This document shows positions 1 to 64,000 of a stretch of 64,000 bases of DNA, piece after piece. Below the pieces are notes generated by a model. It saw only the letters and a list, made by a program, of their open reading frames with translations. It was not told where the DNA came from and ran no database searches. A program made the position numbers and the translations under genes. The stretch is from Heteronotia binoei (taxonomy: Eukaryota): the NCBI RefSeq assembly GCF_032191835.1, contig NC_083224.1, forward strand, positions 141,422,001 to 141,486,000, in the 5' to 3' direction. How positions within the stretch are numbered: the stretch's first letter is position 1; each line of letters starts with the position of its first letter.

Positions 1-707
1 ACGGGAAGGCAGCATGGTATGACATAATTTCATCTGATGTCATAAGCAAAGCAAAGCTGTTACTTGGGCAGGAGACCGCCAAAGAAGACTCTGTGGAGGA
101 AGACAATGGGAAACCACCCCTGTTTAATCACTTGCTTTGAAAGCCCCTTGCTGGGATCACCAAAAGCTGGTTGCAACTTGATGGCACATATGTACGTATG
201 CAACAAATGTATGGGCAGGAATCCCATGTTTGCAGCCAAACACTCAGATCTGTTGTAAAGCTAAAAAGTCTAAACATGCTAAACTACAAGTAAGTCCCAC
301 CAGTGCAGCTTCTTTTAAATTAAACAATAGGAGTTAAGTGTGAAATACTTTAGATGTGAATTGTCTTAGAACTGTTTAAATAAAGAAGACTACTTAGCAA
401 GCCCACTGGTAGAAAGAAGGCAGGGTCCAGGTAGATGGTCTTGTTCCATCAGCTGTTTGGCTAACTGAAAGGCCAGTGCATCTCTCCATATCTATTTCAG
501 CTGGTAAGATGCATCTTCTGGCAGAAGCCATAATTGGGCAGGTCTGTCCTATTTGCTAAAGTCAGGGTCCTGTTTAACAATTGCAGCTATGGGGAACAGA
601 TGTACAGCATTAGGAGGAAAGTAAAACAGATTATTACAGCAAAGTACTCAGGAGCAGACTATTCAGAATCAGTGCATAACAAAAATATGTTTAGATTGCA
701 GGCTTAC

Positions 708-805
708 CTTAGATAAGGACAGACAAGAATAATCATAGCCATACCACGGAACACCCATCACAAGCTTCTTTGGATTAATACCCATGTGAATGTAGTCATC
801 ATATC
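708..805 (-). CDS. CTBS: CTBS exon 5
   Basis: (G)YDDYIHMGINPKKLVMGVPWYGYDYSCLSLSK; 98 nt, donor AAG|GTAAG. Confidence 0.96.
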
Positions 806-3800
806 CTAATTTAATATAAAATGAAAAGTTACCTGCATTTTTTTTTTATTCCATGCCTGCAGCTACATTTGTAATGTAAGCAAATCAAAGGCCACTCAGG
901 CAAACTTTCTGGATGTAACTACGTCTACAAGTCTCTTCCAAATGTTTCTTTTGGAGAAAAGCTTTATGTTCTTTAGTTTCCCATGTGACTTAAGCAGTAA
1001 TTTACCCATGAGGGCAACACTCTACGTGGGAATAGATGTTAACAGACTCTACAGCAACTACATGACCTTCTAGCCAAAACAAGAAACACAGGTGATAAGT
1101 CTATTTTTGCAGTTAATTAAAATGCATACTACAGCTCTGCAAAACATGGCTTTCAAAGCATGACATCTTCATACAAACAAATCAAAGAAAGCAAATATAT
1201 ACAAATGCTTTTTATCTCAATTATGGAGTTTGGATTGTTGGCCGCAGGAATGGATAACTGTGAACACAGAATGTCAAATCTAGTCCTAATGGCACAAGAA
1301 ATGGCTTTTCATAACACAGAACTGAAGCTGGTTCTTACCAGTTAAGGTCTGGTTATATGGAGAGTTGGCTCTCGCAATGCAGTCTGTCCATACCTGACTC
1401 TGCTCATCATAAGACATGACAAACACAAAATCACAGGAATCAGCAATCCCAGTATAGTTATAACATCTTCTGTCTATACATTTTGGAGACCAAGCTACAT
1501 CAAAGGTCACCTGTAGGAGGGGAAGGGGGAAAAATCACTCAGATCACTCAAAGCAGAATAGGCAATAGGTTTCCACAGAATGTAGGATAAATTTATAAAG
1601 CTACTAGCATAAGTTTTCCAAGGGAGTTTAAAACAAGGGATTGCGGTTTAAGAATTATAATGAGCTTATGGCTAAAGTGGCAGGAGAGGGTTCTAAGAAC
1701 TAAGCTGTAGACTTCAAAAAGTGTTCAAAGGAATTTTATGTTTATTATATGTCATTTTATTTTTATTACATATTCCAGGCAGTCAAATTTAGCAGCAACA
1801 CCATGCCTGCCGTTCCAATAATTCCAAAAACCACTACCTGTTAATTTCTTCAAAATTGATTTAATGTGTATAGCCTGGAAATGCTACCATAGTAAAAGAA
1901 CGTTAGAAAGTATGCAGTGTTTTACTTGATAGCGAAGGAAATGTGTACTTTTGCTTGTGATGCACGAAGCCAAACGCAGGCCACCAGCTATTTAGGCTTG
2001 AAATTATATGTGGCTTTGCTGCCTAGCTAGATTACAAAACCAGAGGAGGGCAGAGCTGCTGTCAAGCACCTGGTGGACCACAACACATAATTTGATAACT
2101 GCTTTATACTTAATGGATCACCAATCACACAGGCCTGATCTAAGAGCTGAGCTTACCAGGATGAACATTTGTGATCTCATCACATTATGTTATAATTGTG
2201 TAAATATGGTGATGCTGTTTGTTATAACTAATTTTTAAAATTTAAAAGAAAATTGGTTAAAGGGGAGCTTTTATCAAAAATTTAAGGTTGCTCATTAGAT
2301 ACCCTGAACATTCTATACTGTGGCTTTTAACTAAATTGTATTTTCAATGGTTTTGCTAAAGTATACCGGTTTTGCTAAACTGCTGAAATGCCTTAGGAAT
2401 CCCACAGAATCTTCCAATAAGAATCTGACATTCCTTAGCCATTAGAAGTATTAACTAGTTCAGCAAAACTAGGGAAAATGTATTCGTATACTGACTACAT
2501 CTATTGTGAACAGTTTGCCAGCTTTTTAGGGTTGCCAGCCTCCAGATGGGGCCTGCAGATCTCCTGCTTTTCCAGCTGATCTCCAGCTGGCAGAAATCAG
2601 CTCCCCTGGAGAAAATAGCTGCTTTGAAGGGGGGGGGCTATGGCATTATACCATGCTGAGGCTCCTCCCCTCCCCAAGCCCCACCCTCTCCACCCTCCAA
2701 AGTTTCAAGGTATTTTCCAATACAGACCTGGCAACTCTAGTGCTTTTTTTCATTACATTTCAATTTTGCATAGGTGTTTTCCACACAGGAACAGGCTTGA
2801 GTGCCAATACAGAACAGTGGCAATAGCTTTCTCTTGGCAAGTTTTCTCTTAGGCCCAGTCTACCAACAGCCATTCTCCCTGCCTCAGCCTCCGGGCCTTT
2901 TCAGGTTTGGTTTTGTTTTTTAAATCAGCAGTTGAATATCATTATAATATTGCACCAATTTGTGTATTGTATCAGGTTCTCCAAATTCTTGGTTTTTGTG
3001 TTAATATAAAGTTAAATCCCAGTCCCCTTTCATTGAGCAGAGATAAGGAAAGACATATCTCTGCAATAAAAGACAATAGAGGCTTACTTTAAAATAAAAT
3101 AAACCTTTGAATTTAGGGAACCTGATACATAAATTATTATAACATTTATAAAAAAATGAGAGATTGGATTAGATCAGAGAAAGATAGAGAAACCCTGGGA
3201 TACATATGAATGTACCCAAATACTTTAGGTGAGCAAGGAGGAAACCTGCTTTTCAAGAACATCAAGCCTGGTGCAAATAACCTGTGTGGAAAAGTCAGGA
3301 GAGCTGAGGGCAGGACATGGAGGTATGCAACATCACCAATACCACTATATAACCTGGAAGTGACAATGGGTAGCTCTAGTAATTGCCAGAAACAGTACAG
3401 TTTTGCCATAGAATTTGAGGCAATTCCTGGAGTTATCCTGGGTTATACTGGCAGTGATATGGTGACAATGTTGAAGCTAGTTTTTTTTTTCTCTCTCTCA
3501 CGGTCACTCAGAACATTAATGGACAATGGACATTGGCAGTGAAAGGCCTCCCACTATAGTGAGAGATTGGATGTGCCTACATTTATTTGAAATAAGGACA
3601 CCTAGATATTTGATTCTTTTCTCATACAAAAATCCTGATTTTTGCTGAAAAGACTGAATTTGTTCCATCTTCATATTCTTTGTCAGAAATTTTGTTTTGT
3701 GGTAATTGATCTTCAATCCTGCCCAGTAGCCAAATTGTTTAATCTTGTTTATAAGACAGTCTATTGAGTCTATTGGTTGCTCTAATATAAAGACTAGGTC

Positions 3801-6800
3801 ATCTGCAAAGGCTCTGATTTTGTATTGTCATCTTTTATCACAGTTCCCTCAATACTTGTATCTTCCCTTATTTGGTTATTCAGTATCTCTAGAAATAAGA
3901 TAAAAAGTAAAGGGGACAATGGCTTCTGGTATATTTTGAAACCTCACCATATAGGCAGCTCTGTCTACTTTCAACTGCAAAAGTCTAGAATCATGTATGC
4001 TCTGTTCTTTTTCCAGATGTTCCACCTTTGGATGTTTTCTGTCACCTGATCATCTAATACTTTTAAGGCTTTGTTAGTCTCAGCCATCCGTCTGCTGTTT
4101 TCCAAAAGCTCTTGTTTAATCTCTGCCATCTGTTCACCAATATTGTCTACTTTACTAGTCAGCTGTGCTGTAGCAGTCATTAAGGTGCTTTGCATTTCTT
4201 TCATATCTCCCTGCATAGTCGTAAATTTCCCTGGCCCAGGTGCAGCACTAGGTGAAAGAATTGGGTGGCTTTCTTCCCGATTTTCTTTTTTTGACTGTTT
4301 CTTTGAAGCCAATCACAGCTTTATTTTCCATTCTTATTAGAATAAGCACACTCACAGCCACAAGTCCAATAATGCCTCTTCAGAGTTTGTTTTGGAACTC
4401 TGTGTTCCTGTTTATAACAGATAAGCTAATCTCCACCAAGCAATGCCCTTATTATGCAATAGTTTTAAAAAGAAAACAGCCTTCTAGCTTCTATCAACAA
4501 TTTGTGGAAGCCACAACAATAGTAAGAATAATAGTAAACAAAACTTTTTAGCCAACTACGCTTAATAGTCAATCGGCAAAACAATTCAGTTCACAGCAAC
4601 AAAAACAATTCACTATTACAAGTTCTCTAGCAATGATAATTCTGTTAAAATCCAAGTCACTACAACGTCTTTCAGCAACTTCAAATTTCAGCAACTTTTG
4701 TAATCCAAGGCTGAATGCCCTATTTGTAATCCAAGAGTGAAATCAAGAATTAAAAATTAAACAAATAATCCAAAAAAAGGAAACCAGGCACTCCCAAAGA
4801 AAAAAGCAAAAAAAAAAATAGAAAATAAGAAAAAGTATCCATATTTGGTAATGCAAAAAAAAGAAGGATGAATAAAAAAAAGAATCCAGAGCCAAAAATG
4901 TTTAAACCGTGTCAAAAATATTCCAGCCACAGATAAAAGGAAGGAAAAGAAAAAACGAAAGCAAGGTTAAAGGGTTATGTCCATAACATCCAACAAGAAC
5001 AAATGAAAATCCTCTTTGGAAACTTGCAGAAACATTCTTCTTCCATCCAAAGATCCTGCTATGTCTTATAAATCAGTATAAAATACCCACCAGCATTTGA
5101 AAGTCAGTTGGGGCTCTTATAAATTCATTCAGAGCACTTCAGTTTAAGCTTCAAAGTACTTTTAAGCCAGCTGTCCTTCACATCCATAGAAACTTGCAAG
5201 CAAGCGACTTTCCCAAAATCCAAAACTTTTTCTCCCCCTAAAGGGAGTTTAAAACAAGTCAGTTAAATTCAGCCATCAAGTCTCTTGTACAACTAAAGAT
5301 TGGTTTGATTCTCCTCATGCAGGTGTTGTAAATGTTACCAGGAAAAGCAGAAACTTTTACAAGCCTTGAAAAAGAAGGAGAGAGAGTCCCCCCCCCTTCT
5401 CAGTCTTTTGCCTCCACTTAAAGTCTGCTTCAGTCCTGGTTCTCCATCTCCCTGCTTGTCAGAGATACTGCCATTCACATCAATAATATGAAGAAGGAAC
5501 ACTTATAGTGATAGCAAGATTGATGCAGCTTGTCTTGGTATTGCAGAGTTTTTAAAGTCCAGAGAGCAGAGTGCAAGAAGAAGAAGAGAAGCCGGCAGTC
5601 AACCCTCTTGCCATTTAAAAATGGCAATCAGAGCGATGAGGCTAGGAGCAAGTGGGATCAGGTGGCAGCTGCCTCCTCTGACACCCCCGTTCTACCGCTC
5701 AAGCACCCTGCCTTCTGGGACCCTTCCTGGGCCTCAGAGTTGTGTCGTCCTTTGGGGGCAACCCCTCAAACGGTCCGATTTAAAAGCGGCTCTGGATGCG
5801 CAGGTCCAAGCCGCTTCTAAACGTGCGTCGCCGAAACCAGAAGTCCCCCTTCTTGCATTTCATGGGCCTTTGAACCTGCTGTTTGCAGCTCTTTTCCCTT
5901 AATAAACTCATGTATGTTTGTCTGCACTGGATAAAGTGGGATAAAATGGACCACAAAAGTCTATGGAACACTGGTTAATCTTTAAAGATTCTTGTTTATT
6001 TTGTAAGTCCTTCATTGTGATATATAAATGTTTTATGAATGTAAAGACTGTGGCCAACAGCAGATAAGATTGAGAAATGGTGGCGACTGACAGATGGGAA
6101 GCTACAGGAGTCTGAGAAAATGCATTCATAATCACAATCACTGTTTTTGACAACTGAAAATATATGTAAATGGTTTAAAAACTAATAGTTTGTAGGATGC
6201 TTAACTATGCTGAATGCAAACAGGGGTGGCCAATGGTAGCTTTCCAGATGTTTTTTGCCTACAACTCCTATCAGCCCCAGCCAGCGTGGCCAATGGCTGG
6301 GGCTGATCGGAGTTGTAGGCAAAAACATCTGGAGAGCTACCGTTGGCCACCCCTGAACTAGCAGATAGCATGTGAACCTACCCATCCAGGTGGTTGAGCA
6401 TGTCTGTCAGCAAGCTCACTCCCTATAGTTACAAAGAGTGCAACTGCAAACCCCTGCCCCCCAGCTTCTCTAGAGACTAAAACAAAACAGAAGATTGGCT
6501 CCAACCAGATTGTCTGCTAGTGAAAAGGGGAGCCCTTTGACTATCTGAAATGGCTATGCTGGGGATCATGAATCCTGCATTAATGAAAGCAATGTTAGAC
6601 AGAGGTAGTAAAAAGGGAAACTGAGGAACACTGGTTGGATCCAACCTGGTGTTTCTTCAACAAACAAGATGGTGAACTATAGCCATTTTTCTTGTCTCTT
6701 CCCCCATGAAAGCCATTTTACCATTGGCCTCACCCCCTATAGCAGCCTTCTGTGACAGCATGCACTGCTCTTTCTCAAAATTATTCAAAAAGTATCCACT

Positions 6801-9800
6801 TGCTCAACAATGCTTGGGATCTTTTCATTATCACATCACATTTCATAATGTGGACATAAATCTATTTTTGTAGAACAGTTGTCTGTTTTATTTGCACCTG
6901 TGATCCTGGGATTTCTTTGTGAAAAGCTTCTGTTGTTTCTTTAACCAAAGCTGTTAAGGCATAGTATTCTGCTGAAGACTTATTAACTATTTGTTCAATA
7001 TCAATGTTGATTCCATCCATATATTGCTGTTTGGCAAGCGCCACCTTCTGATCTATCCAAGCTGCTCTGAAGGCAGGATCAACAATTTCCTTCACAGGTA
7101 CGTCTCCTAAAGAACCGGTAAGGATCAGAGATTACAAGGTTTATGGCACTCCATTCCATTCCTAAACCTCTTTACTCAGAGGTAAATCCCACCAAGCTCA
7201 AGGGGACTTACTTCCTAGTAAGTATGCTTAGAATTGCAGACCCACCAACTCATTTAATTATAATCAGAAATAAAAACTACAGCATCAATGCTACCACTCA
7301 ACCAATGCAGCCCATCCAGCCAATTAATAAGGCACAGGACCATCACAATGCAGGTGATGTCTATCCAGCTGCAGTAGCATCACCAACCTCTTTTATCAGA
7401 TTGGAATATGTGTATTTCTCTAGATCTCCTTTAGGTCTTCTACAAGGAAAAATATTCCTAGAAAAAAATTAGTCATAATAATATTGGAATTCTTTTATTT
7501 TACTGATTCTATTTTATTCTTCACTTCCTGTACATTTCGTTGTTTATATTCAGTGCACAAGGAATAAAGCTCTTGTTCTCAGGGTGCATTTCTTTAGTTT
7601 TATCTTGTAAGATGACTGTGGTAAATAGTTAATAACTTGAGAAATAATCATTATTTCATTCTTAACCACCATGGAAAATTATTCTTTTTCTTAATTGAGT
7701 CATGTTAATTTAAGCTGCTGCAATATATCTAAAATGTTTTTAAAACATTTTAGCAGTGTATGCACATTTACATGGAAATTTCAGTGCAACCAATCAGCAT
7801 TTGTCAAACAATGCATTTCAGATTAGGTTCTAAGGATGTGATCTACAAACCTTTAAACTAAAAGTAATTCTGTTGAGATTGAGACAGTGTGAGAACCCAA
7901 ATTCCACTAGTGAAGCAAATTACCTTGATGCCTTTGCATAACTAGTAAGCATTAAAATGTAAACTTAAATGAACATATTAAGCATATGTTCTGCACTCAG
8001 ATATTTTCATTTTAGTGGCTTTGTTACTGCTTTTTATTCTGTTGGATTTCATTGGTGATTTTAAAAATTACCACTGGTGGTTCTAGAGCAAGAGTAGGTA
8101 ACCCTCAGCACATGTGGCCTGCCAGACCCTTTTTGCTTGGCACACAGGATGAGTTCTTCACAAAAGCAACCACGGTAAACCTTCAAGGCACTGGCAGCAC
8201 CCTACTGAGGCCAATAGTGTGGGAAAAGGGATGGACAGCTTATTCCATTGAAATTGACTCCTGGACTTGTGCAGCCAGTCCAAGGCAATTCCCTGAGGCA
8301 ATGGCACTGCTGTTCCCTGTGTCTTGCCAAGTACAAACCTATATCCAGTTTATTAACTAAAAGGTAATGGATGGAAGGCTGAGTCAACCTTGAGCTGTCT
8401 AACTGAACCCAGCTTCCACCAGGATTGAACTCAGGTCTTGAGCAGCGCTTGGACTGCAATACTGCAGCTTACCATTATGCACCACAGGGCTCTTAATTTA
8501 TGAATTACCTAGAATTTATTTTATAAACTATCTAGAAATAAAACATAAAATACTTTAAAAAGTTTCCTGTTTGTATTGAAAAAAGAAGATAGATGTTGGT
8601 CCACAGCACAACTAAAAACCAAAGCCATGTAAGAGAGCCAGTTTGGTGTACTAATATGCTTATTTTCAGTCCCTCTGGACATGAGAAAGACAATTTGGAT
8701 CGTCAGGCACAGTATCATGTTCTGGGTAGGCAGCTATGCAGCTTCCTCCAGGTGGGATCCTAATTTGTGCCTCAGTGAAAGTCTTTGCATCACCTGGATG
8801 GGACACAGAGGAATGAAATAGCCATCTTCAATCAACTGTATCAAATGAGGCTTTCCTGCCTGGCAGTTAGGTATGAGAGCCAGTTTGGTGCAGTAGTTAA
8901 GTGGGAAGACTCTTATCTGGGAGAACCAGGTTTGATTTCCCACTCCTCCACTTGAAGCTGCCGGCCTTGCCTTGGGTTAGTCATAGCTATCGCAGGAGTT
9001 GTTCTTGAAAGGGCAGCTGCTGTCAGAGCCCTCTCAGCCCCACCCACCTCACAGGGTGTCTGTTGTGGGGGGAGAAGATATAGAAGATTGTAAGCCACTC
9101 TGTGTCTCTGATTCAAAGAGAAGGGCGGGGTACAAATCTGCAGTCGTCTTCTTCTTAACAAAGTGGTTTGTGTATTCTAGACCTACTACAGTTTCTGAAC
9201 TGCCCCACATGCAGAGCAATGCAGCAAAGACAGACTGAAGTCCTATGGATACTTACATAATAATGGATCTTACTTCCAAATAACCATATATAGAATTTAT
9301 ACTGCACACAAACATCCATTTAACCCTTATTATAATGTACCTTTTAAAACAACCCTGGATCCTCTTGAATGAGCATAACACATGAGCTCAGGGTCATATT
9401 TTCCAAAAGTTGCCACAGTTGTAATTTGTGACCAGTCATAGAACTTCCAAGCCTTGCCACCAACCTGAAACACAAAAACCTGCAGGGGCATAGCAGGAAT
9501 AATGTATTTACATTAGCAGCCTGTATTTCATTTTTCCCAGCTTCACATAGATGACAGGAAAGCCCATCAGTTACCCAGTTCTATCTTTCTTAGCATTGTA
9601 TAAGTCTGTCAGGAAAGACCCCACTACACAGTCTACACAGTCAAAGTCAAAGAGTGCTCCTAAAATGTAAACAGTAGATTGCCATCATAAAATGGATCTA
9701 AACTCTAGAGCTTCAGCTTGAGGCATTTATTCAGTCCAACAGCTTAAGGGGATCTACATTAAATATTTTTGTATGACAGCACCTGTTAGTTCAAATAAAG

Positions 9801-12800
9801 CAATACTACATTGAAAAACTTAACTGAAATTTGCAGGTAATTTATACTACAAAGAGGTGGGCAGCCATGTTGGTCTGAAGCAACAGAACAAAGTAGGAGT
9901 CCAGTAGCACCTTTAGGAGTAGGAGTCTAGCAACAAACTTTTATTCGGAATGTAAACTTTCATATGCATGCACAGAAACTTTGTTGGTCTTAAAGGTAAT
10001 ACTGGACTCCTACTTTGTTTTACAAGGATGGGTATTATTAATGTAAACCTTTTATTCATTAGTAACTTCAAGACTTATTGTCGTGTTAGAGTGCAACATA
10101 TTTTGCATGCAACCATACGTTTTCTCCAGCTTTGAGAGGAAGTGATTCTGAACAGAATGATTGCAAGAGAGGGAGCACAATATATCTCCCCTGCAATTGC
10201 TCCAGATCTTCTCTGGATCCTCATGGCTTCCCTTTCCAATGAATTCCAAATACCTTTTCCCTAGACTAAACCTATATTTGGAACATTTGCAGGAAGATAA
10301 ATCCCTCTGCAGATATTATACTGTATTCTGTCTAAATGGTGTAAGAATCCACCAGCTGTGTTTTGGAATTGCAGTTTCCACAATGTCTTTATCAGGGGTG
10401 TCAAACTCATTTGGTAGGATGGCCTGATCTGACACAAATGGGACTTTGTGGGGCCAGGCCATGTGTGTCATAAAATGTAACGTGACGTAGCAAAGATACA
10501 AACGTTATAAAGGACACAGACAAACACAACTAAAGATATTGTTTTTAACTTAAAATACAAACATGCCTAAAACTCTTGCAATATTTTGTTTAAAATGAAA
10601 AAGTTGGGGGAATAGTGGGATTTGGTAATGCAATTTTTAAAATAAAACTTCAAGAAAAGCACAAGAATCACAGCAGAAATGAAAAATATAAAATGCTCTG
10701 AGCTTGGGAAAACACTCCTGGGTCTACTCAGATTGGCAATGGCTCTTCAGTGTAATATCCCCCTTTGTCTGTGGGTTCCCAGGTTACAGTACTCACTAGG
10801 TCTGGTCTATTGAGCGGCTCAAAATATCAACCCTTTATTTGCAAGGACACAACTCCAGGAAGCATGAGCTTCAACTGTTTATAGGAACACTGACAGTGAA
10901 ACTGATATCCACTCAATTGAAACACAATGCAGCATAGACGAAGTTCCAAGGAAAACATGAAATGGATTTTCCATTAAGGTCTCTGGGCCCCATCTATTGG
11001 CAGAAAGAGCAGAGAACTTTGTCAGCCTTGGAGCTTCAAAGGGGGAGGACAGGAGGGGAAGGAGAAAGGAAAGAGCCATACAGGCCTGATTAAAGCCCTA
11101 AGCAGCTGGTTCTGGCCCATGAGCAAGACATTTGACGCCCCTGGTCTATATTGTGTGAATTTTCTATTTTCCAGAGTTCATGCGGGCGAGGCAGTTGGCC
11201 CCCTTCCTGGAACACAATGACCTGGCAACAGTGATCCATGCAACGGTCACCTCGAGGCTAGATTACTGTAATGCCCTCTACATGGGGCTGCCCCTGTGTC
11301 GAACTCGGAAACTGCAGCTAGTGCAGAATGCAGCAGCCAGACTGCTATTGGGCCTACCCCGGTGGGAACATGTGCAGGCTAGGCTGCGGGGGCTGCATTG
11401 GCTGCCAATTGTTTACTGAGTTCATTACAAGGTGCTGGTTATTACCTTTAAAGCCCTATATGGCCGAGGACCTGCCTACCTTAGGGACCACCTCTCTCCA
11501 TATGTTCCCCAAAGAGCACTACGATCCAGTTCACAAAACCTTCTGGAAGTACCTGGGCCAAGGGAGGCCAAACTAAAAATAACTAGAGAACAGGCCTTCT
11601 CTATAAAAGCACCCCAATGATGGAACCAGCTGCCGGAAGAGGTGCGGGCCCTGCGAGACCTTAGCCAATTCCGTAGGGCATGCAAAACCGCCCTCTTCCG
11701 GCTAGCCTTCCAAGATGGAGCTTGAAATAAACATCATGCCGTCATTAACATCAATAACTGAGATAGCAGTGATTAGACTATTTTAGATTGATTTTAGACT
11801 GTTTTAGATTATGTAAAAACTTAATGGTAAACTGTGAATTGTATTGGTAAACTGTAAATTGTATTGTACAACTGTTTTATTGTTTAACATGGCTCTGTCA
11901 TGCCTTGTAAGCCGCCCTGAGCCTGCCTCGGCGGGNNNNNNNNNNNNNNNNNNNNNNNNNNNNNNNNNNNNNNNNNNNNNNNNNNNNNNNNNNNNNNNNN
12001 NNNNNNNNNNNNNNNNNNNNNNNNNNNNNNNNNNNNNNNNNNNNNNNNNNNNNNNNNNNNNNNNNNNNNNNCACATTCAAAAATTGTTTTCTTTATTTAA
12101 ACTTGCCATCATTCAAAATTGCTCACTCCCAAAGCCGCTTTTCTAAAAAGAGAAAGTTACAAGATTTTGTTACATTCATTTGCATTTAACATGTCCTAAC
12201 ATACTTAGCACTGTCCTGACACGTTTAGCCCTGTGCAGAAGTTACATTTAATTCTGGCATCAGGAGTCCACCAACTGTGCATTTGAAGAATGCAATTCAC
12301 ATGATCACTGTCTGTATCAAATGAATTGGGCAGTATATGGATTTTCAATGCCAATGCAGTGTCTGTTCCGGAAAATGGAAAGTCTACAGCTCAATTCAGA
12401 CAACAGGGCAATCACACAAATTTCATTTCCCAAAATACAAATGAATGTAGCAATTCCTCTTTTTTTTTTCTTTTTAGAAAATCACCTTTGGGAGTCAATA
12501 ACTTTGAACAAAGATGATGGGGAGTTTAAAAAAATATAGACAATTTTTAAATCTTCTAAAAATTGTAAAGAGGGTAAAGCAACTGTATCTTTTTCTCCAT
12601 TCAAAATTGCACACCCACTCACATATACATGAGCCCTGAACAGTGTTAAGTTTATTTGCATAGACAGACTGATGTTCCTCAGATTCAATACAAAACAGAT
12701 AAGGCAACTTTTTAATTATTAGATGCCTGTTAAGCAAAAGGCTAGCAAACTCCAGTTATTTTTAAACTTTTGCATATTCTTTGCAACTGTCTTTCATAGC

Positions 12801-14218
12801 ACATATAATTTGACATATTCATTTTAGAGGAGTCTTTGGTGTGTGTTTTTAAAGAACCTGACTAACCATAATCACACACACAGCTTTTGTATTGAAATAG
12901 CACTAGCTCAGTACACATGAACAGCTAATCCCCTGCCAGAATTAATGATTAACAACAACAACAACCGTATCTCAAATTACACAAAGACTGAAAGGACTTC
13001 CAAAGGGCTCTTTGGCTCCTTCCTTCCCAACATTAATAGCAACAAAGGTTTTACCTGAGCTCTCTAGTCTGCACTTCAAGCTTTGCTTCATTTTTCAAGC
13101 AAGGCTTTAGATGCACAATAAGTAATAGTCTTTTTCTAAGCCTTTTATTGATACAACTGTTTTTTAAATTGTTCTAATTCTAACCTGCTTTGGCTGCTGG
13201 GGGAAGAGAACGGATGGAACATTTCAGATACATAAATGCAGAGCTTTTTTGAGCAGGAACGCAGTTCCGGCTGGCTTGGCACCAATGGGTGTGGCCTAAT
13301 ATGCAAATTAGTTCCCGCTGTGCTTTTTTTACCAAAAAAGCCCTGTGTGAAACAATGGTGCCATCAGGGGGTGTGGCCTGATAAGCAAATGAGTTCCTGT
13401 TGGGCTTTTTCTACAAAAAATGCCCTGCATAAATGCACACCTCTATTATTCTGAATACTAGAAACAAGAGTGTTATTTTAACATTTATGAATACCGTACA
13501 TAAAGAGTTATTTTAACATCTACGAACTTTGCTTTTGCAAGCACACAAAACCAGCAGAAACCCCGCTGTGCCTCAGTTTGCTTGGGAAAAAGCTGAAGGG
13601 CAGAGTGACTTGTGGCCTTGTAATGGAGAGCCACGTTTCTGCGCGCAGGCAGAAATTTAACTGCTGACGCTGTCACCCGCTACCGTACGAAAAGGCGGAG
13701 AAAGCCGAATTTCCACCTAGCACAGAAGCTCTAACAGCAGTACTAGAGCCCCGAAATGCTATGCCAGTCCGCACAAAATATCAGGAACCAAAAAAAGGAA
13801 GGGCTTAACTTCCCACGACGTCAGTAGCGCCCACACTGTGACTACGGATTGGCTAACCGGAAGGTTCTGCGCACCCTCGCCAATCCATGCATCTGACCAG
13901 GAGAGCTGTTTTTCGAAAGCTTCAGCTGCAATAAATTTGTTACTCTTAAAATTGCTGCTGGACGCTTTATTATTTTCCAGCAACAGACTAAAACGGCTAA
14001 CTCCTCTGAATCTCTTGCCAATCCCATCCCCCGTGGTCTCTCCACGCCCAAAAAACCCGGGGCCAGCTGCGCATGCGCACCTCGAAATCCCTGGTGTCCG
14101 AGATGGGGTTGCAGAGCGAGGGGAGTTCGCAGGGGCAGATGCTGCTGCATAAACGCAGGTGAAGGAGGAGCGCCATGGAGAGGCGCGCGCCGCCCTGGCT
14201 GCTTAGCAACCGCTTCAT
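708..14218 (-). CDS. CTBS: Di-N-acetylchitobiase (GH18), exons 1-5 of 7; 3' exons lie left of the window
   Basis: Spliced exons 14081-14218, 9341-9479, 6898-7106, 1339-1510, 708-805, all GT-AG with consistent phases. Translation includes CPC..LC..DFE|VFVF..YDWSQITTVATFGKYDPELMCYAHS..|DPAF..MDGINIDIEQ (GH18 DxxDxDxE-type motif)|VTFDVAWSP..YNYTGIADSCDFVFVMSYDEQSQ|..KKLVMGVPWYGYDY. Exon sizes 139/209/172/98 match the recalled human CTBS structure. Confidence 0.97.
1339..1510 (-). CDS. CTBS: CTBS exon 4
   Basis: VTFDVAWSPKCIDRRCYNYTGIADSCDFVFVMSYDEQSQVWTDCIARANSPYNQTLT(G); 172 nt. Confidence 0.97.
2527..2739. mobile_element. Non-autonomous hAT-like DNA transposon (MITE)
   Basis: TIR TAGGGTTGCCAG / CTGGCAACTCTA; degenerate 8-bp flanks CAGCTTTT / GTGCTTTT. 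Confidence 0.7.
3560..5849 (-). mobile_element. L1-like LINE: 5' UTR plus ORF1 N-terminus joined to an RT fragment (internally deleted)
   Basis: GC-rich start GGGGGACTTCTGG at 5849. ORF 4312-3971 (MASKKQSKK.., coiled-coil-like, as in L1 ORF1). ADDLVLY near 3800 and IKYLGV near 3610 are RT motifs. Confidence 0.72.
6221..6355. mobile_element. Foldback hAT-like MITE
   Basis: Near-perfect 135-bp palindrome CAGGGGTGGCCAA...TTGGCCACCCCTG. Confidence 0.8.
6898..7106 (-). CDS. CTBS: CTBS exon 3 (catalytic DGINIDIE)
   Basis: (G)DVPVKEIVDPAFRAAWIDQKVALAKQQYMDGINIDIEQIVNKSSAEYYALTALVKETTEAFHKEIPGSQ; 209 nt. Confidence 0.97.
8365..8492 (-). mobile_element. Sauria-type SINE, 5' fragment
   Basis: Matches the tRNA-like head of the copies at 26467, 29980 and 47929. 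Confidence 0.7.
8877..9156 (+). mobile_element. tRNA-derived SINE with L2-like tail (Squam3-like)
   Basis: GAGCCAGTTTGGTG..A/B boxes..GGGCGGGG..(TCT)n tail; closely similar to 24049-24342. Confidence 0.8.
9341..9479 (-). CDS. CTBS: CTBS exon 2
   Basis: VFVFQVGGKAWKFYDWSQITTVATFGKYDPELMCYAHSRGSRVVLK(G); 139 nt, AG/GT flanks. Confidence 0.97.
9857..10020. repeat. Short foldback interspersed repeat
   Basis: AACAAAGTAGGAGTCCAGTAGCACCTTTA ... TAAAGGTAATACTGGACTCCTACTTTGTT inverted arms; related pieces near 17570-17790 and 24880-24960. Confidence 0.6.
10393..11143. mobile_element. Non-autonomous hAT DNA transposon (about 750 bp)
   Basis: TIR CAGGGGTGTCAAA / TTTGACGCCCCTG; 8-bp TSD GTCTTTAT / GTCTATAT. 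Confidence 0.8.
11172..11935 (+). mobile_element. L2 LINE, 5'-truncated 3' end
   Basis: ..HATVTSRLDYCNALYMGLP..LQLVQNAAARLL..LHWLP.. (L2 ORF2 C-terminus), then 3' UTR GCCGCCCTGAGCCTGCCTCGGCGGG and an N-masked tail. Confidence 0.9.
13239..13427. mobile_element. MITE with internal tandem duplication
   Basis: TIR CAGAGCTTTTTT / AAAAAATGCCCTG; repeated GGGTGTGGCCT(A/G)AT(A)..GCAAAT(T/G)AGTTCC; related copy near 34887-35010. Confidence 0.65.
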
Positions 14219-14620
14219 GCCGAAGCCTTCCTTTCTTTCGAGTCAGCTCCTTCAGCGCCGCTGCTGTTGTTGGGGTTCAGCGTTCAAGCCTCCAGAAAGG
14301 CGATGGACCCAATTGTGCTGCCTCCGACCCCGAGAGCTCCCTTGCTTATTGATTTTCGAACGTAAAGGAGGGGGCGTGGCCCTGCCCGGCTGCGAGAGGG
14401 AGCGCGCTGGGAAAACAGAGGGTTGAAGTTCGAGTGAGTGACCTTTGGAGTTTTGAGTCAGGAATATCCTTATTTTTCGACAGAAAGTTAGAAAGTTCGG
14501 TCTTTGAAAAGGTTCCCTTTGAAAAATAGGGCTCTTGCACAAATCAACTAAAAGAGGGCGAACTCTAGCAAAAGCAAATGTGATGTCACAATGCAGGCGC
14601 TAGGGGAACGGGAAGCACGT
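13620..14620. promoter_or_regulatory. CpG-rich promoter region around CTBS exon 1
   Basis: Many CpGs compared with flanks. Motifs: TGCGCATGCGCA (NRF1 consensus) 14068-14079, CCAAT boxes near 13848, 13880 and 14018, ETS-like CCGGAA 13857, CRE-like GACGTCA 13817. Confidence 0.7.
14081..14218 (-). CDS. CTBS: CTBS exon 1 (signal peptide, CPC motif)
   Basis: MKRLLSSQGGARLSMALLLHLRLCSSICPCELPSLCNPISDTRDFE then GAG|GTGCGC donor. Confidence 0.9.
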
Positions 14621-15030
14621 CGCTCAGACATGGAAACAAATGCAGTTCCTTAAATGTATTGGAAACAAACTAGCCAGGAAATTCATATGCTGTTACACCA
14701 TAAAGGTCAGAAAGCGTTTCAAAAGGGGCTCGGAGAGCAGTTCCAGAGAAGCTGCATGGATTCTTTGCATCAGTTTTTATTACAGAAGATGTCACCACAA
14801 CAGTTTAGAGGGAGAATATTTGAAGAACAGCCGAATATTTTCATTGTTATAATGAATGCTGTAAATTTCCCAGAAAATTTTCATTGAGATTGCAGGATAA
14901 CAATATTTTAAATGTTTAAATGAAAGAATGGTGGGCTTCTTTAGAAATAATTGTCAGATCTGAGAGTAACAAGGCATTGGGTCCAGATGGCATACACCAA
15001 GAGTTCACATAAAATTAATGAACTCCAAAC
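14600..15030 (+). mobile_element. Old CR1 LINE ORF2 fragment
   Basis: TTCTTTGCATCAGTTTTT (FFASVF) and GGTCCAGATGGCATACAC (GPDGIH) motifs. Confidence 0.6.
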
Positions 15031-15806
15031 AAAAATGTGCATTTAAAAATCCTTCGAATGTGATTTAAAAACACCAAACATACAAATATGCAACTTGTCA
15101 CTATAATTGACTTCCTTACCTAATTAGTATCGTTGAGGATCATACTTGATCCAGATCTGAAATACTTCTGCTGCTCAACAGTACTTCTGTCTTTCTAGTT
15201 TGCATTTTAGTTGTTAAGTTCCATTAAGTCCATGCATCATTCATCCCGGGCACTGAATCAGGACTTCCACATGTGAATATAAGATAAAACGGAGTCATCA
15301 GAACCCTAAATCTGAACATATGCATGATGCAGTCAAGCTGCAAAGGAGACATTGCAGCACCCCTTATATGTCAAAGCCATGACATAGACCTGAAGTTTCC
15401 CTGTATTACCTGGAGCCAAACATCAGAAAATGCTAAAACAACTGCAATACAAACCACTTCCCCTGAATTCCACCTCAACAGAGCAATCAAAAGAATACTA
15501 TGGCCATTGTAACAAAAGCTGCTAAGAGATCTAGGGGGGTGGGGGAATAGGACACACTTTGCCCACCCATCTCCCACTGGAAGTTATCTACTAAAAGTCC
15601 TCCACCAACACAGTTCCAAAGGCAGACTAGAAGCAAAAAGGAATTAGCAGGGCTAACCTTTAGGAGTTCTTTAGAGAGTGTTATCCTCATGAGTGTGTGG
15701 TGGATGTTATAAACTTTTAATAAAGAATCTCATTAAGGACTCTTCAGTCAGTGAATATGAAGGACAAGTCCTATTGTGGACTGAGAACTGGTTAAATTCT
15801 CAGTAT

Positions 15807-15905
15807 CATAAGAACATAAGAGAAGCCATGTTAGATCAGGCCAATGGCCCATCCAGTCCAACGCTCTGTGTCACAGTGGCAAAAAAAAATTATATATATA
15901 TATAT

Positions 15906-15937
<32 letters not shown>

Positions 15938-16108
15938 TGTGCCTAATAGCCACTGATGGACCTCTGCTCCATATTTTTTATCTAAACCCCTCTTGAAGGT
16001 GGCTATGCTTGTGGCCGCCACCACCTCCTGTGGCAGTGAATTCCACATGTTAATCACCCTTTGGGTGAAGAAGTACTTCCTTTTATCCGTTTTAACCTGT
16101 CTGCTCAA
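15807..16108 (-). mobile_element. CR1 LINE 3' end with (AC)n/(AT)n tract
   Basis: Reverse complement of the 3' end of the CR1 at 62810-63075; (TTCTTATG)n tail. Confidence 0.88.
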
Positions 16109-18364
16109 TGTACTTTTATAGTTAATAATATAGTTAACACCTGTATCAACGTACTTTTATAGTTAATGCATGTTTGCATATAGACATATTTGCTAATCAC
16201 ATGGTGGAAGTACCTTCATGTAAACTTGCTCTAAATTGTGCCATAGACTATTGTTAGGAGCATCAAATGTTCGTTGTTAAAGCTTCTAATGTAACACTGC
16301 AAAATGGAAATAAATTATGAAGATGTCGCAAATATGCGACATCCCCATCTAATTGTTTGCTTTGCTTTGCCTAGTTTGCTTTGCCTAATTTTTTTTGTTT
16401 CTGCAATACACTTGTGGGAATATGTAGGTGAAATAAACAGAGATTTTAAAAAGCAGTCTCAGGAAGTCTGGGTTCTGCAGAATGAAGTCAAGTTGCCTGA
16501 TTATGGTAAACTCCACAGAGCCTCTGCTAGCCACTTTCAATTTTGCTAGCTTGCTTTTCCATTTTAAAGGCTGAGAATACAAAATTCTACAGCTAAAACT
16601 GAGATGTGCTTAGATAAAAAAAATGTATATTCTTGGGATGTGTAAAGTGCTCCTCAGTTCCTAAAAATACTGACAAAAAACAGCTCCTTCTTCAAGCATT
16701 AGATTCCATTATTTGGAGCCAGGCCATGCCAGTGGAAGTTTCCAAACCACTGTTTTTCAAGTGTCTTGTCTCCAAGCCTGATCAGTTAAACAGGATATAT
16801 AGAAAATGTTTGCATATATGAGTGTATAAAATGTTTTGACTGTTTTGCTAACCTATAGCACCAGAAATTTCTGGGATAATCCAAGTCAAAGCAAAGGTCA
16901 CAGCATCTTTAGCTCTACAAATCCACTAGTTCAGTTTGTTTATTTCAGTTTTATATATCCATCTATAATGTTATATTCTTGCTCATATTCTCCACAGGTT
17001 TTTCCAGTCATCCAGAAAGGCACTTGAAACTGTATGAAATCATGGTGGTGCTGGTTAAGCTTCTATTTAAATAAACCACATATATTTAGATAAACCTCGA
17101 ACAGTAGCACCACAGTAAAATGTATACCTTGACCATGTGTTCGTCGTAACAGAGTTCCTCATTGCCATTTTCTTGAGCTTTTAATAACAAAGCACTCTTC
17201 ATGCATGGTAATCAGAAAGCAAAATAGACTTTCTGTAAAAAGAAAAATGTTGGCTCCCATCCATGTACTAACCAGGTACTGACTAGCACGGAGTTCTAGG
17301 TGCCTGTCTACTGAGGTGATGGGGATGCCCTAAGAGAACTTAAATATACTCAAGTGCTGCCTGAGTACTACTAACAGAAAGAGATAAGTTTGTAGTTTTG
17401 TTTTTCCTTTGTCTTTTAAGATTACCAAGGGTGGCTTTAATAAGCTAGTGCTGGAAGTGGAGTTCAACAGGGAATTTAGTCATATTGAAATTGGGTGGGC
17501 TTTTACCACAAATGGTGTCAGCTTAATAGTCTTCTGGATAGGGGGCTATTCTGATGGTCCAGAGGGTAGTCATGCTGGTCTGTAGTAAAACAATTAGATT
17601 TTAGTCCAGCAGCATCTTAGAGACCAACAAGAATTTCAGGGTGTAAGATTTTCAGAGTCAAAAGCTCCCTTTGTCAGACATGAGTAGAGATCTCCATTTT
17701 TACTTATATCTGATGAAGGGAATTTTGTCACTCGAATTTTGTCACTCATGCCCCAGCACTCCTGTTGATCTCTAAGGTGCGCCTGGACTTGAATCTAACT
17801 ATTTTTATATTGTAAACTTTTCTAAAACAAGAACAAAAGGAATAGGTTCTCAGTACCCCAAAATGAACCAAACAACAAAAGCAGCCAAAAACAGACGTAT
17901 AAAAATGCATCTTAACATTAATGTTAATTAGAGAAAAATTATTTTTAGATACATAAATTGCAACAATGTTTTTATTTACTATTTGCTTTTATCAGCTTAA
18001 TTTATTTTATTGTAAGTTACCTTGAGTGCTTTTTAAAAAGAAGGGTGAGGTATAAATCATACAAAAGAATGAATAAGAAAATCTCAGGGTGCCACCTGGA
18101 ACAATTAAAACTGACCTGGGTAATGGAAGCATATATGTAACTGGTGTGAAAGGCTGCTTTATGTTACAGCCTGATCTCAATGACTACCGTATTGAGGTCC
18201 AGTTTGTATGGCTTCATAGGAATATTTTGCACCAACTGTTCAGATATTTGACTGAAAAACCTCTTTGCAAAAAATATTTGGAAGATTCAGACCATGCACA
18301 AACAAACAAGGGCTGATCTAAAGGAAAGCCTTTTTTGTTGTTGTTAAAAGGAAGGTTTTAAACA

Positions 18365-19790
18365 ATGTGATTATCGTCCATGGTTTTAAATATTTACATT
18401 CATCATATCAATTTTAATTAATGAATTTTCTTTCTCTCCCCATCAAGGAAATGGAGTGGAAGGTTTGACACTGGGCAGTAGTTGGCTGGCTCAGCAGGAT
18501 CTAAAGATTTTTTTTTTCTAAGAGTGGTCCCACCGCTGGCTTCTTCAAAAACCCTGGGAATGTCCCTGAGCTCAGGGACAAGTTGATAACTTTTCCCAGG
18601 GGAACCCATATTCCATCACTGCTGGCTTTCACCAGCCTTAAAGGACATGGGTCAAGGAGGCAAATGGTGGACTTCACAGCTACCAAAGTCCTGTCAACCT
18701 CATCCTGGGAGAGTCTGCTGAATTGGTCCAATACAGGGCAGAAGACGACCAAGGGGCCTCCAGTGCATATAGTGTGTCAATAGTGGCTGGTAAATCTTGG
18801 CAGAGTGACAAAATTTTATCTGCGAAATAGCTCACAAAAGCCTTACAGCTAATTGCCAATTTGCTGTCCTTTTGGTTTTCCTCTGGAAGGGAGGTTAAAG
18901 ACCAAATTATCCTAAATAATTGAGTTGGGCATACACTTGTGGATGTAATGGAATACACCCAGAATTCCTTCTTAGTGACTTTCAGTGCCATCTCATAGGT
19001 CCTCATAAAAAGCCTATAAGATGTTCTTGCACCTTTATCATGAGTATGCCACCACACTTGCTTTGTCTTAACTCCTGTTTCATCCTCCATGGCACTGAGG
19101 TATACCAGTTTTGGCAGGAGAACAAAGACGGCATCAGGGAGTCACCTTGTTGATGGCTTCAGAGAGTCAGCTGTGCCAATCCTTTACCAGTTCATCTAAT
19201 GAGTCACTAGAAGGCATTGGACCCTGCAGAGCATTCTGAAAACCAATTAGATCCATAAGTCTCCACAGGCAAACATAAATCAGCTTTCCACTTAAACAGG
19301 GAGGGGTTAGGATACTCATACAAGCCTTCAGGACCAAGTGGTCATACCATGGCACAACCTCAGTATAAATCTGCAATTCTTCTTCTAGATCCATGTTTGT
19401 TATCCCCATTGCAAAAATCAAATCCAGCAAGTTGCCATGGACAGCACCAGGCCTATAGTCTGGGAGGAAGTAACACCATCTGCATGGACGCTGAAGTTCC
19501 TCAGAACGAAGCGCCTAGGGTGCTCCAACATCCAGTGCAAAACCACCTCCAGCAAGCTCTACAGGGTATCTGCTGGTGCGTTAGGTGGTTGGTACATCAG
19601 TCAGATAGCCAAATTCTCCTTTGTGTCCAATGGCAGGCCAACACAATAAATGTCAGTGATTTTTGGTGTGTGACTGGCCTGAAAGAGAAAGACTTTTGGA
19701 TAAATATCACCACCCAACCCCACCCTGTAGTCTGAGACTGATGAAGAAGTGAGAAACCTGGGGAGCCAGTTGATTCAGGGCGACTGTCTC
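18365..19790 (-). mobile_element. Degraded L2 LINE ORF2 (endonuclease to RT linker)
   Basis: YQPPNAPAD.., LDLIFAMG..PWYDHL, ..VKSTICLLDPCPLRLVK..VINLSL..G.FP..LK.PAVGPLLEK..LDP..ANY.PVSNLP across frameshifts. Confidence 0.85.
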
Positions 19791-20403
19791 ATCTTCTCAC
19801 AACCAAGTCTGTGTCACACACACACCAGGTCAATGCAAGGTCCATTGCTGAACTGGCTGTCAATGGAAGCATTATGCATTGCATAGACTCTTCCAGTTGT
19901 GCCAAATCAGTCAACTATAACAATAAAAATAAAAACAGTATACATTGTATGCTGTAGAATCAATTTATCTCCTTCATTCATGCATATTACCAGCCATATT
20001 GGAAGAGTATTTTTATTATTCATAGCCTATCATTCTGTATCTTATTATACTATATCCAACAGTAACAGATAAAATAAGATTTCTTCTACACATGCCACAA
20101 TCTCAATCAGAATCAGGTCCACAGATGCCTGTGAAGGATGGAATTCTCAGTTCACTTGTGATCCAAAGGCCTCACGCTGGCCAAAAGTGTATTGTGTTAA
20201 TCAATCCAAAGTTTCATTGAAGTGTTTTTAATACTGCATCTGTGTAATAGCTTGAAACATAAATGTTGATGATCCATCTAATAGCAGCCACATTTAATGT
20301 AGTAATCTTACCAGTGATACCCAAGCAGAACATAGTCTTCCAAGAAGACAACTGAAGCCAAACTTTGAAAAACAAAAAAATAGCCCACAAACTAGAAACA
20401 CTG

Positions 20404-20637
20404 ATTTTGCACTAGGGCTTGTTCCGGGTGGAGAGACCTTTTGCCCCCGGCGCTTATCTCAGAGCTGCGAGTTGGTGCACCTCTTTTCCATGGCAAGCAG
20501 AAACCACTTGTAAGAGGATCTTGCTTGCTGCAGAAAAGCGGCATGCCAACTCCCAGCTCCAGGGCAGCTTGTGTGAAAATGGAGAGAAGTGCTGGGAGCA
20601 AAAGGGCTCTCCTCCCAGAACAAGCCTAGTGCGAAAT
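20404..20637. mobile_element. MITE with about 40-bp imperfect TIRs
   Basis: ATTTTGCACTAGGGCTTGTTCCGGGTGGAGAGACCTTTTGC ... GCAAAAGGGCTCTCCTCCCAGAACAAGCCTAGTGCGAAAT. Confidence 0.75.
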
Positions 20638-22582
20638 GGATCTCAATTTAGATTCCAGTTCCAAAAAAGGAGACATCAAAGTCTGCAACTACTGTCAGAC
20701 CATTGTATTAATTTCTAATTTCTTTAATTTCTCATATAAGCGAAGTGATGCTCAAAATCTTACAATAGAGACTCACTATATATGGAACAAGAAATGTCAG
20801 ATGTGCAAACTAGATTCAGAAAAGGGAGAAGCACTAAAGATCATACTGCAAATTTATGCTAGTTACTAGAACATATGAGAGAATTTCAGAAGAAAATCAG
20901 CTTGTGTTTCATCAATTCCAGCAAAGTTTTTGACTATGTGAATCATGAAAAATTATAGCTGGTTTTAAAAGAAAGGGGCAAAACTACATATGCTGGGGAT
21001 CTAACAGTGAAATTAGCCATAAAACAGCCACTAGGTGGGGCAATTGGATCAGAACCGCAGCACTGGGTCCTCCCATATATTTCCTCAATCAAAATCACAT
21101 ATACTGGCAAATTGGTATTGATCACAATAGGGGGAAAGGCAGCAGTATATATTATATATACATTTCACCTAGCATTGACAGAACTTCTTCATAGCTTCAT
21201 TATCCTAATATATGAGGAAATCACATTGGAAAGATTTACCATGTGAGAAATTCACATACAATTGTGTGCCACCCTTCCCTTCACCAGTCAAAGTCAGTGA
21301 TGGTGACATGGGATTTCACCCATGACTCGCCTCTTCCATATGAATTCCTCATGATATACATTGCCTGACTAGCATGGATGCAGCCACAACAGGAAACAAT
21401 GTCTATGCTGTTCCAATCATAACGAGGCTTAACACAAGCAACATGAATATAAAGTGTACTAAAGAAATTAATTAATAGATTTGTTACAGTTGTAGCCACC
21501 AGTGTGAATAACCTTGCTGTAATATACGCTCCTGCTACTTAGACTGGGATTGAATCGTACAAGAGCAATGGTACAAGCTATAGATATATAGAGGAAAGGA
21601 AAAACATTTCCAAGGAAGCCCCTGGAATCTTATGTATTTTTCATATTTAAAATATTGTCATAGGCATAAAGAGAAAACACTTTTATGAGAAAGAGGATTA
21701 GAACTGTTTGTATCAGGTCTTCACAAATACTCTTAATGTTTTCCCTAGTCACATGATGCCCTTTCTCCATGAATAGTTCCCACATGACTGGGAAAACATT
21801 TAATTGACTGAGCCATATGAATGGAACTGATCATGTAGGTTTTAATATTTTGAAGATAAATACCTTTCCCCCTCTTAAAATTCTAATGACAGTGTTGAGA
21901 ACCTGGTGTCAATTAGGAACACCAAGCAGGTGTTGAAGAGTTAAATAATTTCTCCTCTTCCTATTGGAACCTTGATCTGAAGTGGATCTGCAGCATGTGC
22001 AAATTTATCTTTTACGGACAGATGAGATGGAGATCAATGATCTTTCTCATGTTACTTTGGACCACTTGCACGTTACTGTGTCTGTAGCTGTGTCAGTTTC
22101 TAAATGCCTCTGGTTTGACTAAATTATTTCTCCTACTAATGGATTTGTGAACTGTGGAATCTTGCCAATGGTGAAGGCCTTTAGGTGGTTATATACAAAG
22201 CCAGTCAACTGTAAACTGTGTTTACTTTGCACAAAATTGGCTATAGCTGTCGCTAGAGGGAAAACAGGCCTGGTTTCAAAGATCACAATGCAGGCAAGCA
22301 TTCAGAGTTCACAAAGAAGAAAGCAATCCACAGAGATCTGAAAGAGAATTTTCCAAACTCCGAGAGAGCAAGTATAATTGCTTTTGGTGGCATGGCATAC
22401 ATTTATAAAAGTATTAGCAGCTGGTAGATGTCCTGGCAGCGACCTCTTGAAAAACTTAATGCTGTCTGATACTTCTGCATTGCCCATTGTCTTCACAGCA
22501 AACACCATATCTTCATCATTTACTCTGGACAAAAGCCATGGGGGGTAGAGTTCCACTGCATCTGTATTGTTAATGCTGACAA

Positions 22583-23380
22583 CCAGGGTCGGCGTGTGGG
22601 AGTTGGCGAACTAGGTGACGGCCTAGGGTGCTGGCTGCCACAGGAGCGCCTCCCTCCCTCTGGCACAATCAACTGCGCCCCCTTTGTTCAGTAGGATCTT
22701 CCACTGCTGCCGCCCTCTTTCCTCCCTCTCTCCCTTCGCAGTGCTGGAAGCCAGCGCCGCACTCCGCTTAACCCGCGCCCCCCCCCATTGAGCCTAGGCT
22801 GGTCCTTACCAGCTTCAATGTGGCTGCACATGACTTCTAAGCCTTTGAAGGGCCCGCGATAGGAGAGTTCACTCCACCTCATTTCCGTTTCCAGCAAGGA
22901 GGGGGAGCAAACTCTCCTTCCACATGCCCTTCAAAGGCTTAGAAGCTGTGCGCAGCCACATTGAAGCTGGTAAGGACCAGCCTCGGTGGCAGCAATGGCG
23001 GGGGGGAGGAGTGCAGCCTGGCTTGCAATGCTGCAACGGAGGGAGAGTGGGGAGGGTAAGGATCAGCCTGGGGGGGTGGACGACAGAGTGCAGGGAAGCC
23101 TGGGGGTGGGCAAAGGGAAGGGGGAGAGGGTGCCTGCTTTCTTCCCAACTTTCTGCCCACTGTCTTCCCGCTCTTTGCAAGCCTCGGCAAGATCGGGGGC
23201 AGGGAGCAAGCATGCTCAGAGCCAGTGGCTCTGAGCACTCCCGCTGTCTTCCTTGGCAAGGTGGGGGGGGGGGGGGTGCCTGGCTCTCTCCTGCTTCAAA
23301 GCGGGAGAGGGCTGAGAATAGGGGGGCCCGCACATACCACGCACAGTCTGATGATGTCATCATGACACCGTCGGGCCGTT
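22583..23380. mobile_element. GC-rich insertion, probable non-autonomous DNA transposon
   Basis: Abrupt GC-rich block starting CCAGGGTCGGC; internal 57-bp inverted repeat (22797-22853 / 22926-22982). Confidence 0.5.
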
Positions 23381-24048
23381 AATAATAATACAAATTTATT
23401 ATTATTATTATTATTTGTAGAAATAAAGGTGGTGGATCTCATCCAGGGATTGTTATGCAGCTGCACCTACTATTCAATGGACAAGGTGGGAAGGAGGAGG
23501 TGGAACTATAAGAAAGGTTCAGGAGCTGTGCTCCTGTGAGCTCCCGCTGAATCTGAGGCCTGGTCCAGTCTACATTCAAATACTGCATTACAATCATATT
23601 TGCTCTGATCCTTCAGAACAGGACTGTCATTTAGAGGATTTACAAAAAGGATTTTTAGGATTACAATGGCACACATTGAAGGAGCAGCCTGCTACAAGAC
23701 AGACCCACAGAAGTTAACAATTGCACTGGCTGTCACTTATAGCTCACAACTTAAAACTTCTGCATGCCATCAATGATCTACTGCCTCTCCTGGATAAGGA
23801 TATTTCTCTTTCATAGGCCTGGGTGGTAGGCCTTGGCTTGCTCACAGACAGCCCTCTTCCAACTTAAAATAGCTTCTTACCAACAATAATGGACCACCAA
23901 GTAAAGGCACAAGCCCAGGAACTAGCCTAGATGCAATCTTTCTCCATGTATACACTCAGGCAATACTATTACAGAACTTATTAACATTAGGCACAACATT
24001 CTGGACTCATCCTCACACACATCATCCAATTAAATGTATACCATCATG

Positions 24049-24342
24049 TGCCAGTTTGGTGTAGAGTTTGGTGTAGTGGTTAAGTGTGCGGACTCTTATC
24101 TGGGAGAACCGGGTTTGATTCCCCACTCCTCCACTTGCACCTGCTGGAATGGCCTTGGGTCAGCCATAGCTCTGGCAGAAGTTGTCCTTGAAAGGGCAGC
24201 TGCTGGGAGAGCCCTCTCCAGCCCCACCCACCTCACAGGGTGTTTGTTGTGGGGGAGGAAGGTAAAGGAGATTGTGAGCCGCTCTGAGACTCTTCGGAGT
24301 GGAGGGCGGGATATAAATCCAATATCTTCTTCTTCTTCTTCT
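24049..24342 (+). mobile_element. Squam3-like tRNA/L2 SINE, full length
   Basis: GCCAGTTTGGTGTAG..GGTTTGATTCCCC (B box)..GGAGGGCGGGATATAAATCC..(TCT)n. Confidence 0.85.
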
Positions 24343-25381
24343 GCCAACAATACTCTTCTAGCATGAGTCAGTCCCTGTGTGAGCTAATTAGTTAACACAC
24401 ACATCTGACATTTTAAAAAACAAACAAACAAACAAACAAACCCTGCAACATTCAGAAACCAGTATGAGAACAGTTTTACCTCCCTAGACATCCTGTTGCA
24501 AGTCATAGAATCATTGTTTTACAAGAAAATACTTCAGAGTATACAATGTGAAAGTGCTGAATTAGAACTCCTCATGAAATTAAACATTATCTCTCAACCT
24601 AGCCTAAACAGAAAGCTGAATTTCCCTACTCACTATAATTTCTAACAGCTCAACAGGGAACCCCCCCCCCATTTTAGAGATTTCAGTTGGTTCTTCTTAA
24701 AATGTTGTATCATACTGTAGCCCTTTACTTACGCTAATCAGGTTTTCTTTTGCTTCAAATTCCTGCTTCCCTTGATTAGATGTGTTGATCATACTTCATT
24801 ATACTTTATTTGTTCCCCATGTTAGAAGAAAATTTGTACCTTCTGCAAAAATCTGCAAAATGATTTTCTTCTTATAGTCTATGAAGAAATGAGCTCTGAC
24901 TCTTGAAAGCTCATGCTGGGATAAATTTTGTTAATTTCTAAGGTGCCATTGGGCTTCTGTTTTAGTTTATGTTCTGTGCCTGTCTTCATGTAAAAGAGTT
25001 TATGACTCAGCTGAGAATTCAGGACAGGTCAGGAGAGGATGATGACCTCTTGAAAGTTCCTCAGTGTGCAAAATCACACAAATGTATCAGCCAGCTTACT
25101 CAGATGGAGGGTGGGCAAATATGAACTTCTGCTGTTTCATTACTCTCAGACAATACTAACATTGATAACTGTCAGAGCTTTGTTTAATCATAGTCTCTAT
25201 TAGAGGAAAGGAACCGGAAAACATAAGAACTGAGGAGGAAAGACTTTGGCTGGTTCATAGTGCAATTCAAAAATTGCTGATTATGTGCTATACAAGTTTT
25301 AGTTCTGCAAATCTGGTTGGAATTTAACTTGTGCTTCATTACCTGGTGCAAAAGTTAGTACTGTGATATCATCACACGTGA

Positions 25382-25710
25382 ATCTGCCTTATACTGAATC
25401 AGAACATATGAACATATGAAGCTGCCTTATACTGAATCAGACCCCCTGGTCCATTAAAGTCAGTATTGTCTTCTCAGACTGGCAGCGGCTCTCCAGGGTC
25501 TCAAGCTGAGGATTTTCACACCTATTTGCCTGGACCCTTTTTTGAACACTGGTCCTTCAGTCACACTGTCAACTTTAACTGACAGGAACTTTCCAGGGTC
25601 TCAGGAAAAGGTTGTTTACATCCCATTATCTGATCCATTTAACTGGAAATGCCAGGGTTTGTACCTGGAATCTTCAAAGCAAAAGCTCTGCAGCTGAGCC
25701 ACAGGCTTTC
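25382..25710 (-). mobile_element. Nested tRNA SINEs with CR1-like tail (Squam2-like)
   Basis: CTGCCTTATACTGAATCAGA occurs twice (near 25383 and 25423) around an (AACATATG)n tail; head TGTGGCTCAG at about 25705; related copy at 46180-46365. Confidence 0.6.
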
Positions 25711-26466
25711 ATATACAAACGGTTTCTTGCACTCTCAACACACACTTGCAAATTGCTCTAAAATTATAATATTGTATTAACATAGCCGTGGGAATAAAGG
25801 TTGTGTCTGTTGAACCGGAAGCCCACCAAAGGGACTGCTGTAGCAAAAAGGACCCAAAGAGCCAGACAAGTTTCAATGTAGAATGCTATAAACTCCCATC
25901 CTGATAGATCTTTAAAACATCAGATTTGATGGGGGGTGATGTACTAAAGCCTCACACGCTTGTTTATACAAAGTTATCATAGTTAGATAGACAACTGTTA
26001 TTAAAATACTAGTGGCCAATCTCTCTTGGCACTTGTGCCACAAAGCAGTTCTAAAGAATAAGATAACCAGTGTGACTCATATTTACAGCTCATATATAGT
26101 CCCCTGCACCTGTGTGTGATTTTTGCCTTTAGTCTAAACAGAGTTAGTGAGCAAAGTCATGGCTGGGGCACCACAAACTTCTGCTGTTTGTGACATTCAT
26201 GTGACCTGTTCTGAGGACTGACCACCCATGAATATCCAACAGGTGGCTCACAAACTGGGTAACAGTCTCTGGTAACCCTGCCAAATTTTATTCAAGGTAT
26301 AGAAAAAAGTTTTCCCAATTTAAGGAAAATATAAACTGTTTTCAAGTTTTAAAAGGATGGTCCAAATGGAAATGTTATATTGTTTTTTGGGTTTTGTATG
26401 GAATGCCCTAGCTGCGCTTCACTTCCAGCTCCCTGGTTTAGAGTTATACTCTCAGTGAATCTAGAA

Positions 26467-26669
26467 GTCCCATGGCGCAGAGTGGTAAACTGCAGTACTG
26501 CAATCCAAGCTCTGCTCATGATCTAAATTCAATCCTGGCGGAAGCTGGGTTCAAAAGATTGCCATCTCAAGGCTGACTCAGCTTTCCATCCTTCTGAGGC
26601 CGTTATGTCACCCCATGGGTCAGTAATGACTCGGTGCTTGTACAGGGGACTACCTTTCTTTACCTTTAC
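26467..26669 (+). mobile_element. Sauria-type SINE, internally deleted, with 16-bp TSD
   Basis: TSD CTCAGTGAATCTAGAA at 26451-26466 and 26670-26685; (ACCTTT)n tail. Confidence 0.85.
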
Positions 26670-27768
26670 CTCAGTGAATCTAGAACCACATACTACAGTT
26701 TAGACTACAGATCTCAATGGTTTTCTGCATGGCTTTCAATGCATCTATCACTATCTGGATTAATGCAAATCCATTGTGTGTTTTAAGCCTCCAGATATAT
26801 TATGAAGCTTTCCTAATTCATTTGTGTGCTTCTCAAATGGATGGGGATGGCATTTCTCCTTCATTTAAACCAGTAGTAACATCTGTTCTCCTTCATTGAA
26901 ACCAGTAGTAACATTCCCATCCAATAGGGTAAGGGAATTAATATAAAATGATCTTTTAAAAAAATCTGTTGAATCCATTAATAACACAAAAGATATTTTA
27001 ATTTTTTTTAAAAAAATGGTTGGTAGGGTGTGTTATTTTAATTATAGCAGGATTCAGAAAAAATATAGGGAGTCCAGCCAGCTTTTTCACTCCATCTCAT
27101 CCAATTCCCTTCCTTACTACTCCCTCTGCTGCAGGTCCCATGGTTTCCTGCACAGCCTTTTTGGTGGTCATAGTGGATCTGCTCACCAGCAGAAAAGTTG
27201 GTTGGATCCAATCCATATTTTATCATTCATTCTGAAGTCTCCAAGTACACAGTCTATAGAGAGGCGTGGGAAGGGATTTTTTTTGCTGAGGGAACACAAT
27301 GGAATGGAGTTCTGGAACCTCTTTATGGAAACAAAATTCTCCAAAAATGTTTAAAAGTTCATGAGGGGCACACATATGTTTCTCTTTCATTTTTCTCTTA
27401 AAAGTTCCAGCACCTCTTTTTCCAGAAAAAAAGGCTTGGGTGTCAGAAGGGGGAGCCAGCATCAATACTGATTTTCTTAATGCTAAGAGGAATGAATGAA
27501 AAACAAAAAAAAATGACACGATTTCTCCCAATGGAGATTAGATAGCTTTGTGTAGGTGGGTTTGGGTGCTTATTCCCACTGAGTTAGGCCCTATTGATCC
27601 TGTTATTTAATCTCTGTTGCAGATATTACTCATAAGAAAATACAATCCTTCATGCCACAATTCTTGATGAGGTTTGAAAGTATCCAATCACACATACACA
27701 ACAATTCACTTTTACACATATATAATGAAATAACAAGCCAGCATTTTTTTTCCTTTTGAATGCCAGTG

Positions 27769-27774
27769 TTTATT
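27769..27774 (-). terminator. Polyadenylation signal of vitellogenin
   Basis: First AATAAA on the minus strand, about 200 nt after the stop codon. Confidence 0.65.
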
Positions 27775-27970
27775 AGGAAATCATATGTTTCATTAATAGT
27801 TAACCTTGTTTCTACAAGGATATGGTTAGACTTTCTTTACAAGGTCAGACTTCTTCAGGAAGATTTAGTAAGACTTTTAAAATACTTAAATTAACATTTG
27901 TGCAGCTGCCTGGAATAAACATCCTGACTGCACACAACAGTATAGATTTCTAATTTGCTGGGCCAGAAAC

Positions 27971-28089
27971 TTATGAGGCACATCGTCGATTTTTACAAGA
28001 GCACAATGTGTGAACTTTGACTGAATGCACCAGATCTTCAGACTTCTGGTCTAGTCTCGCCCGTGTATCAAGTAAGTTTGTTGTGGAAC
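27971..28089 (-). CDS. VTG: Vitellogenin exon 35 (terminal, TAA)
   Basis: STTNLLDTRARLDQKSEDLVHSVKVHTLCSCKNRRCAS*. Confidence 0.94.
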
Positions 28090-31000
28090 CTGGAGACAAA
28101 GGAATGAAGAAGTTATTAGAATGGAAAACCTGAAAGTTGAATGAGTGCTTTTTATATCTTCATCTGAAATGTATTACACAGGGCAATTTCACTTAGAATC
28201 AGCAGGATGCATGTCCAATTCAGGATGGAACCCTAAACCAATTATGAAGGAGTACTGAGTAAGACTACTTAGGACTGGACTATCAGTGTGCACAGAACTG
28301 CTGTTAACCCATTCACGTGCATCCAGTGGCAATTTATGGTGGTGATGAACTACAAAATTTTCTGTTGCACTGTGGCGAAAACAGGAAAATGCGATTTGTA
28401 GTGCCAAACAAGTAGATATTATATTGACTTACCAGCTGGCAGACAATGCATGGCAACAGGAATGGAGACGGTAGCAGTTGGTAAGCAGCCCTCTTTACAC
28501 TGTAGCACAGACTCAACACTGAAACATTCTGATTGTTGACCCAGGTACTCGATCGTATGTTCAGGTTTCACATGTGAGTACCGCAGGTTGCAGTCTGCAA
28601 CAGGATAAACAGAATTCTTTCAATACCAGTTGAAAGACTAGAGGCTTTCATATAGTACAATACAAATGAACCTACAGTTTTACAATATAAAATTAACTTA
28701 GGTTCATCCCCTATTATTTATTGGCATTTCTAGAATGACTGTCTTAATGTTGGTTAACGTAGCATGGAAATAAGTCCAAAAAACAAGTTATCAGAGCCTG
28801 CTTACCTCCATCACAGGGTCCCTCAGTGTGCACCCAAGACTGAACAAAACCCAATGCATTTTTAGCTATACGTCCACTTGGAGTCTGGAATTCCTTTTCA
28901 CCATCAAATTGACCACATAGCCCCTGTAGTTGTTCTTGCATTGTGTTGGAGTCTACTTCAATCTTCATGAAAACAAAAACAAAACTATTTGGTGTTTTGC
29001 TTACAGTAACAATGGAAAATAGCTTATATGACTATGAGCTTGTTTTGCCACACAAGAGGTAGACAACTCATAAAAAGACTTTTGCCCTGTGAAGGCATCT
29101 GGCTTCATTATGGTGCACATAACTGTTAGGTGGATGTCAGAATGCCATCTCTTTGCTGTTCTCTGAACTGAAAGGTGGTATTCTGGCCCTGGCCACAAAT
29201 GCAACTCCTTGCCATTGCATTGCAAAGGCTTGCCTAGAAAGCACTGCAAGTTTGCAAGTCCATAGGTGAAATTTTCTCACTGCATCCCTGATACTTGCAA
29301 TACCCTGGAATCCAATGCAGATGTGTCTTACATTTGCAGAATGCCACTGAAGATGGCAATGTGCAGCCCTATCCCCCCCAAGTTCTTGCTGCCTCCCCAG
29401 AATTCACTTTATGCCCCATGTTCAAGATGACTAGAATAAATTATTGTAGGTAACCCAAACAAGTAGATATTATATTGGCTTACCAGCTTGGGGAGGGTGG
29501 AGGCCAGAAACCATTGGTGCTCTAATCCACCCTGAAACTCTTTGCTGGATTCCAGTGGCAAAAAGTTGGACAGCAGTCCACAGTCTGATCCCTCCTTCTA
29601 CCTGGGAAGCCTCTTGCTGCATCCCAGCAGGGCTGTGGTGAGAGCCTTCCCTGGTGGTGGTGAGGAAGACTGATCCCTTCCACCCACCATGTCCCAGCAA
29701 GAGACTTCCTGAGTGGGGGGAGGGGGGAGCGAGGAAGTGATCAGCATCCACAGCCAGCTGGGAGTCCATGCTCTGATCTTCCCAAAGGTCCAGACTGAAC
29801 AACTTGGATGTATTTGTATGCTGTGCACTCAGTGCCAACCCAACCACTGGAGAACTTAGTAAAAGGGAGAGCTTTTTATCTTCAAGATGTGGTTTGGGAG
29901 TTTATAAAGAAAGACTTATAAAAGCAGATACTACTCAATGTAGACTGAAGTTTTGCAGCAATATTATTCAGCTTAACAAGAAAGGAAAGGTCCCCTGTGC
30001 AAGCACCAGTCATTTCCGACTCTGGGGTGACGTTGCTTTCACATCGTTTTCACGGCAGACTTTTTATGGGGTGGTTTGCCATCGCCTTCCCCAGTCATCT
30101 ACACTTCCCTCCCAGCAAGCTGGGTACTCATTTTACCGACCTCGGAAGGATGGAAGGCTGAGTCAACCTTGGGCCGGCTACCTGAATCCAGCTTCCACCG
30201 GAATCAAACTCAGGTCGTGAGCAGAGAGTTCAGACTACAGTATTGCAGTACCGCTGCTTTACCACTCTGCACCACAGGACCCTCAGCTTAACAAAGAACA
30301 ATACCTAAATTCAAGTCAGGTTGCGTTGATTTTAATGAGCAAAGGATTTGAGTGAATTTTCCCATCATTTTTCATTGTCAGCTAGGGCCGGTCATTTGTT
30401 CTGATAATATGACAGGAAAGCACAGATTTGCTTTCTAATTTGCAATCATTTTGCAATCCTGAAAATATTCACTGTAGAGAGAAAAATACCGTGATATTGT
30501 GTCCATCATAGTAGCAAGTTAATTCATCATAAGCCTTCAGTACAAGTTGACCATTTTTCTCTGTGATGGCAATGGTTAAACCTGTAAAATAAAAGTCCAA
30601 AATGATAATTTATCTGAAAAAAATGAGGGAACAGACAAATCAAGCTAATAAAAATGTTCCTTGGATTAAATAATTGTCCCTGTTATATTGACTATTCCTC
30701 TGTATCCTGTGTATAAATCCATTCTGAGGTCTCTTTTTAGTAAGTGAAGAGATATCAATAACCTGTTCAGATTTGTGAAAACATTTTAGCTATTCTTTTC
30801 TAGCCTTCAGTTGGAAGATGACTAAATAGTGTGATTTTCTTTTTCAATGCAAGCTCTCTTCTACATTTATGTAGAGTTTTGGTTTCTTGTCTCCCAACAA
30901 TCCTGCTTAAACCTTGGCACTTACTGCTTAGCCTGCAGCTGCTTCCACACAGGAATCAATGTGGACAGCAGGATGCCCCCTCTGCTTCTGGGAGTGTTTG

Positions 31001-34000
31001 CACAATAAGCCTCCTGAGGTTTTCTTCTTTGAACCAGACAAAGGGAGTAACATCCTTTAATCTAGCTCAAGGGAAGCTTATGGGGTGACTGAAGGCAGAG
31101 TGTCTATGTTGATGCTTTACCTGCAGTCTGAATATGGTGGGAAACCAAGTCAAACTAAGCCCTGCAATCCCCTACTTCTTTTAGTCATTCTTTTAGCTTT
31201 TTTTGTTTTACTGCTGAGCTGCGATTATGTGATTATGTTCTTATGTTCGAAGAAAGAAATTGGAAGTGTCAGGCTATTAGGGGGCCCAGCACAATTGTCA
31301 TTATATCAGCACTTTTGTGTCAGTGCAGTAAAGGGAATGGGGGGGGGGGGGGAATCACCTACAGCAAGCAACCCAGAGTCAGGGCATGCCTACTCCCACC
31401 TTGTTGTTTCTACAGCACAGACATATTTTCCTACCCCTGTGTGGAAGCAGCTTCTGAAATAAAAGGTAACAGCTAGGCCCTTTACATACCATGTCCTTCA
31501 AAGCGATATGGAAGAGATGATAGAGGCACTTCAACATGATCAACTTCTACTTGATAGGCTCCTTCTTTAACTGACAATTTAATTTCTCTGATAAGAATAA
31601 AAATAAAAAGGAGAGTCAATCTGCAGTGATCACAGGTTATAGTTTTGGAATAAGAATTCCAGTAAATTCTGCTATTATAGTTGACCATGACATCTCATTA
31701 TCTTTTCCAAGTATTATTCTGCTTGCCAAAGGAGACAAGACAGCTATCCTGTTATTACATGCCACTTATAGTGAGCTGGTTCCCGTTCATTTAGTAAGAA
31801 ATCTTCCATTGGAGGAGAGACTCCACAGAGAATTTCTACTCTTGATGGGTTCAGTTAGCACTTGGATCCTAAGCCTCACTTGTGCAGCACTGTGATGGCA
31901 TTCCTCAACTGCATAGTTCATTTCCAGGACTGCCAACTTACACAAGAGCAGCATTGTTCAGGGAGCTGAAAACCTCAAAGCACCAAAGGAAAGCACTGTG
32001 CAGTAGAGGACTACCTCACAACAGACAAGCAAGGGCAAAAGCAAGGCTTTTGATCCAAACCCAGGGCTCTGTCTGTTGTACTGCACTGCTATAGATTACT
32101 CAGTGAAATTGTTCAGTTTGACAGACCCAAGGATGTAACTCAAGTCAAATCACTCCCCTGCACAATCCAGTTTAAAAAAAAAAAATACTGAAAAATTCCA
32201 GAAAGCCAAAGAAATGTTTGATTATGTTAAGAAACTTCCTAAAATGCAGCAACATGCCAAGATTAAAGACAGTAACAAATATATCATAATAGTGACTTGA
32301 ACTGACTGGATATACATGAGAATGCTGTTACTCCTCAAATCAGTTGGAGTGATCAAATTGTGGGGGTTTTCTTATTTATTTATTTACATCATTTGTTATC
32401 CATTTTTCCTCATTGAAACTCAAGAGAGATTAGACAATACAAGGAACACAGTACAGTGCATACCATGAACAGTAGAATAAAACTGCATTACACAAATAAC
32501 AATAAAACAGAAACTGTATAATGCGTAACACAAACCCTAACTCTATATACCGATTAGAAAACCAGATGTTAGTTACAAGATGCTGAACTACAGAGGGTAT
32601 AACACATCCAGTAAGAAACATGGAATAAAGGGGAGGGGGGAAAGGATGCCTAACAATTTCACAGGCAATTAAAATTAAAACGTTATTACTTTTATAGAAA
32701 TGGTCTTTCTATAGAAATCTATTTTAATACACCCCTATTCACTCTTTGCAAATATCCTCCTGACCAGCTCTATTTTACACATTCTGCAAAATGTGAGAAA
32801 TATAGGAACCTTTCTTGCATCTTACAGCCTCTGCATTAAGAGGCTGGAACTTTTCTTCACATGCTTTCACCGAACTGGATTATTGTACTGATGTAAAAAC
32901 ATTAGCTCTACTTACGGGCCATTACTAGCAAATATAAGGTCTTTTGTGATATCATGGGTGGATCGCTGCATCATCATCACAGAGAACTGCTTATAACGAT
33001 TCTTAGCCAAGATCAGAGGGCAGTTTGGAACCAGAAGGGTTTGGATTTCAGCTCCAGCAAAGGTTGTAAGATTGTTACGATACACTGAACAAATCCCTAA
33101 TAAGAGGGAACAAAATGTGAGTGTGTGCATTTGTGAAAGAGTTTCATGGTTTGATTGTTCTTAGAGCAACTAATGAACAGTATACATATTTCAAGGAATA
33201 TAATTTAATATTTGTGGTCACGGAGCAAAGTGTGCACATTTTATAGACAATTTTTGTAAGAAGATCATTTTCTAGTAATTTTAACATTTCCCAGTCTTTT
33301 TTCCAGGACAAATAACGTTAACTGGTGGGCTTTATATTCAGCAGTAAATTAGATTTTAAAATGCATTTCTGAAATGTCTTAATATGTTAATGCCACGGTA
33401 TTGTTAGATTTCAAGGAACACATTGGACATCATTATTCCAGCTAAGAAAAATAAGCATTTTAAAACTGGATCCCAGATCTTGAAGCATTCAATGTCTTTT
33501 TTTACACTCGTAATAATATGACATTGTGGGAAAGGCTGGTATATGTGAAATACATTTCCTAGATTATTTAAACATATACACATATATAACATGCATACAT
33601 ATATAAATAATATAAATCAATGGTCCCCAACCTTTTTGGCACCAGGGACCGGTTTTGTGGAAGACAATTTTTTCACGGACTGGTGGGTATGCTGGGGTTT
33701 TTGCTGCCCATCCCTGCCCCACCCCGGGGGTCGCTAAATGTGGGGTAGGTGAAATTCACTGCTGCACTACCCCTTCCACCTGCCTGGGACCAGGGCAAAT
33801 GAAAGAGGTGGTGCTTCAGACTGAGGCTGTGCTGCCTCTTTAATCCTCCTGGGACCCAGGCAGGTGAAAGGGGTGGTGCGGTGCCTATGTCTCATTCTGT
33901 GATCCAGTTGCTAACAGGCCACGGACTGGTACTGGTCCGTGGCCCAGGTGTTGGGGACCCTTAAATGAAGAGAAAATATATTTTTAAAGGTAACATTATA

Positions 34001-37000
34001 TGGAGCTGGTAAACCACTGACCTTTGTGGGTACGACCAATTATCAAATCTAGAAAGCTTAGTTGTTGCTCGACTGGGTTAAGCCTATCCTCAGAGAATGA
34101 CCATGGAAACTGAACATTTGGAAAAATGGTGGTTGTCTGTAAAGGAATATGAAAACATTAAAAATTAAGTACAGCCAATGTTCCTTCAGCACTATCTTTC
34201 TGTTTACATATCTGACAAACATAAGGATGTAACTCAAACCAAACCTACATTCTGTGCTACCCCCTCCAGCCTCCTCATGCAGTTTTCCACTTCATCGCTA
34301 TTGTATCATCTTGTATTATTGGCCAATTAAATAATATTGGCCAAGTTGCACTGTGTTCTATGCCAAAAATCATAGCATCCTCAAAACAAACAGATACATA
34401 ATATATTCCAGCATAGTCACACATGGCTTCATCCTTTCACATTTTGGAAAAGCAAACAGACAAGGTGCAAAACAGAAAAACGTTAGGGAAGCAGAACTGC
34501 GATATTCGTTTGAGTTTGTACTTTCAAATCTGTCACTATGGAAGTAACATCAAAAGAACTTACACGTGAAGTTTTGAGAATTACATCATACTTTTCTGAA
34601 GTTCTTGCAACTGTAATCATCTTAATCTGGTCATAGGGGTTTCTTTTCTCTTCCAGTGAGATGCCAAGCATGTTAAGCATTTTCAAGAAAACGCAAGAAA
34701 TTCTGGAGGGGAGAAAAAGCAAAAGGCTGGCCATAGTCCCCAAGTGTAGAAAAGACATTTTGCATGAGCTTAAACAGTTATCTCCAATGAAGTCTCAGGC
34801 ACAAGGTAAAATAATTTGTTTCTCTCTTCAGCCTGCCCATCTGCAGGGGAAAGAGGTGGGGGTGGACTAACATCTTGTTTTCCACAGGGCTTTTTTTGTA
34901 GCAGGAACTGCTTTGCAAATTAGGCCACACACCTCTGATGGAGGCAATCCGCCAAGAGTTTACAGTAGACCCTGTAAGAGGAGCTCTGTAAGCTCTTGGA
35001 GGATTGGCTATATCAGGGGGGGGTGTAGCCTATATGCAAAGGAGTTATTGCTTCAAAAGAAGCGCTGGTTTCCGATCCCTCCCAGTTACTTAATTGTCCT
35101 CAAAAGCATGTCAGAGTGCTGGCAGCAGGCATGGGAAGAAACAGCAGCCAGGCAAAACTAAGACTGCACATATGCTTCCAGTCATAAGCGTGAAAAGATC
35201 AGTTATGACCTTTGATATTTTTAATGATATATACTATAAATAAATGATTTAAATGTATACATTTACTCACTTCTTCTTTATTTCATGAGGAACTTTGGTA
35301 TATTCAACCTTCATTTGCAAAGCTGGACGATGATCAAACCAACCAATCTCAGCTAGTGCTTTAATTTTATATTGGCTTTTCTCGACATTTTTCCAAAAGG
35401 CCTGTAGGACAGAGGAGGATATTGAGAAGTTCATTAAGTGCATCATTCAATTTTGAATGTGCTTTTGGACTTGCTGCTCTCTGACAGTATATGGGATTTT
35501 TAAAGACTCACCACTACTTTGTACGGGTTCAAAAGTGCACCTTCCATGAAGGCTATTGGTTTGTTTGGTTCTGAGATCCTTGACAGAACTACTTGTATCT
35601 TGACCATAGAAGTTTCGAAGTCTTTATATCCCATAAACAGGATGCCTTTTTTTGTACCATTTGCATAGATGACACGGTAAACAGCAAGCACCGATGGTTT
35701 TTTATGCTCTCTCAGTGAACTGAGCTAAAATGAACAAAGACAAAATTATTTTAGATTCAACACCTCTTAAAGTAAGTGCACAATTAAAACTAGTTTCAGT
35801 TTAAATATAGCTATCCATGGCTTTAAAACTTCTCATTAAAAGGGCTTTTCAGTGAAAGCTTGCCTTTCTCAAGACTTACAAAAAGCCATTCCTTTCAGCA
35901 CTTAACGCAAAACTTCTAACTATCAAGGGACTCAGCTAATAGCTAAAAAGATGCTGATATTTAATTAAAGTAAATATAGAAATAAAAGTTTTAAAGCAAA
36001 GGAAAACTGCCATAGATACGTCTTCTTTCAAGATGAGCAATATCCTATGTGAAAAAATATCAGTTCTTAAATACGTAAGGTTGGATACAATGATCCACTG
36101 GTGGAAAGCACTGAATCATCATGAATCATTCCTACTTTCTCCTCCCTAAAGGAGTAATTTCTGACTCAGGAAGGTTGATTCTCAAAATGCAACACCCACA
36201 AGGAGTATAGGCTATGTAGGTCAGTGAGCTGTAGTGAGGAGTGGGAAGGATGCAATATCATCTTCCCTGCTCTTTCATCAGCAGAGCTCCACTGATGGAA
36301 GAGGGAGAAGGTAACAATTTCACCACCTCCTTCCTCCTCCTAACACTCCACCAACCAGCATGGTTACATGGATCCCATAACCCAGGAATCATTTTTCAAG
36401 GGATCAGAAGGGACTGCTGGGGAGGCAGTAGAGAAGACCATCAACTCTTTCACAGATATCCAAGATCCTTGTCCCATCTTTTTATTTCTTATATTTTTAC
36501 ACCGTGCTTCTTCTGTGGAGCTCAAGGCCAATGCACATGTGGGACCCTCTTTTTTCCCAAAGAGACAGTTTAGTATAATAGATTGGGATCAGAAAGAGTG
36601 ACCTGGTGAGCTTCACAGCTAAACTACTATCCTGATACTTTAACCATTTTGGCTCTCCACATGAATCTCTGCTCACTTACGTCATGACATGAAGCTCTTC
36701 TCCATAGTCCTTTGCCATCCAAGGCAAGAATAATGGATAAGAGCTTTCTCTGTTCAACAACCATTCTGAACAATGTGCTGGAGAATTCTGGAAAATTGAA
36801 TAGTTTTAATTGTCCTTTAGAAGAGCAATTGAAACTATTTAAACAGAATTTTGGAGATTTGCCTATTTTATTCTTTCTGCTTTTATATTTTAATATTAGT
36901 AACCATTGCTAATTATGATGCAGTTTTTTAAAATCAAGGAACATAAGTGTCTTATCTACATTTTACTGTAAACAGCTTGGATAGTCTTACTGCAGGCCCG

Positions 37001-40000
37001 TAGCTACGAGAGGGCCTATGGGGGAACAGCCCCCTGACTGCTAGGCTGGAGGTTGGGGCCACTATGTGCCCCCTGAAAAAAATCACGGCCCCCCAATTCT
37101 TCAAATCCTGGCTACGGGGCTGTCTTATTGGGTTCAAAGATAAAGATAATGAACAAATCAGATCTGATTATCTAGTACTGTTTTCTATTTATTCCAACTA
37201 CAGCAGATCTGCAAAATCCTATCAATGTTGACATTTGACAAAGTGAAATTTTGAGACTCACCTCCAAACTGCTGCTAGAACTAGAGGAAGACGAGCTGCT
37301 GCTGCTGCTCTTCCTGCTGCTCTCACTGCTGCTGCTGCTGCTGCTGGTGCTCCTGCTCTTCCTGCTGCTCCTACTGCTGCTCTCGCTGGTGCTGGTACTG
37401 CTGCTCTCACTGCCATGGCTGCCTGGTCTGCGATTACTGCTGGCTGATCCATGTTGTGCTATTTTCTACACAAATGAAAATGCACATCCTCAAGATTTAA
37501 AATAACTTGCAGAATTATAAAGAGCAGTGCAAGCAGACCCTTACATACTCTATGAACAAGGCAGTTTCTCCTGCAGTCTATGGTATACATCCATTTATTA
37601 TTCAGAATGTTTTGTCCTACACATTTTGATGTGTGAGACGCAGCCATGCAACCTGCAGCTGCTAATTTTAAAAATATTTGTAATTGTTCATTAAATATAA
37701 TTAATACATCCAAAATATCAAACATAAGAATTTAAAACATATAGACAAATAGTTTATATCACAGTTCATTCACATTTCATCAGGCACCATCATTTATTTC
37801 CTGCCCCAGTCATGTCCCATTTTTCACAACATATATTTCTTTTCATACTCTTAAGGCTATTCAAAAGTTGATAGTATTTTGAGAACATATCTTTTCTAAC
37901 ATCTATTGATATTTGTTTGAACTGACATTTCTATGCTGCTTTGATTGTAATGTATCTTGCTTCAACTCAAACTCTTTAACTGATTATACTGTAGCATAAA
38001 ATCTATTTAGTTTCTGCTTTACTGACTAATTTACAAGAAGACATATTTTGATTTATTTTAACTAGAATTTTAACCTCTTCCTCTGGAATTTTTCCTAGAT
38101 TCCAGTCTGATAGTGATATACAGAGTTCATGAAGTATCACAAAGAAAGCAAAGTTTCCTTCTGATTAACCCAGACTATAATCATTCTGTATTTAGAATTC
38201 AAATTACAAGCAACACATATGTGGAAAGACATATTTCCAATTTACTTTTGATTAAAATGTTAATACATATAACATAATTAGAGTAGAATCTACAAACAAT
38301 TTCCTGAAAATTTGGTAGATACTTATCTTTGATATAGGAGGACGCTGAAATAGGAAGGCATCACTGACATTTTAATCAGTGAACTTTCCCCATCCATGAT
38401 AGTTTATTGGTGCTTTCCAAAGCAGAGTTATGCATTTCTAAGTCAACTGACTTCAGTGGACTTAGCAAGATGTAACTCTGTTTGGGATGGCACTGTCAAC
38501 ATTTTCCATACTTTAATATTCTTTTTAAAAAAATAGTAATTCAATTAAAATTAATATCAACCAAGTTGCAGTGGATATGAAAAAGCAACAATATTTACCA
38601 GAAAAACTCAACATTTGAATTACAAATATATGTTTTAATTTCCTCTCATGCTACATTCAGATTTCATTTGGTTCTTTATATTCCTCATTTATTCTTTTCA
38701 AGAATAAATGAGGAATATTAAAAAATCTTCAGCCCCCTAAATTAAAAATCTGTAAAAAATTCAGCCTTCCTTAAATTATGCCTATTATTTATACCATTGA
38801 GAGTACAATTACCCCTGCTTGCATCAATGGGAAGCTTGTTCCATCACATTTTTCCTGCCAATAGAAGGATGAAGGTGAAGTGGTTTCACATTCCCTCCAC
38901 TTATCCCCTTGTGACCTTTTTTCTGCAACCTTTTGAAGTGTATCAACTGCACTTATAAACTATTTTTTACTGTAAGTAAACCAACTGAAATTCACTCCCT
39001 TTTATCACATTGAAATGGAGGAAGAAACCTGTTAAAGGACTATTTCTGGTGTTGTTTTCATGTCTGACTATTTCAGTTTTTTGCTGTGTCCACTCAGACT
39101 TCTATCAGAGCATGTAACAAAGTGGCTGAAACATATTACCTTCAGCTGAAGATGTGGTGTAAGGTGGATGTCTTCTGGGTTTTCCTTAGAAAACAATAAA
39201 AGCAGAATGTTAAAGAACTTTTTGCAATGGCATTCAGTGGTCAAACTTAAAAATAGGGTGACAAACTGACACCATGATAAATGAATGACATTAATTGGCA
39301 AATAGCATGAACAGAAGCACCGGTGTTCCTGAATGTCAATCTCTTGAAAGTCCTGCCAGAAAAATATGGGAATTAAGAAGTAATATCTAAACTCTTTGCA
39401 TAGAAAAAACAGCTGCTTTATCTAAGGCTAAAACAAAGTATGTTTCAAAAACATTTTCCTACATGTTGGAAAGTGGAGAACAAAGAACAAACTTCAGACT
39501 CTTCTGCTTCAAAGTAACAATGTATCCAGTGCAGCCTTTCAAGGTAACTGATCAATGGCACTAAGGACTCTTCCTGACTGAAGATGTTTCAGGCAGCAAG
39601 ATTAAACATATCCAAACATTCAGCACATTTCGGAACACAATTATGCCTGCAGTCAGATATCAACCCAGAGGATTAGTGGGCTTAGCATAGATGTTCACAG
39701 TCCAAAAGAAAGACTATGATGGCTACAACATCCAATGTAACCTTGTACTTATCTGTATGTGTATGCGGCTGTCTCCTACACTTCTCATTTCGTGCTACAA
39801 AGCCCAGCCAGAATAGCTCATCCTGTGTAGACTCAACCTTCATCCAGAGCAATTCCATTGAATTCCCATGCTGGCATAAGTGATTTAAGGACTGCAGCCT
39901 GGCACCTCTAACAGCTCATGCCAGTGTTTTCTTTTGTGGCTCAAAACCCCTTGCATTATAGTACAGTTGAAATAGCCAGGGAAACACTTCATCTTGTTTC

Positions 40001-43000
40001 CAATATGTGCTAGCACAGCAAGGCTTGTGTTTAGGCACAAAATTTACAGAAAGGGCTCTTACACTCCAAGTGCCGTGGCCCGGGCTTATCTGGCAAGTGG
40101 GTGGACTGGCTCTCAAGCAGGCCAGCTGATGGATTGCTCTGGGTTCCAGAAGACCCATGGTGTGCACTGTTACATGAAAGGAACATTGCTGTATATTCTT
40201 GCATGGCTCTCATCTTGACCAGGTGAGAAGATCTGCTTTTCACTGCAATCCGCTGGAACTAGTTAGCTGAGTGCTGGGTATGAACCCCTTTTCCTGTTCA
40301 CCATCCCAAACAATACCAATTATACTTATGACAATTAAAGCATTTTTACCCCTCTAGTGGATTTTCGGCCCTTCTCACCGCTGCCCCTTTCATCGTTTCT
40401 GCAGCTGCTGCTATCACTGCTGCTACGGCTGCTTCGACTGCGGCTGCTGCTGCTGCAGCTGTCACTGCTCTGGTCACTGCTGCGGCTGCTGCCACTCTGG
40501 TCACGGTTGTTGCTCTGGCTATTGCTGTATCTGACAGTACTGTCCCTGTCTCTGCCCTGAGAAGAGTGTTTTGGTTCACGACGACCTGCAGACTTCCACT
40601 TGTTGCTGCTGGTTTCCCCACTGTCGCTGCTGCTGCCGCTGCTTCTGCTGCTGCTGCTGCTGCCGCTTCTGCTGCTGCNNNNNNNNNNNNNNNNNNNNNN
40701 NNNNNNNNNNNNNNNNNNNNNNNNNNNNNNNNNNNNNNNNNNNNNNNNNNNNNNNNNNNNNNNNNNNNNNNNNNNNNNNNNNNNNNNNNNNNNNNNNNNN
40801 NNNNNNNNNNNNNNNNNNNNNNNNNNNNNNNNNNNNNNNNTTCTGTTTCTGGGAGATCCATCTTTGTCCCCGCGCCAGTTGCTTCTGTCGTTCTCATTGC
40901 TACTCTCACTAGTATCATCACTACTGCTGCTGCTTTCACCTCTCCTTTTNNNNNNNNNNNNNNNNNNNNNNNNNNNNNNNNNNNNNNNNNNNNNNNNNNN
41001 NNNNNNNNNNNNNNNNNNNNNNNNNNNNNNNNNNNNNNNNNNNNNNNNNNNNNNNNNNNNNNNNNNNNNNNNNNNNNNNNNNNNNNNACTAGGGCGAAGC
41101 TTTTGTTTCCTTACAGATGATGACTTCTTCTCAGTTTTGATTGGACTCTGCTGCATTATTAAGAGTAAAGCACAGGGTGATATAAGACAATTGAAAAGCA
41201 CCTTGGTTTAAAAAATAAATATTAATTCAGTGACATTGTATTTGACCCTTTCTTTTCCTTACCAAGGAAACAAAATTATTAAAGTGACTATATTTAATAT
41301 GTTTGAATTATGTGTGGCTATTACAGCTGCTATAGAGAACGTCTTAAACAGAATAAAGATGTCCATCCATTTAAACAGAAACTCTAAGTGAAGGATCCTG
41401 GAACACCTGATGGGTGGCACAGTCCTATAAAAATGTTTAATCTTGGCAAGTTGTATGATGCTCTTATATACCTTTTGAAGTTTGAGGTCCACTTCAGCTT
41501 GAGACTCTCTGCTTAGCAGTTCCATTGTTTTGTCGGGTATCCTGTTACCTAGATCGACCTCCAGCTCTATCATCTGAGCTTCAGCACATGTAGAGTCTAG
41601 AATTCACATACATACATTCGAAAATGAGCATGATTTCATGCGTGCTCATAAGAATATGAACTGAAAGTTTCATTTACATTCAATACCTGGTAAAATGTCC
41701 ATTGTAAATTCATGTTCTCCAGTTATCCTTTTCATTACTTCTGTTAAAAATGCGTTCTCCCTTCCTTTCATGTTTGTACGCATAGACAGTTCCACATAAT
41801 GCAATGGTTTGTATATAGCTTCATCACTGAACGTTTCTGTTATTGGCATCTCAGCACTAGCAGATTTCTTGAGTTTTTTCTCAGAAGTAGTCTTTTGCTA
41901 CAATGAACATTTTTTGTCAGTTTTGAGAATTACTCCAAATTGAATAAATGAAACCAAAGAATAAAAGTTTTAAAATTGCCTAGAGACCCTAAAGTTTGTT
42001 TGTTGGGTTTTATAAGTACATACATACCAACAAAATATAGATCAGCGGTGCATGACGTAATTACAATCACAAGAATGATTATAGCTAGTAATCGAAAATT
42101 TCCAATGTTTTTAATATTTAAAAAAATGGGTAGCCAAAATATTGCACATTGTGAAATTGGCAAAGTTAACAGAACTAATGCAATTGTGTGATGGAAGGCC
42201 TTATTTCACTCAGAGCTGGCTACCTTTCTGGAATAGGGGATATCATTTAACAGCCAATATATATAACTGTGCAGGGTGGTTGGGTTTTTTTTTTCAAATA
42301 GATGCATAATTGTGGAGCTAGGGGCTAAGATATGAGAAATAATTATCTGAAATGACTATTTTATCTATGAGACAGAAAAGTATGAGTTTGTAGGTAGGTA
42401 AGATGGTATTAAGTTTAACAAGTGGATAGGTTTGGATACATGTATGTTGTGAAAGTGGCTAAGTAGATCAATTACGTTATTAATATTATTGTTAGATCAA
42501 TTATTATTGTCAAATGTTATTAATATTATTGAAAGTGGTTAAGTAGATCAATTATGTTATTAATATTATTACTTGTTAGATCAGTTATGTTTTTAATATT
42601 GATAGTGACATGTCTGTTTTGTATTTGAAATAATTATATACTAGATAATTTTTAAAAAAAAAAAAGAAGCTAAACCAAAGTAACATGCAAAGAACTCACA
42701 TATACAAATAAAAGTTATATAGTAAAGGGGCAAGTTGGAAGGATTTCAGGGGCATGTCATTTTCCCCTTCCCCAGTATTTTGTCTTTCTCCTCTCTATAG
42801 TCTCTACTCTTTTTCTGTTTCCTTCTCTCCCTCCTACTCAGGCACTTTCCACACATGAATAATAGATATTTACTGCCAAGTTGTCTTCTCTTGAAACTCT
42901 TTCTTCTGACACGAAATGTTCATCCTGGAGACTGGCTTCTGATTTTTTTGAAACAAGCGGGATCTTCTTCTCAACATTGGGCTCTGCTGAATTTCTCGCT

Positions 43001-46000
43001 ACCAAGTATGAGTCATGTCTGCATGGAAATGCAATGATTTAATATTATAAATATGGAACATGATATGTTGAATTTTAAAAGCATTCAAGTCAAGGATACA
43101 GCATTTGTGGTTCTGTGCTGCACTGAAGCAAGACACCATAGCTCTGTGATATGATGCAGACTTTTAATGTATAGCTTCACTCCTTGACATGTCCAGTTAA
43201 AAGCATTATGAGTAGAACAAAACAAGAGCAAAGATTTTATATAAATTAAGGTTACTGTACTTTGCTGCCACCAGCTCAGTCTTCTTGCAGACTGGAGGGA
43301 ATCCAATCTTGTAGCTCTTATCTTTCACGTCTATTGTTATGGTTGCCTTCAGTGGGACATGTAGAAGGAAATCACCGCTAATTTCCATAGTTCTCTGCCA
43401 TTCATTTGCAACAATTCCCATACTTATTGCACCATGACCAGTAACTCTAAAACAAGATGGGAAGGGATCTCTGTTAGAAAAGCTTGAATTGTAATTAACT
43501 GTGTTCTTTTACAATCAGAATCCCCCATTTTACAAATAAAACTATGACAATACTTTTAAAAGAATAGTAATATAAAATTCATTATTTTCCTTACGCAGCA
43601 TTAATGTCAACTGAAAGTTTTAGTGTGGCCAGTTCTGATGGATGGAAATTGGAATCCACAGGAGGAGACACCACTGCACGCACTGCAAAAGATTAAATAA
43701 GAAACTGACAAAAATGAAAAGAATCACATGTAAAGGTTGAGGGCTTTCCTAACGCATTATCAGTGAACCCAGACCCACACCATAAACAGTAGAACCTTTG
43801 TATTTATTCTTAAAATGTTCATGAAATACTTGGTGGTCAATCCTCATAGGATTGTTAGTGCTATGGGAAATAACACAGAGTTAATCAGTATAAGTATTTT
43901 GGATGGTATAGCAACTCTACGTTCCTCTGTCCACAAATAAAGCAGAGCTATGTGCCCTAGGATCCAAGCATCACCAGGGCTAAAAGGGTATTAACCAAAC
44001 TGTCATGTGAGCCATATGTGATCTATGTAGCTAGGGAGAGGTCTTGATTATGCTTGTAATATGCCTTAGTAGATCAAAAGTAACTCAATTGATTTTAATA
44101 AAGTTAGGTTCATATGAAGTAAAGTAAGCAAAATGCCACTCCTTCCCTGTCCTGTAAGGGTTAGAACTGGGAGCAGTCCTTGCTGGTGGCCCACAGAGGA
44201 TAAGAACATTATGACATGCTAATAGAGAAGGTGAGGCTGGGTGCCTTATTAAGGATCCATTACAGTGTTCATTTCATGCTACATTTGCCTGGGATCACTC
44301 CATCCATGCACTATTAATACAGAGAAAAGTATCCTTGTAACATAAGAAACATGCAGCAAAGAGCAATAGAATTGTAAGTGACATTTGATGGAGGAAAATG
44401 CCATCTAATAGCAGCCAACTTATGGTGACCTGGAGGGCTTTCGAAGCAACAGACATTCAGAGGTAGTTTGCCATTATCTGCCTCTGCAAAGCAACCCTAT
44501 AGTTCTTTGGTGGTTCCCCACCCAAGTACCCACTAGGGCCAACCCTGCTTAGCTTCTAAGATGAAGCTAGCCTGGACCATCCAGGTTAGGGCAAGTGACA
44601 TTTATCTCTGTGTATATGCAGTTGACTAGATGATATCGTTCTGATATTTGAGAGAATTTAGCAGTAAAGCAAAATCATTAAGCTTTGTAAACTTGATCTG
44701 AGTTTTATCATTGGCTACAACCACCTCCACTGCACAGTATTCTCCCAAACTAGTGGAAACATTTATCTCCAGGCTTACCATTTGCTGAAATATCTGCGAT
44801 GAACATGCCAGTTGCACCTACTTCCAATGGCATACCAAGATTGTTAGGAAACATGCGCCGAATCTCTGGAAATGCCACTGGACTGACAACTTGGCCTGAA
44901 ATGCCTTCTTGGAGGTTTCTGAAGACCTTATTAATCAGTGGCTGAAAATACTCTTCACTCAGATTCTGCAATAGGGGAAAGATGCAGTAAATTGGAAACC
45001 AAGCAGATCAAATTGTTAATCAGATCATGAAAACAAACAAACCACTACTACCTTAGGTTTGATGAGATAGGCAATTTCTTTGTCAAACATACTGAAACTA
45101 ATAGATTGATCTTGGCTTTCAGGATATACTCCTGGCACCTGAAAATCAAGGGGGAAATATGATTTAATATTAGATCTATTGAAATAAACATAGAAGTAAA
45201 CAAAATAGCAGAAATTATCTGATTATTTATGAAATCAAATAATTCTAAGCATACTCCACTTGCAGCTTTTCGCATTTTCTTAAAGAGGACCACTCCCCTT
45301 TGTGAGAGTCACAATCTTAAAATGTAAAGACCATTGTGAGACCAAGTCCTTTATTACAGTTTGTCCTTGGTGATGAAAGATGGGGGAGAAACATACTCTT
45401 AAATCCAGGGTTTTACCACCATAGCTTGCTTAATAAAAACCCTAGCCATAATCCCACCGACCATTTTCCTATGGAAGATGTTACTCAAAGAATTAATTTA
45501 CATACCACTTTTTCAGCCTTGCTTATCTTCTGATTAAAGTGGCTTCGTCCCTTCAAAAGTTCATCGAGGATACCACTATTTAAACGAGCCTGTGTTTTTA
45601 GAGAACATAATAAGAATCAATAACATTTATCATTTGTGAAGCAATGGAGCAGCGGAATATGACTCTTAAACGTTTAATCTAGAGTACATCAATGTAACAC
45701 AGACCTCAAACAGATTAGTTTTTCCACCAGGAAGCAGTAGTTGTGTGGTTAACATTGTACTTGAAGGGAATAGATTTTTGGCAGTGCTCTCTGTGATAAC
45801 TTTTTCAATAAATCCAATTCCTCGTTGGCCTGTAAGAAAAACAGAAATAAATCAGATTTTTCAGTACTGAAATGGAAAGATGAAGCCTATGCTATTATTC
45901 TTTTAAACTATTTTCTCAGGAAGCTTGCAGTCATTCATGCTTCTATTGATGGAGTCCAATGTTGACTCAATCCTAAGCATTCGTGCTAGAATAGCTTTGT

Positions 46001-49000
46001 AGATATATTCAGAAAATGACTAGCCCAATGAACATTTTAGCTGTCCCCCTTTCTCTCTGCTAATTTTCCTGTTGAATTTTTAATGCACTGGTTTATTTCT
46101 AGATATTTCTGCTCTGTTTTAATTCTATAGCAACTTTTTTCATCATTCTGTTCTGATAGCTGTACTAAGTCCCTCTCAATGGGAGGGGCTGTGGTTCATA
46201 TTAGACCACCTGCTCAACATGCAGAAGGACCCAGGTTCAATCCTTTCAATGCCATTTAAAAAGAATCAAGTAGCAAGATAGCTAATCTGATACCTATGAG
46301 AGCCATTGCCAGTCTGAGTAGACAACATTGGCTGTGATGGACCAATGGTATAAGGCAACATCATGTGATATAGTAAAGTATAACTCTTTCAAGTAAATAA
46401 ATATAAACTATTAATATTGTTTAAAGTTTGTTTAAAAATCTGTTTTACACTAGGCTTCTTTTACATATTAAACTGTTAATGGTATTTCTTACTGTTCTCT
46501 CTGCTTTTTTGATCAGTTCCGCAGGGCCTGCAAGACCACCCTCTTCAAATTAGCCTTTATGAACAGCTGAATTACAACGAAGGAAATCCGCCATCAGTAC
46601 TAACTAGAATAGCGTCAATGATAATATAGTTTGTTTTAATTAATGCTCTAACTGGTTTTTAAGGTTAAATTAATGCTCAATTTTAATGTTTTAATGTTTT
46701 AATGTAATTGTTTATTAATGTACCACTGGTCATTGTGTTGTTTATTACTGTTCTATTTATTAATGTACCACTGGTCGTTGTGTTGTTAGCCGCCCTGAGC
46801 CTGCTTCGGCGGGGGAGGGCGGGATATAAATAAAATTTTACTTACTTACTTACTTACTAGTGCTTTAGCTGCTATTGGTGCAATAATTTAGTTTTATTGT
46901 ACATCATATGGGCCTCCTTTTAATGAAAGGCCAACACATAAATATTTTAATATATAACCCTTCCACATGAAACAATAAGGTTCCAAGCAAACATGAAAAC
47001 CAGGCAGTCTATTGAATGCCCAGTCGGCAATCCTGTGTTGCTGGAAAGCTGCTTTGGGCAGATCATATGCTGTGCAAGGCTATTTTAGGTGAATAACATT
47101 TTTAAAATTGTGTAAAACAGATACAGTGTAATGATATCATTTTGAACCAGAAAAGCAAAATGAAGAAAATATTTAGACAGGAAATGCCCAAATGTGTGTT
47201 ACAATCCTTGGTGCATATTTCCTATGAACAAGTACATTACAAGATTCAAAAGAATGTGACTTATTTGGTTAAAAAGCAGGCAAACAAATAATTATTTTCA
47301 ACTTACTGTCATAGAACTTAAATATATTCGGTTTGCTGTAATAATACTGCATTTTGAAAGACCGGACCTTCAGAAGTTTAAGGGCAAACTTGCAAGCAGA
47401 AGACCTAAATAAATTCAAAACAACAACAACAACAGTGAAATAAAAAGCAACCTAGATTCTTATGGCAATGAAAAGATGCATTATGTCATCAACTTTGCAT
47501 GATTTAGAAACCATTTTGTCAGGCACATGAAATGTTACCCTCCTTTACATACATAGCACAGACTAACATTTTAAGCAGGTGAAGCTTTGGCTCTCTTTAT
47601 TAGACTTACTATGTACAATAAATCAGTTGTTCATTACCATGAATGAGCCAAGACACAAAAAAATGGCAATAAGCATCTGGGATACCTAAACCTACTCTGT
47701 CCAAACCTCTGATGGAATGATAGGCTCCTGCCCCTTGCCTGCTTCTGTGCTTATGTGGAATGAGTCAGTGGGTGAAGCGAGTGCAGCTGGCCATTACTGG
47801 TTGTGATGGAAAGTGCTGTCAAGTTGTAGCCAACTTATGGTGACCCTGTAGGTTTTCAAGGCAAGAGATGAACATAGGTGGTTTGCCTGGCCATTATTAC
47901 TGAATGGAAAAGATGGTATATGTTCAAAGGAGTGGCCCAAAGTAGTAAAGCTGCAGTACCGCAGTCCTAAGCTCTGCTCATGACCTGAGTTCGATCCCAG
48001 CAGAAGATGGTTCAAGTAGCTGGCTCAAGGTTGACTCAGCCTTTCATCCTTCCGAGGTCGGTAAAATGAGTACCCAGCTTCCTAGGGGGAGGGGGAAGTG
48101 TAGATGACTGGGGAAGGTAAACCACCCGGTAAAAAGTCTGCCATGAAAATGTTGTGAAACCAATGTCACCCCAGAGTTGGAAATGACTGGCGTTTGCACA
48201 GGGGACTACATTTACCTTTACAATAAACAACAGCAATAATTGTTAACTTGTGTGATGAACAGTTGCATCTCTACTTACACATCAGCATACTGTGGAACCC
48301 GGAGACCAGCTACCTCAGTCATGTGAGAGATTACAAATCTCTGGAATTGGGCATCATTATCATTGGCTGCCACTTTAGCCATTGTTACTACCAGAGGGAG
48401 AGAAATATTCATTTCCAAGAGGCTGACACAAGCCATTATTCGAGCCAAAGTACAATATTCACGCTCCATAAAGGCTACAGTGAGAAGCTCTTGTCCCTAG
48501 AAGTAAAGAAAACATTTCTTAAGTGTCTGTTAAATTGCCTAGGTGTATTTTTATCCATCAATAATTACATATATTGCAGGATGGATTACACAGCAGAAAC
48601 AAACTGATTTTTATGAAGATTTTAATTGTACTGAGAATACTGTTAACAGTTTTGAAACAGAGTGTATTAGCAAGGGTATATGTATCCTGTGTGGCTGTCT
48701 TATTACACTGCTCATGGAGAATCCAATAACTGACACATAATAAATGCACTTCTGGTCCACTGAGTCTAGCACTCTGTGTTCTACACTAATCAGATACATT
48801 TTCTTGAGCACCTCTTCAGCACAGAATAATGGAAACAGGCCATCTCTGCACCATGATCCGGTATACTACCTCTGAACACAGAGATTCCATTTTTTCCTTT
48901 TATGACTAATATAACTGATAACACCTATTCTTCATTATTCTGTCACAGAACTGTAGCTTTCTGTTTTTTAAAAACCTGATTCTCAAGGTTGCAGGGGAAA

Positions 49001-52000
49001 TTATTAAAACATCAATCGGCCCCTTTTAAGTGCAGGGCAAGCCCTCTGAGGACAGTTACAGCGCCAGCTACATCAAATCCAGGTGGTCAGGTAAACTGTG
49101 AATGTTTGTATTGCACTGAAAATATCACAAGAATAGTTTCTTGGATCCCTAAACACACTGTGGTTACTAAGTTTATTTGCTCCACAGGGCACATACTTTG
49201 AACTTCATAAATATCAAAGGTGCCTTTATTAATCTTACCTTCCTCGGATCCATCCTGGCTGCCTGTCTTATGGCCAAAACAGCTTCCACTTGAATTTGGT
49301 CTGAATATTTGTTACGTTTAAACAGGACTTTCTCGAGGGGCATCATGCTGGTTCCATGAGCCGCATTGGCAAGGGACTTCAAACATAATATAATTTCTTG
49401 TTCATCTCCACTTCGGAGTGCCTCTGCTAAGCGATCATGGAAATGCTACCAAGAACAAAAGAGAGATGCAAATAAGCATACAAACTATTCCTCATACAAT
49501 ACATGTCGCTGCCTTTTTCAGTGACAAAGTAATGAATAGTTGCATGTAAATGCCAGTACTATGATCATTGGTTGGGTGTATATGCTGTTTCAGAATATGC
49601 TGTTATGTTCTGCAGTTATGAAGACCCTGGTGGGCTGGAAGAGATCTTAATATCATCCCACTCCATTTACACATAATCCCTCTGCAATGCAATCAATATT
49701 TATTAATAAACTAAAGCCCTCATTTCAAGCATGCAATTGATCATTTCCAAGGAAATAACAAAATTAATTCCATGATTAAAATTAAAAGTTGTATCCTTCT
49801 ACAGAAGCCAGTAACATTCCCTGCATCTAGCCAGCTGCCTCTTCCTTTACATTCTTATAATCAGTATTAGTAATGACTCTGATGGGCATCTTTGAAATTA
49901 ATAGTTTAAGTTTTTTAATTGTCATTTTCTGCTAGAACTGAATAAAGAAACTATTCTATGTCTCCAGAAAATGAAATATATTAAATTAGCCTGAAGCAAG
50001 GACACACACCTTGAGAATTTCTTTGGCATGAGATGGAGACTGAGAAAGACATCTGGAAACCAGAGCTCCATGTGCCAGGTTAGCTGCCATGTTAAGCCAG
50101 TAATTTCTCCTGATTATGGGGCTCTCCATTATTTCCTGTTCAAGTGAAAAATAATGAGAAAAAGTAAATGCATATGGTGGAACTTGATGGAAGATTTGTC
50201 TTGTTATAGGTGCAACAACCATTACTTTGAATTGCATTCTGCTGACTTCCTTGTAAAGTGACTGCACACAATTTTATTTTGATACAACAAATGATGATGT
50301 CACATGTACTCACTGCTGCCAATGAAGCTGCACGTTCACTAGGGGTTGCAAAATGGAAGGCTATGGGAATAAACCGAAGTAGTTCAGAGAAGCTCAGTTG
50401 GATGTCATGGTCACGGATTGCAATTTTGAGGAGCTCCAGTGAATTATCACTGCCTGCCATAGCAACTACATGTAGCAGAGCAAATCTGCAATGAGCAAAA
50501 AGGAACATTTAAGTTGCATTCTTTGCCCTCCTTCACAAAAAAAACTGATAAGATTTGGGGGCCAAGCCTGAGACTTTATTGCCCAGGTAGCAAAGGATTT
50601 AGGCTTGGTACCAGTCAGTATGCCAGAATATAATGCAGCATAAGAGTCAGCCAACATACCTGGCATGAGGCTTACTTGCAACCTTCCTTAAGACAGTGAC
50701 CAGGTCATTAAGACTTCCTCTACGGACCAGTTCGACAAGCTGTAGATACTTTTTAGGAGTTTCTGCTTTGTTGCCTGCTGGGTTGCTCTGGTCTAATTCT
50801 TGCATTTTCTCCATAAGCTGTTAGATTCAATAGAAGACAACAATAGCTAGAGTATATTCATTACAACCAATCAGAACAAGTCCTCTCTTGCTGCCTTTAC
50901 AGAAAGTGGAAACACTCGGTGTGTTAAACATTCTCTACCTGTTCTGCAATGTTGCGGGTCTCCATCACAGTAACTGCCATCCGGGGCTGGTCTGGAAATT
51001 CATAATAAATGTTTTCACGGCCCTCATCCTGAGCTTGTGGCCAGAGTGCTTGTTGTTGTTGTCGTTGCTGCTGCTGCTGCCGCCGCTGTTCAGGATTATC
51101 AATTTTCACCCCAGTCAGAGTCAGCTCTTGTCTGGAAGGGAACAGGAAACCACAGATATCATGAAAGAGTAATGGTTTGATCCTAGATTACCTTGAGAAA
51201 ATCAAGAAGACCTCAAAGCAGCTAAGCCAACAGCAGGCAAGAACAGGTGTATTTGTCAGTCTACATGGCTGAGATTGAATAGATGCAATACTGACCCACT
51301 CAAAGTTCATGGAAATGCAGCTATTGATGTCATAGAATACAGGCTGTATTAGAATCAGTAAGGGCAATAGCCAAGCTACCTTTATCTGTCCCCAACGTCA
51401 GCTTTCCCCACTTCCATCAGCCTCTTCCCAGGTAAAGTCTGGCCAGGCAGAATGGTGGCTGGCACTGGGTTGGGCTGTGTAGCCCAAGTCACACAGTGGC
51501 TGCCACTGGGCCAGGCCAGGCTGGACTGAGTAGTGCTGTGACTGGCATTGCCAGGACAGAACAGACCAAGTTATGTGACTAGAGAGTCTCTGGTGGTAGC
51601 TGTCAGGAGACATGACAAAGTGAGGGGGGTGCAGGAACTTTCCCAGAGCTATTCTGGTCTTTCAGTTCACTCCTGCTCTCCCCACCCCCCCGCCCCAACC
51701 TCTCAAGGTTCTGCTTTACAGAAATCAAAGCTCGGAAGGCTTATTCTTATGCTATGAAGCAGCTGCTGAGGGCCTAAAAACACATAAAATTTCCCCCTGG
51801 TCCTCCTGGGGTCTACATATTCAACTGTTTATTCCATGTCAGAAATTTAAATCCAGGCACACATATGCCTATTTGGATTGGGATGATGCCCCCATTATAC
51901 TGAGCAGAAGCAGCCCCAGGGAAGCACTATTTGTTCCATTGTAGAAATCTATGTGGACTCCATCACAGCACATGTGGCAGACAGCACCTGAAGGGCCATT

Positions 52001-53436
52001 CCAGGTTGAGTACATAGCTGTGGAGGGGTAAGGGGAGGATAAAGCCTGATCTGGTCCTGATCTGAATTGGGTCTGTGCATGCATAAGACTAAGTTCTCAG
52101 CGTAAAACTTGTAGTATACATTTGATCATGCAGACCTGAGGTGGACCTGAGGAAAAAGCATGATATCTAGTTAGGTTCTTAGTGATCACTCTTTCAATAA
52201 GGGCTTTTGATGCATTTACGGAACAAAATACAGCATAAAAGATGTATAATTTGTATGGTAATTATATGTTCTCTCAGCATGTTAACAGTGAGCAGCTGAT
52301 TTCAAGGGGGGGCATGTAGACAGACAAATACACCTGTTCTTGCCTGCTATTGGCTTAGCTTCTTTGAGGTCACATAAGTGCTGGTTAGCATTGGTCTATT
52401 CAGTGCTGCTATATAATTGGAATAAGACAGAACTGGGATTTTACAATTTATGAGCAACTTCTGTTCAGTTTAACTGTACACATGTTATTGTTTACAGGTT
52501 TTTAAATGATGGCTTGTTGGTTAAGCAGTTGGTTAAGCTTGTTGGTTAAGCAGTTAAGGCACACAAATTATACCTACTATTATATTTAGTTAATTACTGT
52601 ATTTAAAGTCCACCTTTCTGACTGAGCCTGAAGGCAGTGTAAGTCAAAATAGGAAGATTCCTTAAATTAATGAAGTGCATGACCCAGTTTTCACAAAATC
52701 TCAGTCTTGCCTAGAACTCCTGGAACCATGAGTTTGTTTTGTTTTTTAAAAGGTGTTCTACTTACGTGGCTTTCAGAATTACAGGAGTCTCAGAGTCACT
52801 GCCTGGAGAAACTTTGTATAGTTCATTTGCTTCGGCTTTTCCAATAAGAATAGTATTATTTTCAAATTTCACTTTGTGTTCTGATACCAAAACTCCTACA
52901 AGCAACCTGTTTTTCTAAACCACAGAAAAAGGCACTTTTAGTAAGTGTGAATGCAGACTAATTTTACACTAATTTGACAGCAAGCACATTCACAGCATTC
53001 TTACCATTGGGCAGAATGGAAGAGCATGGATATAGGACATTCCAATATTCTGTACCACTTTCTTCTTGCAATTCATCAAATTCTTGCTCTTAGTAATGGT
53101 GATCCAATCACTCTTCCCATTTTCATTGACTGTGTACTTAGCATCACAGTCACCTTGTATACCACTCTTTAAAATAAAGATACAAAAGTTACAAAAACAC
53201 ATATTTCAGCATTAATAAGGAGGGGCATGAGCAGAAGTGGAATGTGTATCAGAAAAAAAAATGAAAATACCATTAGATATGTAGGAAAATTTCATAGCTG
53301 TAAATTGATGTTTCATTTCTAGTTCCTGGTATTCATTTTTTTCTTATTTTACATCAAACAGAAATAAATCTGGCAGATGACTGAATAGTCCCTAAACTTT
53401 TAGCAGTACTTTTTGATTGATGGATTTCATAGTGAG

Positions 53437-53512
<76 letters not shown>

Positions 53513-56500
53513 ATCTATCTATCACTAGATAGTGAATATAACACTACAAACACAAATTATTTGGTTCCAATGCTGTCATTTAACAATTGTAACAATAAAT
53601 TAGGACCTTCAATAAAAAATAATCTGATCGATTAATTTAACTATTCAACAAGAAACCATCCAGCAGGTATGTAAGTGTAAACAGTAAAGTGAGGTATTTC
53701 ACTGCAGAAGTAAATCCCACCCCTTGAAAAAGTCAGTGCAAGTGTACCTTAAATGAAAGAAACAAACCTCTTGTACTTCATACGTCTTGTCCTCCTTGTA
53801 TGTTATTTTGAACATACCCACGACTCCTCTAATGATGTTCCTACAAAATCTAGGGGTATTTCTTGCAAAATAAATCTTCCCAATATTCTTGCCATACATT
53901 TCAATTTCAGTGGGGAAATGGCAGCATTGTTCAAATTCCTGAGTTTGCTTGGGAGAACGAACAAATGATTTCCCAATACAGTCTTCCACTTTTGGATTTG
54001 AAAGCTGAGGACAAAATTGAGGGGAAAATTATTTCCATCGGAAAAAAATTCCATTTGAAATTTAAAGTTTATTGACATTTCCTTGATTCATGCTTCCAGC
54101 TGGAAATGGTATTAATACTAATGAATTTGTCCCCTGCTCTGCCATCAGATGGTTAAATTGTTTTACATCATGTTTCACCAGTTTTAATTGTCTAACTTTG
54201 TTGTAATCTGCCCTTAGCCCACTTGCANNNNNNNNNNNNNNNNNNNNNNNNNNNNNNNNNNNNNNNNNNNNNNNNNNNNNNNNNNNNNNNNNNNNNNNNN
54301 NNNNNNNNNNNNNNNNNNNNNNNNNNNNNNNNNNNNNNNNNNNNNNNNNNNNNNNNNNNNNNNNTCAGTATTGGCTCTTTCAGCAGGAAAGACTAAACAG
54401 TAATGAATTTGGATTGGATTTTGTCCTTCTATATTATATACTGTTTCTCATATGAGAAACAAGTTAGTTAACATACACTAATTGTTTGGATTCTATGCGC
54501 CACAAGCAGAGAGTCTGTTAAAATAAACTGAGCCAAATTTCGCTTGGCTCACCCAAGAGGAAGATTGCCCCCAATCTTTCCCCCCCTCCCCACACAAACA
54601 CCTTCTTCTTGCATCCTCCTAGGCCATATTTTGTAAGCTATTTCCTTCTGACTCCTTCCACTAACTTCAATATTAATGCTTTACAAATACTGATTATCAT
54701 AGTAAACTTTCCTAAGAAAAGCACAAAATTATTTAACACTATTCTGATAGCTACCAATAAAGACATCAGACATCTGTATGTACTAAGACTAAAAATGATC
54801 CTCCCTCAAAAGTTAGGATTTGGAAAGAAATTTGACCTCCTCTCATTTTTAATGTAGCCCTAATTTGGATGGTCCAGGCTAGGATGATCTTATCATATCT
54901 CCACTGCGTAACAGGGTTAGCCTTGATTAGTATTTGGATGGGAGGCCACCAAGAAGACCAGGGTTGCTACGCAGAGGCAGGCAGTGTCAAACCACCTTAG
55001 TTTTTGCCTTGAAAATCCAGTGAGGGATTCTTGTACAGTCAGCTGCAGCTTCACAGCATTTTTACACGCATACACACACACATACTTCTAAAGTGCAAGT
55101 GACTGGAGGTCACTGGTGGTGGCCTCAGGTTGGCTCCCCACTAGTTATAATTCCAAAGGGGTAGCCAGTACTAAAGAAACAGTACTAAATATCCCAGTTT
55201 CAATTTCCTTTCCCTGACTCTTTCTTCCTGTTCTGTCCATCTCCTTCTCATCAGACTCTCAGGGAAGCTATTGCCCCTGACTTCACCAGTTACCCACTCA
55301 GCCCCACACCCATCCTCTGCTGCCTCTCACATAGTTGTTCTTCAGACAGCCATGTCCTGCCTCTACTGCAGGCCTCCCAGCCTCCTCTCTCCTTCTGCTG
55401 GCAAAGGGCATGCACATTGCAGGGCACTTGGCAGCAAACAGCAAACACTATCCCTCTGTTGATAGTTGGTTGCCATAAGCCAGGTTCAGGTATCTGGGCA
55501 GCTTCCTTGCATGCAGAAAGGCTGTGTGACTGTGGCTATGGCCCTGGGAGGGAAGGTGCCATTTGTATCTTGACTGAGGTAATTTCATGTGGTATCCTCA
55601 CAGGAGTGGTCATTCAACTGGAACCTTTTTTGAGACAGTTTTGTTTTAAATTCATATATGAATTATTTCCACAGTTCTGCAATGCTTACCATGAGACTGA
55701 ACCGTTTGGTGTTAATTCCATACAGCTTTAAATCTAAGGCAAACTTCAGCCCAGCGTTTCCTGATGTCTCATCTTCCAGTCCAGTTAGGGCCTCACCTTT
55801 GTAGCTGTACAAGAGCGTCTTCCCAACATCAACCTGAAATTCTGCAGAAAGGGATAGGCAGATCATTGAACAATGAGTGGCAGTGTTTACCAGATTATGG
55901 AACATCTCAGACTTCCTTCAGAATATTTCAGAAACATCTTTTGAGACTGATGTGTAATGCAAATGTATTTAATTAAACGATTAATCATTTAAAACCAGAT
56001 AGTAACCCTTACTGCATTTATACAGTGCTTTGGAATGCTCCAAGTAGGCCATAGATATTACACTATTGTGAACCCTAGAAGTACCCTGTGAGGTAGCTTT
56101 ATAATGTTATCATAACTGAAGATGGGGGGGGGGGGGTTGAAGAAGAGAAGCTTGCTAAATTTCATTTCATTTTATTCGATTTATATCCCGCCCTCCCCAC
56201 CAAGGCAGCTCAAGGTGGCTCACAACATAAAATTCTAACAATAAGATTAATGAATATAAAATACATTAAATAGTTTACAGCAGTTAAAACAAGAAAACAA
56301 GAAAACGATCTATCAATGTGCTATCCTACAACCTTCCTTTGGGTTTTTCAGGTACCGGTCAGTTATATGCCAACCAGAAGAGGACTGTCTTACAGGCCCT
56401 GCGGAACTGCCCCCAAGGTCCCACAGGGCCCTCACCTCTTCCGGTAGCTGGTTCCACCGGCAAGGGGCTGTAATCGAAAAGGCCCTGTCCCTGGTTGACT

Positions 56501-58371
56501 TCAGACGGGCCTCCTTCGGCCCAGGGATTGTTAGTAGATTTTAAGAACCAGATCTAAGCACTCCCTGGGGAATATGTGGGGAGAGATGGTCCCTAAGGTA
56601 GGCAGGTCCTAGGCCATATAGGGCTTCAAAGGTAATAACCAGCACCTTGTACCGAACCCTGTATATTATTGGCAGCCAGTGCAGTCCCCGGAGCCCCGGC
56701 TGAATGTGCTCCCACCTTGTTCATATAGCACCATTTTAGTGCTATATGAACAAATAATAAATATAAGATATTGGGAAAATGAACAAATTATTTTCCTCAC
56801 AAAGTGAGCTATAGAAATTTCTGGGGTGGGGGGAGATATGTTCAAGTTGTGAAGGATTAGGATCTAACATTCCTTGTGTTCAATTCTGTCTTTTTTCTTC
56901 CCCAATGTTTTTGGTTTTGGGGTATCCGTCCCTTTCTCTTTTTCATTCTATTATTCTATCTTCTGGCTTCTTTCCTCTGCTGGATCCTCTGCTTTCAAAC
57001 TGCCCACACCTCACCAAGAAGATCCTGCCTAGAACTTAAAAAAAAAAGTGCTGGTGCATGTTGCCAAGCTTTTGAGTCAGAAGTTACAGCATCTCCATTT
57101 GCTTTTTAAGCCTCTGGCTAAGCATTCAGTTAGAGGCTGCAATTTCTTTGTCAGGGAGGGGAGGCGGGGCAAGTTATACAGACATGGGTCCAACTCAAAG
57201 ATGAGAACCTGAAGAACCTGGGACCCAGAAGAGCTTCTTGGTATCATCTCCCATGAAGCAATTGCATTCATTTTGTCTGGGCTCTCTCAGGGGCCTGGAG
57301 GTCACTGGTGGTGGCCTCAGGTTGGCTCCCCACTAGTTATAATTCCAAAGAGGTAGCCAGTACTAAAGAAACAGTACTAAATATCCCAGTTTATTAGGAG
57401 CCCTAATAACATTGCCTCTCTAGTCGTCTGAGTCCTCGCTTTAATTGCCGCAACTCCTGGTTGTACCAAGGTGCCGGCTTTGGACGAGGGCGCAGAGGAC
57501 GCCTAGGTGCGATTTCATCGATGGCTCTGGAGAGTCTGTCATTCCAAGACTCCACCAGGTCATCCAAGGAATCGCCAGGAGGCCAGGGATCCTGTAGAGC
57601 CGTCTGGAACCGTTCTGGGTCCATCTGGCTCTGTGGGCGAGCTAAAATATGCTTGCCACCTAAACGGGCTTAGGGTGGAACATCCACACTAGCCTTGAGG
57701 GCATAGTGGTTCGACCATGGCACTGCTTCAGCAGTAATATCGTCCACTAAATCTGCCCAGAGCATTCACAGCAGAGGGACCATTTGAACTGGGAACTTTT
57801 TCAGTTCAGTTCCTTAAAGAGCCAGAAGAGTGCAGTGCTTAGAGAGGGTCATACTAGTGTCTAGGAGATCCATACTGGACCTCCCCCCCACATACACACT
57901 GCCTTGGAAGCTTGGTGGGCAACCTTGGACCTGTCATACACCCTCACTCTAACCTTCCTCCCTGGGTGGCTGGGAGGAGAAAACAAAGGAGGAGGGAATA
58001 GCACAAACCACCCTGAGCTCCTAAAATTTACTGAAAGTGATTTACTAAAAATGATAAAATTAAAATTTACTAATAGTGATTATACTATAGCAATTGAACT
58101 AATCTTTGTCCCCAGAGATCTTACTGCCCTGAAAGTCACCTCAACAAATGTGCTATTAAATACTAAAAGCAAACTGTGTACTTACGGGGAGCTGAGTTCA
58201 CACTCCCTGGTGGAAAGAAAATGGATATGTTAGTGTGAGTATAACAGTAAAGGAGAACATTTGAGTAATAAATTATATTGTGGCTAAACTATACAAAATT
58301 CTACCATGGATACAAGAAAACATGAACTTACCCGCAACGGTGAGCACGAGAGCAAGTATGATTCCCTTCAT
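27971..58371 (-). CDS. VTG: Vitellogenin, complete 35-exon gene (VTG2/VTG3-cluster paralog; paralog number not assignable from sequence alone)
   Basis: 35 GT-AG exons with phases summing to 5628 nt (multiple of 3, one terminal TAA). Domain order: signal peptide, lipovitellin heavy chain, phosvitin polyserine, lipovitellin light chain, vWD (beta'), Cys-rich C-terminus. The 40/21/152-nt first exons and overall layout match the recalled 35-exon bird/amphibian VTG. Adjacent to CTBS as in the known amniote SSX2IP-VTG2-VTG3-CTBS cluster. Confidence 0.95.
28433..28594 (-). CDS. VTG: Vitellogenin exon 34
   Basis: CNLRYSHVKPEHTIEYLGQQSECFSVESVLQCKEGCLPTATVSIPVAMHCLPA(G); 162 nt. Confidence 0.94.
28806..28962 (-). 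CDS. VTG: Vitellogenin exon 33 (vWD xGLCG motif)
   Basis: IEVDSNTMQEQLQGLCGQFDGEKEFQTPSGRIAKNALGFVQSWVHTEGPCDG(D); 157 nt. Confidence 0.93.
29980..30282 (-). mobile_element. Sauria-type SINE with 12-bp TSD (vitellogenin intron 32)
   Basis: TSD TCAGCTTAACAA at 29968-29979 and 30283-30294; (CCTTT)n tail. Confidence 0.9.
30490..30581 (-). CDS. VTG: Vitellogenin exon 32
   Basis: LTIAITEKNGQLVLKAYDELTCYYDGHNIT; 92 nt. Confidence 0.87.
31490..31587 (-). CDS. VTG: Vitellogenin exon 31
   Basis: EIKLSVKEGAYQVEVDHVEVPLSSLPYRFEGH(G); 98 nt. Confidence 0.87.
32916..33096 (-). CDS. VTG: Vitellogenin exon 30 (start of vWD/beta' domain)
   Basis: ICSVYRNNLTTFAGAEIQTLLVPNCPLILAKNRYKQFSVMMMQRSTHDITKDLIFASNG(P); 181 nt. 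Confidence 0.9.
33618..33963. mobile_element. hAT-Charlie-like MITE
   Basis: CAATGGTCCCCAACCTTTTTGGCACCAGGGACCGG ... GTTGGGGACCC ends. Confidence 0.75.
34022..34136 (-). CDS. VTG: Vitellogenin exon 29
   Basis: TTTIFPNVQFPWSFSEDRLNPVEQQLSFLDLIIGRTHK(G); 115 nt, strong pyrimidine tract, phases fit. Confidence 0.78.
34564..34702 (-). CDS. VTG: Vitellogenin exon 28
   Basis: ISCVFLKMLNMLGISLEEKRNPYDQIKMITVARTSEKYDVILKTSR; 139 nt. Confidence 0.88.
35271..35401 (-). CDS. VTG: Vitellogenin exon 27
   Basis: AFWKNVEKSQYKIKALAEIGWFDHRPALQMKVEYTKVPHEIKK(K); 131 nt. Confidence 0.88.
35512..35724 (-). CDS. VTG: Vitellogenin exon 26 (lipovitellin light chain)
   Basis: LSSLREHKKPSVLAVYRVIYANGTKKGILFMGYKDFETSMVKIQVVLSRISEPNKPIAFMEGALLNPYKVV; 213 nt. 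Confidence 0.88.
36993..37122. mobile_element. hAT-like MITE with 8-bp TSD
   Basis: TIR CAGGCCCGTAGC / GCTACGGGGCTG; TSD TCTTACTG / TCTTATTG. Confidence 0.8.
37262..37465 (-). CDS. VTG: Vitellogenin exon 25 (second polyserine exon)
   Basis: KIAQHGSASSNRRPGSHGSESSSTSTSESSSRSSRKSRSTSSSSSSSESSRKSSSSSSSSSSSSSSLE|GTGAGT; 204 nt. Confidence 0.85.
39140..39184 (-). CDS. VTG: Vitellogenin exon 24 (45-nt small exon)
   Basis: TTTTCTAAG|ENPEDIHLTPHLQLK|GTAATA, phase 0-0; supported by splice signals and position only. Confidence 0.6.
40350..41150 (-). CDS. VTG: Vitellogenin exon 23 (phosvitin polyserine domain; 300 nt are N)
   Basis: QSPIKTEKKSSS..SSSSSDDTSESS..SSRSGSSSSSRSSGSSSDS..GRKSTRG; AGC/AGT-rich; N runs 40679-40840 (162) and 40950-41087 (138) keep frame. 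Confidence 0.88.
41472..41596 (-). CDS. VTG: Vitellogenin exon 22
   Basis: STCAEAQMIELEVDLGNRIPDKTMELLSRESQAEVDLKLQK; 125 nt; donor AAG|GTATAT chosen because it fits the phase of exon 23. Confidence 0.75.
41687..41897 (-). CDS. VTG: Vitellogenin exon 21
   Basis: QKTTSEKK..RENAFLTEVMKRITGEHEFTMDILP; 211 nt. Confidence 0.85.
42450..42600. repeat. AT-rich degenerate tandem repeat
   Basis: GAAAGTGG(C/T)TAAGTAGATCAATTA(C/T)GTTATTAATATTATT twice, plus partial units. Confidence 0.7.
42874..43018 (-). CDS. VTG: Vitellogenin exon 20
   Basis: HDSYLVARNSAEPNVEKKIPLVSKKSEASLQDEHFVSEERVSREDNLA; 145 nt. Confidence 0.82.
43261..43446 (-). CDS. VTG: Vitellogenin exon 19
   Basis: VTGHGAISMGIVANEWQRTMEISGDFLLHVPLKATITIDVKDKSYKIGFPPVCKKTELVAA(K); 186 nt. 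Confidence 0.9.
43595..43682 (-). CDS. VTG: Vitellogenin exon 18
   Basis: RAVVSPPVDSNFHPSELATLKLSVDINA(A); 88 nt. Confidence 0.87.
44405..44590 (-). mobile_element. 5S-rRNA-derived SINE fragment
   Basis: CTAAGCAGGGTTGGCCCTAGTGGGTACTTGGGTGGG (5S box-like) joined to a Sauria-like 3' part. Confidence 0.55.
44779..44965 (-). CDS. VTG: Vitellogenin exon 17
   Basis: NLSEEYFQPLINKVFRNLQEGISGQVVSPVAFPEIRRMFPNNLGMPLEVGATGMFIADISAN(V); 187 nt. Confidence 0.92.
45052..45138 (-). CDS. VTG: Vitellogenin exon 16
   Basis: VPGVYPESQDQSISFSMFDKEIAYLIKPK; 87 nt. Confidence 0.78.
45506..45589 (-). CDS. VTG: Vitellogenin exon 15
   Basis: ARLNSGILDELLKGRSHFNQKISKAEKV; 84 nt, ACAG| and |GTATGT. Confidence 0.75.
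45705..45829 (-). CDS. VTG: Vitellogenin exon 14
   Basis: QRGIGFIEKVITESTAKNLFPSSTMLTTQLLLPGGKTNLFE; 125 nt. Confidence 0.87.
46510..46857 (+). mobile_element. L2 LINE 3' end
   Basis: TTCCGCAGGGCCTGCAAGACC..GCCGCCCTGAGCCTGCTTCGGCGGGGAGGGCGGGATATAAATAAA(TTAC)n. Confidence 0.85.
47307..47404 (-). CDS. VTG: Vitellogenin exon 13
   Basis: SSACKFALKLLKVRSFKMQYYYSKPNIFKFYD; 98 nt. Confidence 0.92.
47929..48221 (+). mobile_element. Sauria-type SINE
   Basis: ..GCTGCAGTAC..GAGTTCGATCCC..GGTTGACTCAGCCTTTCATCCTTCCGAGGTCGG..GGGGACTAC(ATTT/CTTT). Confidence 0.85.
48279..48496 (-). CDS. VTG: Vitellogenin exon 12
   Basis: GQELLTVAFMEREYCTLARIMACVSLLEMNISLPLVVTMAKVAANDNDAQFQRFVISHMTEVAGLRVPQYAD(V); 218 nt. 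Confidence 0.92.
49239..49445 (-). CDS. VTG: Vitellogenin exon 11
   Basis: HFHDRLAEALRSGDEQEIIICLKSLANAAH..IQVEAVLAIRQAARMDPRK; 207 nt. Confidence 0.92.
50010..50135 (-). CDS. VTG: Vitellogenin exon 10
   Basis: EIMESPIIRRNYWLNMAANLAHGALVSRCLSQSPSHAKEILK; 126 nt. Confidence 0.88.
50314..50485 (-). CDS. VTG: Vitellogenin exon 9
   Basis: FALLHVVAMAGSDNSLELLKIAIRDHDIQLSFSELLRFIPIAFHFATPSERAASLAA; 172 nt. Confidence 0.88.
50660..50817 (-). CDS. VTG: Vitellogenin exon 8
   Basis: LMEKMQELDQSNPAGNKAETPKKYLQLVELVRRGSLNDLVTVLRKVASKPHA(R); 158 nt. Confidence 0.88.
50939..51131 (-). CDS. VTG: Vitellogenin exon 7 (with Gln-rich insertion)
   Basis: QELTLTGVKIDNPEQRRQQQQQRQQQQALWPQAQDEGRENIYYEFPDQPRMAVTVMETRNIAEQ; 193 nt. 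Confidence 0.88.
52766..52914 (-). CDS. VTG: Vitellogenin exon 6
   Basis: KNRLLVGVLVSEHKVKFENNTILIGKAEANELYKVSPGSDSETPVILKA(T); 149 nt. Confidence 0.85.
53005..53166 (-). CDS. VTG: Vitellogenin exon 5
   Basis: SGIQGDCDAKYTVNE..ITKSKNLMNCKKKVVQNIGMSYIHALPFCPM; 162 nt. Confidence 0.93.
53437..53522. repeat. (TATC)n microsatellite, about 21 units
   Basis: Read directly. Confidence 0.95.
53768..54004 (-). CDS. VTG: Vitellogenin exon 4
   Basis: LSNPKVEDCIG..IGKIYFARNTPRFCRNIIRGVVGMFKITYKEDKTYEVQE; 237 nt. Confidence 0.9.
54862..55070 (+). mobile_element. 5S-rRNA-derived SINE
   Basis: TAGTATTTGGATGGGAG (5S C-box-like) followed by GCAGAGGCAGGCA..AAACCACC. Confidence 0.55.
55103..55200 (+). repeat. 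98-bp direct repeat, copy A (vitellogenin intron 3)
   Basis: 97/98 identical to 57295-57392. Confidence 0.95.
55690..55841 (-). CDS. VTG: Vitellogenin exon 3
   Basis: FQVDVGKTLLYSYKGEALTGLEDETSGNAGLKFALDLKLYGINTKRFSLM; 152 nt. Confidence 0.9.
56160..56716 (-). mobile_element. L2 LINE, 5'-truncated 3' end
   Basis: Reverse complement of L2 3' coding end and UTR (GGGAGCACATTCAGCCGGGGCTCCGGGGACTGCACTGGCTGCC..GGGAGGGCGGGATATAAATC). Confidence 0.85.
57295..57392 (+). repeat. 98-bp direct repeat, copy B (vitellogenin intron 2)
   Basis: 97/98 identical to 55103-55200. Confidence 0.95.
57395..57760 (-). mobile_element. L2 LINE internal ORF2 fragment
   Basis: MDPERFQTALQDPWPPGDSLDDLVESWNDRLSRAIDEIAPRRPLRPRPKPAPWYNQELRQLKRGLRRLERQ. 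Confidence 0.85.
58186..58206 (-). CDS. VTG: Vitellogenin exon 2 (21-nt microexon)
   Basis: CCAG|GG AGT GTG AAC TCA GCT CCC C|GTAAG, after a 125-nt intron. Confidence 0.85.
58332..58371 (-). CDS. VTG: Vitellogenin exon 1 (signal peptide)
   Basis: MKGIILALVLTVA(G), 40 nt, G|GTAAG. Confidence 0.95.
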
Positions 58372-58383
58372 GATGAAGGTGAA

Positions 58384-58415
58384 TGCCAGTCTGTACCCTT
58401 CTTGGGTATTTTATA
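58384..58415 (-). promoter_or_regulatory. Vitellogenin TATA box and likely transcription start
   Basis: TATAAAA at 58415-58409. ATTCACCTTCATC-ATG begins at 58384, resembling the recalled chicken VTG2 cap sequence ATTCACCTTCGCT-ATG; spacing is 25-31 nt. Confidence 0.85.
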
Positions 58416-58728
58416 GGGAGAGCTGCAGGAGCACGTGATTCCTGCTGATCAGAATTTTGCTGAGGTTACAGGTTTTTATCAGTTTTGGCAAATGTTTGAA
58501 GGGAGAATGGAGCCAGTCATTCTAAAGGGTGAGAACTCTTTTTTGGTTGCAAAGCTGGTCATAAGCTTTGAGTTTCCTTCACCTTTATAATTATTCAATG
58601 CTACTGAAATCTTTCATGAAAACGTATTTCAAGTTTTAAAAAATATATATTTTAATATTCTTTTCCTAGCTGTATTTAAAGGCTCATGGCCACCTTGGAC
58701 ACTATTTTAGTTAGGGATATCTTTGACC

Positions 58729-58743
58729 AGGTTATTCTGACCT
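58729..58743 (-). promoter_or_regulatory. Imperfect estrogen response element near -350
   Basis: AGGTCAgaaTAACCT (one mismatch from GGTCAnnnTGACC). Confidence 0.7.
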
Positions 58744-61239
58744 TATCTATGATGCAAAAGTTTACCTAATGGATAAGTGATAATAACCCCCCACATGCTA
58801 AGCTGGTATCATAAATGAAACATTGATCACACTGCCTGCCTGTATTTTAATTACACTTTTTAATGTCAACTTAAAACCCTTACAATAGTTCTATGGCTCT
58901 TAGTCAAAGCTCAGTTTTAAGCTACATTTATGCTTGAATGTATGTATATATATGGAGAAGGGCATATACAAATTGCCTGAGTTTTTAATTTTGAAGCAGG
59001 ATGCCATTGTCATGTTAGAGAGAGAGGGATTTTACAAGATAACTCTAGCTTATTATATCTAGCTACTATCTACTGTAGAGTACAAAACAATATGGATGAC
59101 ATAAATGGAATGGGCATTCCTGCCTTGGAAGTGAGTAATCATGCGCTATGACCTTTTTGTGCTGCTGAAGGATACCTTTTCCATGTTAAGGTACAAGTAG
59201 AATTTAAATGAATTCTACACATCACTTAATATAGCATTGTATTCTCCACAAATATCCAGGAGTCCTAATCCCCATGACTTTGAGCCAACTATTGTGTTTA
59301 CCTGGAAGTAACTTCATAGATGTTTTGTGCTTTAATTCATTACTTCTTGTTTACTGCTGTGACATCTGAATGGATCCTTAATCAGGTACTGTTCATGGTG
59401 TGTGCATGTGTGTGTATGTACATATAAACACATACCTACATATGTAGGTACATACATATAAGGACACCTTATTATCTTTGTCATTTGACTGTGCGGGACT
59501 ACTCAGTACATTTTAAAAGGATTATAATTTTGTAAATGACCAATTAAAATAATAAAAAACAGTTTTAAAAGCCTGCCTCTAACAATAATTTGTTTCAAAG
59601 ACCAATAATTAATGCCCTTGCCATTTGATTAAGGATTTAGTGTGATTAGATTGTCAGACCAGGATGTGGAGGAAGCTTTCTAGCTGCCTTTGGGCCAGTC
59701 ACTCTCTCTCAACCAGACTTACCGCACAGGGCTGTTATTGATGATAAAATGGGGAATGAATGCATGTGTGCCACACGGAGATTCTTGGAAGGGCAAGATA
59801 AAAATGAACTAAATAAATTTAATAATGTTGTGGTACCCTAATAAACTGGGATTAATTGATGTGGAAATGTTTTTTTGAAAAGCAGTTGAATTGAAAGGGA
59901 CTGAATGGCGATTACAGAAAATGTTATATTTAAAAGATGGGGAAAACAACACTGGAATACAATCAATTGACAATGAAACTGTTACATATTCAAGGTCAAA
60001 GTGGTGCCACAACTACTATCTTGGGTACCTATTTGTACAATATATACAGGCATAGTTTTTCAGGCATTTGGGGACTCATTAAGTGAGTGAAAATGGCAGT
60101 TATTAGCCTCAAGGTGGGAATATGTTCACTAACAGCTACTGCAAGAGCAGCAGCATAAACTTTTGGCTGTGATAGGGATCCATCTAATTTTAGCTCTCTA
60201 GTACTTAAAGATACATTTATGAATAAATAGAAGAAAGTTATAACCCAAGAATTTAACAGTGAAGAATGTTCTCCTCTGCTTCTGAGAGATTACTAGAACA
60301 AGTATGCCTTAGCACGTAGACCTTGTTCGCCTTTAAACTTGGACCTAAATTTGCAATGCTATATAAATACCTTAAGAATTGTAAAATTTAGGAGAGCTTT
60401 TGAGAGGTTATCGCTGAGAAAACTGTGACCACCATGTAGAGGAATGGGGAATCAAACCTGGTTCTCCAGATTAGAGTCCACTGCTCTTAATCACACCAAA
60501 CTGGCTCTTGGTGGTCACCCATCCAAATACTAGCCAGGAATAATGTCACTTAGCTTCTGAGATCTGACAGGATTTGGCTAACCTGGGCTATCCAGGTAAG
60601 CACAGGAGAGCTTATACCCTAGCATATTATAATGTTTGCCATCAGCAGTTCTTTACTGTATCCTAATACCGTTGCCTTGCAGTTGTTACAAGGGAGATAG
60701 AGTGGATGCAGTCGCTCGGTTTCAGCAGATCAGCTAGTTACTTCTCTTCTTGCTGGTGAGAATATACATGTTACTGGAAAAGTGGCTGACCAATTTCACA
60801 CAAGACCTTTAATTCTGGTTTAGCCCTGTCCCCAGACTGACATTCTACACTAGAATAATAGAATCAGAGAAACCAAACTCCATGACTTTATGATTCTATT
60901 ATTTTAGTGTAGAATGAGTTTTGCAATGTAGCCATTGAGATAAAGTCCTGTGTGGTAGAATAACCCTTTAAACAAATTTATGTTCTTTTAATGCTTGTTT
61001 GTTTATAGCTTCGATTCCTAACCCACCATCACCACAAGTGGGCTCAGGAAGATATCATAAAACCGCTTAACAAAAATAACATTAAACAACCAGGAAGATA
61101 TAATAAAACTATTTAACAATTCAAATGAAATTAAAATCAGTTAAAATATCAGTTAAACTATCAGGATGGTGACATAAAAGCTTATCCCATATACAGCCCC
61201 ACAACTGGACTATTAAAAAATCAGATGGAGTTATTTCTA

Positions 61240-61620
61240 TCCAATATTGATAGTTCTATGGACAAAGAGTAGGTCCATTTTAAGCAAGGTTGCCAAATGA
61301 TTTATTATCTACCACCTCAATCAAAAGCGTGGCAGAACAGCTCTGATTTACAGGCCCTGTGGAATTGCATCAAACTCTGCAAGGCTCTGGTCTCCAAATA
61401 AAGGCCAGGCCCTGGTTAAGGTTAAGTGGACCTCTTTTGGGCCAGAGATAACCAGTAAATGTTGATCACTGGAGCTCAAAGCTCTCCAGGGGGTGTATGG
61501 GAAGAGACGAACCCTTAGATATGCCAGTCTCATGCTGCTCAGGGCTTTAAAGGCCAATATCAATATCTTGAACCATATCCAGTAATCGATTGATAGTTAG
61601 TGCAGCTGGCAGAGCACTGG
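61240..61620 (-). mobile_element. Degraded L2 3' fragment
   Basis: ILAFKAL..LAYLRVRL.PY.P.RAL.SS..HLL..GP (L2 ORF2 C-terminus). Confidence 0.7.
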
Positions 61621-61624
61621 CTGC

Positions 61625-63075
61625 ATGCATGCCCACAGAGGCACTGCAAATGTCACCCTCATCTTTAAAAAGGGTTCCAGAGGAGAACCGGGAAATGACA
61701 GGCCAGTCAGTCTGACTTCAATACCGGGAACGTTGGTAGAAACCATTATCAAGGACAGAATGAGTAGGCCCATTGATGAACACAAATTATTGAGGAAGAC
61801 TCAGCATGGGTTCTGTAAGGGAAGATCTTGCCTCACTAACCTGTTACAGTTCTTTGAGGGGGTGAACAAACATGTGGACAAAGGGGACCCAATAGATGTT
61901 GTTTACCTTGACTTCCAGAAAGCTTTTGATAAAGTTCCTCATCAAAGGCTCCTTAGTAGGCTCGAGAGTCATGGAGTAAAAGGACGGGTCCTCTTGTGGA
62001 TCAAAAACTGGCTAATTAATAGGAAGCAGAGAGTGAGTATAAATGGGCAAGGGTAAGCAGTGGGGTGCTGCAGGGCTCAGTACTGGGTCCCATGCTCTTT
62101 AACTTGCTCATAAATGATTTGGAGTTGGGAGTGAGCAGTGAAGTGGCCAAGTTTGCAGATGACACTAAATGGTTCAGGGTGCTGAGAACCAGAGAGGATT
62201 GTGAGCACTCCAAAGGGATCTGTTGAGGCTGGGTGAATGGGTGTCAACGTGGCAGATAAGGTTCAATGTGGCCAAGTGCAAAGTAATGCACATCGGGGCC
62301 AAGAATCCCAGCTACAAATACAAGTTGATGGGTTGTGAACTGGCAGAGACTGACCAAGAGAGAGATCTTGGGGTCATGGTAGATAACTCACTGAGAATGT
62401 CAAGACAGTGTGCGATTGCAATAAAAAAGGCCAATGCTATGCTGGGAATTATTAGGAAGGGAACTGAAAACAAATCAGCCAGTATCATAATGCCCCTGTA
62501 TAAATCGATGGTGTGGTCTCATTTGGAATACTGTGTACAATTCTGGTCACCGCACCTCAAAAAGTATATTATAGTATTGGAAAAAGTCCAGAAAAGGGCA
62601 ACTAGAATGATTAAAGGTTTGAAACACTTTCCCTATGAAGAAAGGTTAAAACGCTGGGGGCTCTTTAGCTTGGAGAAACATCGACTGCGGGGTGACATGA
62701 TAGAGGTTTACAAGATTATTCATGGGATGGAGAAAGTAGAGAAAGAAGTACTTTTCTCCCTTTCTCACAATACAAGAACTCGTGGGCATTCAATGAAATT
62801 GCTGAGCAGTCAGGTTAAAAATAGATAAAAGGAAGTACTTTCACCCAAAGGGTGATTAACATGTGGAATGCACTGCCACAGGAGGTGGTGGCAGCTACAA
62901 GCATAGCCAGCTTTAAGAGGGGATTGGATAAAAATATGGAGCAGAGGTCCATCAGTGGCTATTAGCCACAGCGTGTGTGTGTGTATATATATATATATTT
63001 GTGCACTGTGTGACACAGAGTGTTGGACTGGATGAGCCATTGGCCTGATCCAACATGGATTCTCTTATGTTCTTA
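61625..63075 (+). mobile_element. CR1 LINE, 5'-truncated, RT domain with frameshifts
   Basis: ANVTLIFKKG..PGN.RPVSLTSIPG..QHGF.KGRSCLTNL..VVYLDFQKAFDKVPH; FADD near 62153; ..LEYCVQFWSP..LEKVQKRATRMI..; TTCTTATGTTCTTA tail. Confidence 0.95.
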
Positions 63076-63672
63076 ATCAGTAGGCAAGCTGGTGCAGAAT
63101 GGAGTTTCCTAGTCAGATTCCCTTTTAAAGCGTGTAACTTAAAGTTCTGTTGGCCATATGATAAATTTGTTTTTGACAATGCAGCTAAGGAAGGAACTGG
63201 TGATTGTTCCAGAATAAAGGGCTCGTTTGGAATCACTCAGTGTGACCAAATCTCTACTAAACTAAGGAAACTTTTCTCTTAGCCAGACTCCCAGGAGAAA
63301 AGTACCTGTGGGGAGACATTTTAAAGAGGAAGTTGTCAAAGTATTCAGTCTATCCACTCTTCTCTATTCTACATTGCACCAACACCTCCAGTCTGTGCTT
63401 GTTTGACATGACACGTATTCTAACACATATTGTGCATACTGTCACATCTAAATAGAATTTTAAAGGATAAATTAAAAGCCATTTCTCTTTAAAACATTCC
63501 TTAAATTTTCAGCTTGAATATTTTGTTTAAAAAATATGTAAATAAGTTGCAGATAAAGGAGAAATAGATACCTGCATAGTAAAAAGCTTAAGATACATAT
63601 ATAATTCATATTTTTGAATCACTTAGCTTTTTGGCAATGTCCCTGTAATGCGTAATGTTGCTTTTTTATCCA

Positions 63673-63685
63673 GGTCATGATGACC
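63673..63685. promoter_or_regulatory. Perfect palindromic estrogen response element about 5.3 kb upstream of vitellogenin
   Basis: GGTCAtgaTGACC with 5' A flank. Confidence 0.6.
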
Positions 63686-64000
63686 ATGGGGCTTTTTTGG
63701 GGGGGGGGGTAGTTGCTTCATGTAGCAGCAATCTGCAAATATTGTATCTTTCAGAAAAGATTCTGAGTAGTAAATGAAACCAAGGCAGTTACAGGTCAGT
63801 GAGAACCTTTTAATTCCCTGAAAACAAGTTATGTTAGGAAAGCAAGGAAGATTGCTTTAAGTCAGTTTGATAGCTGCTGAATGCAGTCAGTTTGGGTCAC
63901 ACCGAGTTCTTTTCAAAGACACAGAAGTCTTGTTATAAATACCCATTAAGATGGATAATTTAGGATATGAAGCATAACAAAATTGGCCGTTGATGATGAA

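Follow-up and report, generated by a model that had tools for sequence, protein, structure and literature searches.

A probable VTG3 pseudogene upstream of CTBS in an egg-laying gecko

The loss of vitellogenin (VTG) genes is a textbook genomic signature of the move of mammals away from yolk nutrition. Remnants of VIT1-VIT3 have been described in opossum, human and dog (Brawand et al. 2008, PMC2267819). Unitary VTG pseudogenes are thus already known in mammals, and the VTG3 relic of a gecko described here is a further case. In birds, VTG3 (~1720-1735 aa, annotated as 'vitellogenin-2-like') has CTBS as its neighbour and forms a same-strand tandem with a second VTG, an arrangement also seen in the 64,000-nt window analysed here, the whole stretch NC_083224.1:141422001-141486000 of Heteronotia binoei. 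However, bird VTG3 is functional and retains its C-terminal exons, which does not hold for the gecko relic. The sequences closest to the relic are those of the live CTBS-adjacent 'vitellogenin-2(-like)' genes of squamates (1459-1496 aa in Anolis, Pogona, Tiliqua, Hemicordylus, Rhineura and Zootoca), which share with it the slot, the strand, the length of exon 13 and a short intron 33. The squamate genes are intact, in contrast to the gecko copy, which is disrupted and has lost most of its sequence. We consider it highly probable (about 0.9) that the relic is a unitary pseudogene of VTG3 retained at the ancestral place and in the ancestral orientation in a gekkonid gecko; no description of a gecko VTG3 pseudogene was found in the literature searched.

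Exon relics between a live vitellogenin and CTBS

The minus strand of the window carries, in this order, a live VTG, the relic and CTBS (Table 1). CTBS is anchored by exon 1 at ~14218-14090 and by an exon at 7107-6895, the latter being 100% identical to the Heteronotia binoei protein. The same order is found in kiwi, in which VTG (1752 aa), VTG (1734 aa) and GH18/CTBS occupy a single strand, and in Anolis sagrei, in which VTG (1474 aa) is followed by CTBS. With the exon 34 relic ending at 16866 and CTBS starting at ~14218, the relic shares its strand with CTBS and lies just upstream of it, that is, in the VTG3 slot. An earlier note on this DNA had proposed a fossil VTG gene in this CTBS-adjacent slot; its core is real, with minus-strand relics in order, and the assignment to the slot is borne out by synteny in kiwi and Anolis, by phylogeny and by the AU tests given below.

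Table 1. Features of the locus, in positions of the window
Feature	Position	Strand	Evidence
CTBS (di-N-acetylchitobiase), downstream neighbour	705..14218	-	tblastn with kiwi CTBS exons and gecko CTBS proteins
Exon 34 relic, VWD region	16866..17029	-	hmmsearch 22-25.6 bits (16952-17038), 4-6.5 bits (16866-16913)
Intron 33, 98 nt, GT..AG	17030..17127	-	sequence reading
Exon 33 relic, VWD region	17128..17232	-	hmmsearch 13.3-15.8 bits and sequence reading
Expected place of exons 15-32	17233..21330	-	none demonstrable
Exon 14 relic, weak	21331..21458	-	TLFP motif and spacing match
Intron 13, collapsed to 29 nt	21459..21487	-	GT donor and TTTCTTTAG acceptor still present; sequence reading
Exon 13 relic, open frame	21488..21585	-	hmmsearch 22.6-23.8 bits
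Intron 12, retained, ~550 nt	21586..22136	-	GT donor, pyrimidine tract, acceptor AG->AT; sequence reading against Anolis junctions
Exon 12 relic, end of Vitellogenin_N domain	22137..22358	-	hmmsearch 62-63.5 bits; Pfam PF01347 24.9 bits
Intron 11, 3'-end remnant	22359..22379	-	pyrimidine tract kept, acceptor AG gone
VTG3 exon 11 relic	22380..22560	-	hmmsearch 19.6-23 bits on open piece 22395-22529; part of 90.6-bit match
Expected place of exons 1-10 and promoter	22561..27900	-	no relic demonstrable
Live, highly divergent vitellogenin, upstream neighbour	27980..58371	-	26 collinear profile matches, exon 1 to last exon

The core of the relic is a match to the amniote VTG profile at 22529-22137 on the minus strand, which covers exons 11 and 12 (exon numbers follow the earlier note) joined over 135 columns with 90.6 bits and E = 1e-29. 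The profile search yielded five more minus-strand pieces, in the order expected from the VTG protein, and no score comparable to those of the core pieces was obtained from the plus strand, the reversed profile or permuted controls. Homology to the Vitellogenin_N domain was found both for a 60-aa open piece of the exon 12 relic (PF01347, 24.9 bits at a cut-off of 24, profile positions 550-590) and in a Pfam scan of the whole genome, which finds the relic at PF01347 positions 473-590 (E = 4.9e-5), placing it in the VTG family. Furthermore, lamprey lipovitellin (1LSH) matches the exon 11/12 region with E = 0.003, and in a phmmer search of the exon 12 relic against 1.84 billion proteins the best matches were vertebrate VTGs.

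The exon 11 relic has an approximate 5' edge and lacks ~6 codons near its 3' end. The exon 12 relic (222 nt versus 218 nt in Anolis) is followed by a GT donor, and in it, as previously noticed, a conserved Arg codon has given way to an in-frame TGA (22302-22304). Exon 13 was correctly reported to be exactly 98 nt long, as is the Anolis exon, and to have its acceptor changed from AG to AT; in a place-specific control it scored 42.9 against a null of 9.3. For exon 14, the intact acceptor, the two in-frame stops and the GC donor (GCGAGT) are all present, but its description as a strong relic was too generous, given a similarity of 14.8 bits versus a null of 9.3 +/- 1.8 (p ~0.008 at this pre-specified place).

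Two relics absent from the earlier note and new in this analysis, those of exons 33 and 34, fall on the VWD columns of the VTG profiles (13-26 bits), that is, in the C-terminal region of the protein. In exon 33, both the acceptor and the GT donor are preserved, the frame is interrupted by a single TGA, and the length falls 12 nt short of that in Anolis. In exon 34, a 21-nt deletion takes out the CGxCG motif and an insertion of ~37 nt introduces stops and a frameshift.

Beyond the six core pieces, collinear-chain dynamic programming, in which frameshifts and jumps were allowed, recovered nothing above controls. Chains had z-scores of -0.9 to 0.05 for exons 1-10 and 0.1-0.7 for exons 14-32 relative to permuted, reversed and plus-strand controls; place-specific tests in 22561-27900 gave p = 0.12-0.75, and tblastn across 17233-21330 remained at noise level. 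A tblastn check of the interval, as proposed in the earlier note, likewise returned minus-strand matches no better than plus-strand ones. Roughly fifteen exon relics had been listed there, of which only about six exon relics can be demonstrated. The supposedly strong exon 19 (18116-18312) is marginal (uncorrected p-values of 0.02 and 0.15 from the two profiles), whereas exons 3, 4, 5, 7/8, 17/18 and 26 are at chance level in place-specific tests (p = 0.11-0.79), with their best local matches on the wrong profile columns. For the claimed exon 26 (15340-15520), the counterpart in Eublepharis lies beyond the last VTG3 exon; being downstream of exon 34, it is out of order. Nine other open pieces, including those within the claimed exons 19, 3, 5, 4 and 26, had no VTG match in Pfam, and a sub-threshold FAST_1 match on one open piece was taken as chance. 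A second intron-less junction inside 'exon 19' is not claimed, the underlying match being marginal. A penultimate-exon candidate at 16095-16033 (16.7 bits) was treated as spurious because it overlaps a repeat with copies elsewhere (88% identical on C9). The interval also contains a LINE-like fragment at ~18453-18999, with a copy on C12 that is 80% identical, and a young SINE at 24064-24342, with copies 96-100% identical across the genome.

Overall, the relic lacks the unbroken reading frame and the full set of usable splice sites of a functional protein-coding gene: stops interrupt exons 12, 14, 33 and 34, the acceptor of exon 13 is AT, and introns 11 and 13 have collapsed. Surviving DNA amounts to ~5.7 kb versus 24-45 kb in live orthologs, and demonstrable coding sequence to ~0.8 kb of about 4.4-5.2 kb; with neither the 5' half nor the promoter detected, the orthologs serve as the guide to how far the gene originally extended. 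Judged by its sequence, the relic is without function as a yolk-protein gene. The scan of the whole genome with PF01347 matched, in addition to the relic, the live neighbour, a VTG at C2:135.19-135.24 Mb and two further loci on C1 and C20; of these, the live neighbour and the 135-Mb VTG were compared with the relic, and neither is an intact copy of VTG3.

The locus in other geckos

The survey of other geckos that the earlier note had suggested revealed an orthologous broken relic in Eublepharis macularius and no detectable one in Paroedura picta, in which 9.6 kb separate the live VTG from CTBS. The 10-kb flank upstream of Eublepharis CTBS contains VTG3 exons with an in-frame stop and a SINE insertion and no called gene, and aligns with the DNA of the window from within exon 34 through to CTBS. 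Within this flank, the set of retained exons differs from that of Heteronotia (exons 11-14 would lie farther upstream). Moreover, no gekkotan protein is found among the squamate VTG3 protein matches, although gecko proteomes are in the database. At least three geckos, representing two families, thus have a VTG3 that is either disrupted or missing, Paroedura belonging to the same family as Heteronotia; the decay of the gene in Eublepharis together with its disappearance from Paroedura suggests that the loss is widespread in Gekkota.

The persistence of exons 11-14, four in a row within 1.2 kb, in a gene that is otherwise mostly lost might suggest that the surviving exons have been kept for another role, as part of a non-coding RNA or as a regulatory element of the live VTG or of CTBS. 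We consider this very improbable, given that Paroedura, of the same family, is entirely devoid of these exons, that a different exon set is retained in the Eublepharis flank, and that the one alignable piece of the relic, at 75.5% identity to Eublepharis, falls within the span measured for non-coding DNA on its flanks (69-82%).

Divergence of the Eublepharis relic exceeds that among live orthologs only slightly. In the Heteronotia line, inactivation would be old, on the order of 100 million years, according to a crude estimate from the identity ratio of the best-preserved exons. One tentative scenario, which we regard as possible rather than likely, is that VTG3 was lost more than once in Gekkota, early in gekkonids (decayed in Heteronotia, erased in Paroedura) and much later in eublepharids, with the fast-evolving neighbouring VTG taking over yolk supply. 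These geckos are egg layers with clutches fixed at one or two eggs. If true, the scenario would mean that loss of a yolk gene recurred and was tolerated in the absence of any shift towards live birth.

Orthology with VTG3 and mode of origin

Over 223 columns, identity of the relic with live squamate VTG3 is 43-51%, as against 24% with the live neighbour and 20% with the 135-Mb VTG; its identity to bird VTG3 and VTG2 is 43-47%. In maximum-likelihood trees built from a reference set without VTG1 and squamate VTG2, the reconstructed relic, for which a tree had been proposed earlier, falls inside the squamate clade of CTBS-adjacent VTGs (UFboot 95 and 100), and this clade is sister to bird VTG3 with support of 79-91, placing the relic in the VTG3 group as defined by these references. 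Within the squamate clade it is sister to Hemicordylus (support 41-57), in conflict with the species tree; this placement probably reflects the long branch of the relic (0.83). AU tests reject the grouping of the relic with the neighbour (p = 0.03), with the neighbour and the 135-Mb gene (p = 0.02) and with VTG2 (p = 1e-6). The exon-intron structure also agrees with the VTG3 group in the length of exon 13, the homology of the intron 11 tail and the short intron 33, which measures 98 nt in the relic, 82 nt in Anolis and 74 nt in kiwi.

The position of the relic next to the live VTG, in identical orientation, would fit a lineage-specific tandem duplicate of that neighbour which died soon after copying; the earlier note had called the relic a tandem duplicate. 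This origin is very improbable: the relic is far from near-identical to the neighbour, being about twice as similar to squamate and bird genes, the AU test rejects the pairing, intron 33 of the neighbour is ~1.5 kb long, and Eublepharis has an orthologous relic. When translated segments of the live gene were compared directly with the interval of the relic, only shared transposons matched; with 22% identity in exon 12, the two genes have diverged too far for this comparison. As far as sequence comparison goes, the relic is an ortholog of the ancient amniote VTG3 and not a recent tandem copy of the live neighbour.

The other part of the earlier statement, namely, that the relic is not a retrocopy, stands. 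Chance insertion of a processed or semi-processed retrocopy between VTG and CTBS could account for the in-frame joining of exons 11 and 12 with no intron between them and for an intron 13 of just 29 nt (1.7 kb in Anolis, 415 nt in kiwi). However, the 21 nt directly 5' of the exon 12 relic align with the 24 nt at the 3' end of Anolis intron 11 (1.2 kb in Anolis, 410 nt in kiwi), indicating that the exons were joined by deletion of the remainder of the intron and not by splicing; for the same reason, precise loss of intron 11 mediated by a reverse transcript was rejected. Furthermore, introns 12 and 33 persist together with their splice signals, in conserved phases, place and strand are exactly syntenic, and neither a poly(A) tract nor a target-site duplication was seen. 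A retrocopy is therefore highly improbable, and the intron relics point to a VTG gene that decayed in situ. Finally, although most of the weaker relics of the earlier note are at noise level, chance similarity in repeat-rich intergenic DNA is a negligible explanation for a core with E = 1e-29 and six collinear pieces on one strand that has no equal on the plus strand, with the reversed profile or in permuted controls.

Vitellogenin loss in geckos and mammals

Under the preferred reading, a VTG3 pseudogene in its ancestral place, deletions after inactivation would have shrunk the locus, with introns 11 and 13 collapsing to 21 and 29 nt, and exons 1-10 and 15-32 would have been removed or have decayed past recognition. 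Transposons would also have inserted into the dead locus, and the supply of yolk would have fallen to two remaining genes, the divergent neighbour and a third VTG at a distance of 6.2 Mb.

Of the three yolk genes ancestral to amniotes, one thus appears to have decayed in a lizard lineage of ordinary egg layers, in agreement with the earlier proposal of a yolk gene that died among egg layers, the host being an egg-laying gecko. The decay of VTG3 in egg-laying geckos implies that VTG copy number can drop without viviparity, so that caution is needed when reproductive mode is read from VTG counts. The lesions of the VTG3 locus can be dated and used for gecko phylogeny, and the locus is a natural setting for testing whether the neighbouring VTG, itself unusually divergent, changed once its partner was lost.

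The gecko locus resembles the mammalian VIT remnants in that both are unitary VTG pseudogenes at syntenic places, in which scattered exons with stops and indels persist between conserved flanks (PMC2267819). Unlike in mammals, in which all three genes were lost with lactation and placentation, the loss in the gecko concerns one paralog in an oviparous squamate that has kept its two other VTG genes.

Vitellogenin exons between CTBS and the live vitellogenin gene

The window corresponds to C2:141422001-141486000, and the interval under study comprises the ~14 kb that separate CTBS, a GH18 (di-N-acetylchitobiase) gene, from an intact vitellogenin (VTG) gene, hereafter the live neighbour (see the table). 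The Heteronotia binoei CTBS protein is a 100% match to the window over the exon at 7107-6895. RAG1 of the genome shares 93% identity with a Gekko kuhli cluster and no more than 84% with squamates outside Gekkota. For this interval, an earlier note based on the sequence alone had claimed a fossil VTG gene at 15340-27226. We ran an amniote profile of 18 VTG2 and VTG3 proteins on the three minus-strand frames of 12500-28000 and obtained several minus-strand pieces arranged in the order of the profile positions (columns), so that the collinear hits extend beyond a single exon. On the plus strand, the amniote profile produced a single hit, with -7.9 bits. Identical pieces were recovered by a search with stop-free segments and by a squamate-only profile. 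An open 60-aa piece (22122-22301) matches Pfam Vitellogenin_N at profile positions 550-590 (24.9 bits, cut-off 24) as well as the lamprey lipovitellin 1LSH. Among 1.84 billion representative proteins, this piece yielded 14 hits, and all nine of those checked by name are vertebrate vitellogenins or VTG-domain proteins, including 'vitellogenin-2-like' proteins of Anolis and a parrot and proteins from Pelodiscus, Zootoca and Phrynocephalus. Given the concordance of the profile searches, exons 11, 12 and 13 of the earlier note are real, as are two exons of the VWD region near 17 kb which were absent from its list.

Features of the CTBS-VTG region (positions in the window; columns are positions in the amniote VTG profile)
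Feature	Position	Strand	Evidence or remark
CTBS	exon 1 at ~14218, other exons down to 705	minus	exon mapping
Profile match	16913-16854	minus	columns 1602-1621
Profile match	17035-16949	minus	columns 1567-1602
Profile match	17202-17107	minus	columns 1544-1575
LINE-like fragment	~18453-18999		inside relic interval
Profile match	21596-21486	minus	columns 601-638
Profile match	22529-22143	minus	columns 470-604, 90.6 bits, E 1e-29
Young SINE, ~280 bp	24064-24342		96-100% identical to at least 39 genome-wide copies
Live VTG, complete	58371 (exon 1) to 27980 (last exon)	minus	26 collinear profile matches

The details that the earlier note gave for exons 12-14 held up. Exon 12 (22358-22137) carries a TGA (22304-22302) at a position that is Arg in every reference, and exon 13 is exactly 98 nt long, the same as its Anolis sagrei counterpart (L012:27803-27900), with the acceptor changed to AT and the preceding pyrimidine tract preserved. 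Exon 14 keeps its acceptor intact and has two stops and a GCGAGT donor; at the protein level it shows weak similarity, yet above chance at the pre-specified place (14.8 bits versus 9.3 ± 1.8, p ~0.008). Exon 33, 12 nt shorter than its Anolis equivalent, is interrupted by an in-frame TGA, and exon 34 has lost its CGxCG motif to a 21-nt deletion and gained a ~37-nt insertion that introduces stops and a frameshift.

Several introns have left traces. Exons 11 and 12 adjoin in frame, but a precise loss of intron 11 was discarded because the 21 nt ahead of exon 12 can be aligned to the final 24 nt of intron 11 in Anolis; a deletion therefore took most of that intron together with the end of exon 11. 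Intron 12 is kept (~550 nt), intron 13 has shrunk to 29 nt and retains its splice signals at both ends, and intron 33 (98 nt, GT..AG) corresponds to introns of 82 nt in Anolis, 74 nt in kiwi and ~1.5 kb in the live neighbour. As the earlier note had argued, these introns and splice relics exclude a retrocopy; they also tie the relic to the VTG3 orthologs rather than to the live neighbour.

The remaining exons that had been proposed (3, 4, 5, 7/8, 17/18, 19 and 26) were put through four kinds of test. When each stretch was aligned locally to the whole profile with frameshifts allowed, the top match landed on the wrong columns, and tblastn with ~140 VTG proteins over these stretches gave minus-strand hits no better in quality than those on the plus strand. 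Collinear-chain scores for exons 1-10 and 14-32 had z values of -0.9 to 0.7 relative to reversed, plus-strand and block-permuted controls, and place-specific tests on the expected columns gave p = 0.11-0.79, exon 19 excepted. For the latter, one profile gave p = 0.02 and the other 0.15 (14 tests, no correction), which leaves exon 19 marginal; the others were not borne out. In addition, 'exon 26' (15340-15520) is out of order because it lies downstream of exon 34, and its Eublepharis counterpart sits past the last VTG3 exon. All these stretches may nevertheless hold decayed exon DNA. The block at 15281-15506, which contains 'exon 26' and is located between the relic and CTBS, is ~74% identical to sequences at the CTBS loci of Eublepharis macularius (L021:7685-7889) and Paroedura picta (L022:8409-8683) and lacks a conserved reading frame; it may represent a conserved non-coding element, or simply DNA that decays slowly. 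Immediately upstream of the exon 11 relic, the segment 22600-23400 is G+C-rich (49% in a 2-kb bin), with long open frames rich in proline (maximum 169 aa) on both strands.

Relationship of the relic to VTG3

In an alignment of 223-224 residues, the relic shares 43-51% identity with the live CTBS-adjacent VTGs of squamates and 43-47% with VTG3 and VTG2 of birds; identity to a third Heteronotia VTG (C2:135.19-135.24 Mb) is 20%, and that to the live neighbour, 24%, is far from near-identity. In maximum-likelihood trees, the relic falls within the clade of squamate VTGs of 1459-1496 aa (UFboot 95, or 100 when the Eublepharis relic is included), which is sister to bird proteins of ~1730 aa (support 91, or 79 with the Eublepharis relic). 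The AU test rejected grouping of the relic with the live neighbour (p 0.03), with the neighbour plus the 135-Mb gene (p 0.02) and within the VTG2 clade (p 1e-6). The assignment of the CTBS-adjacent slot to VTG3 in the earlier note agrees with this tree and with the same layout elsewhere: in kiwi, a 1752-aa gene, a 1734-aa VTG and the GH18 gene follow each other on one strand, and in Anolis sagrei, the GH18 gene lies 2 kb beyond a 1474-aa VTG. Taken together, identity, trees, AU tests and synteny identify the relic as the VTG3 ortholog, decayed in place. A deposited 1570-aa protein of Phrynosoma platyrhinos (P0033) is an annotation chimera of the CTBS-adjacent VTG and the CTBS GH18 domain (residues 1304-1544), incidentally confirming this adjacency in that lizard.

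The live neighbour (27980-58371, minus) is itself unusually divergent, with 24% identity to the relic over ~200 positions, compared to 43-47% for bird VTG2/VTG3. In trees built without VTG1 and squamate VTG2 references, it groups on a long branch with the 135-Mb gene (support 67-71), outside the clade of amniote VTG2 and VTG3, and may be a fast-evolving VTG2 or something else. In Paroedura, a 1901-aa gene ends at the equivalent position. The neighbouring 1954-aa VTG of Anolis sagrei (L012:1-1303) is head-to-head with the CTBS-adjacent VTG, its exon 1 being on the opposite strand, 8.7 kb off, whereas the two genes are in tandem in kiwi and gecko, which suggests that an inversion took place in the Anolis lineage.

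Decay of the locus across geckos

We compared two more gecko CTBS loci, those of Eublepharis macularius and Paroedura picta, each with a 10-kb upstream flank; there was a broken relic in the former and none detectable in the latter. The Eublepharis flank has no called genes, and its CTBS strand carries VTG3 exons at columns 1449-1534, 1596-1621, 1643-1677 and 1683-1711, with an in-frame stop, a frameshift in the last exon, and a SINE occupying the place of exon 33 and the first part of exon 34. At the DNA level, the window and this flank are alignable from inside exon 34 to CTBS (69-82% identity). In Paroedura, 9.6 kb separate the end of the 1901-aa VTG from CTBS, and relic exons are undetectable in this interval; the DNA on both sides of the Heteronotia relic is alignable with it. 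There are no gekkotan proteins among the squamate VTG3 hits. In squamates outside Gekkota, the live VTG3 proteins (1459-1496 aa) stop near column 1621 and lack the C-terminal ~90 residues that the bird and turtle proteins possess. The last two exons are still present in the Eublepharis relic (L021:6034-6138 and 6907-6993), and therefore the C-terminal shortening seems to have arisen after the gecko split.

Identity to live squamate VTG3 amounts to 47% for the Heteronotia relic, against 66% among the live orthologs, and to 53% for the Eublepharis relic, against 58%, figures that come from different columns and from the best-preserved exons only, with an overlap of just ~50 nt between the two relics. 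The difference suggests that the gene died far earlier in the Heteronotia line, on a crude estimate around 100 million years ago; the Eublepharis copy may have been inactivated more recently, in a separate event.

H. binoei is oviparous. Judging from its sequence, the relic is a non-functional remnant, not a working yolk-protein gene, and deletions and transposon insertions would have shaped it following inactivation. The SINE in the interval was active very recently, given its near-identity to other genomic copies. A 54-nt piece of this SINE (89% identical) lies inside the Eublepharis relic, at the exon 33/exon 34-start site (L021 ~4100-4260).

Our literature search did not find descriptions of gecko VTG pseudogenes. 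VTG pseudogenes at syntenic places are already known in mammals (PMC2267819), and the gecko VTG3 relic is an addition to pseudogenes of this type.

What the first reader, a model, noticed from the sequence alone, without database searches (positions are those of the whole stretch)
27971..58371. The intact vitellogenin looks like a rapidly evolved paralog: the dead neighbour is as canonical as the live gene
Hand comparison to the recalled chicken VTG2 sequence: over a 42-aa block of exon 12 the pseudogene matches 21 residues and keeps the VIFETRP motif, while the live gene matches 17 (SLLEMNI). Over exon 13 the counts are 16 versus 15 of 32. The live gene nevertheless has 35 clean exons with no stops. 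Inference: accelerated protein evolution under retained function (possible neofunctionalisation, such as altered lipid or mineral cargo or a non-yolk role). The two copies are old paralogs, not a recent duplication.
Basis: partly seen in the sequence, partly recalled or inferred. Interest (0 to 1): 0.7.

Follow-up and report, generated by a model that had tools for sequence, protein, structure and literature searches.

The report
Gecko yolk gene evolving almost neutrally
The intact vitellogenin (yolk-protein) gene of this gecko is kept open, spliceable and estrogen-wired in three gecko lineages, yet its amino acids change about as fast as silent sites, which is very unusual for a working gene.

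Summary
The gene is real.

**Gaps**
- The gap at 54228-54364 is intronic.
- The two N runs lie inside the serine-rich phosvitin exon. Its frame cannot be read here, but that exon is open and in phase in two other geckos.

- It holds for exon 12. The dead copy still matches lamprey lipovitellin, and the live copy does not.
- It fails for exon 11, where the live copy is the more canonical.

**Rate of change**
- The same gene lies at the same locus in Gekko japonicus and Eublepharis macularius, intact in both.
- Across the three species dN/dS is about 1 (0.75-0.87 by counting, 1.04-1.11 by likelihood), on every branch and along the whole protein.
- A published estimate for working vitellogenins is about 0.24.
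- About 41-47 stop mutations would be expected without constraint, and none is seen.
- Cysteines, the promoter, the TATA box and an estrogen-response element are conserved.
- Two small RNA libraries hold most of the exon words.

The "rapid evolution under retained function" reading is therefore supported. The "paralog" and new-function ideas are not. No bird, turtle or other squamate sequence could be fetched, so whether this rate is peculiar to geckos is untested. An earlier scan note had already flagged the dead neighbour on this same window.

The parts
63673..63685 (.). Perfect palindromic estrogen-response element (GGTCAnnnTGACC), 5.3 kb upstream of the ATG, inside a conserved non-coding block
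   Evidence: 0 mismatches; the block aligns in Gekko, which keeps the ERE exact, and in Eublepharis, which has two changes in one half-site. The count of such sites in the window is not above chance; position and conservation are the argument.
58730..58742 (.). Proximal ERE-like site (1 mismatch), about 360 nt upstream of the ATG
   Evidence: conserved in all three geckos, with an adjacent TGGTCA half-site.
58372..58500 (-). Core promoter with TATA box (CCCTATAAAATACCC)
   Evidence: 93.8% identity to Gekko and 87.7% to Eublepharis over 130 nt. This is higher than the coding exons (87% and 75%).
58332..58371 (-). Exon 1: ATG and signal peptide MKGIILALVLTVA
58186..58206 (-). Exon 2: 21-nt mini-exon (GSVNSAP)
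   Evidence: 22 nt of identical acceptor context in Eublepharis (L001:10165-10185). Also found in Gekko. Absent from NCBI's Eublepharis model.
55690..55841 (-). Exon 3
54228..54364 (.). Assembly gap inside intron 3; does not touch coding sequence
   Evidence: no exon here in either relative, and the phases of exons 3 and 4 match.
53768..54004 (-). Exon 4
53005..53166 (-). Exon 5, holding ITKSKNLMNC, which lies in the N-terminal region where the receptor-binding domain is placed
   Evidence: Pfam Vitellogenin_N 40.4 bits. The motif is conserved in the three geckos.
52766..52914 (-). Exon 6
50939..51131 (-). Exon 7, with a poly-Gln tract
   Evidence: Length differs among species by multiples of 3.
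50660..50817 (-). Exon 8
50314..50485 (-). Exon 9
50010..50135 (-). Exon 10
49239..49445 (-). Exon 11
   Evidence: Pfam 44 bits; lamprey lipovitellin 34.5 bits.
48279..48496 (-).
   Evidence: Pfam 22.7 bits; no lamprey match.
47307..47404 (-). Exon 13
45705..45829 (-). Exon 14
45509..45589 (-). Exon 15
45052..45138 (-). Exon 16
44779..44965 (-). Exon 17
43595..43682 (-). Exon 18
43261..43446 (-). Exon 19 (open beta-sheet domain)
42874..43018 (-). Exon 20
41687..41897 (-). Exon 21
41472..41596 (-). Exon 22
40350..41150 (-). Exon 23: serine-rich phosvitin exon, holding the N runs 40950-41087 and 40679-40840. Its frame is not verifiable in this window.
   Evidence: The orthologous exon is open from acceptor to in-phase donor in Eublepharis (about 300 codons) and in Gekko (266 codons, 53% Ser).
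37262..37465 (-). Exon 24: second serine-rich exon
35512..35724 (-). Exon 25 (start of the beta-sheet shell domain)
35271..35401 (-). Exon 26
34564..34702 (-). Exon 27
34022..34136 (-). Exon 28
32916..33096 (-). Exon 29 (start of the von Willebrand D domain)
31490..31587 (-). Exon 30
   Evidence: phase chain only, with no relative to compare.
30490..30581 (-). Exon 31
   Evidence: phase chain only.
28806..28962 (-). Exon 32 (GLCG motif of the vWD domain)
28433..28594 (-). Exon 33 (Cys-rich C-terminal part)
27971..28089 (-). Exon 34, with stop codon TAA at 27973-27971
27772..27777 (-). AATAAA polyadenylation signal, about 195 nt after the stop (coordinates approximate to a few bases)
22305..22610 (-). 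Dead copy: stop-free stretch holding the remains of its exon 11
   Evidence: no Pfam match; lamprey 15.8 bits.
22122..22301 (-). Dead copy: exon 12 (VIFETRP)
   Evidence: Pfam 24.9 bits; lamprey 21.2 bits, E 0.0026.
21471..21629 (-). Dead copy: stretch holding exon 13 (SIACTIALVRF...YYSKVI)

Best explanation
This is the working VTG2-type vitellogenin of a gecko: an estrogen-driven, secreted yolk precursor. The same gene sits at the same locus in Gekko japonicus and Eublepharis macularius.

Selection strictly preserves the gene's ability to be made and processed. That covers the promoter, the signal peptide, all splice sites, the open frame, the cysteines and a core of about one fifth of the residues.

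Selection places almost no net constraint on which amino acid occupies the other positions. The protein therefore diverges at about the silent rate (dN/dS about 1) on every gecko branch sampled. That spans roughly a hundred million years or more (inferred from dS about 0.34, not measured).

A mixture model adds a class of about a quarter of sites with dN/dS about 3. The regime is therefore probably relaxed constraint on a bulk nutrient carrier plus some diversifying selection, not decay.

Shown: intactness in three species, the rates, and promoter conservation.

Inferred: liver expression, the yolk role, and the cause of the high rate.
For: **Identity and structure**
- Pfam domains are colinear: Vitellogenin_N, open beta-sheet, beta-sheet shell, VWD.
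- The Eublepharis ortholog matches lamprey lipovitellin 1lsh_A at E 3.6e-69.
- The model has 34 phase-consistent exons with no stop.
- There is a polyadenylation signal.

**Orthology**
- The whole locus, introns included, aligns colinearly to L004 (Gekko, about 80-83% identity) and L001 (Eublepharis, about 72-77%).

**Intactness**
- Exons 1-22 hold 1056, 1052 and 1076 codons with no stop in the three species.
- The phosvitin exon is open and in phase in both relatives.
- All exon length differences are multiples of 3.

**Rates**
- Counting method (NG86): dN/dS 0.75, 0.87 and 0.85 for the three pairs.
- Likelihood: 1.04-1.11 under five codon-frequency models. This never differs from 1. It is rejected against 0.3 by 2dlnL of 250-290.
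- Branch values are 0.9, 0.97 and 1.2.
- C-terminal exons 25-29: 1.08.
- Codon positions 1, 2 and 3 are equally diverged, close to the intron rate.
- Non-degenerate sites diverge at least as fast as four-fold sites.
- The estimator recovers 0.25, 0.5 and 1 on simulated data.
- The reference value for working vitellogenins is about 0.24 (PMC2267819).

**Selection for function**
- 41-47 stop gains are expected without constraint and none is seen, P about 1e-18.
- Cysteines are 12 of 14 invariant.
- The promoter is more conserved than the coding sequence.
- The TATA box and an ERE-like site are conserved, and a perfect ERE lies in a conserved upstream block.
- RNA runs X1 and X2, only 88-132 million letters each, hold 0.15-0.17 of the words of a stretch that is 0.22 exon. 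A third run of the same study holds 0.01.

**Positive-selection class**
- M2a against M1a gives 2dlnL of 39.
- The value is 17.4 with gamma rate variation and 35.4 on a gap-free subset.
Against: - Only three species were compared, and no control gene from the same trio was available.
- No bird, turtle, crocodilian or non-gecko squamate vitellogenin could be fetched. It is therefore unknown whether dN/dS near 1 is peculiar to geckos or normal for squamate vitellogenins.
- In exons 9-11 the gecko proteins are no further from two unidentified vitellogenin fragments (L003, P0005) than those two are from each other.
- Pfam scores of gecko exons are only a little below those of L003.
- The literature value of 0.24 comes from very deep branches, where dS is saturated.
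- Expression rests on shares of sampled words only.
- Exons 30-34 have no relative to compare.
- The frame through the two N runs is unread.
- Site-model tests on three taxa are prone to false positives.
Confidence: 0.72

Rival explanations
1. This is an ordinary VTG2 ortholog with an ordinary vitellogenin rate. Yolk proteins are fast evolving everywhere, and the distance from chicken simply reflects deep time. All squamate vitellogenins would then look the same.
For: - In exons 9-11 the geckos are equidistant from the unidentified fragments L003 and P0005 (about 35%, against 32% between those two).
- Pfam scores of gecko exons 5 and 11 are close to those of L003.
- NCBI names the orthologs vitellogenin-2-like.
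Against: - dN/dS about 1 with equal divergence at all three codon positions is far from the roughly 0.24 reported for working vitellogenins.
- It is also unusual for any intact gene.
- A value of 0.3 is rejected by 2dlnL above 245.
Confidence: 0.15
2. The gene is no longer needed, for example because another vitellogenin does the work. It is drifting towards loss and is merely unbroken so far.
For: - dN/dS is not different from 1.
Against: - About 41-47 stop gains would be expected, and none occurs in three lineages.
- All indels are multiples of three, and all splice sites are kept.
- Cysteines and about 20% of sites are invariant.
- The promoter is more conserved than the exons.
- RNA libraries hold most exon words.
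Confidence: 0.03
3. This is a neofunctionalised paralog with a non-yolk role or altered cargo.
For: - There is a positive-selection class with dN/dS about 3 at about 25% of sites.
- Exon 12 has lost its likeness to lamprey lipovitellin in the window species.
- Another scan note reports a lost disulfide in the vWD domain (s1-328545, not tested here).
Against: - The domain set is complete, including a phosvitin region of normal size.
- The ITK-x-KNLMNC stretch in the N-terminal receptor-binding region is conserved.
- Estrogen-response elements are present.
- The locus is shared and positional, not a new duplicate.
- The rate is uniform along the protein rather than focused on one domain.
Confidence: 0.07

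Closest known systems
Chicken VTG2 (VIT2), the major avian yolk precursor, one of the tandem VIT2/VIT3 pair
   Same: - Same domain order and nearly the same exon plan: 34 exons found here against 35 published (PMC2267819).
- A tandem partner, here dead.
- Estrogen-response elements upstream.
- Colinear C-terminal vWD and Cys-rich region (the last point from my memory of the chicken sequence, not from a tool).
   Different: - One exon fewer was found here.
- dN/dS is about 1 among geckos, against about 0.24 reported for working VIT genes.
- The direct distance to chicken could not be measured with a tool-supplied sequence.
Eublepharis macularius 'vitellogenin-2-like' (P0001, locus L001) and Gekko japonicus 'vitellogenin-2-like' (P0006, locus L004)
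   Same: - Orthologous locus with alignable introns, identical exon phases and splice sites, and a conserved promoter.
   Different: - Protein identity is only 56% (Eublepharis) and 76% (Gekko).
- The public models are split in two at the phosvitin exon.
- The Eublepharis model also omits the 21-nt exon 2.
Lamprey lipovitellin, PDB 1LSH
   Same: The N-terminal 680 residues of the gecko ortholog match it at E 3.6e-69. Exon 11 of the window gene matches at 34.5 bits.
   Different: Exon 12 of the window gene no longer matches it at all. The dead neighbour's exon 12 still does.
Platypus VIT2, the lone working vitellogenin beside dead copies (PMC2267819, PMC8081666)
   Same: A working vitellogenin next to the remains of lost paralogs.
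   Different: Platypus VIT2 evolves at dN/dS about 0.24, significantly below 0.5. The gecko gene is at about 1.

Membership tests
Vertebrate vitellogenin (large lipid transfer protein family) | N-terminal lipoprotein domain (Vitellogenin_N) followed by the open beta-sheet domain | tested here: met
   exon-wise Pfam matches are colinear along profile positions 4-590. PF09172 matches at exon 19. The ortholog P0001 carries PF01347 and PF09172 and matches 1lsh_A at E 3.6e-69.
Vertebrate vitellogenin (large lipid transfer protein family) | Serine-rich phosvitin region between the two lipovitellins | tested here: met
   serine-rich exons at 41150-40350 and 37465-37262. The Gekko ortholog exon has 266 codons and is 53% Ser. 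Part of the window exon is unread (N runs).
Vertebrate vitellogenin (large lipid transfer protein family) | Beta-sheet shell domain, von Willebrand D domain and Cys-rich C-terminus | tested here: met
   PF09175 at exon 25 and PF00094 at exon 32. These are single-exon scores below Pfam's whole-protein cut-off. The GLCG motif and terminal CSC motif are present.
Vertebrate vitellogenin (large lipid transfer protein family) | Signal peptide and an exon plan of about 35 exons with a 21-nt exon 2 | tested here: met
   34 exons found, including the mini-exon. This is one fewer than the published 35.
Vertebrate vitellogenin (large lipid transfer protein family) | Estrogen-induced liver expression and deposition in yolk | tested here: inconclusive
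   ERE sites and a conserved promoter are present. Two small RNA libraries hold most exon words. Tissue, sex and yolk content are unknown.
VTG2 (VIT2) orthology group of amniotes | Position in the tandem VTG2/VTG3 pair | tested here: inconclusive
The minus-strand order is live VTG, dead VTG, then a GH18 gene taken for CTBS. The tandem origin of VIT2/VIT3 is from PMC2267819. I could not read the chicken gene order with a tool.
VTG2 (VIT2) orthology group of amniotes | Groups with bird, turtle and squamate VTG2 in a gene tree | not tested
   No such sequences could be fetched. The three word searches and the one representative search returned only gecko proteins and unlabelled fragments.
Unitary pseudogene | Frame-breaking mutations, lost splice sites, or a promoter drifting at the neutral rate | tested here: not met
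   none in the live gene in any of three species. dN/dS near 1 is the only pseudogene-like trait.

The most novel reading that the evidence does not exclude
The gecko VTG2 is under pervasive diversifying selection: about a quarter of its sites have dN/dS near 3, sustained across Gekkota. That would make it a vertebrate yolk precursor caught in an arms race or conflict, rather than a merely relaxed gene. Candidate drivers are agents that exploit yolk uptake, an immune role of vitellogenin, or maternal-offspring conflict.
Probability: 0.25. Interest if true: 0.8.

Novelty: new variant of a known kind. Interest (0 to 1): 0.6.

Why it matters
Vitellogenins are treated as conserved, essential yolk precursors. 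Their loss is used to date shifts in reproductive mode.

A vitellogenin that stays intact and regulated for roughly a hundred million years while its residues turn over at the silent rate bears on three points:
- It asks how much of the lipovitellin fold is needed to make yolk.
- It warns that dN/dS near 1 is not proof of gene death in this family.
- It gives a testable case for telling relaxed constraint on a storage protein from diversifying selection.

It also bears on gecko reproductive biology. One neighbouring yolk gene is already dead, and published statements say reptiles keep three working copies (PMC8081666).

Tried and rejected
**Searches for comparison sequences**
1. Fetching bird, turtle and other squamate vitellogenins failed.
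   - The one representative search, with exon 11 (69 aa), returned only P0001 and short unlabelled fragments.
   - Three word searches with P0001 returned only the two gecko proteins. They used the whole protein, residues 300-1000, and residues 1-104.
Exons were searched one by one by reference. The joined coding sequence was used only inside local scripts for codon statistics and was not printed.

**Reads**
   - No splice junction or expression level could be read from reads.

**Exon and dead-copy hunts**
4. I looked for a 35th exon between exons 24 and 25. A three-species alignment shows no conserved open exon with conserved splice sites.
5. I looked for more exons of the dead copy with a gecko profile and with tblastn. 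Only exons 11-13 were recognisable.

**Controls**
6. No control gene for dN/dS was available. The fetched loci of the two relatives hold nothing but this gene and non-coding flanks.
7. A relative-rate test with the unlabelled fragments L003 and P0005 was uninformative. All are about 35% identical, and their species are unknown.

**Gaps**
8. The N runs were neither filled nor looked up.

Full report
**What is there.** Both vitellogenin copies lie on the minus strand. Exon-wise Pfam scans place the four expected domains in order between 55.9 kb and 28.8 kb: Vitellogenin_N, the open beta-sheet, the beta-sheet shell and the von Willebrand D domain. Downstream lie the eroded second copy (recognisable exons 11-13 at 22610-21471) and four colinear GH18 exons at 7131-672, taken for CTBS.

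**Relatives that could be reached.** The representative search with exon 11 found P0001. Sources name it vitellogenin-2-like of Eublepharis macularius. A word search added P0006, vitellogenin-2-like of Gekko japonicus. Their loci are L001 and L004. They align to the window colinearly through exons, introns and upstream sequence, at about 72-77% and 80-83% identity. They are therefore the same locus in other geckos. PDB holds only lamprey lipovitellin.

**Gene model.**
- I mapped P0001 exactly onto L001 to get exon phases.
- I projected those exons onto the window.
- I chained the C-terminal exons by phase and splice sites.
- The result is 34 exons from 58371 to 27971, with 1859 codons, a TAA stop, no internal stop and AG/GT at every junction.
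- An AATAAA signal follows about 195 nt after the stop.
- A 21-nt exon 2 (58206-58186) has an identical acceptor context in Eublepharis and is missing from the public model.
- I found no 35th exon.

**Gaps, tested first.**
- The gap at 54228-54364 is in intron 3. Neither relative has an exon there, and the phases of the flanking exons match.
- The runs 40950-41087 and 40679-40840 lie inside the serine-rich phosvitin exon.
- All three frames are open there, so the frame cannot be proved from this window.
- Only the serine frame connects exons 22 and 24.
- The orthologous exon is open from acceptor to in-phase donor in Eublepharis and in Gekko.
- I did not fill or look up the unread letters.

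- The chicken counts could not be checked against a tool-supplied chicken sequence, and they are small.
- I used lamprey lipovitellin as an objective outgroup.
- Exon 12: the dead copy scores 21.2 bits (E 0.0026) and the live copy has no match.
- The Eublepharis exon 12 scores 16.7 bits.
- Exon 11: the live copy scores 34.5 bits and the dead one 15.8 bits.
- Pfam agrees. Exon 12 gives 24.9 bits (dead) against 22.7 (live). Exon 11 gives no match (dead) against 44.0 (live).

**The stronger evidence: rates among geckos.**
- Exons 1-22 are intact in all three species.
- Over 1045 gap-free codon columns, protein identity is 76% to Gekko and 56% to Eublepharis.
- Counting gives dN/dS of 0.75, 0.87 and 0.85 for the three pairs.
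- My own three-taxon likelihood code recovers 0.25, 0.5 and 1.0 on simulated data.
- That code gives 1.04-1.11 under five codon-frequency schemes. The value is never different from 1 and is rejected against 0.3 by 2dlnL of 250-290.
- Branch values are 0.9, 0.97 and 1.2, without significant heterogeneity.
- Divergence is the same at codon positions 1, 2 and 3 (0.138, 0.136 and 0.142 for window against Gekko). It is close to the intron rate of 0.21.
- Non-degenerate sites diverge at least as fast as four-fold sites.
- The pattern holds in every 150-codon window.
- It holds on a gap-free, low-complexity-free subset.
- It holds in C-terminal exons 25-29, at 1.08 over 259 codons.
- Brawand et al. 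report about 0.24 for working vitellogenins (PMC2267819).

**The gene is nevertheless under selection.**
- With 3.5% of random point changes giving a stop, 41-47 stop gains would be expected over the three branches in these 1045 codons alone. None is seen.
- All exon length differences are multiples of three, and splice sites are conserved.
- Cysteines are the best-kept residues, 12 of 14 invariant.
- The proximal promoter is more conserved than the exons: 87.7% against 75% to Eublepharis.
- The promoter has a conserved TATA box and an ERE-like site at 58730-58742.
- A perfect ERE at 63673-63685 lies in a conserved upstream block.
- The ERE count alone is not above chance.
- Two small RNA libraries from one study hold 0.15-0.17 of the sampled words of a stretch that is 22% exon. 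A third library holds 0.01. This fits a very abundant, sample-specific transcript.

**Relaxed or positive selection?**
- A nearly neutral mixture (M1a) puts 20% of sites at dN/dS 0 and 80% at 1.
- Adding a class above 1 (M2a) improves the fit by 2dlnL of 39, with about 25% of sites at about 3.2.
- With gamma rate variation the improvement is 17.4 (p = 0.0002).
- On the clean subset it is 35.4.
- With three taxa this is suggestive only. Just five sites reach a posterior of 0.9.

**What remains open.**
- Whether this rate is special to geckos is untested.
- In exons 9-11 the gecko proteins are about as far from two unlabelled vitellogenin fragments as those two are from each other.
- Pfam scores are only slightly lower than for one of them.
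- The tree, branch tests, control genes and expression data listed under next steps would decide this.

**Verdict.**
- The gene is an intact, regulated VTG2-type yolk precursor shared by geckos.
- Its protein sequence turns over at about the silent rate.
- The paralog and new-function ideas are not supported.

Noticed in passing
window 63200-64000 (ERE at 63673-63685): A non-coding block 5 kb upstream of the vitellogenin start is conserved in Gekko and Eublepharis. It holds a perfect palindromic estrogen-response element and is a candidate distal enhancer.
   Followed up: partly
L001:10165-10185, L001:28638 onwards, and L004:23381-24178: The public gene models of Eublepharis and Gekko split this vitellogenin into two proteins at the phosvitin exon. 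That exon is open and in phase in both. The Eublepharis model also skips the 21-nt exon 2.
   Followed up: yes
window 50939-51131 (exon 7): A poly-glutamine tract sits inside the N-terminal lipoprotein domain. It is about 10 Q in the window species and over 25 Q/K in Eublepharis, and its length varies by multiples of three.
   Followed up: no
window 56316-56720 and 11360-11710; 57406-57669 and 19137-19295: Interspersed repeats are shared between intron 2 of the live gene and the region of the dead copy and CTBS: a SINE-like element and a reverse-transcriptase-like ORF. These repeats produced the only strong live-versus-dead matches in the first self-comparison.
   Followed up: no
window 32916-33096 (exon 29): In the first vWD exon the window species reads ILAKNRYKQF and Eublepharis reads ILAEDIRQPKQF. 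I recall a DC cysteine here in chicken VTG2. This fits the separate scan note on a lost disulfide (s1-328545). My comparison rests on memory of the chicken sequence.
   Followed up: no
window 672-7131 minus strand (and up to about 14.2 kb): GH18 (chitobiase-like) exons with a DGINIDIE catalytic motif lie in the same orientation as both vitellogenin copies. This fits CTBS as the downstream neighbour.
   Followed up: partly
window 22301-22407: In the dead copy the remains of exons 11 and 12 are only about 100 nt apart. The live gene has a 740-nt intron there, so part of the dead copy's intron or exon 11 has been deleted.
   Followed up: no
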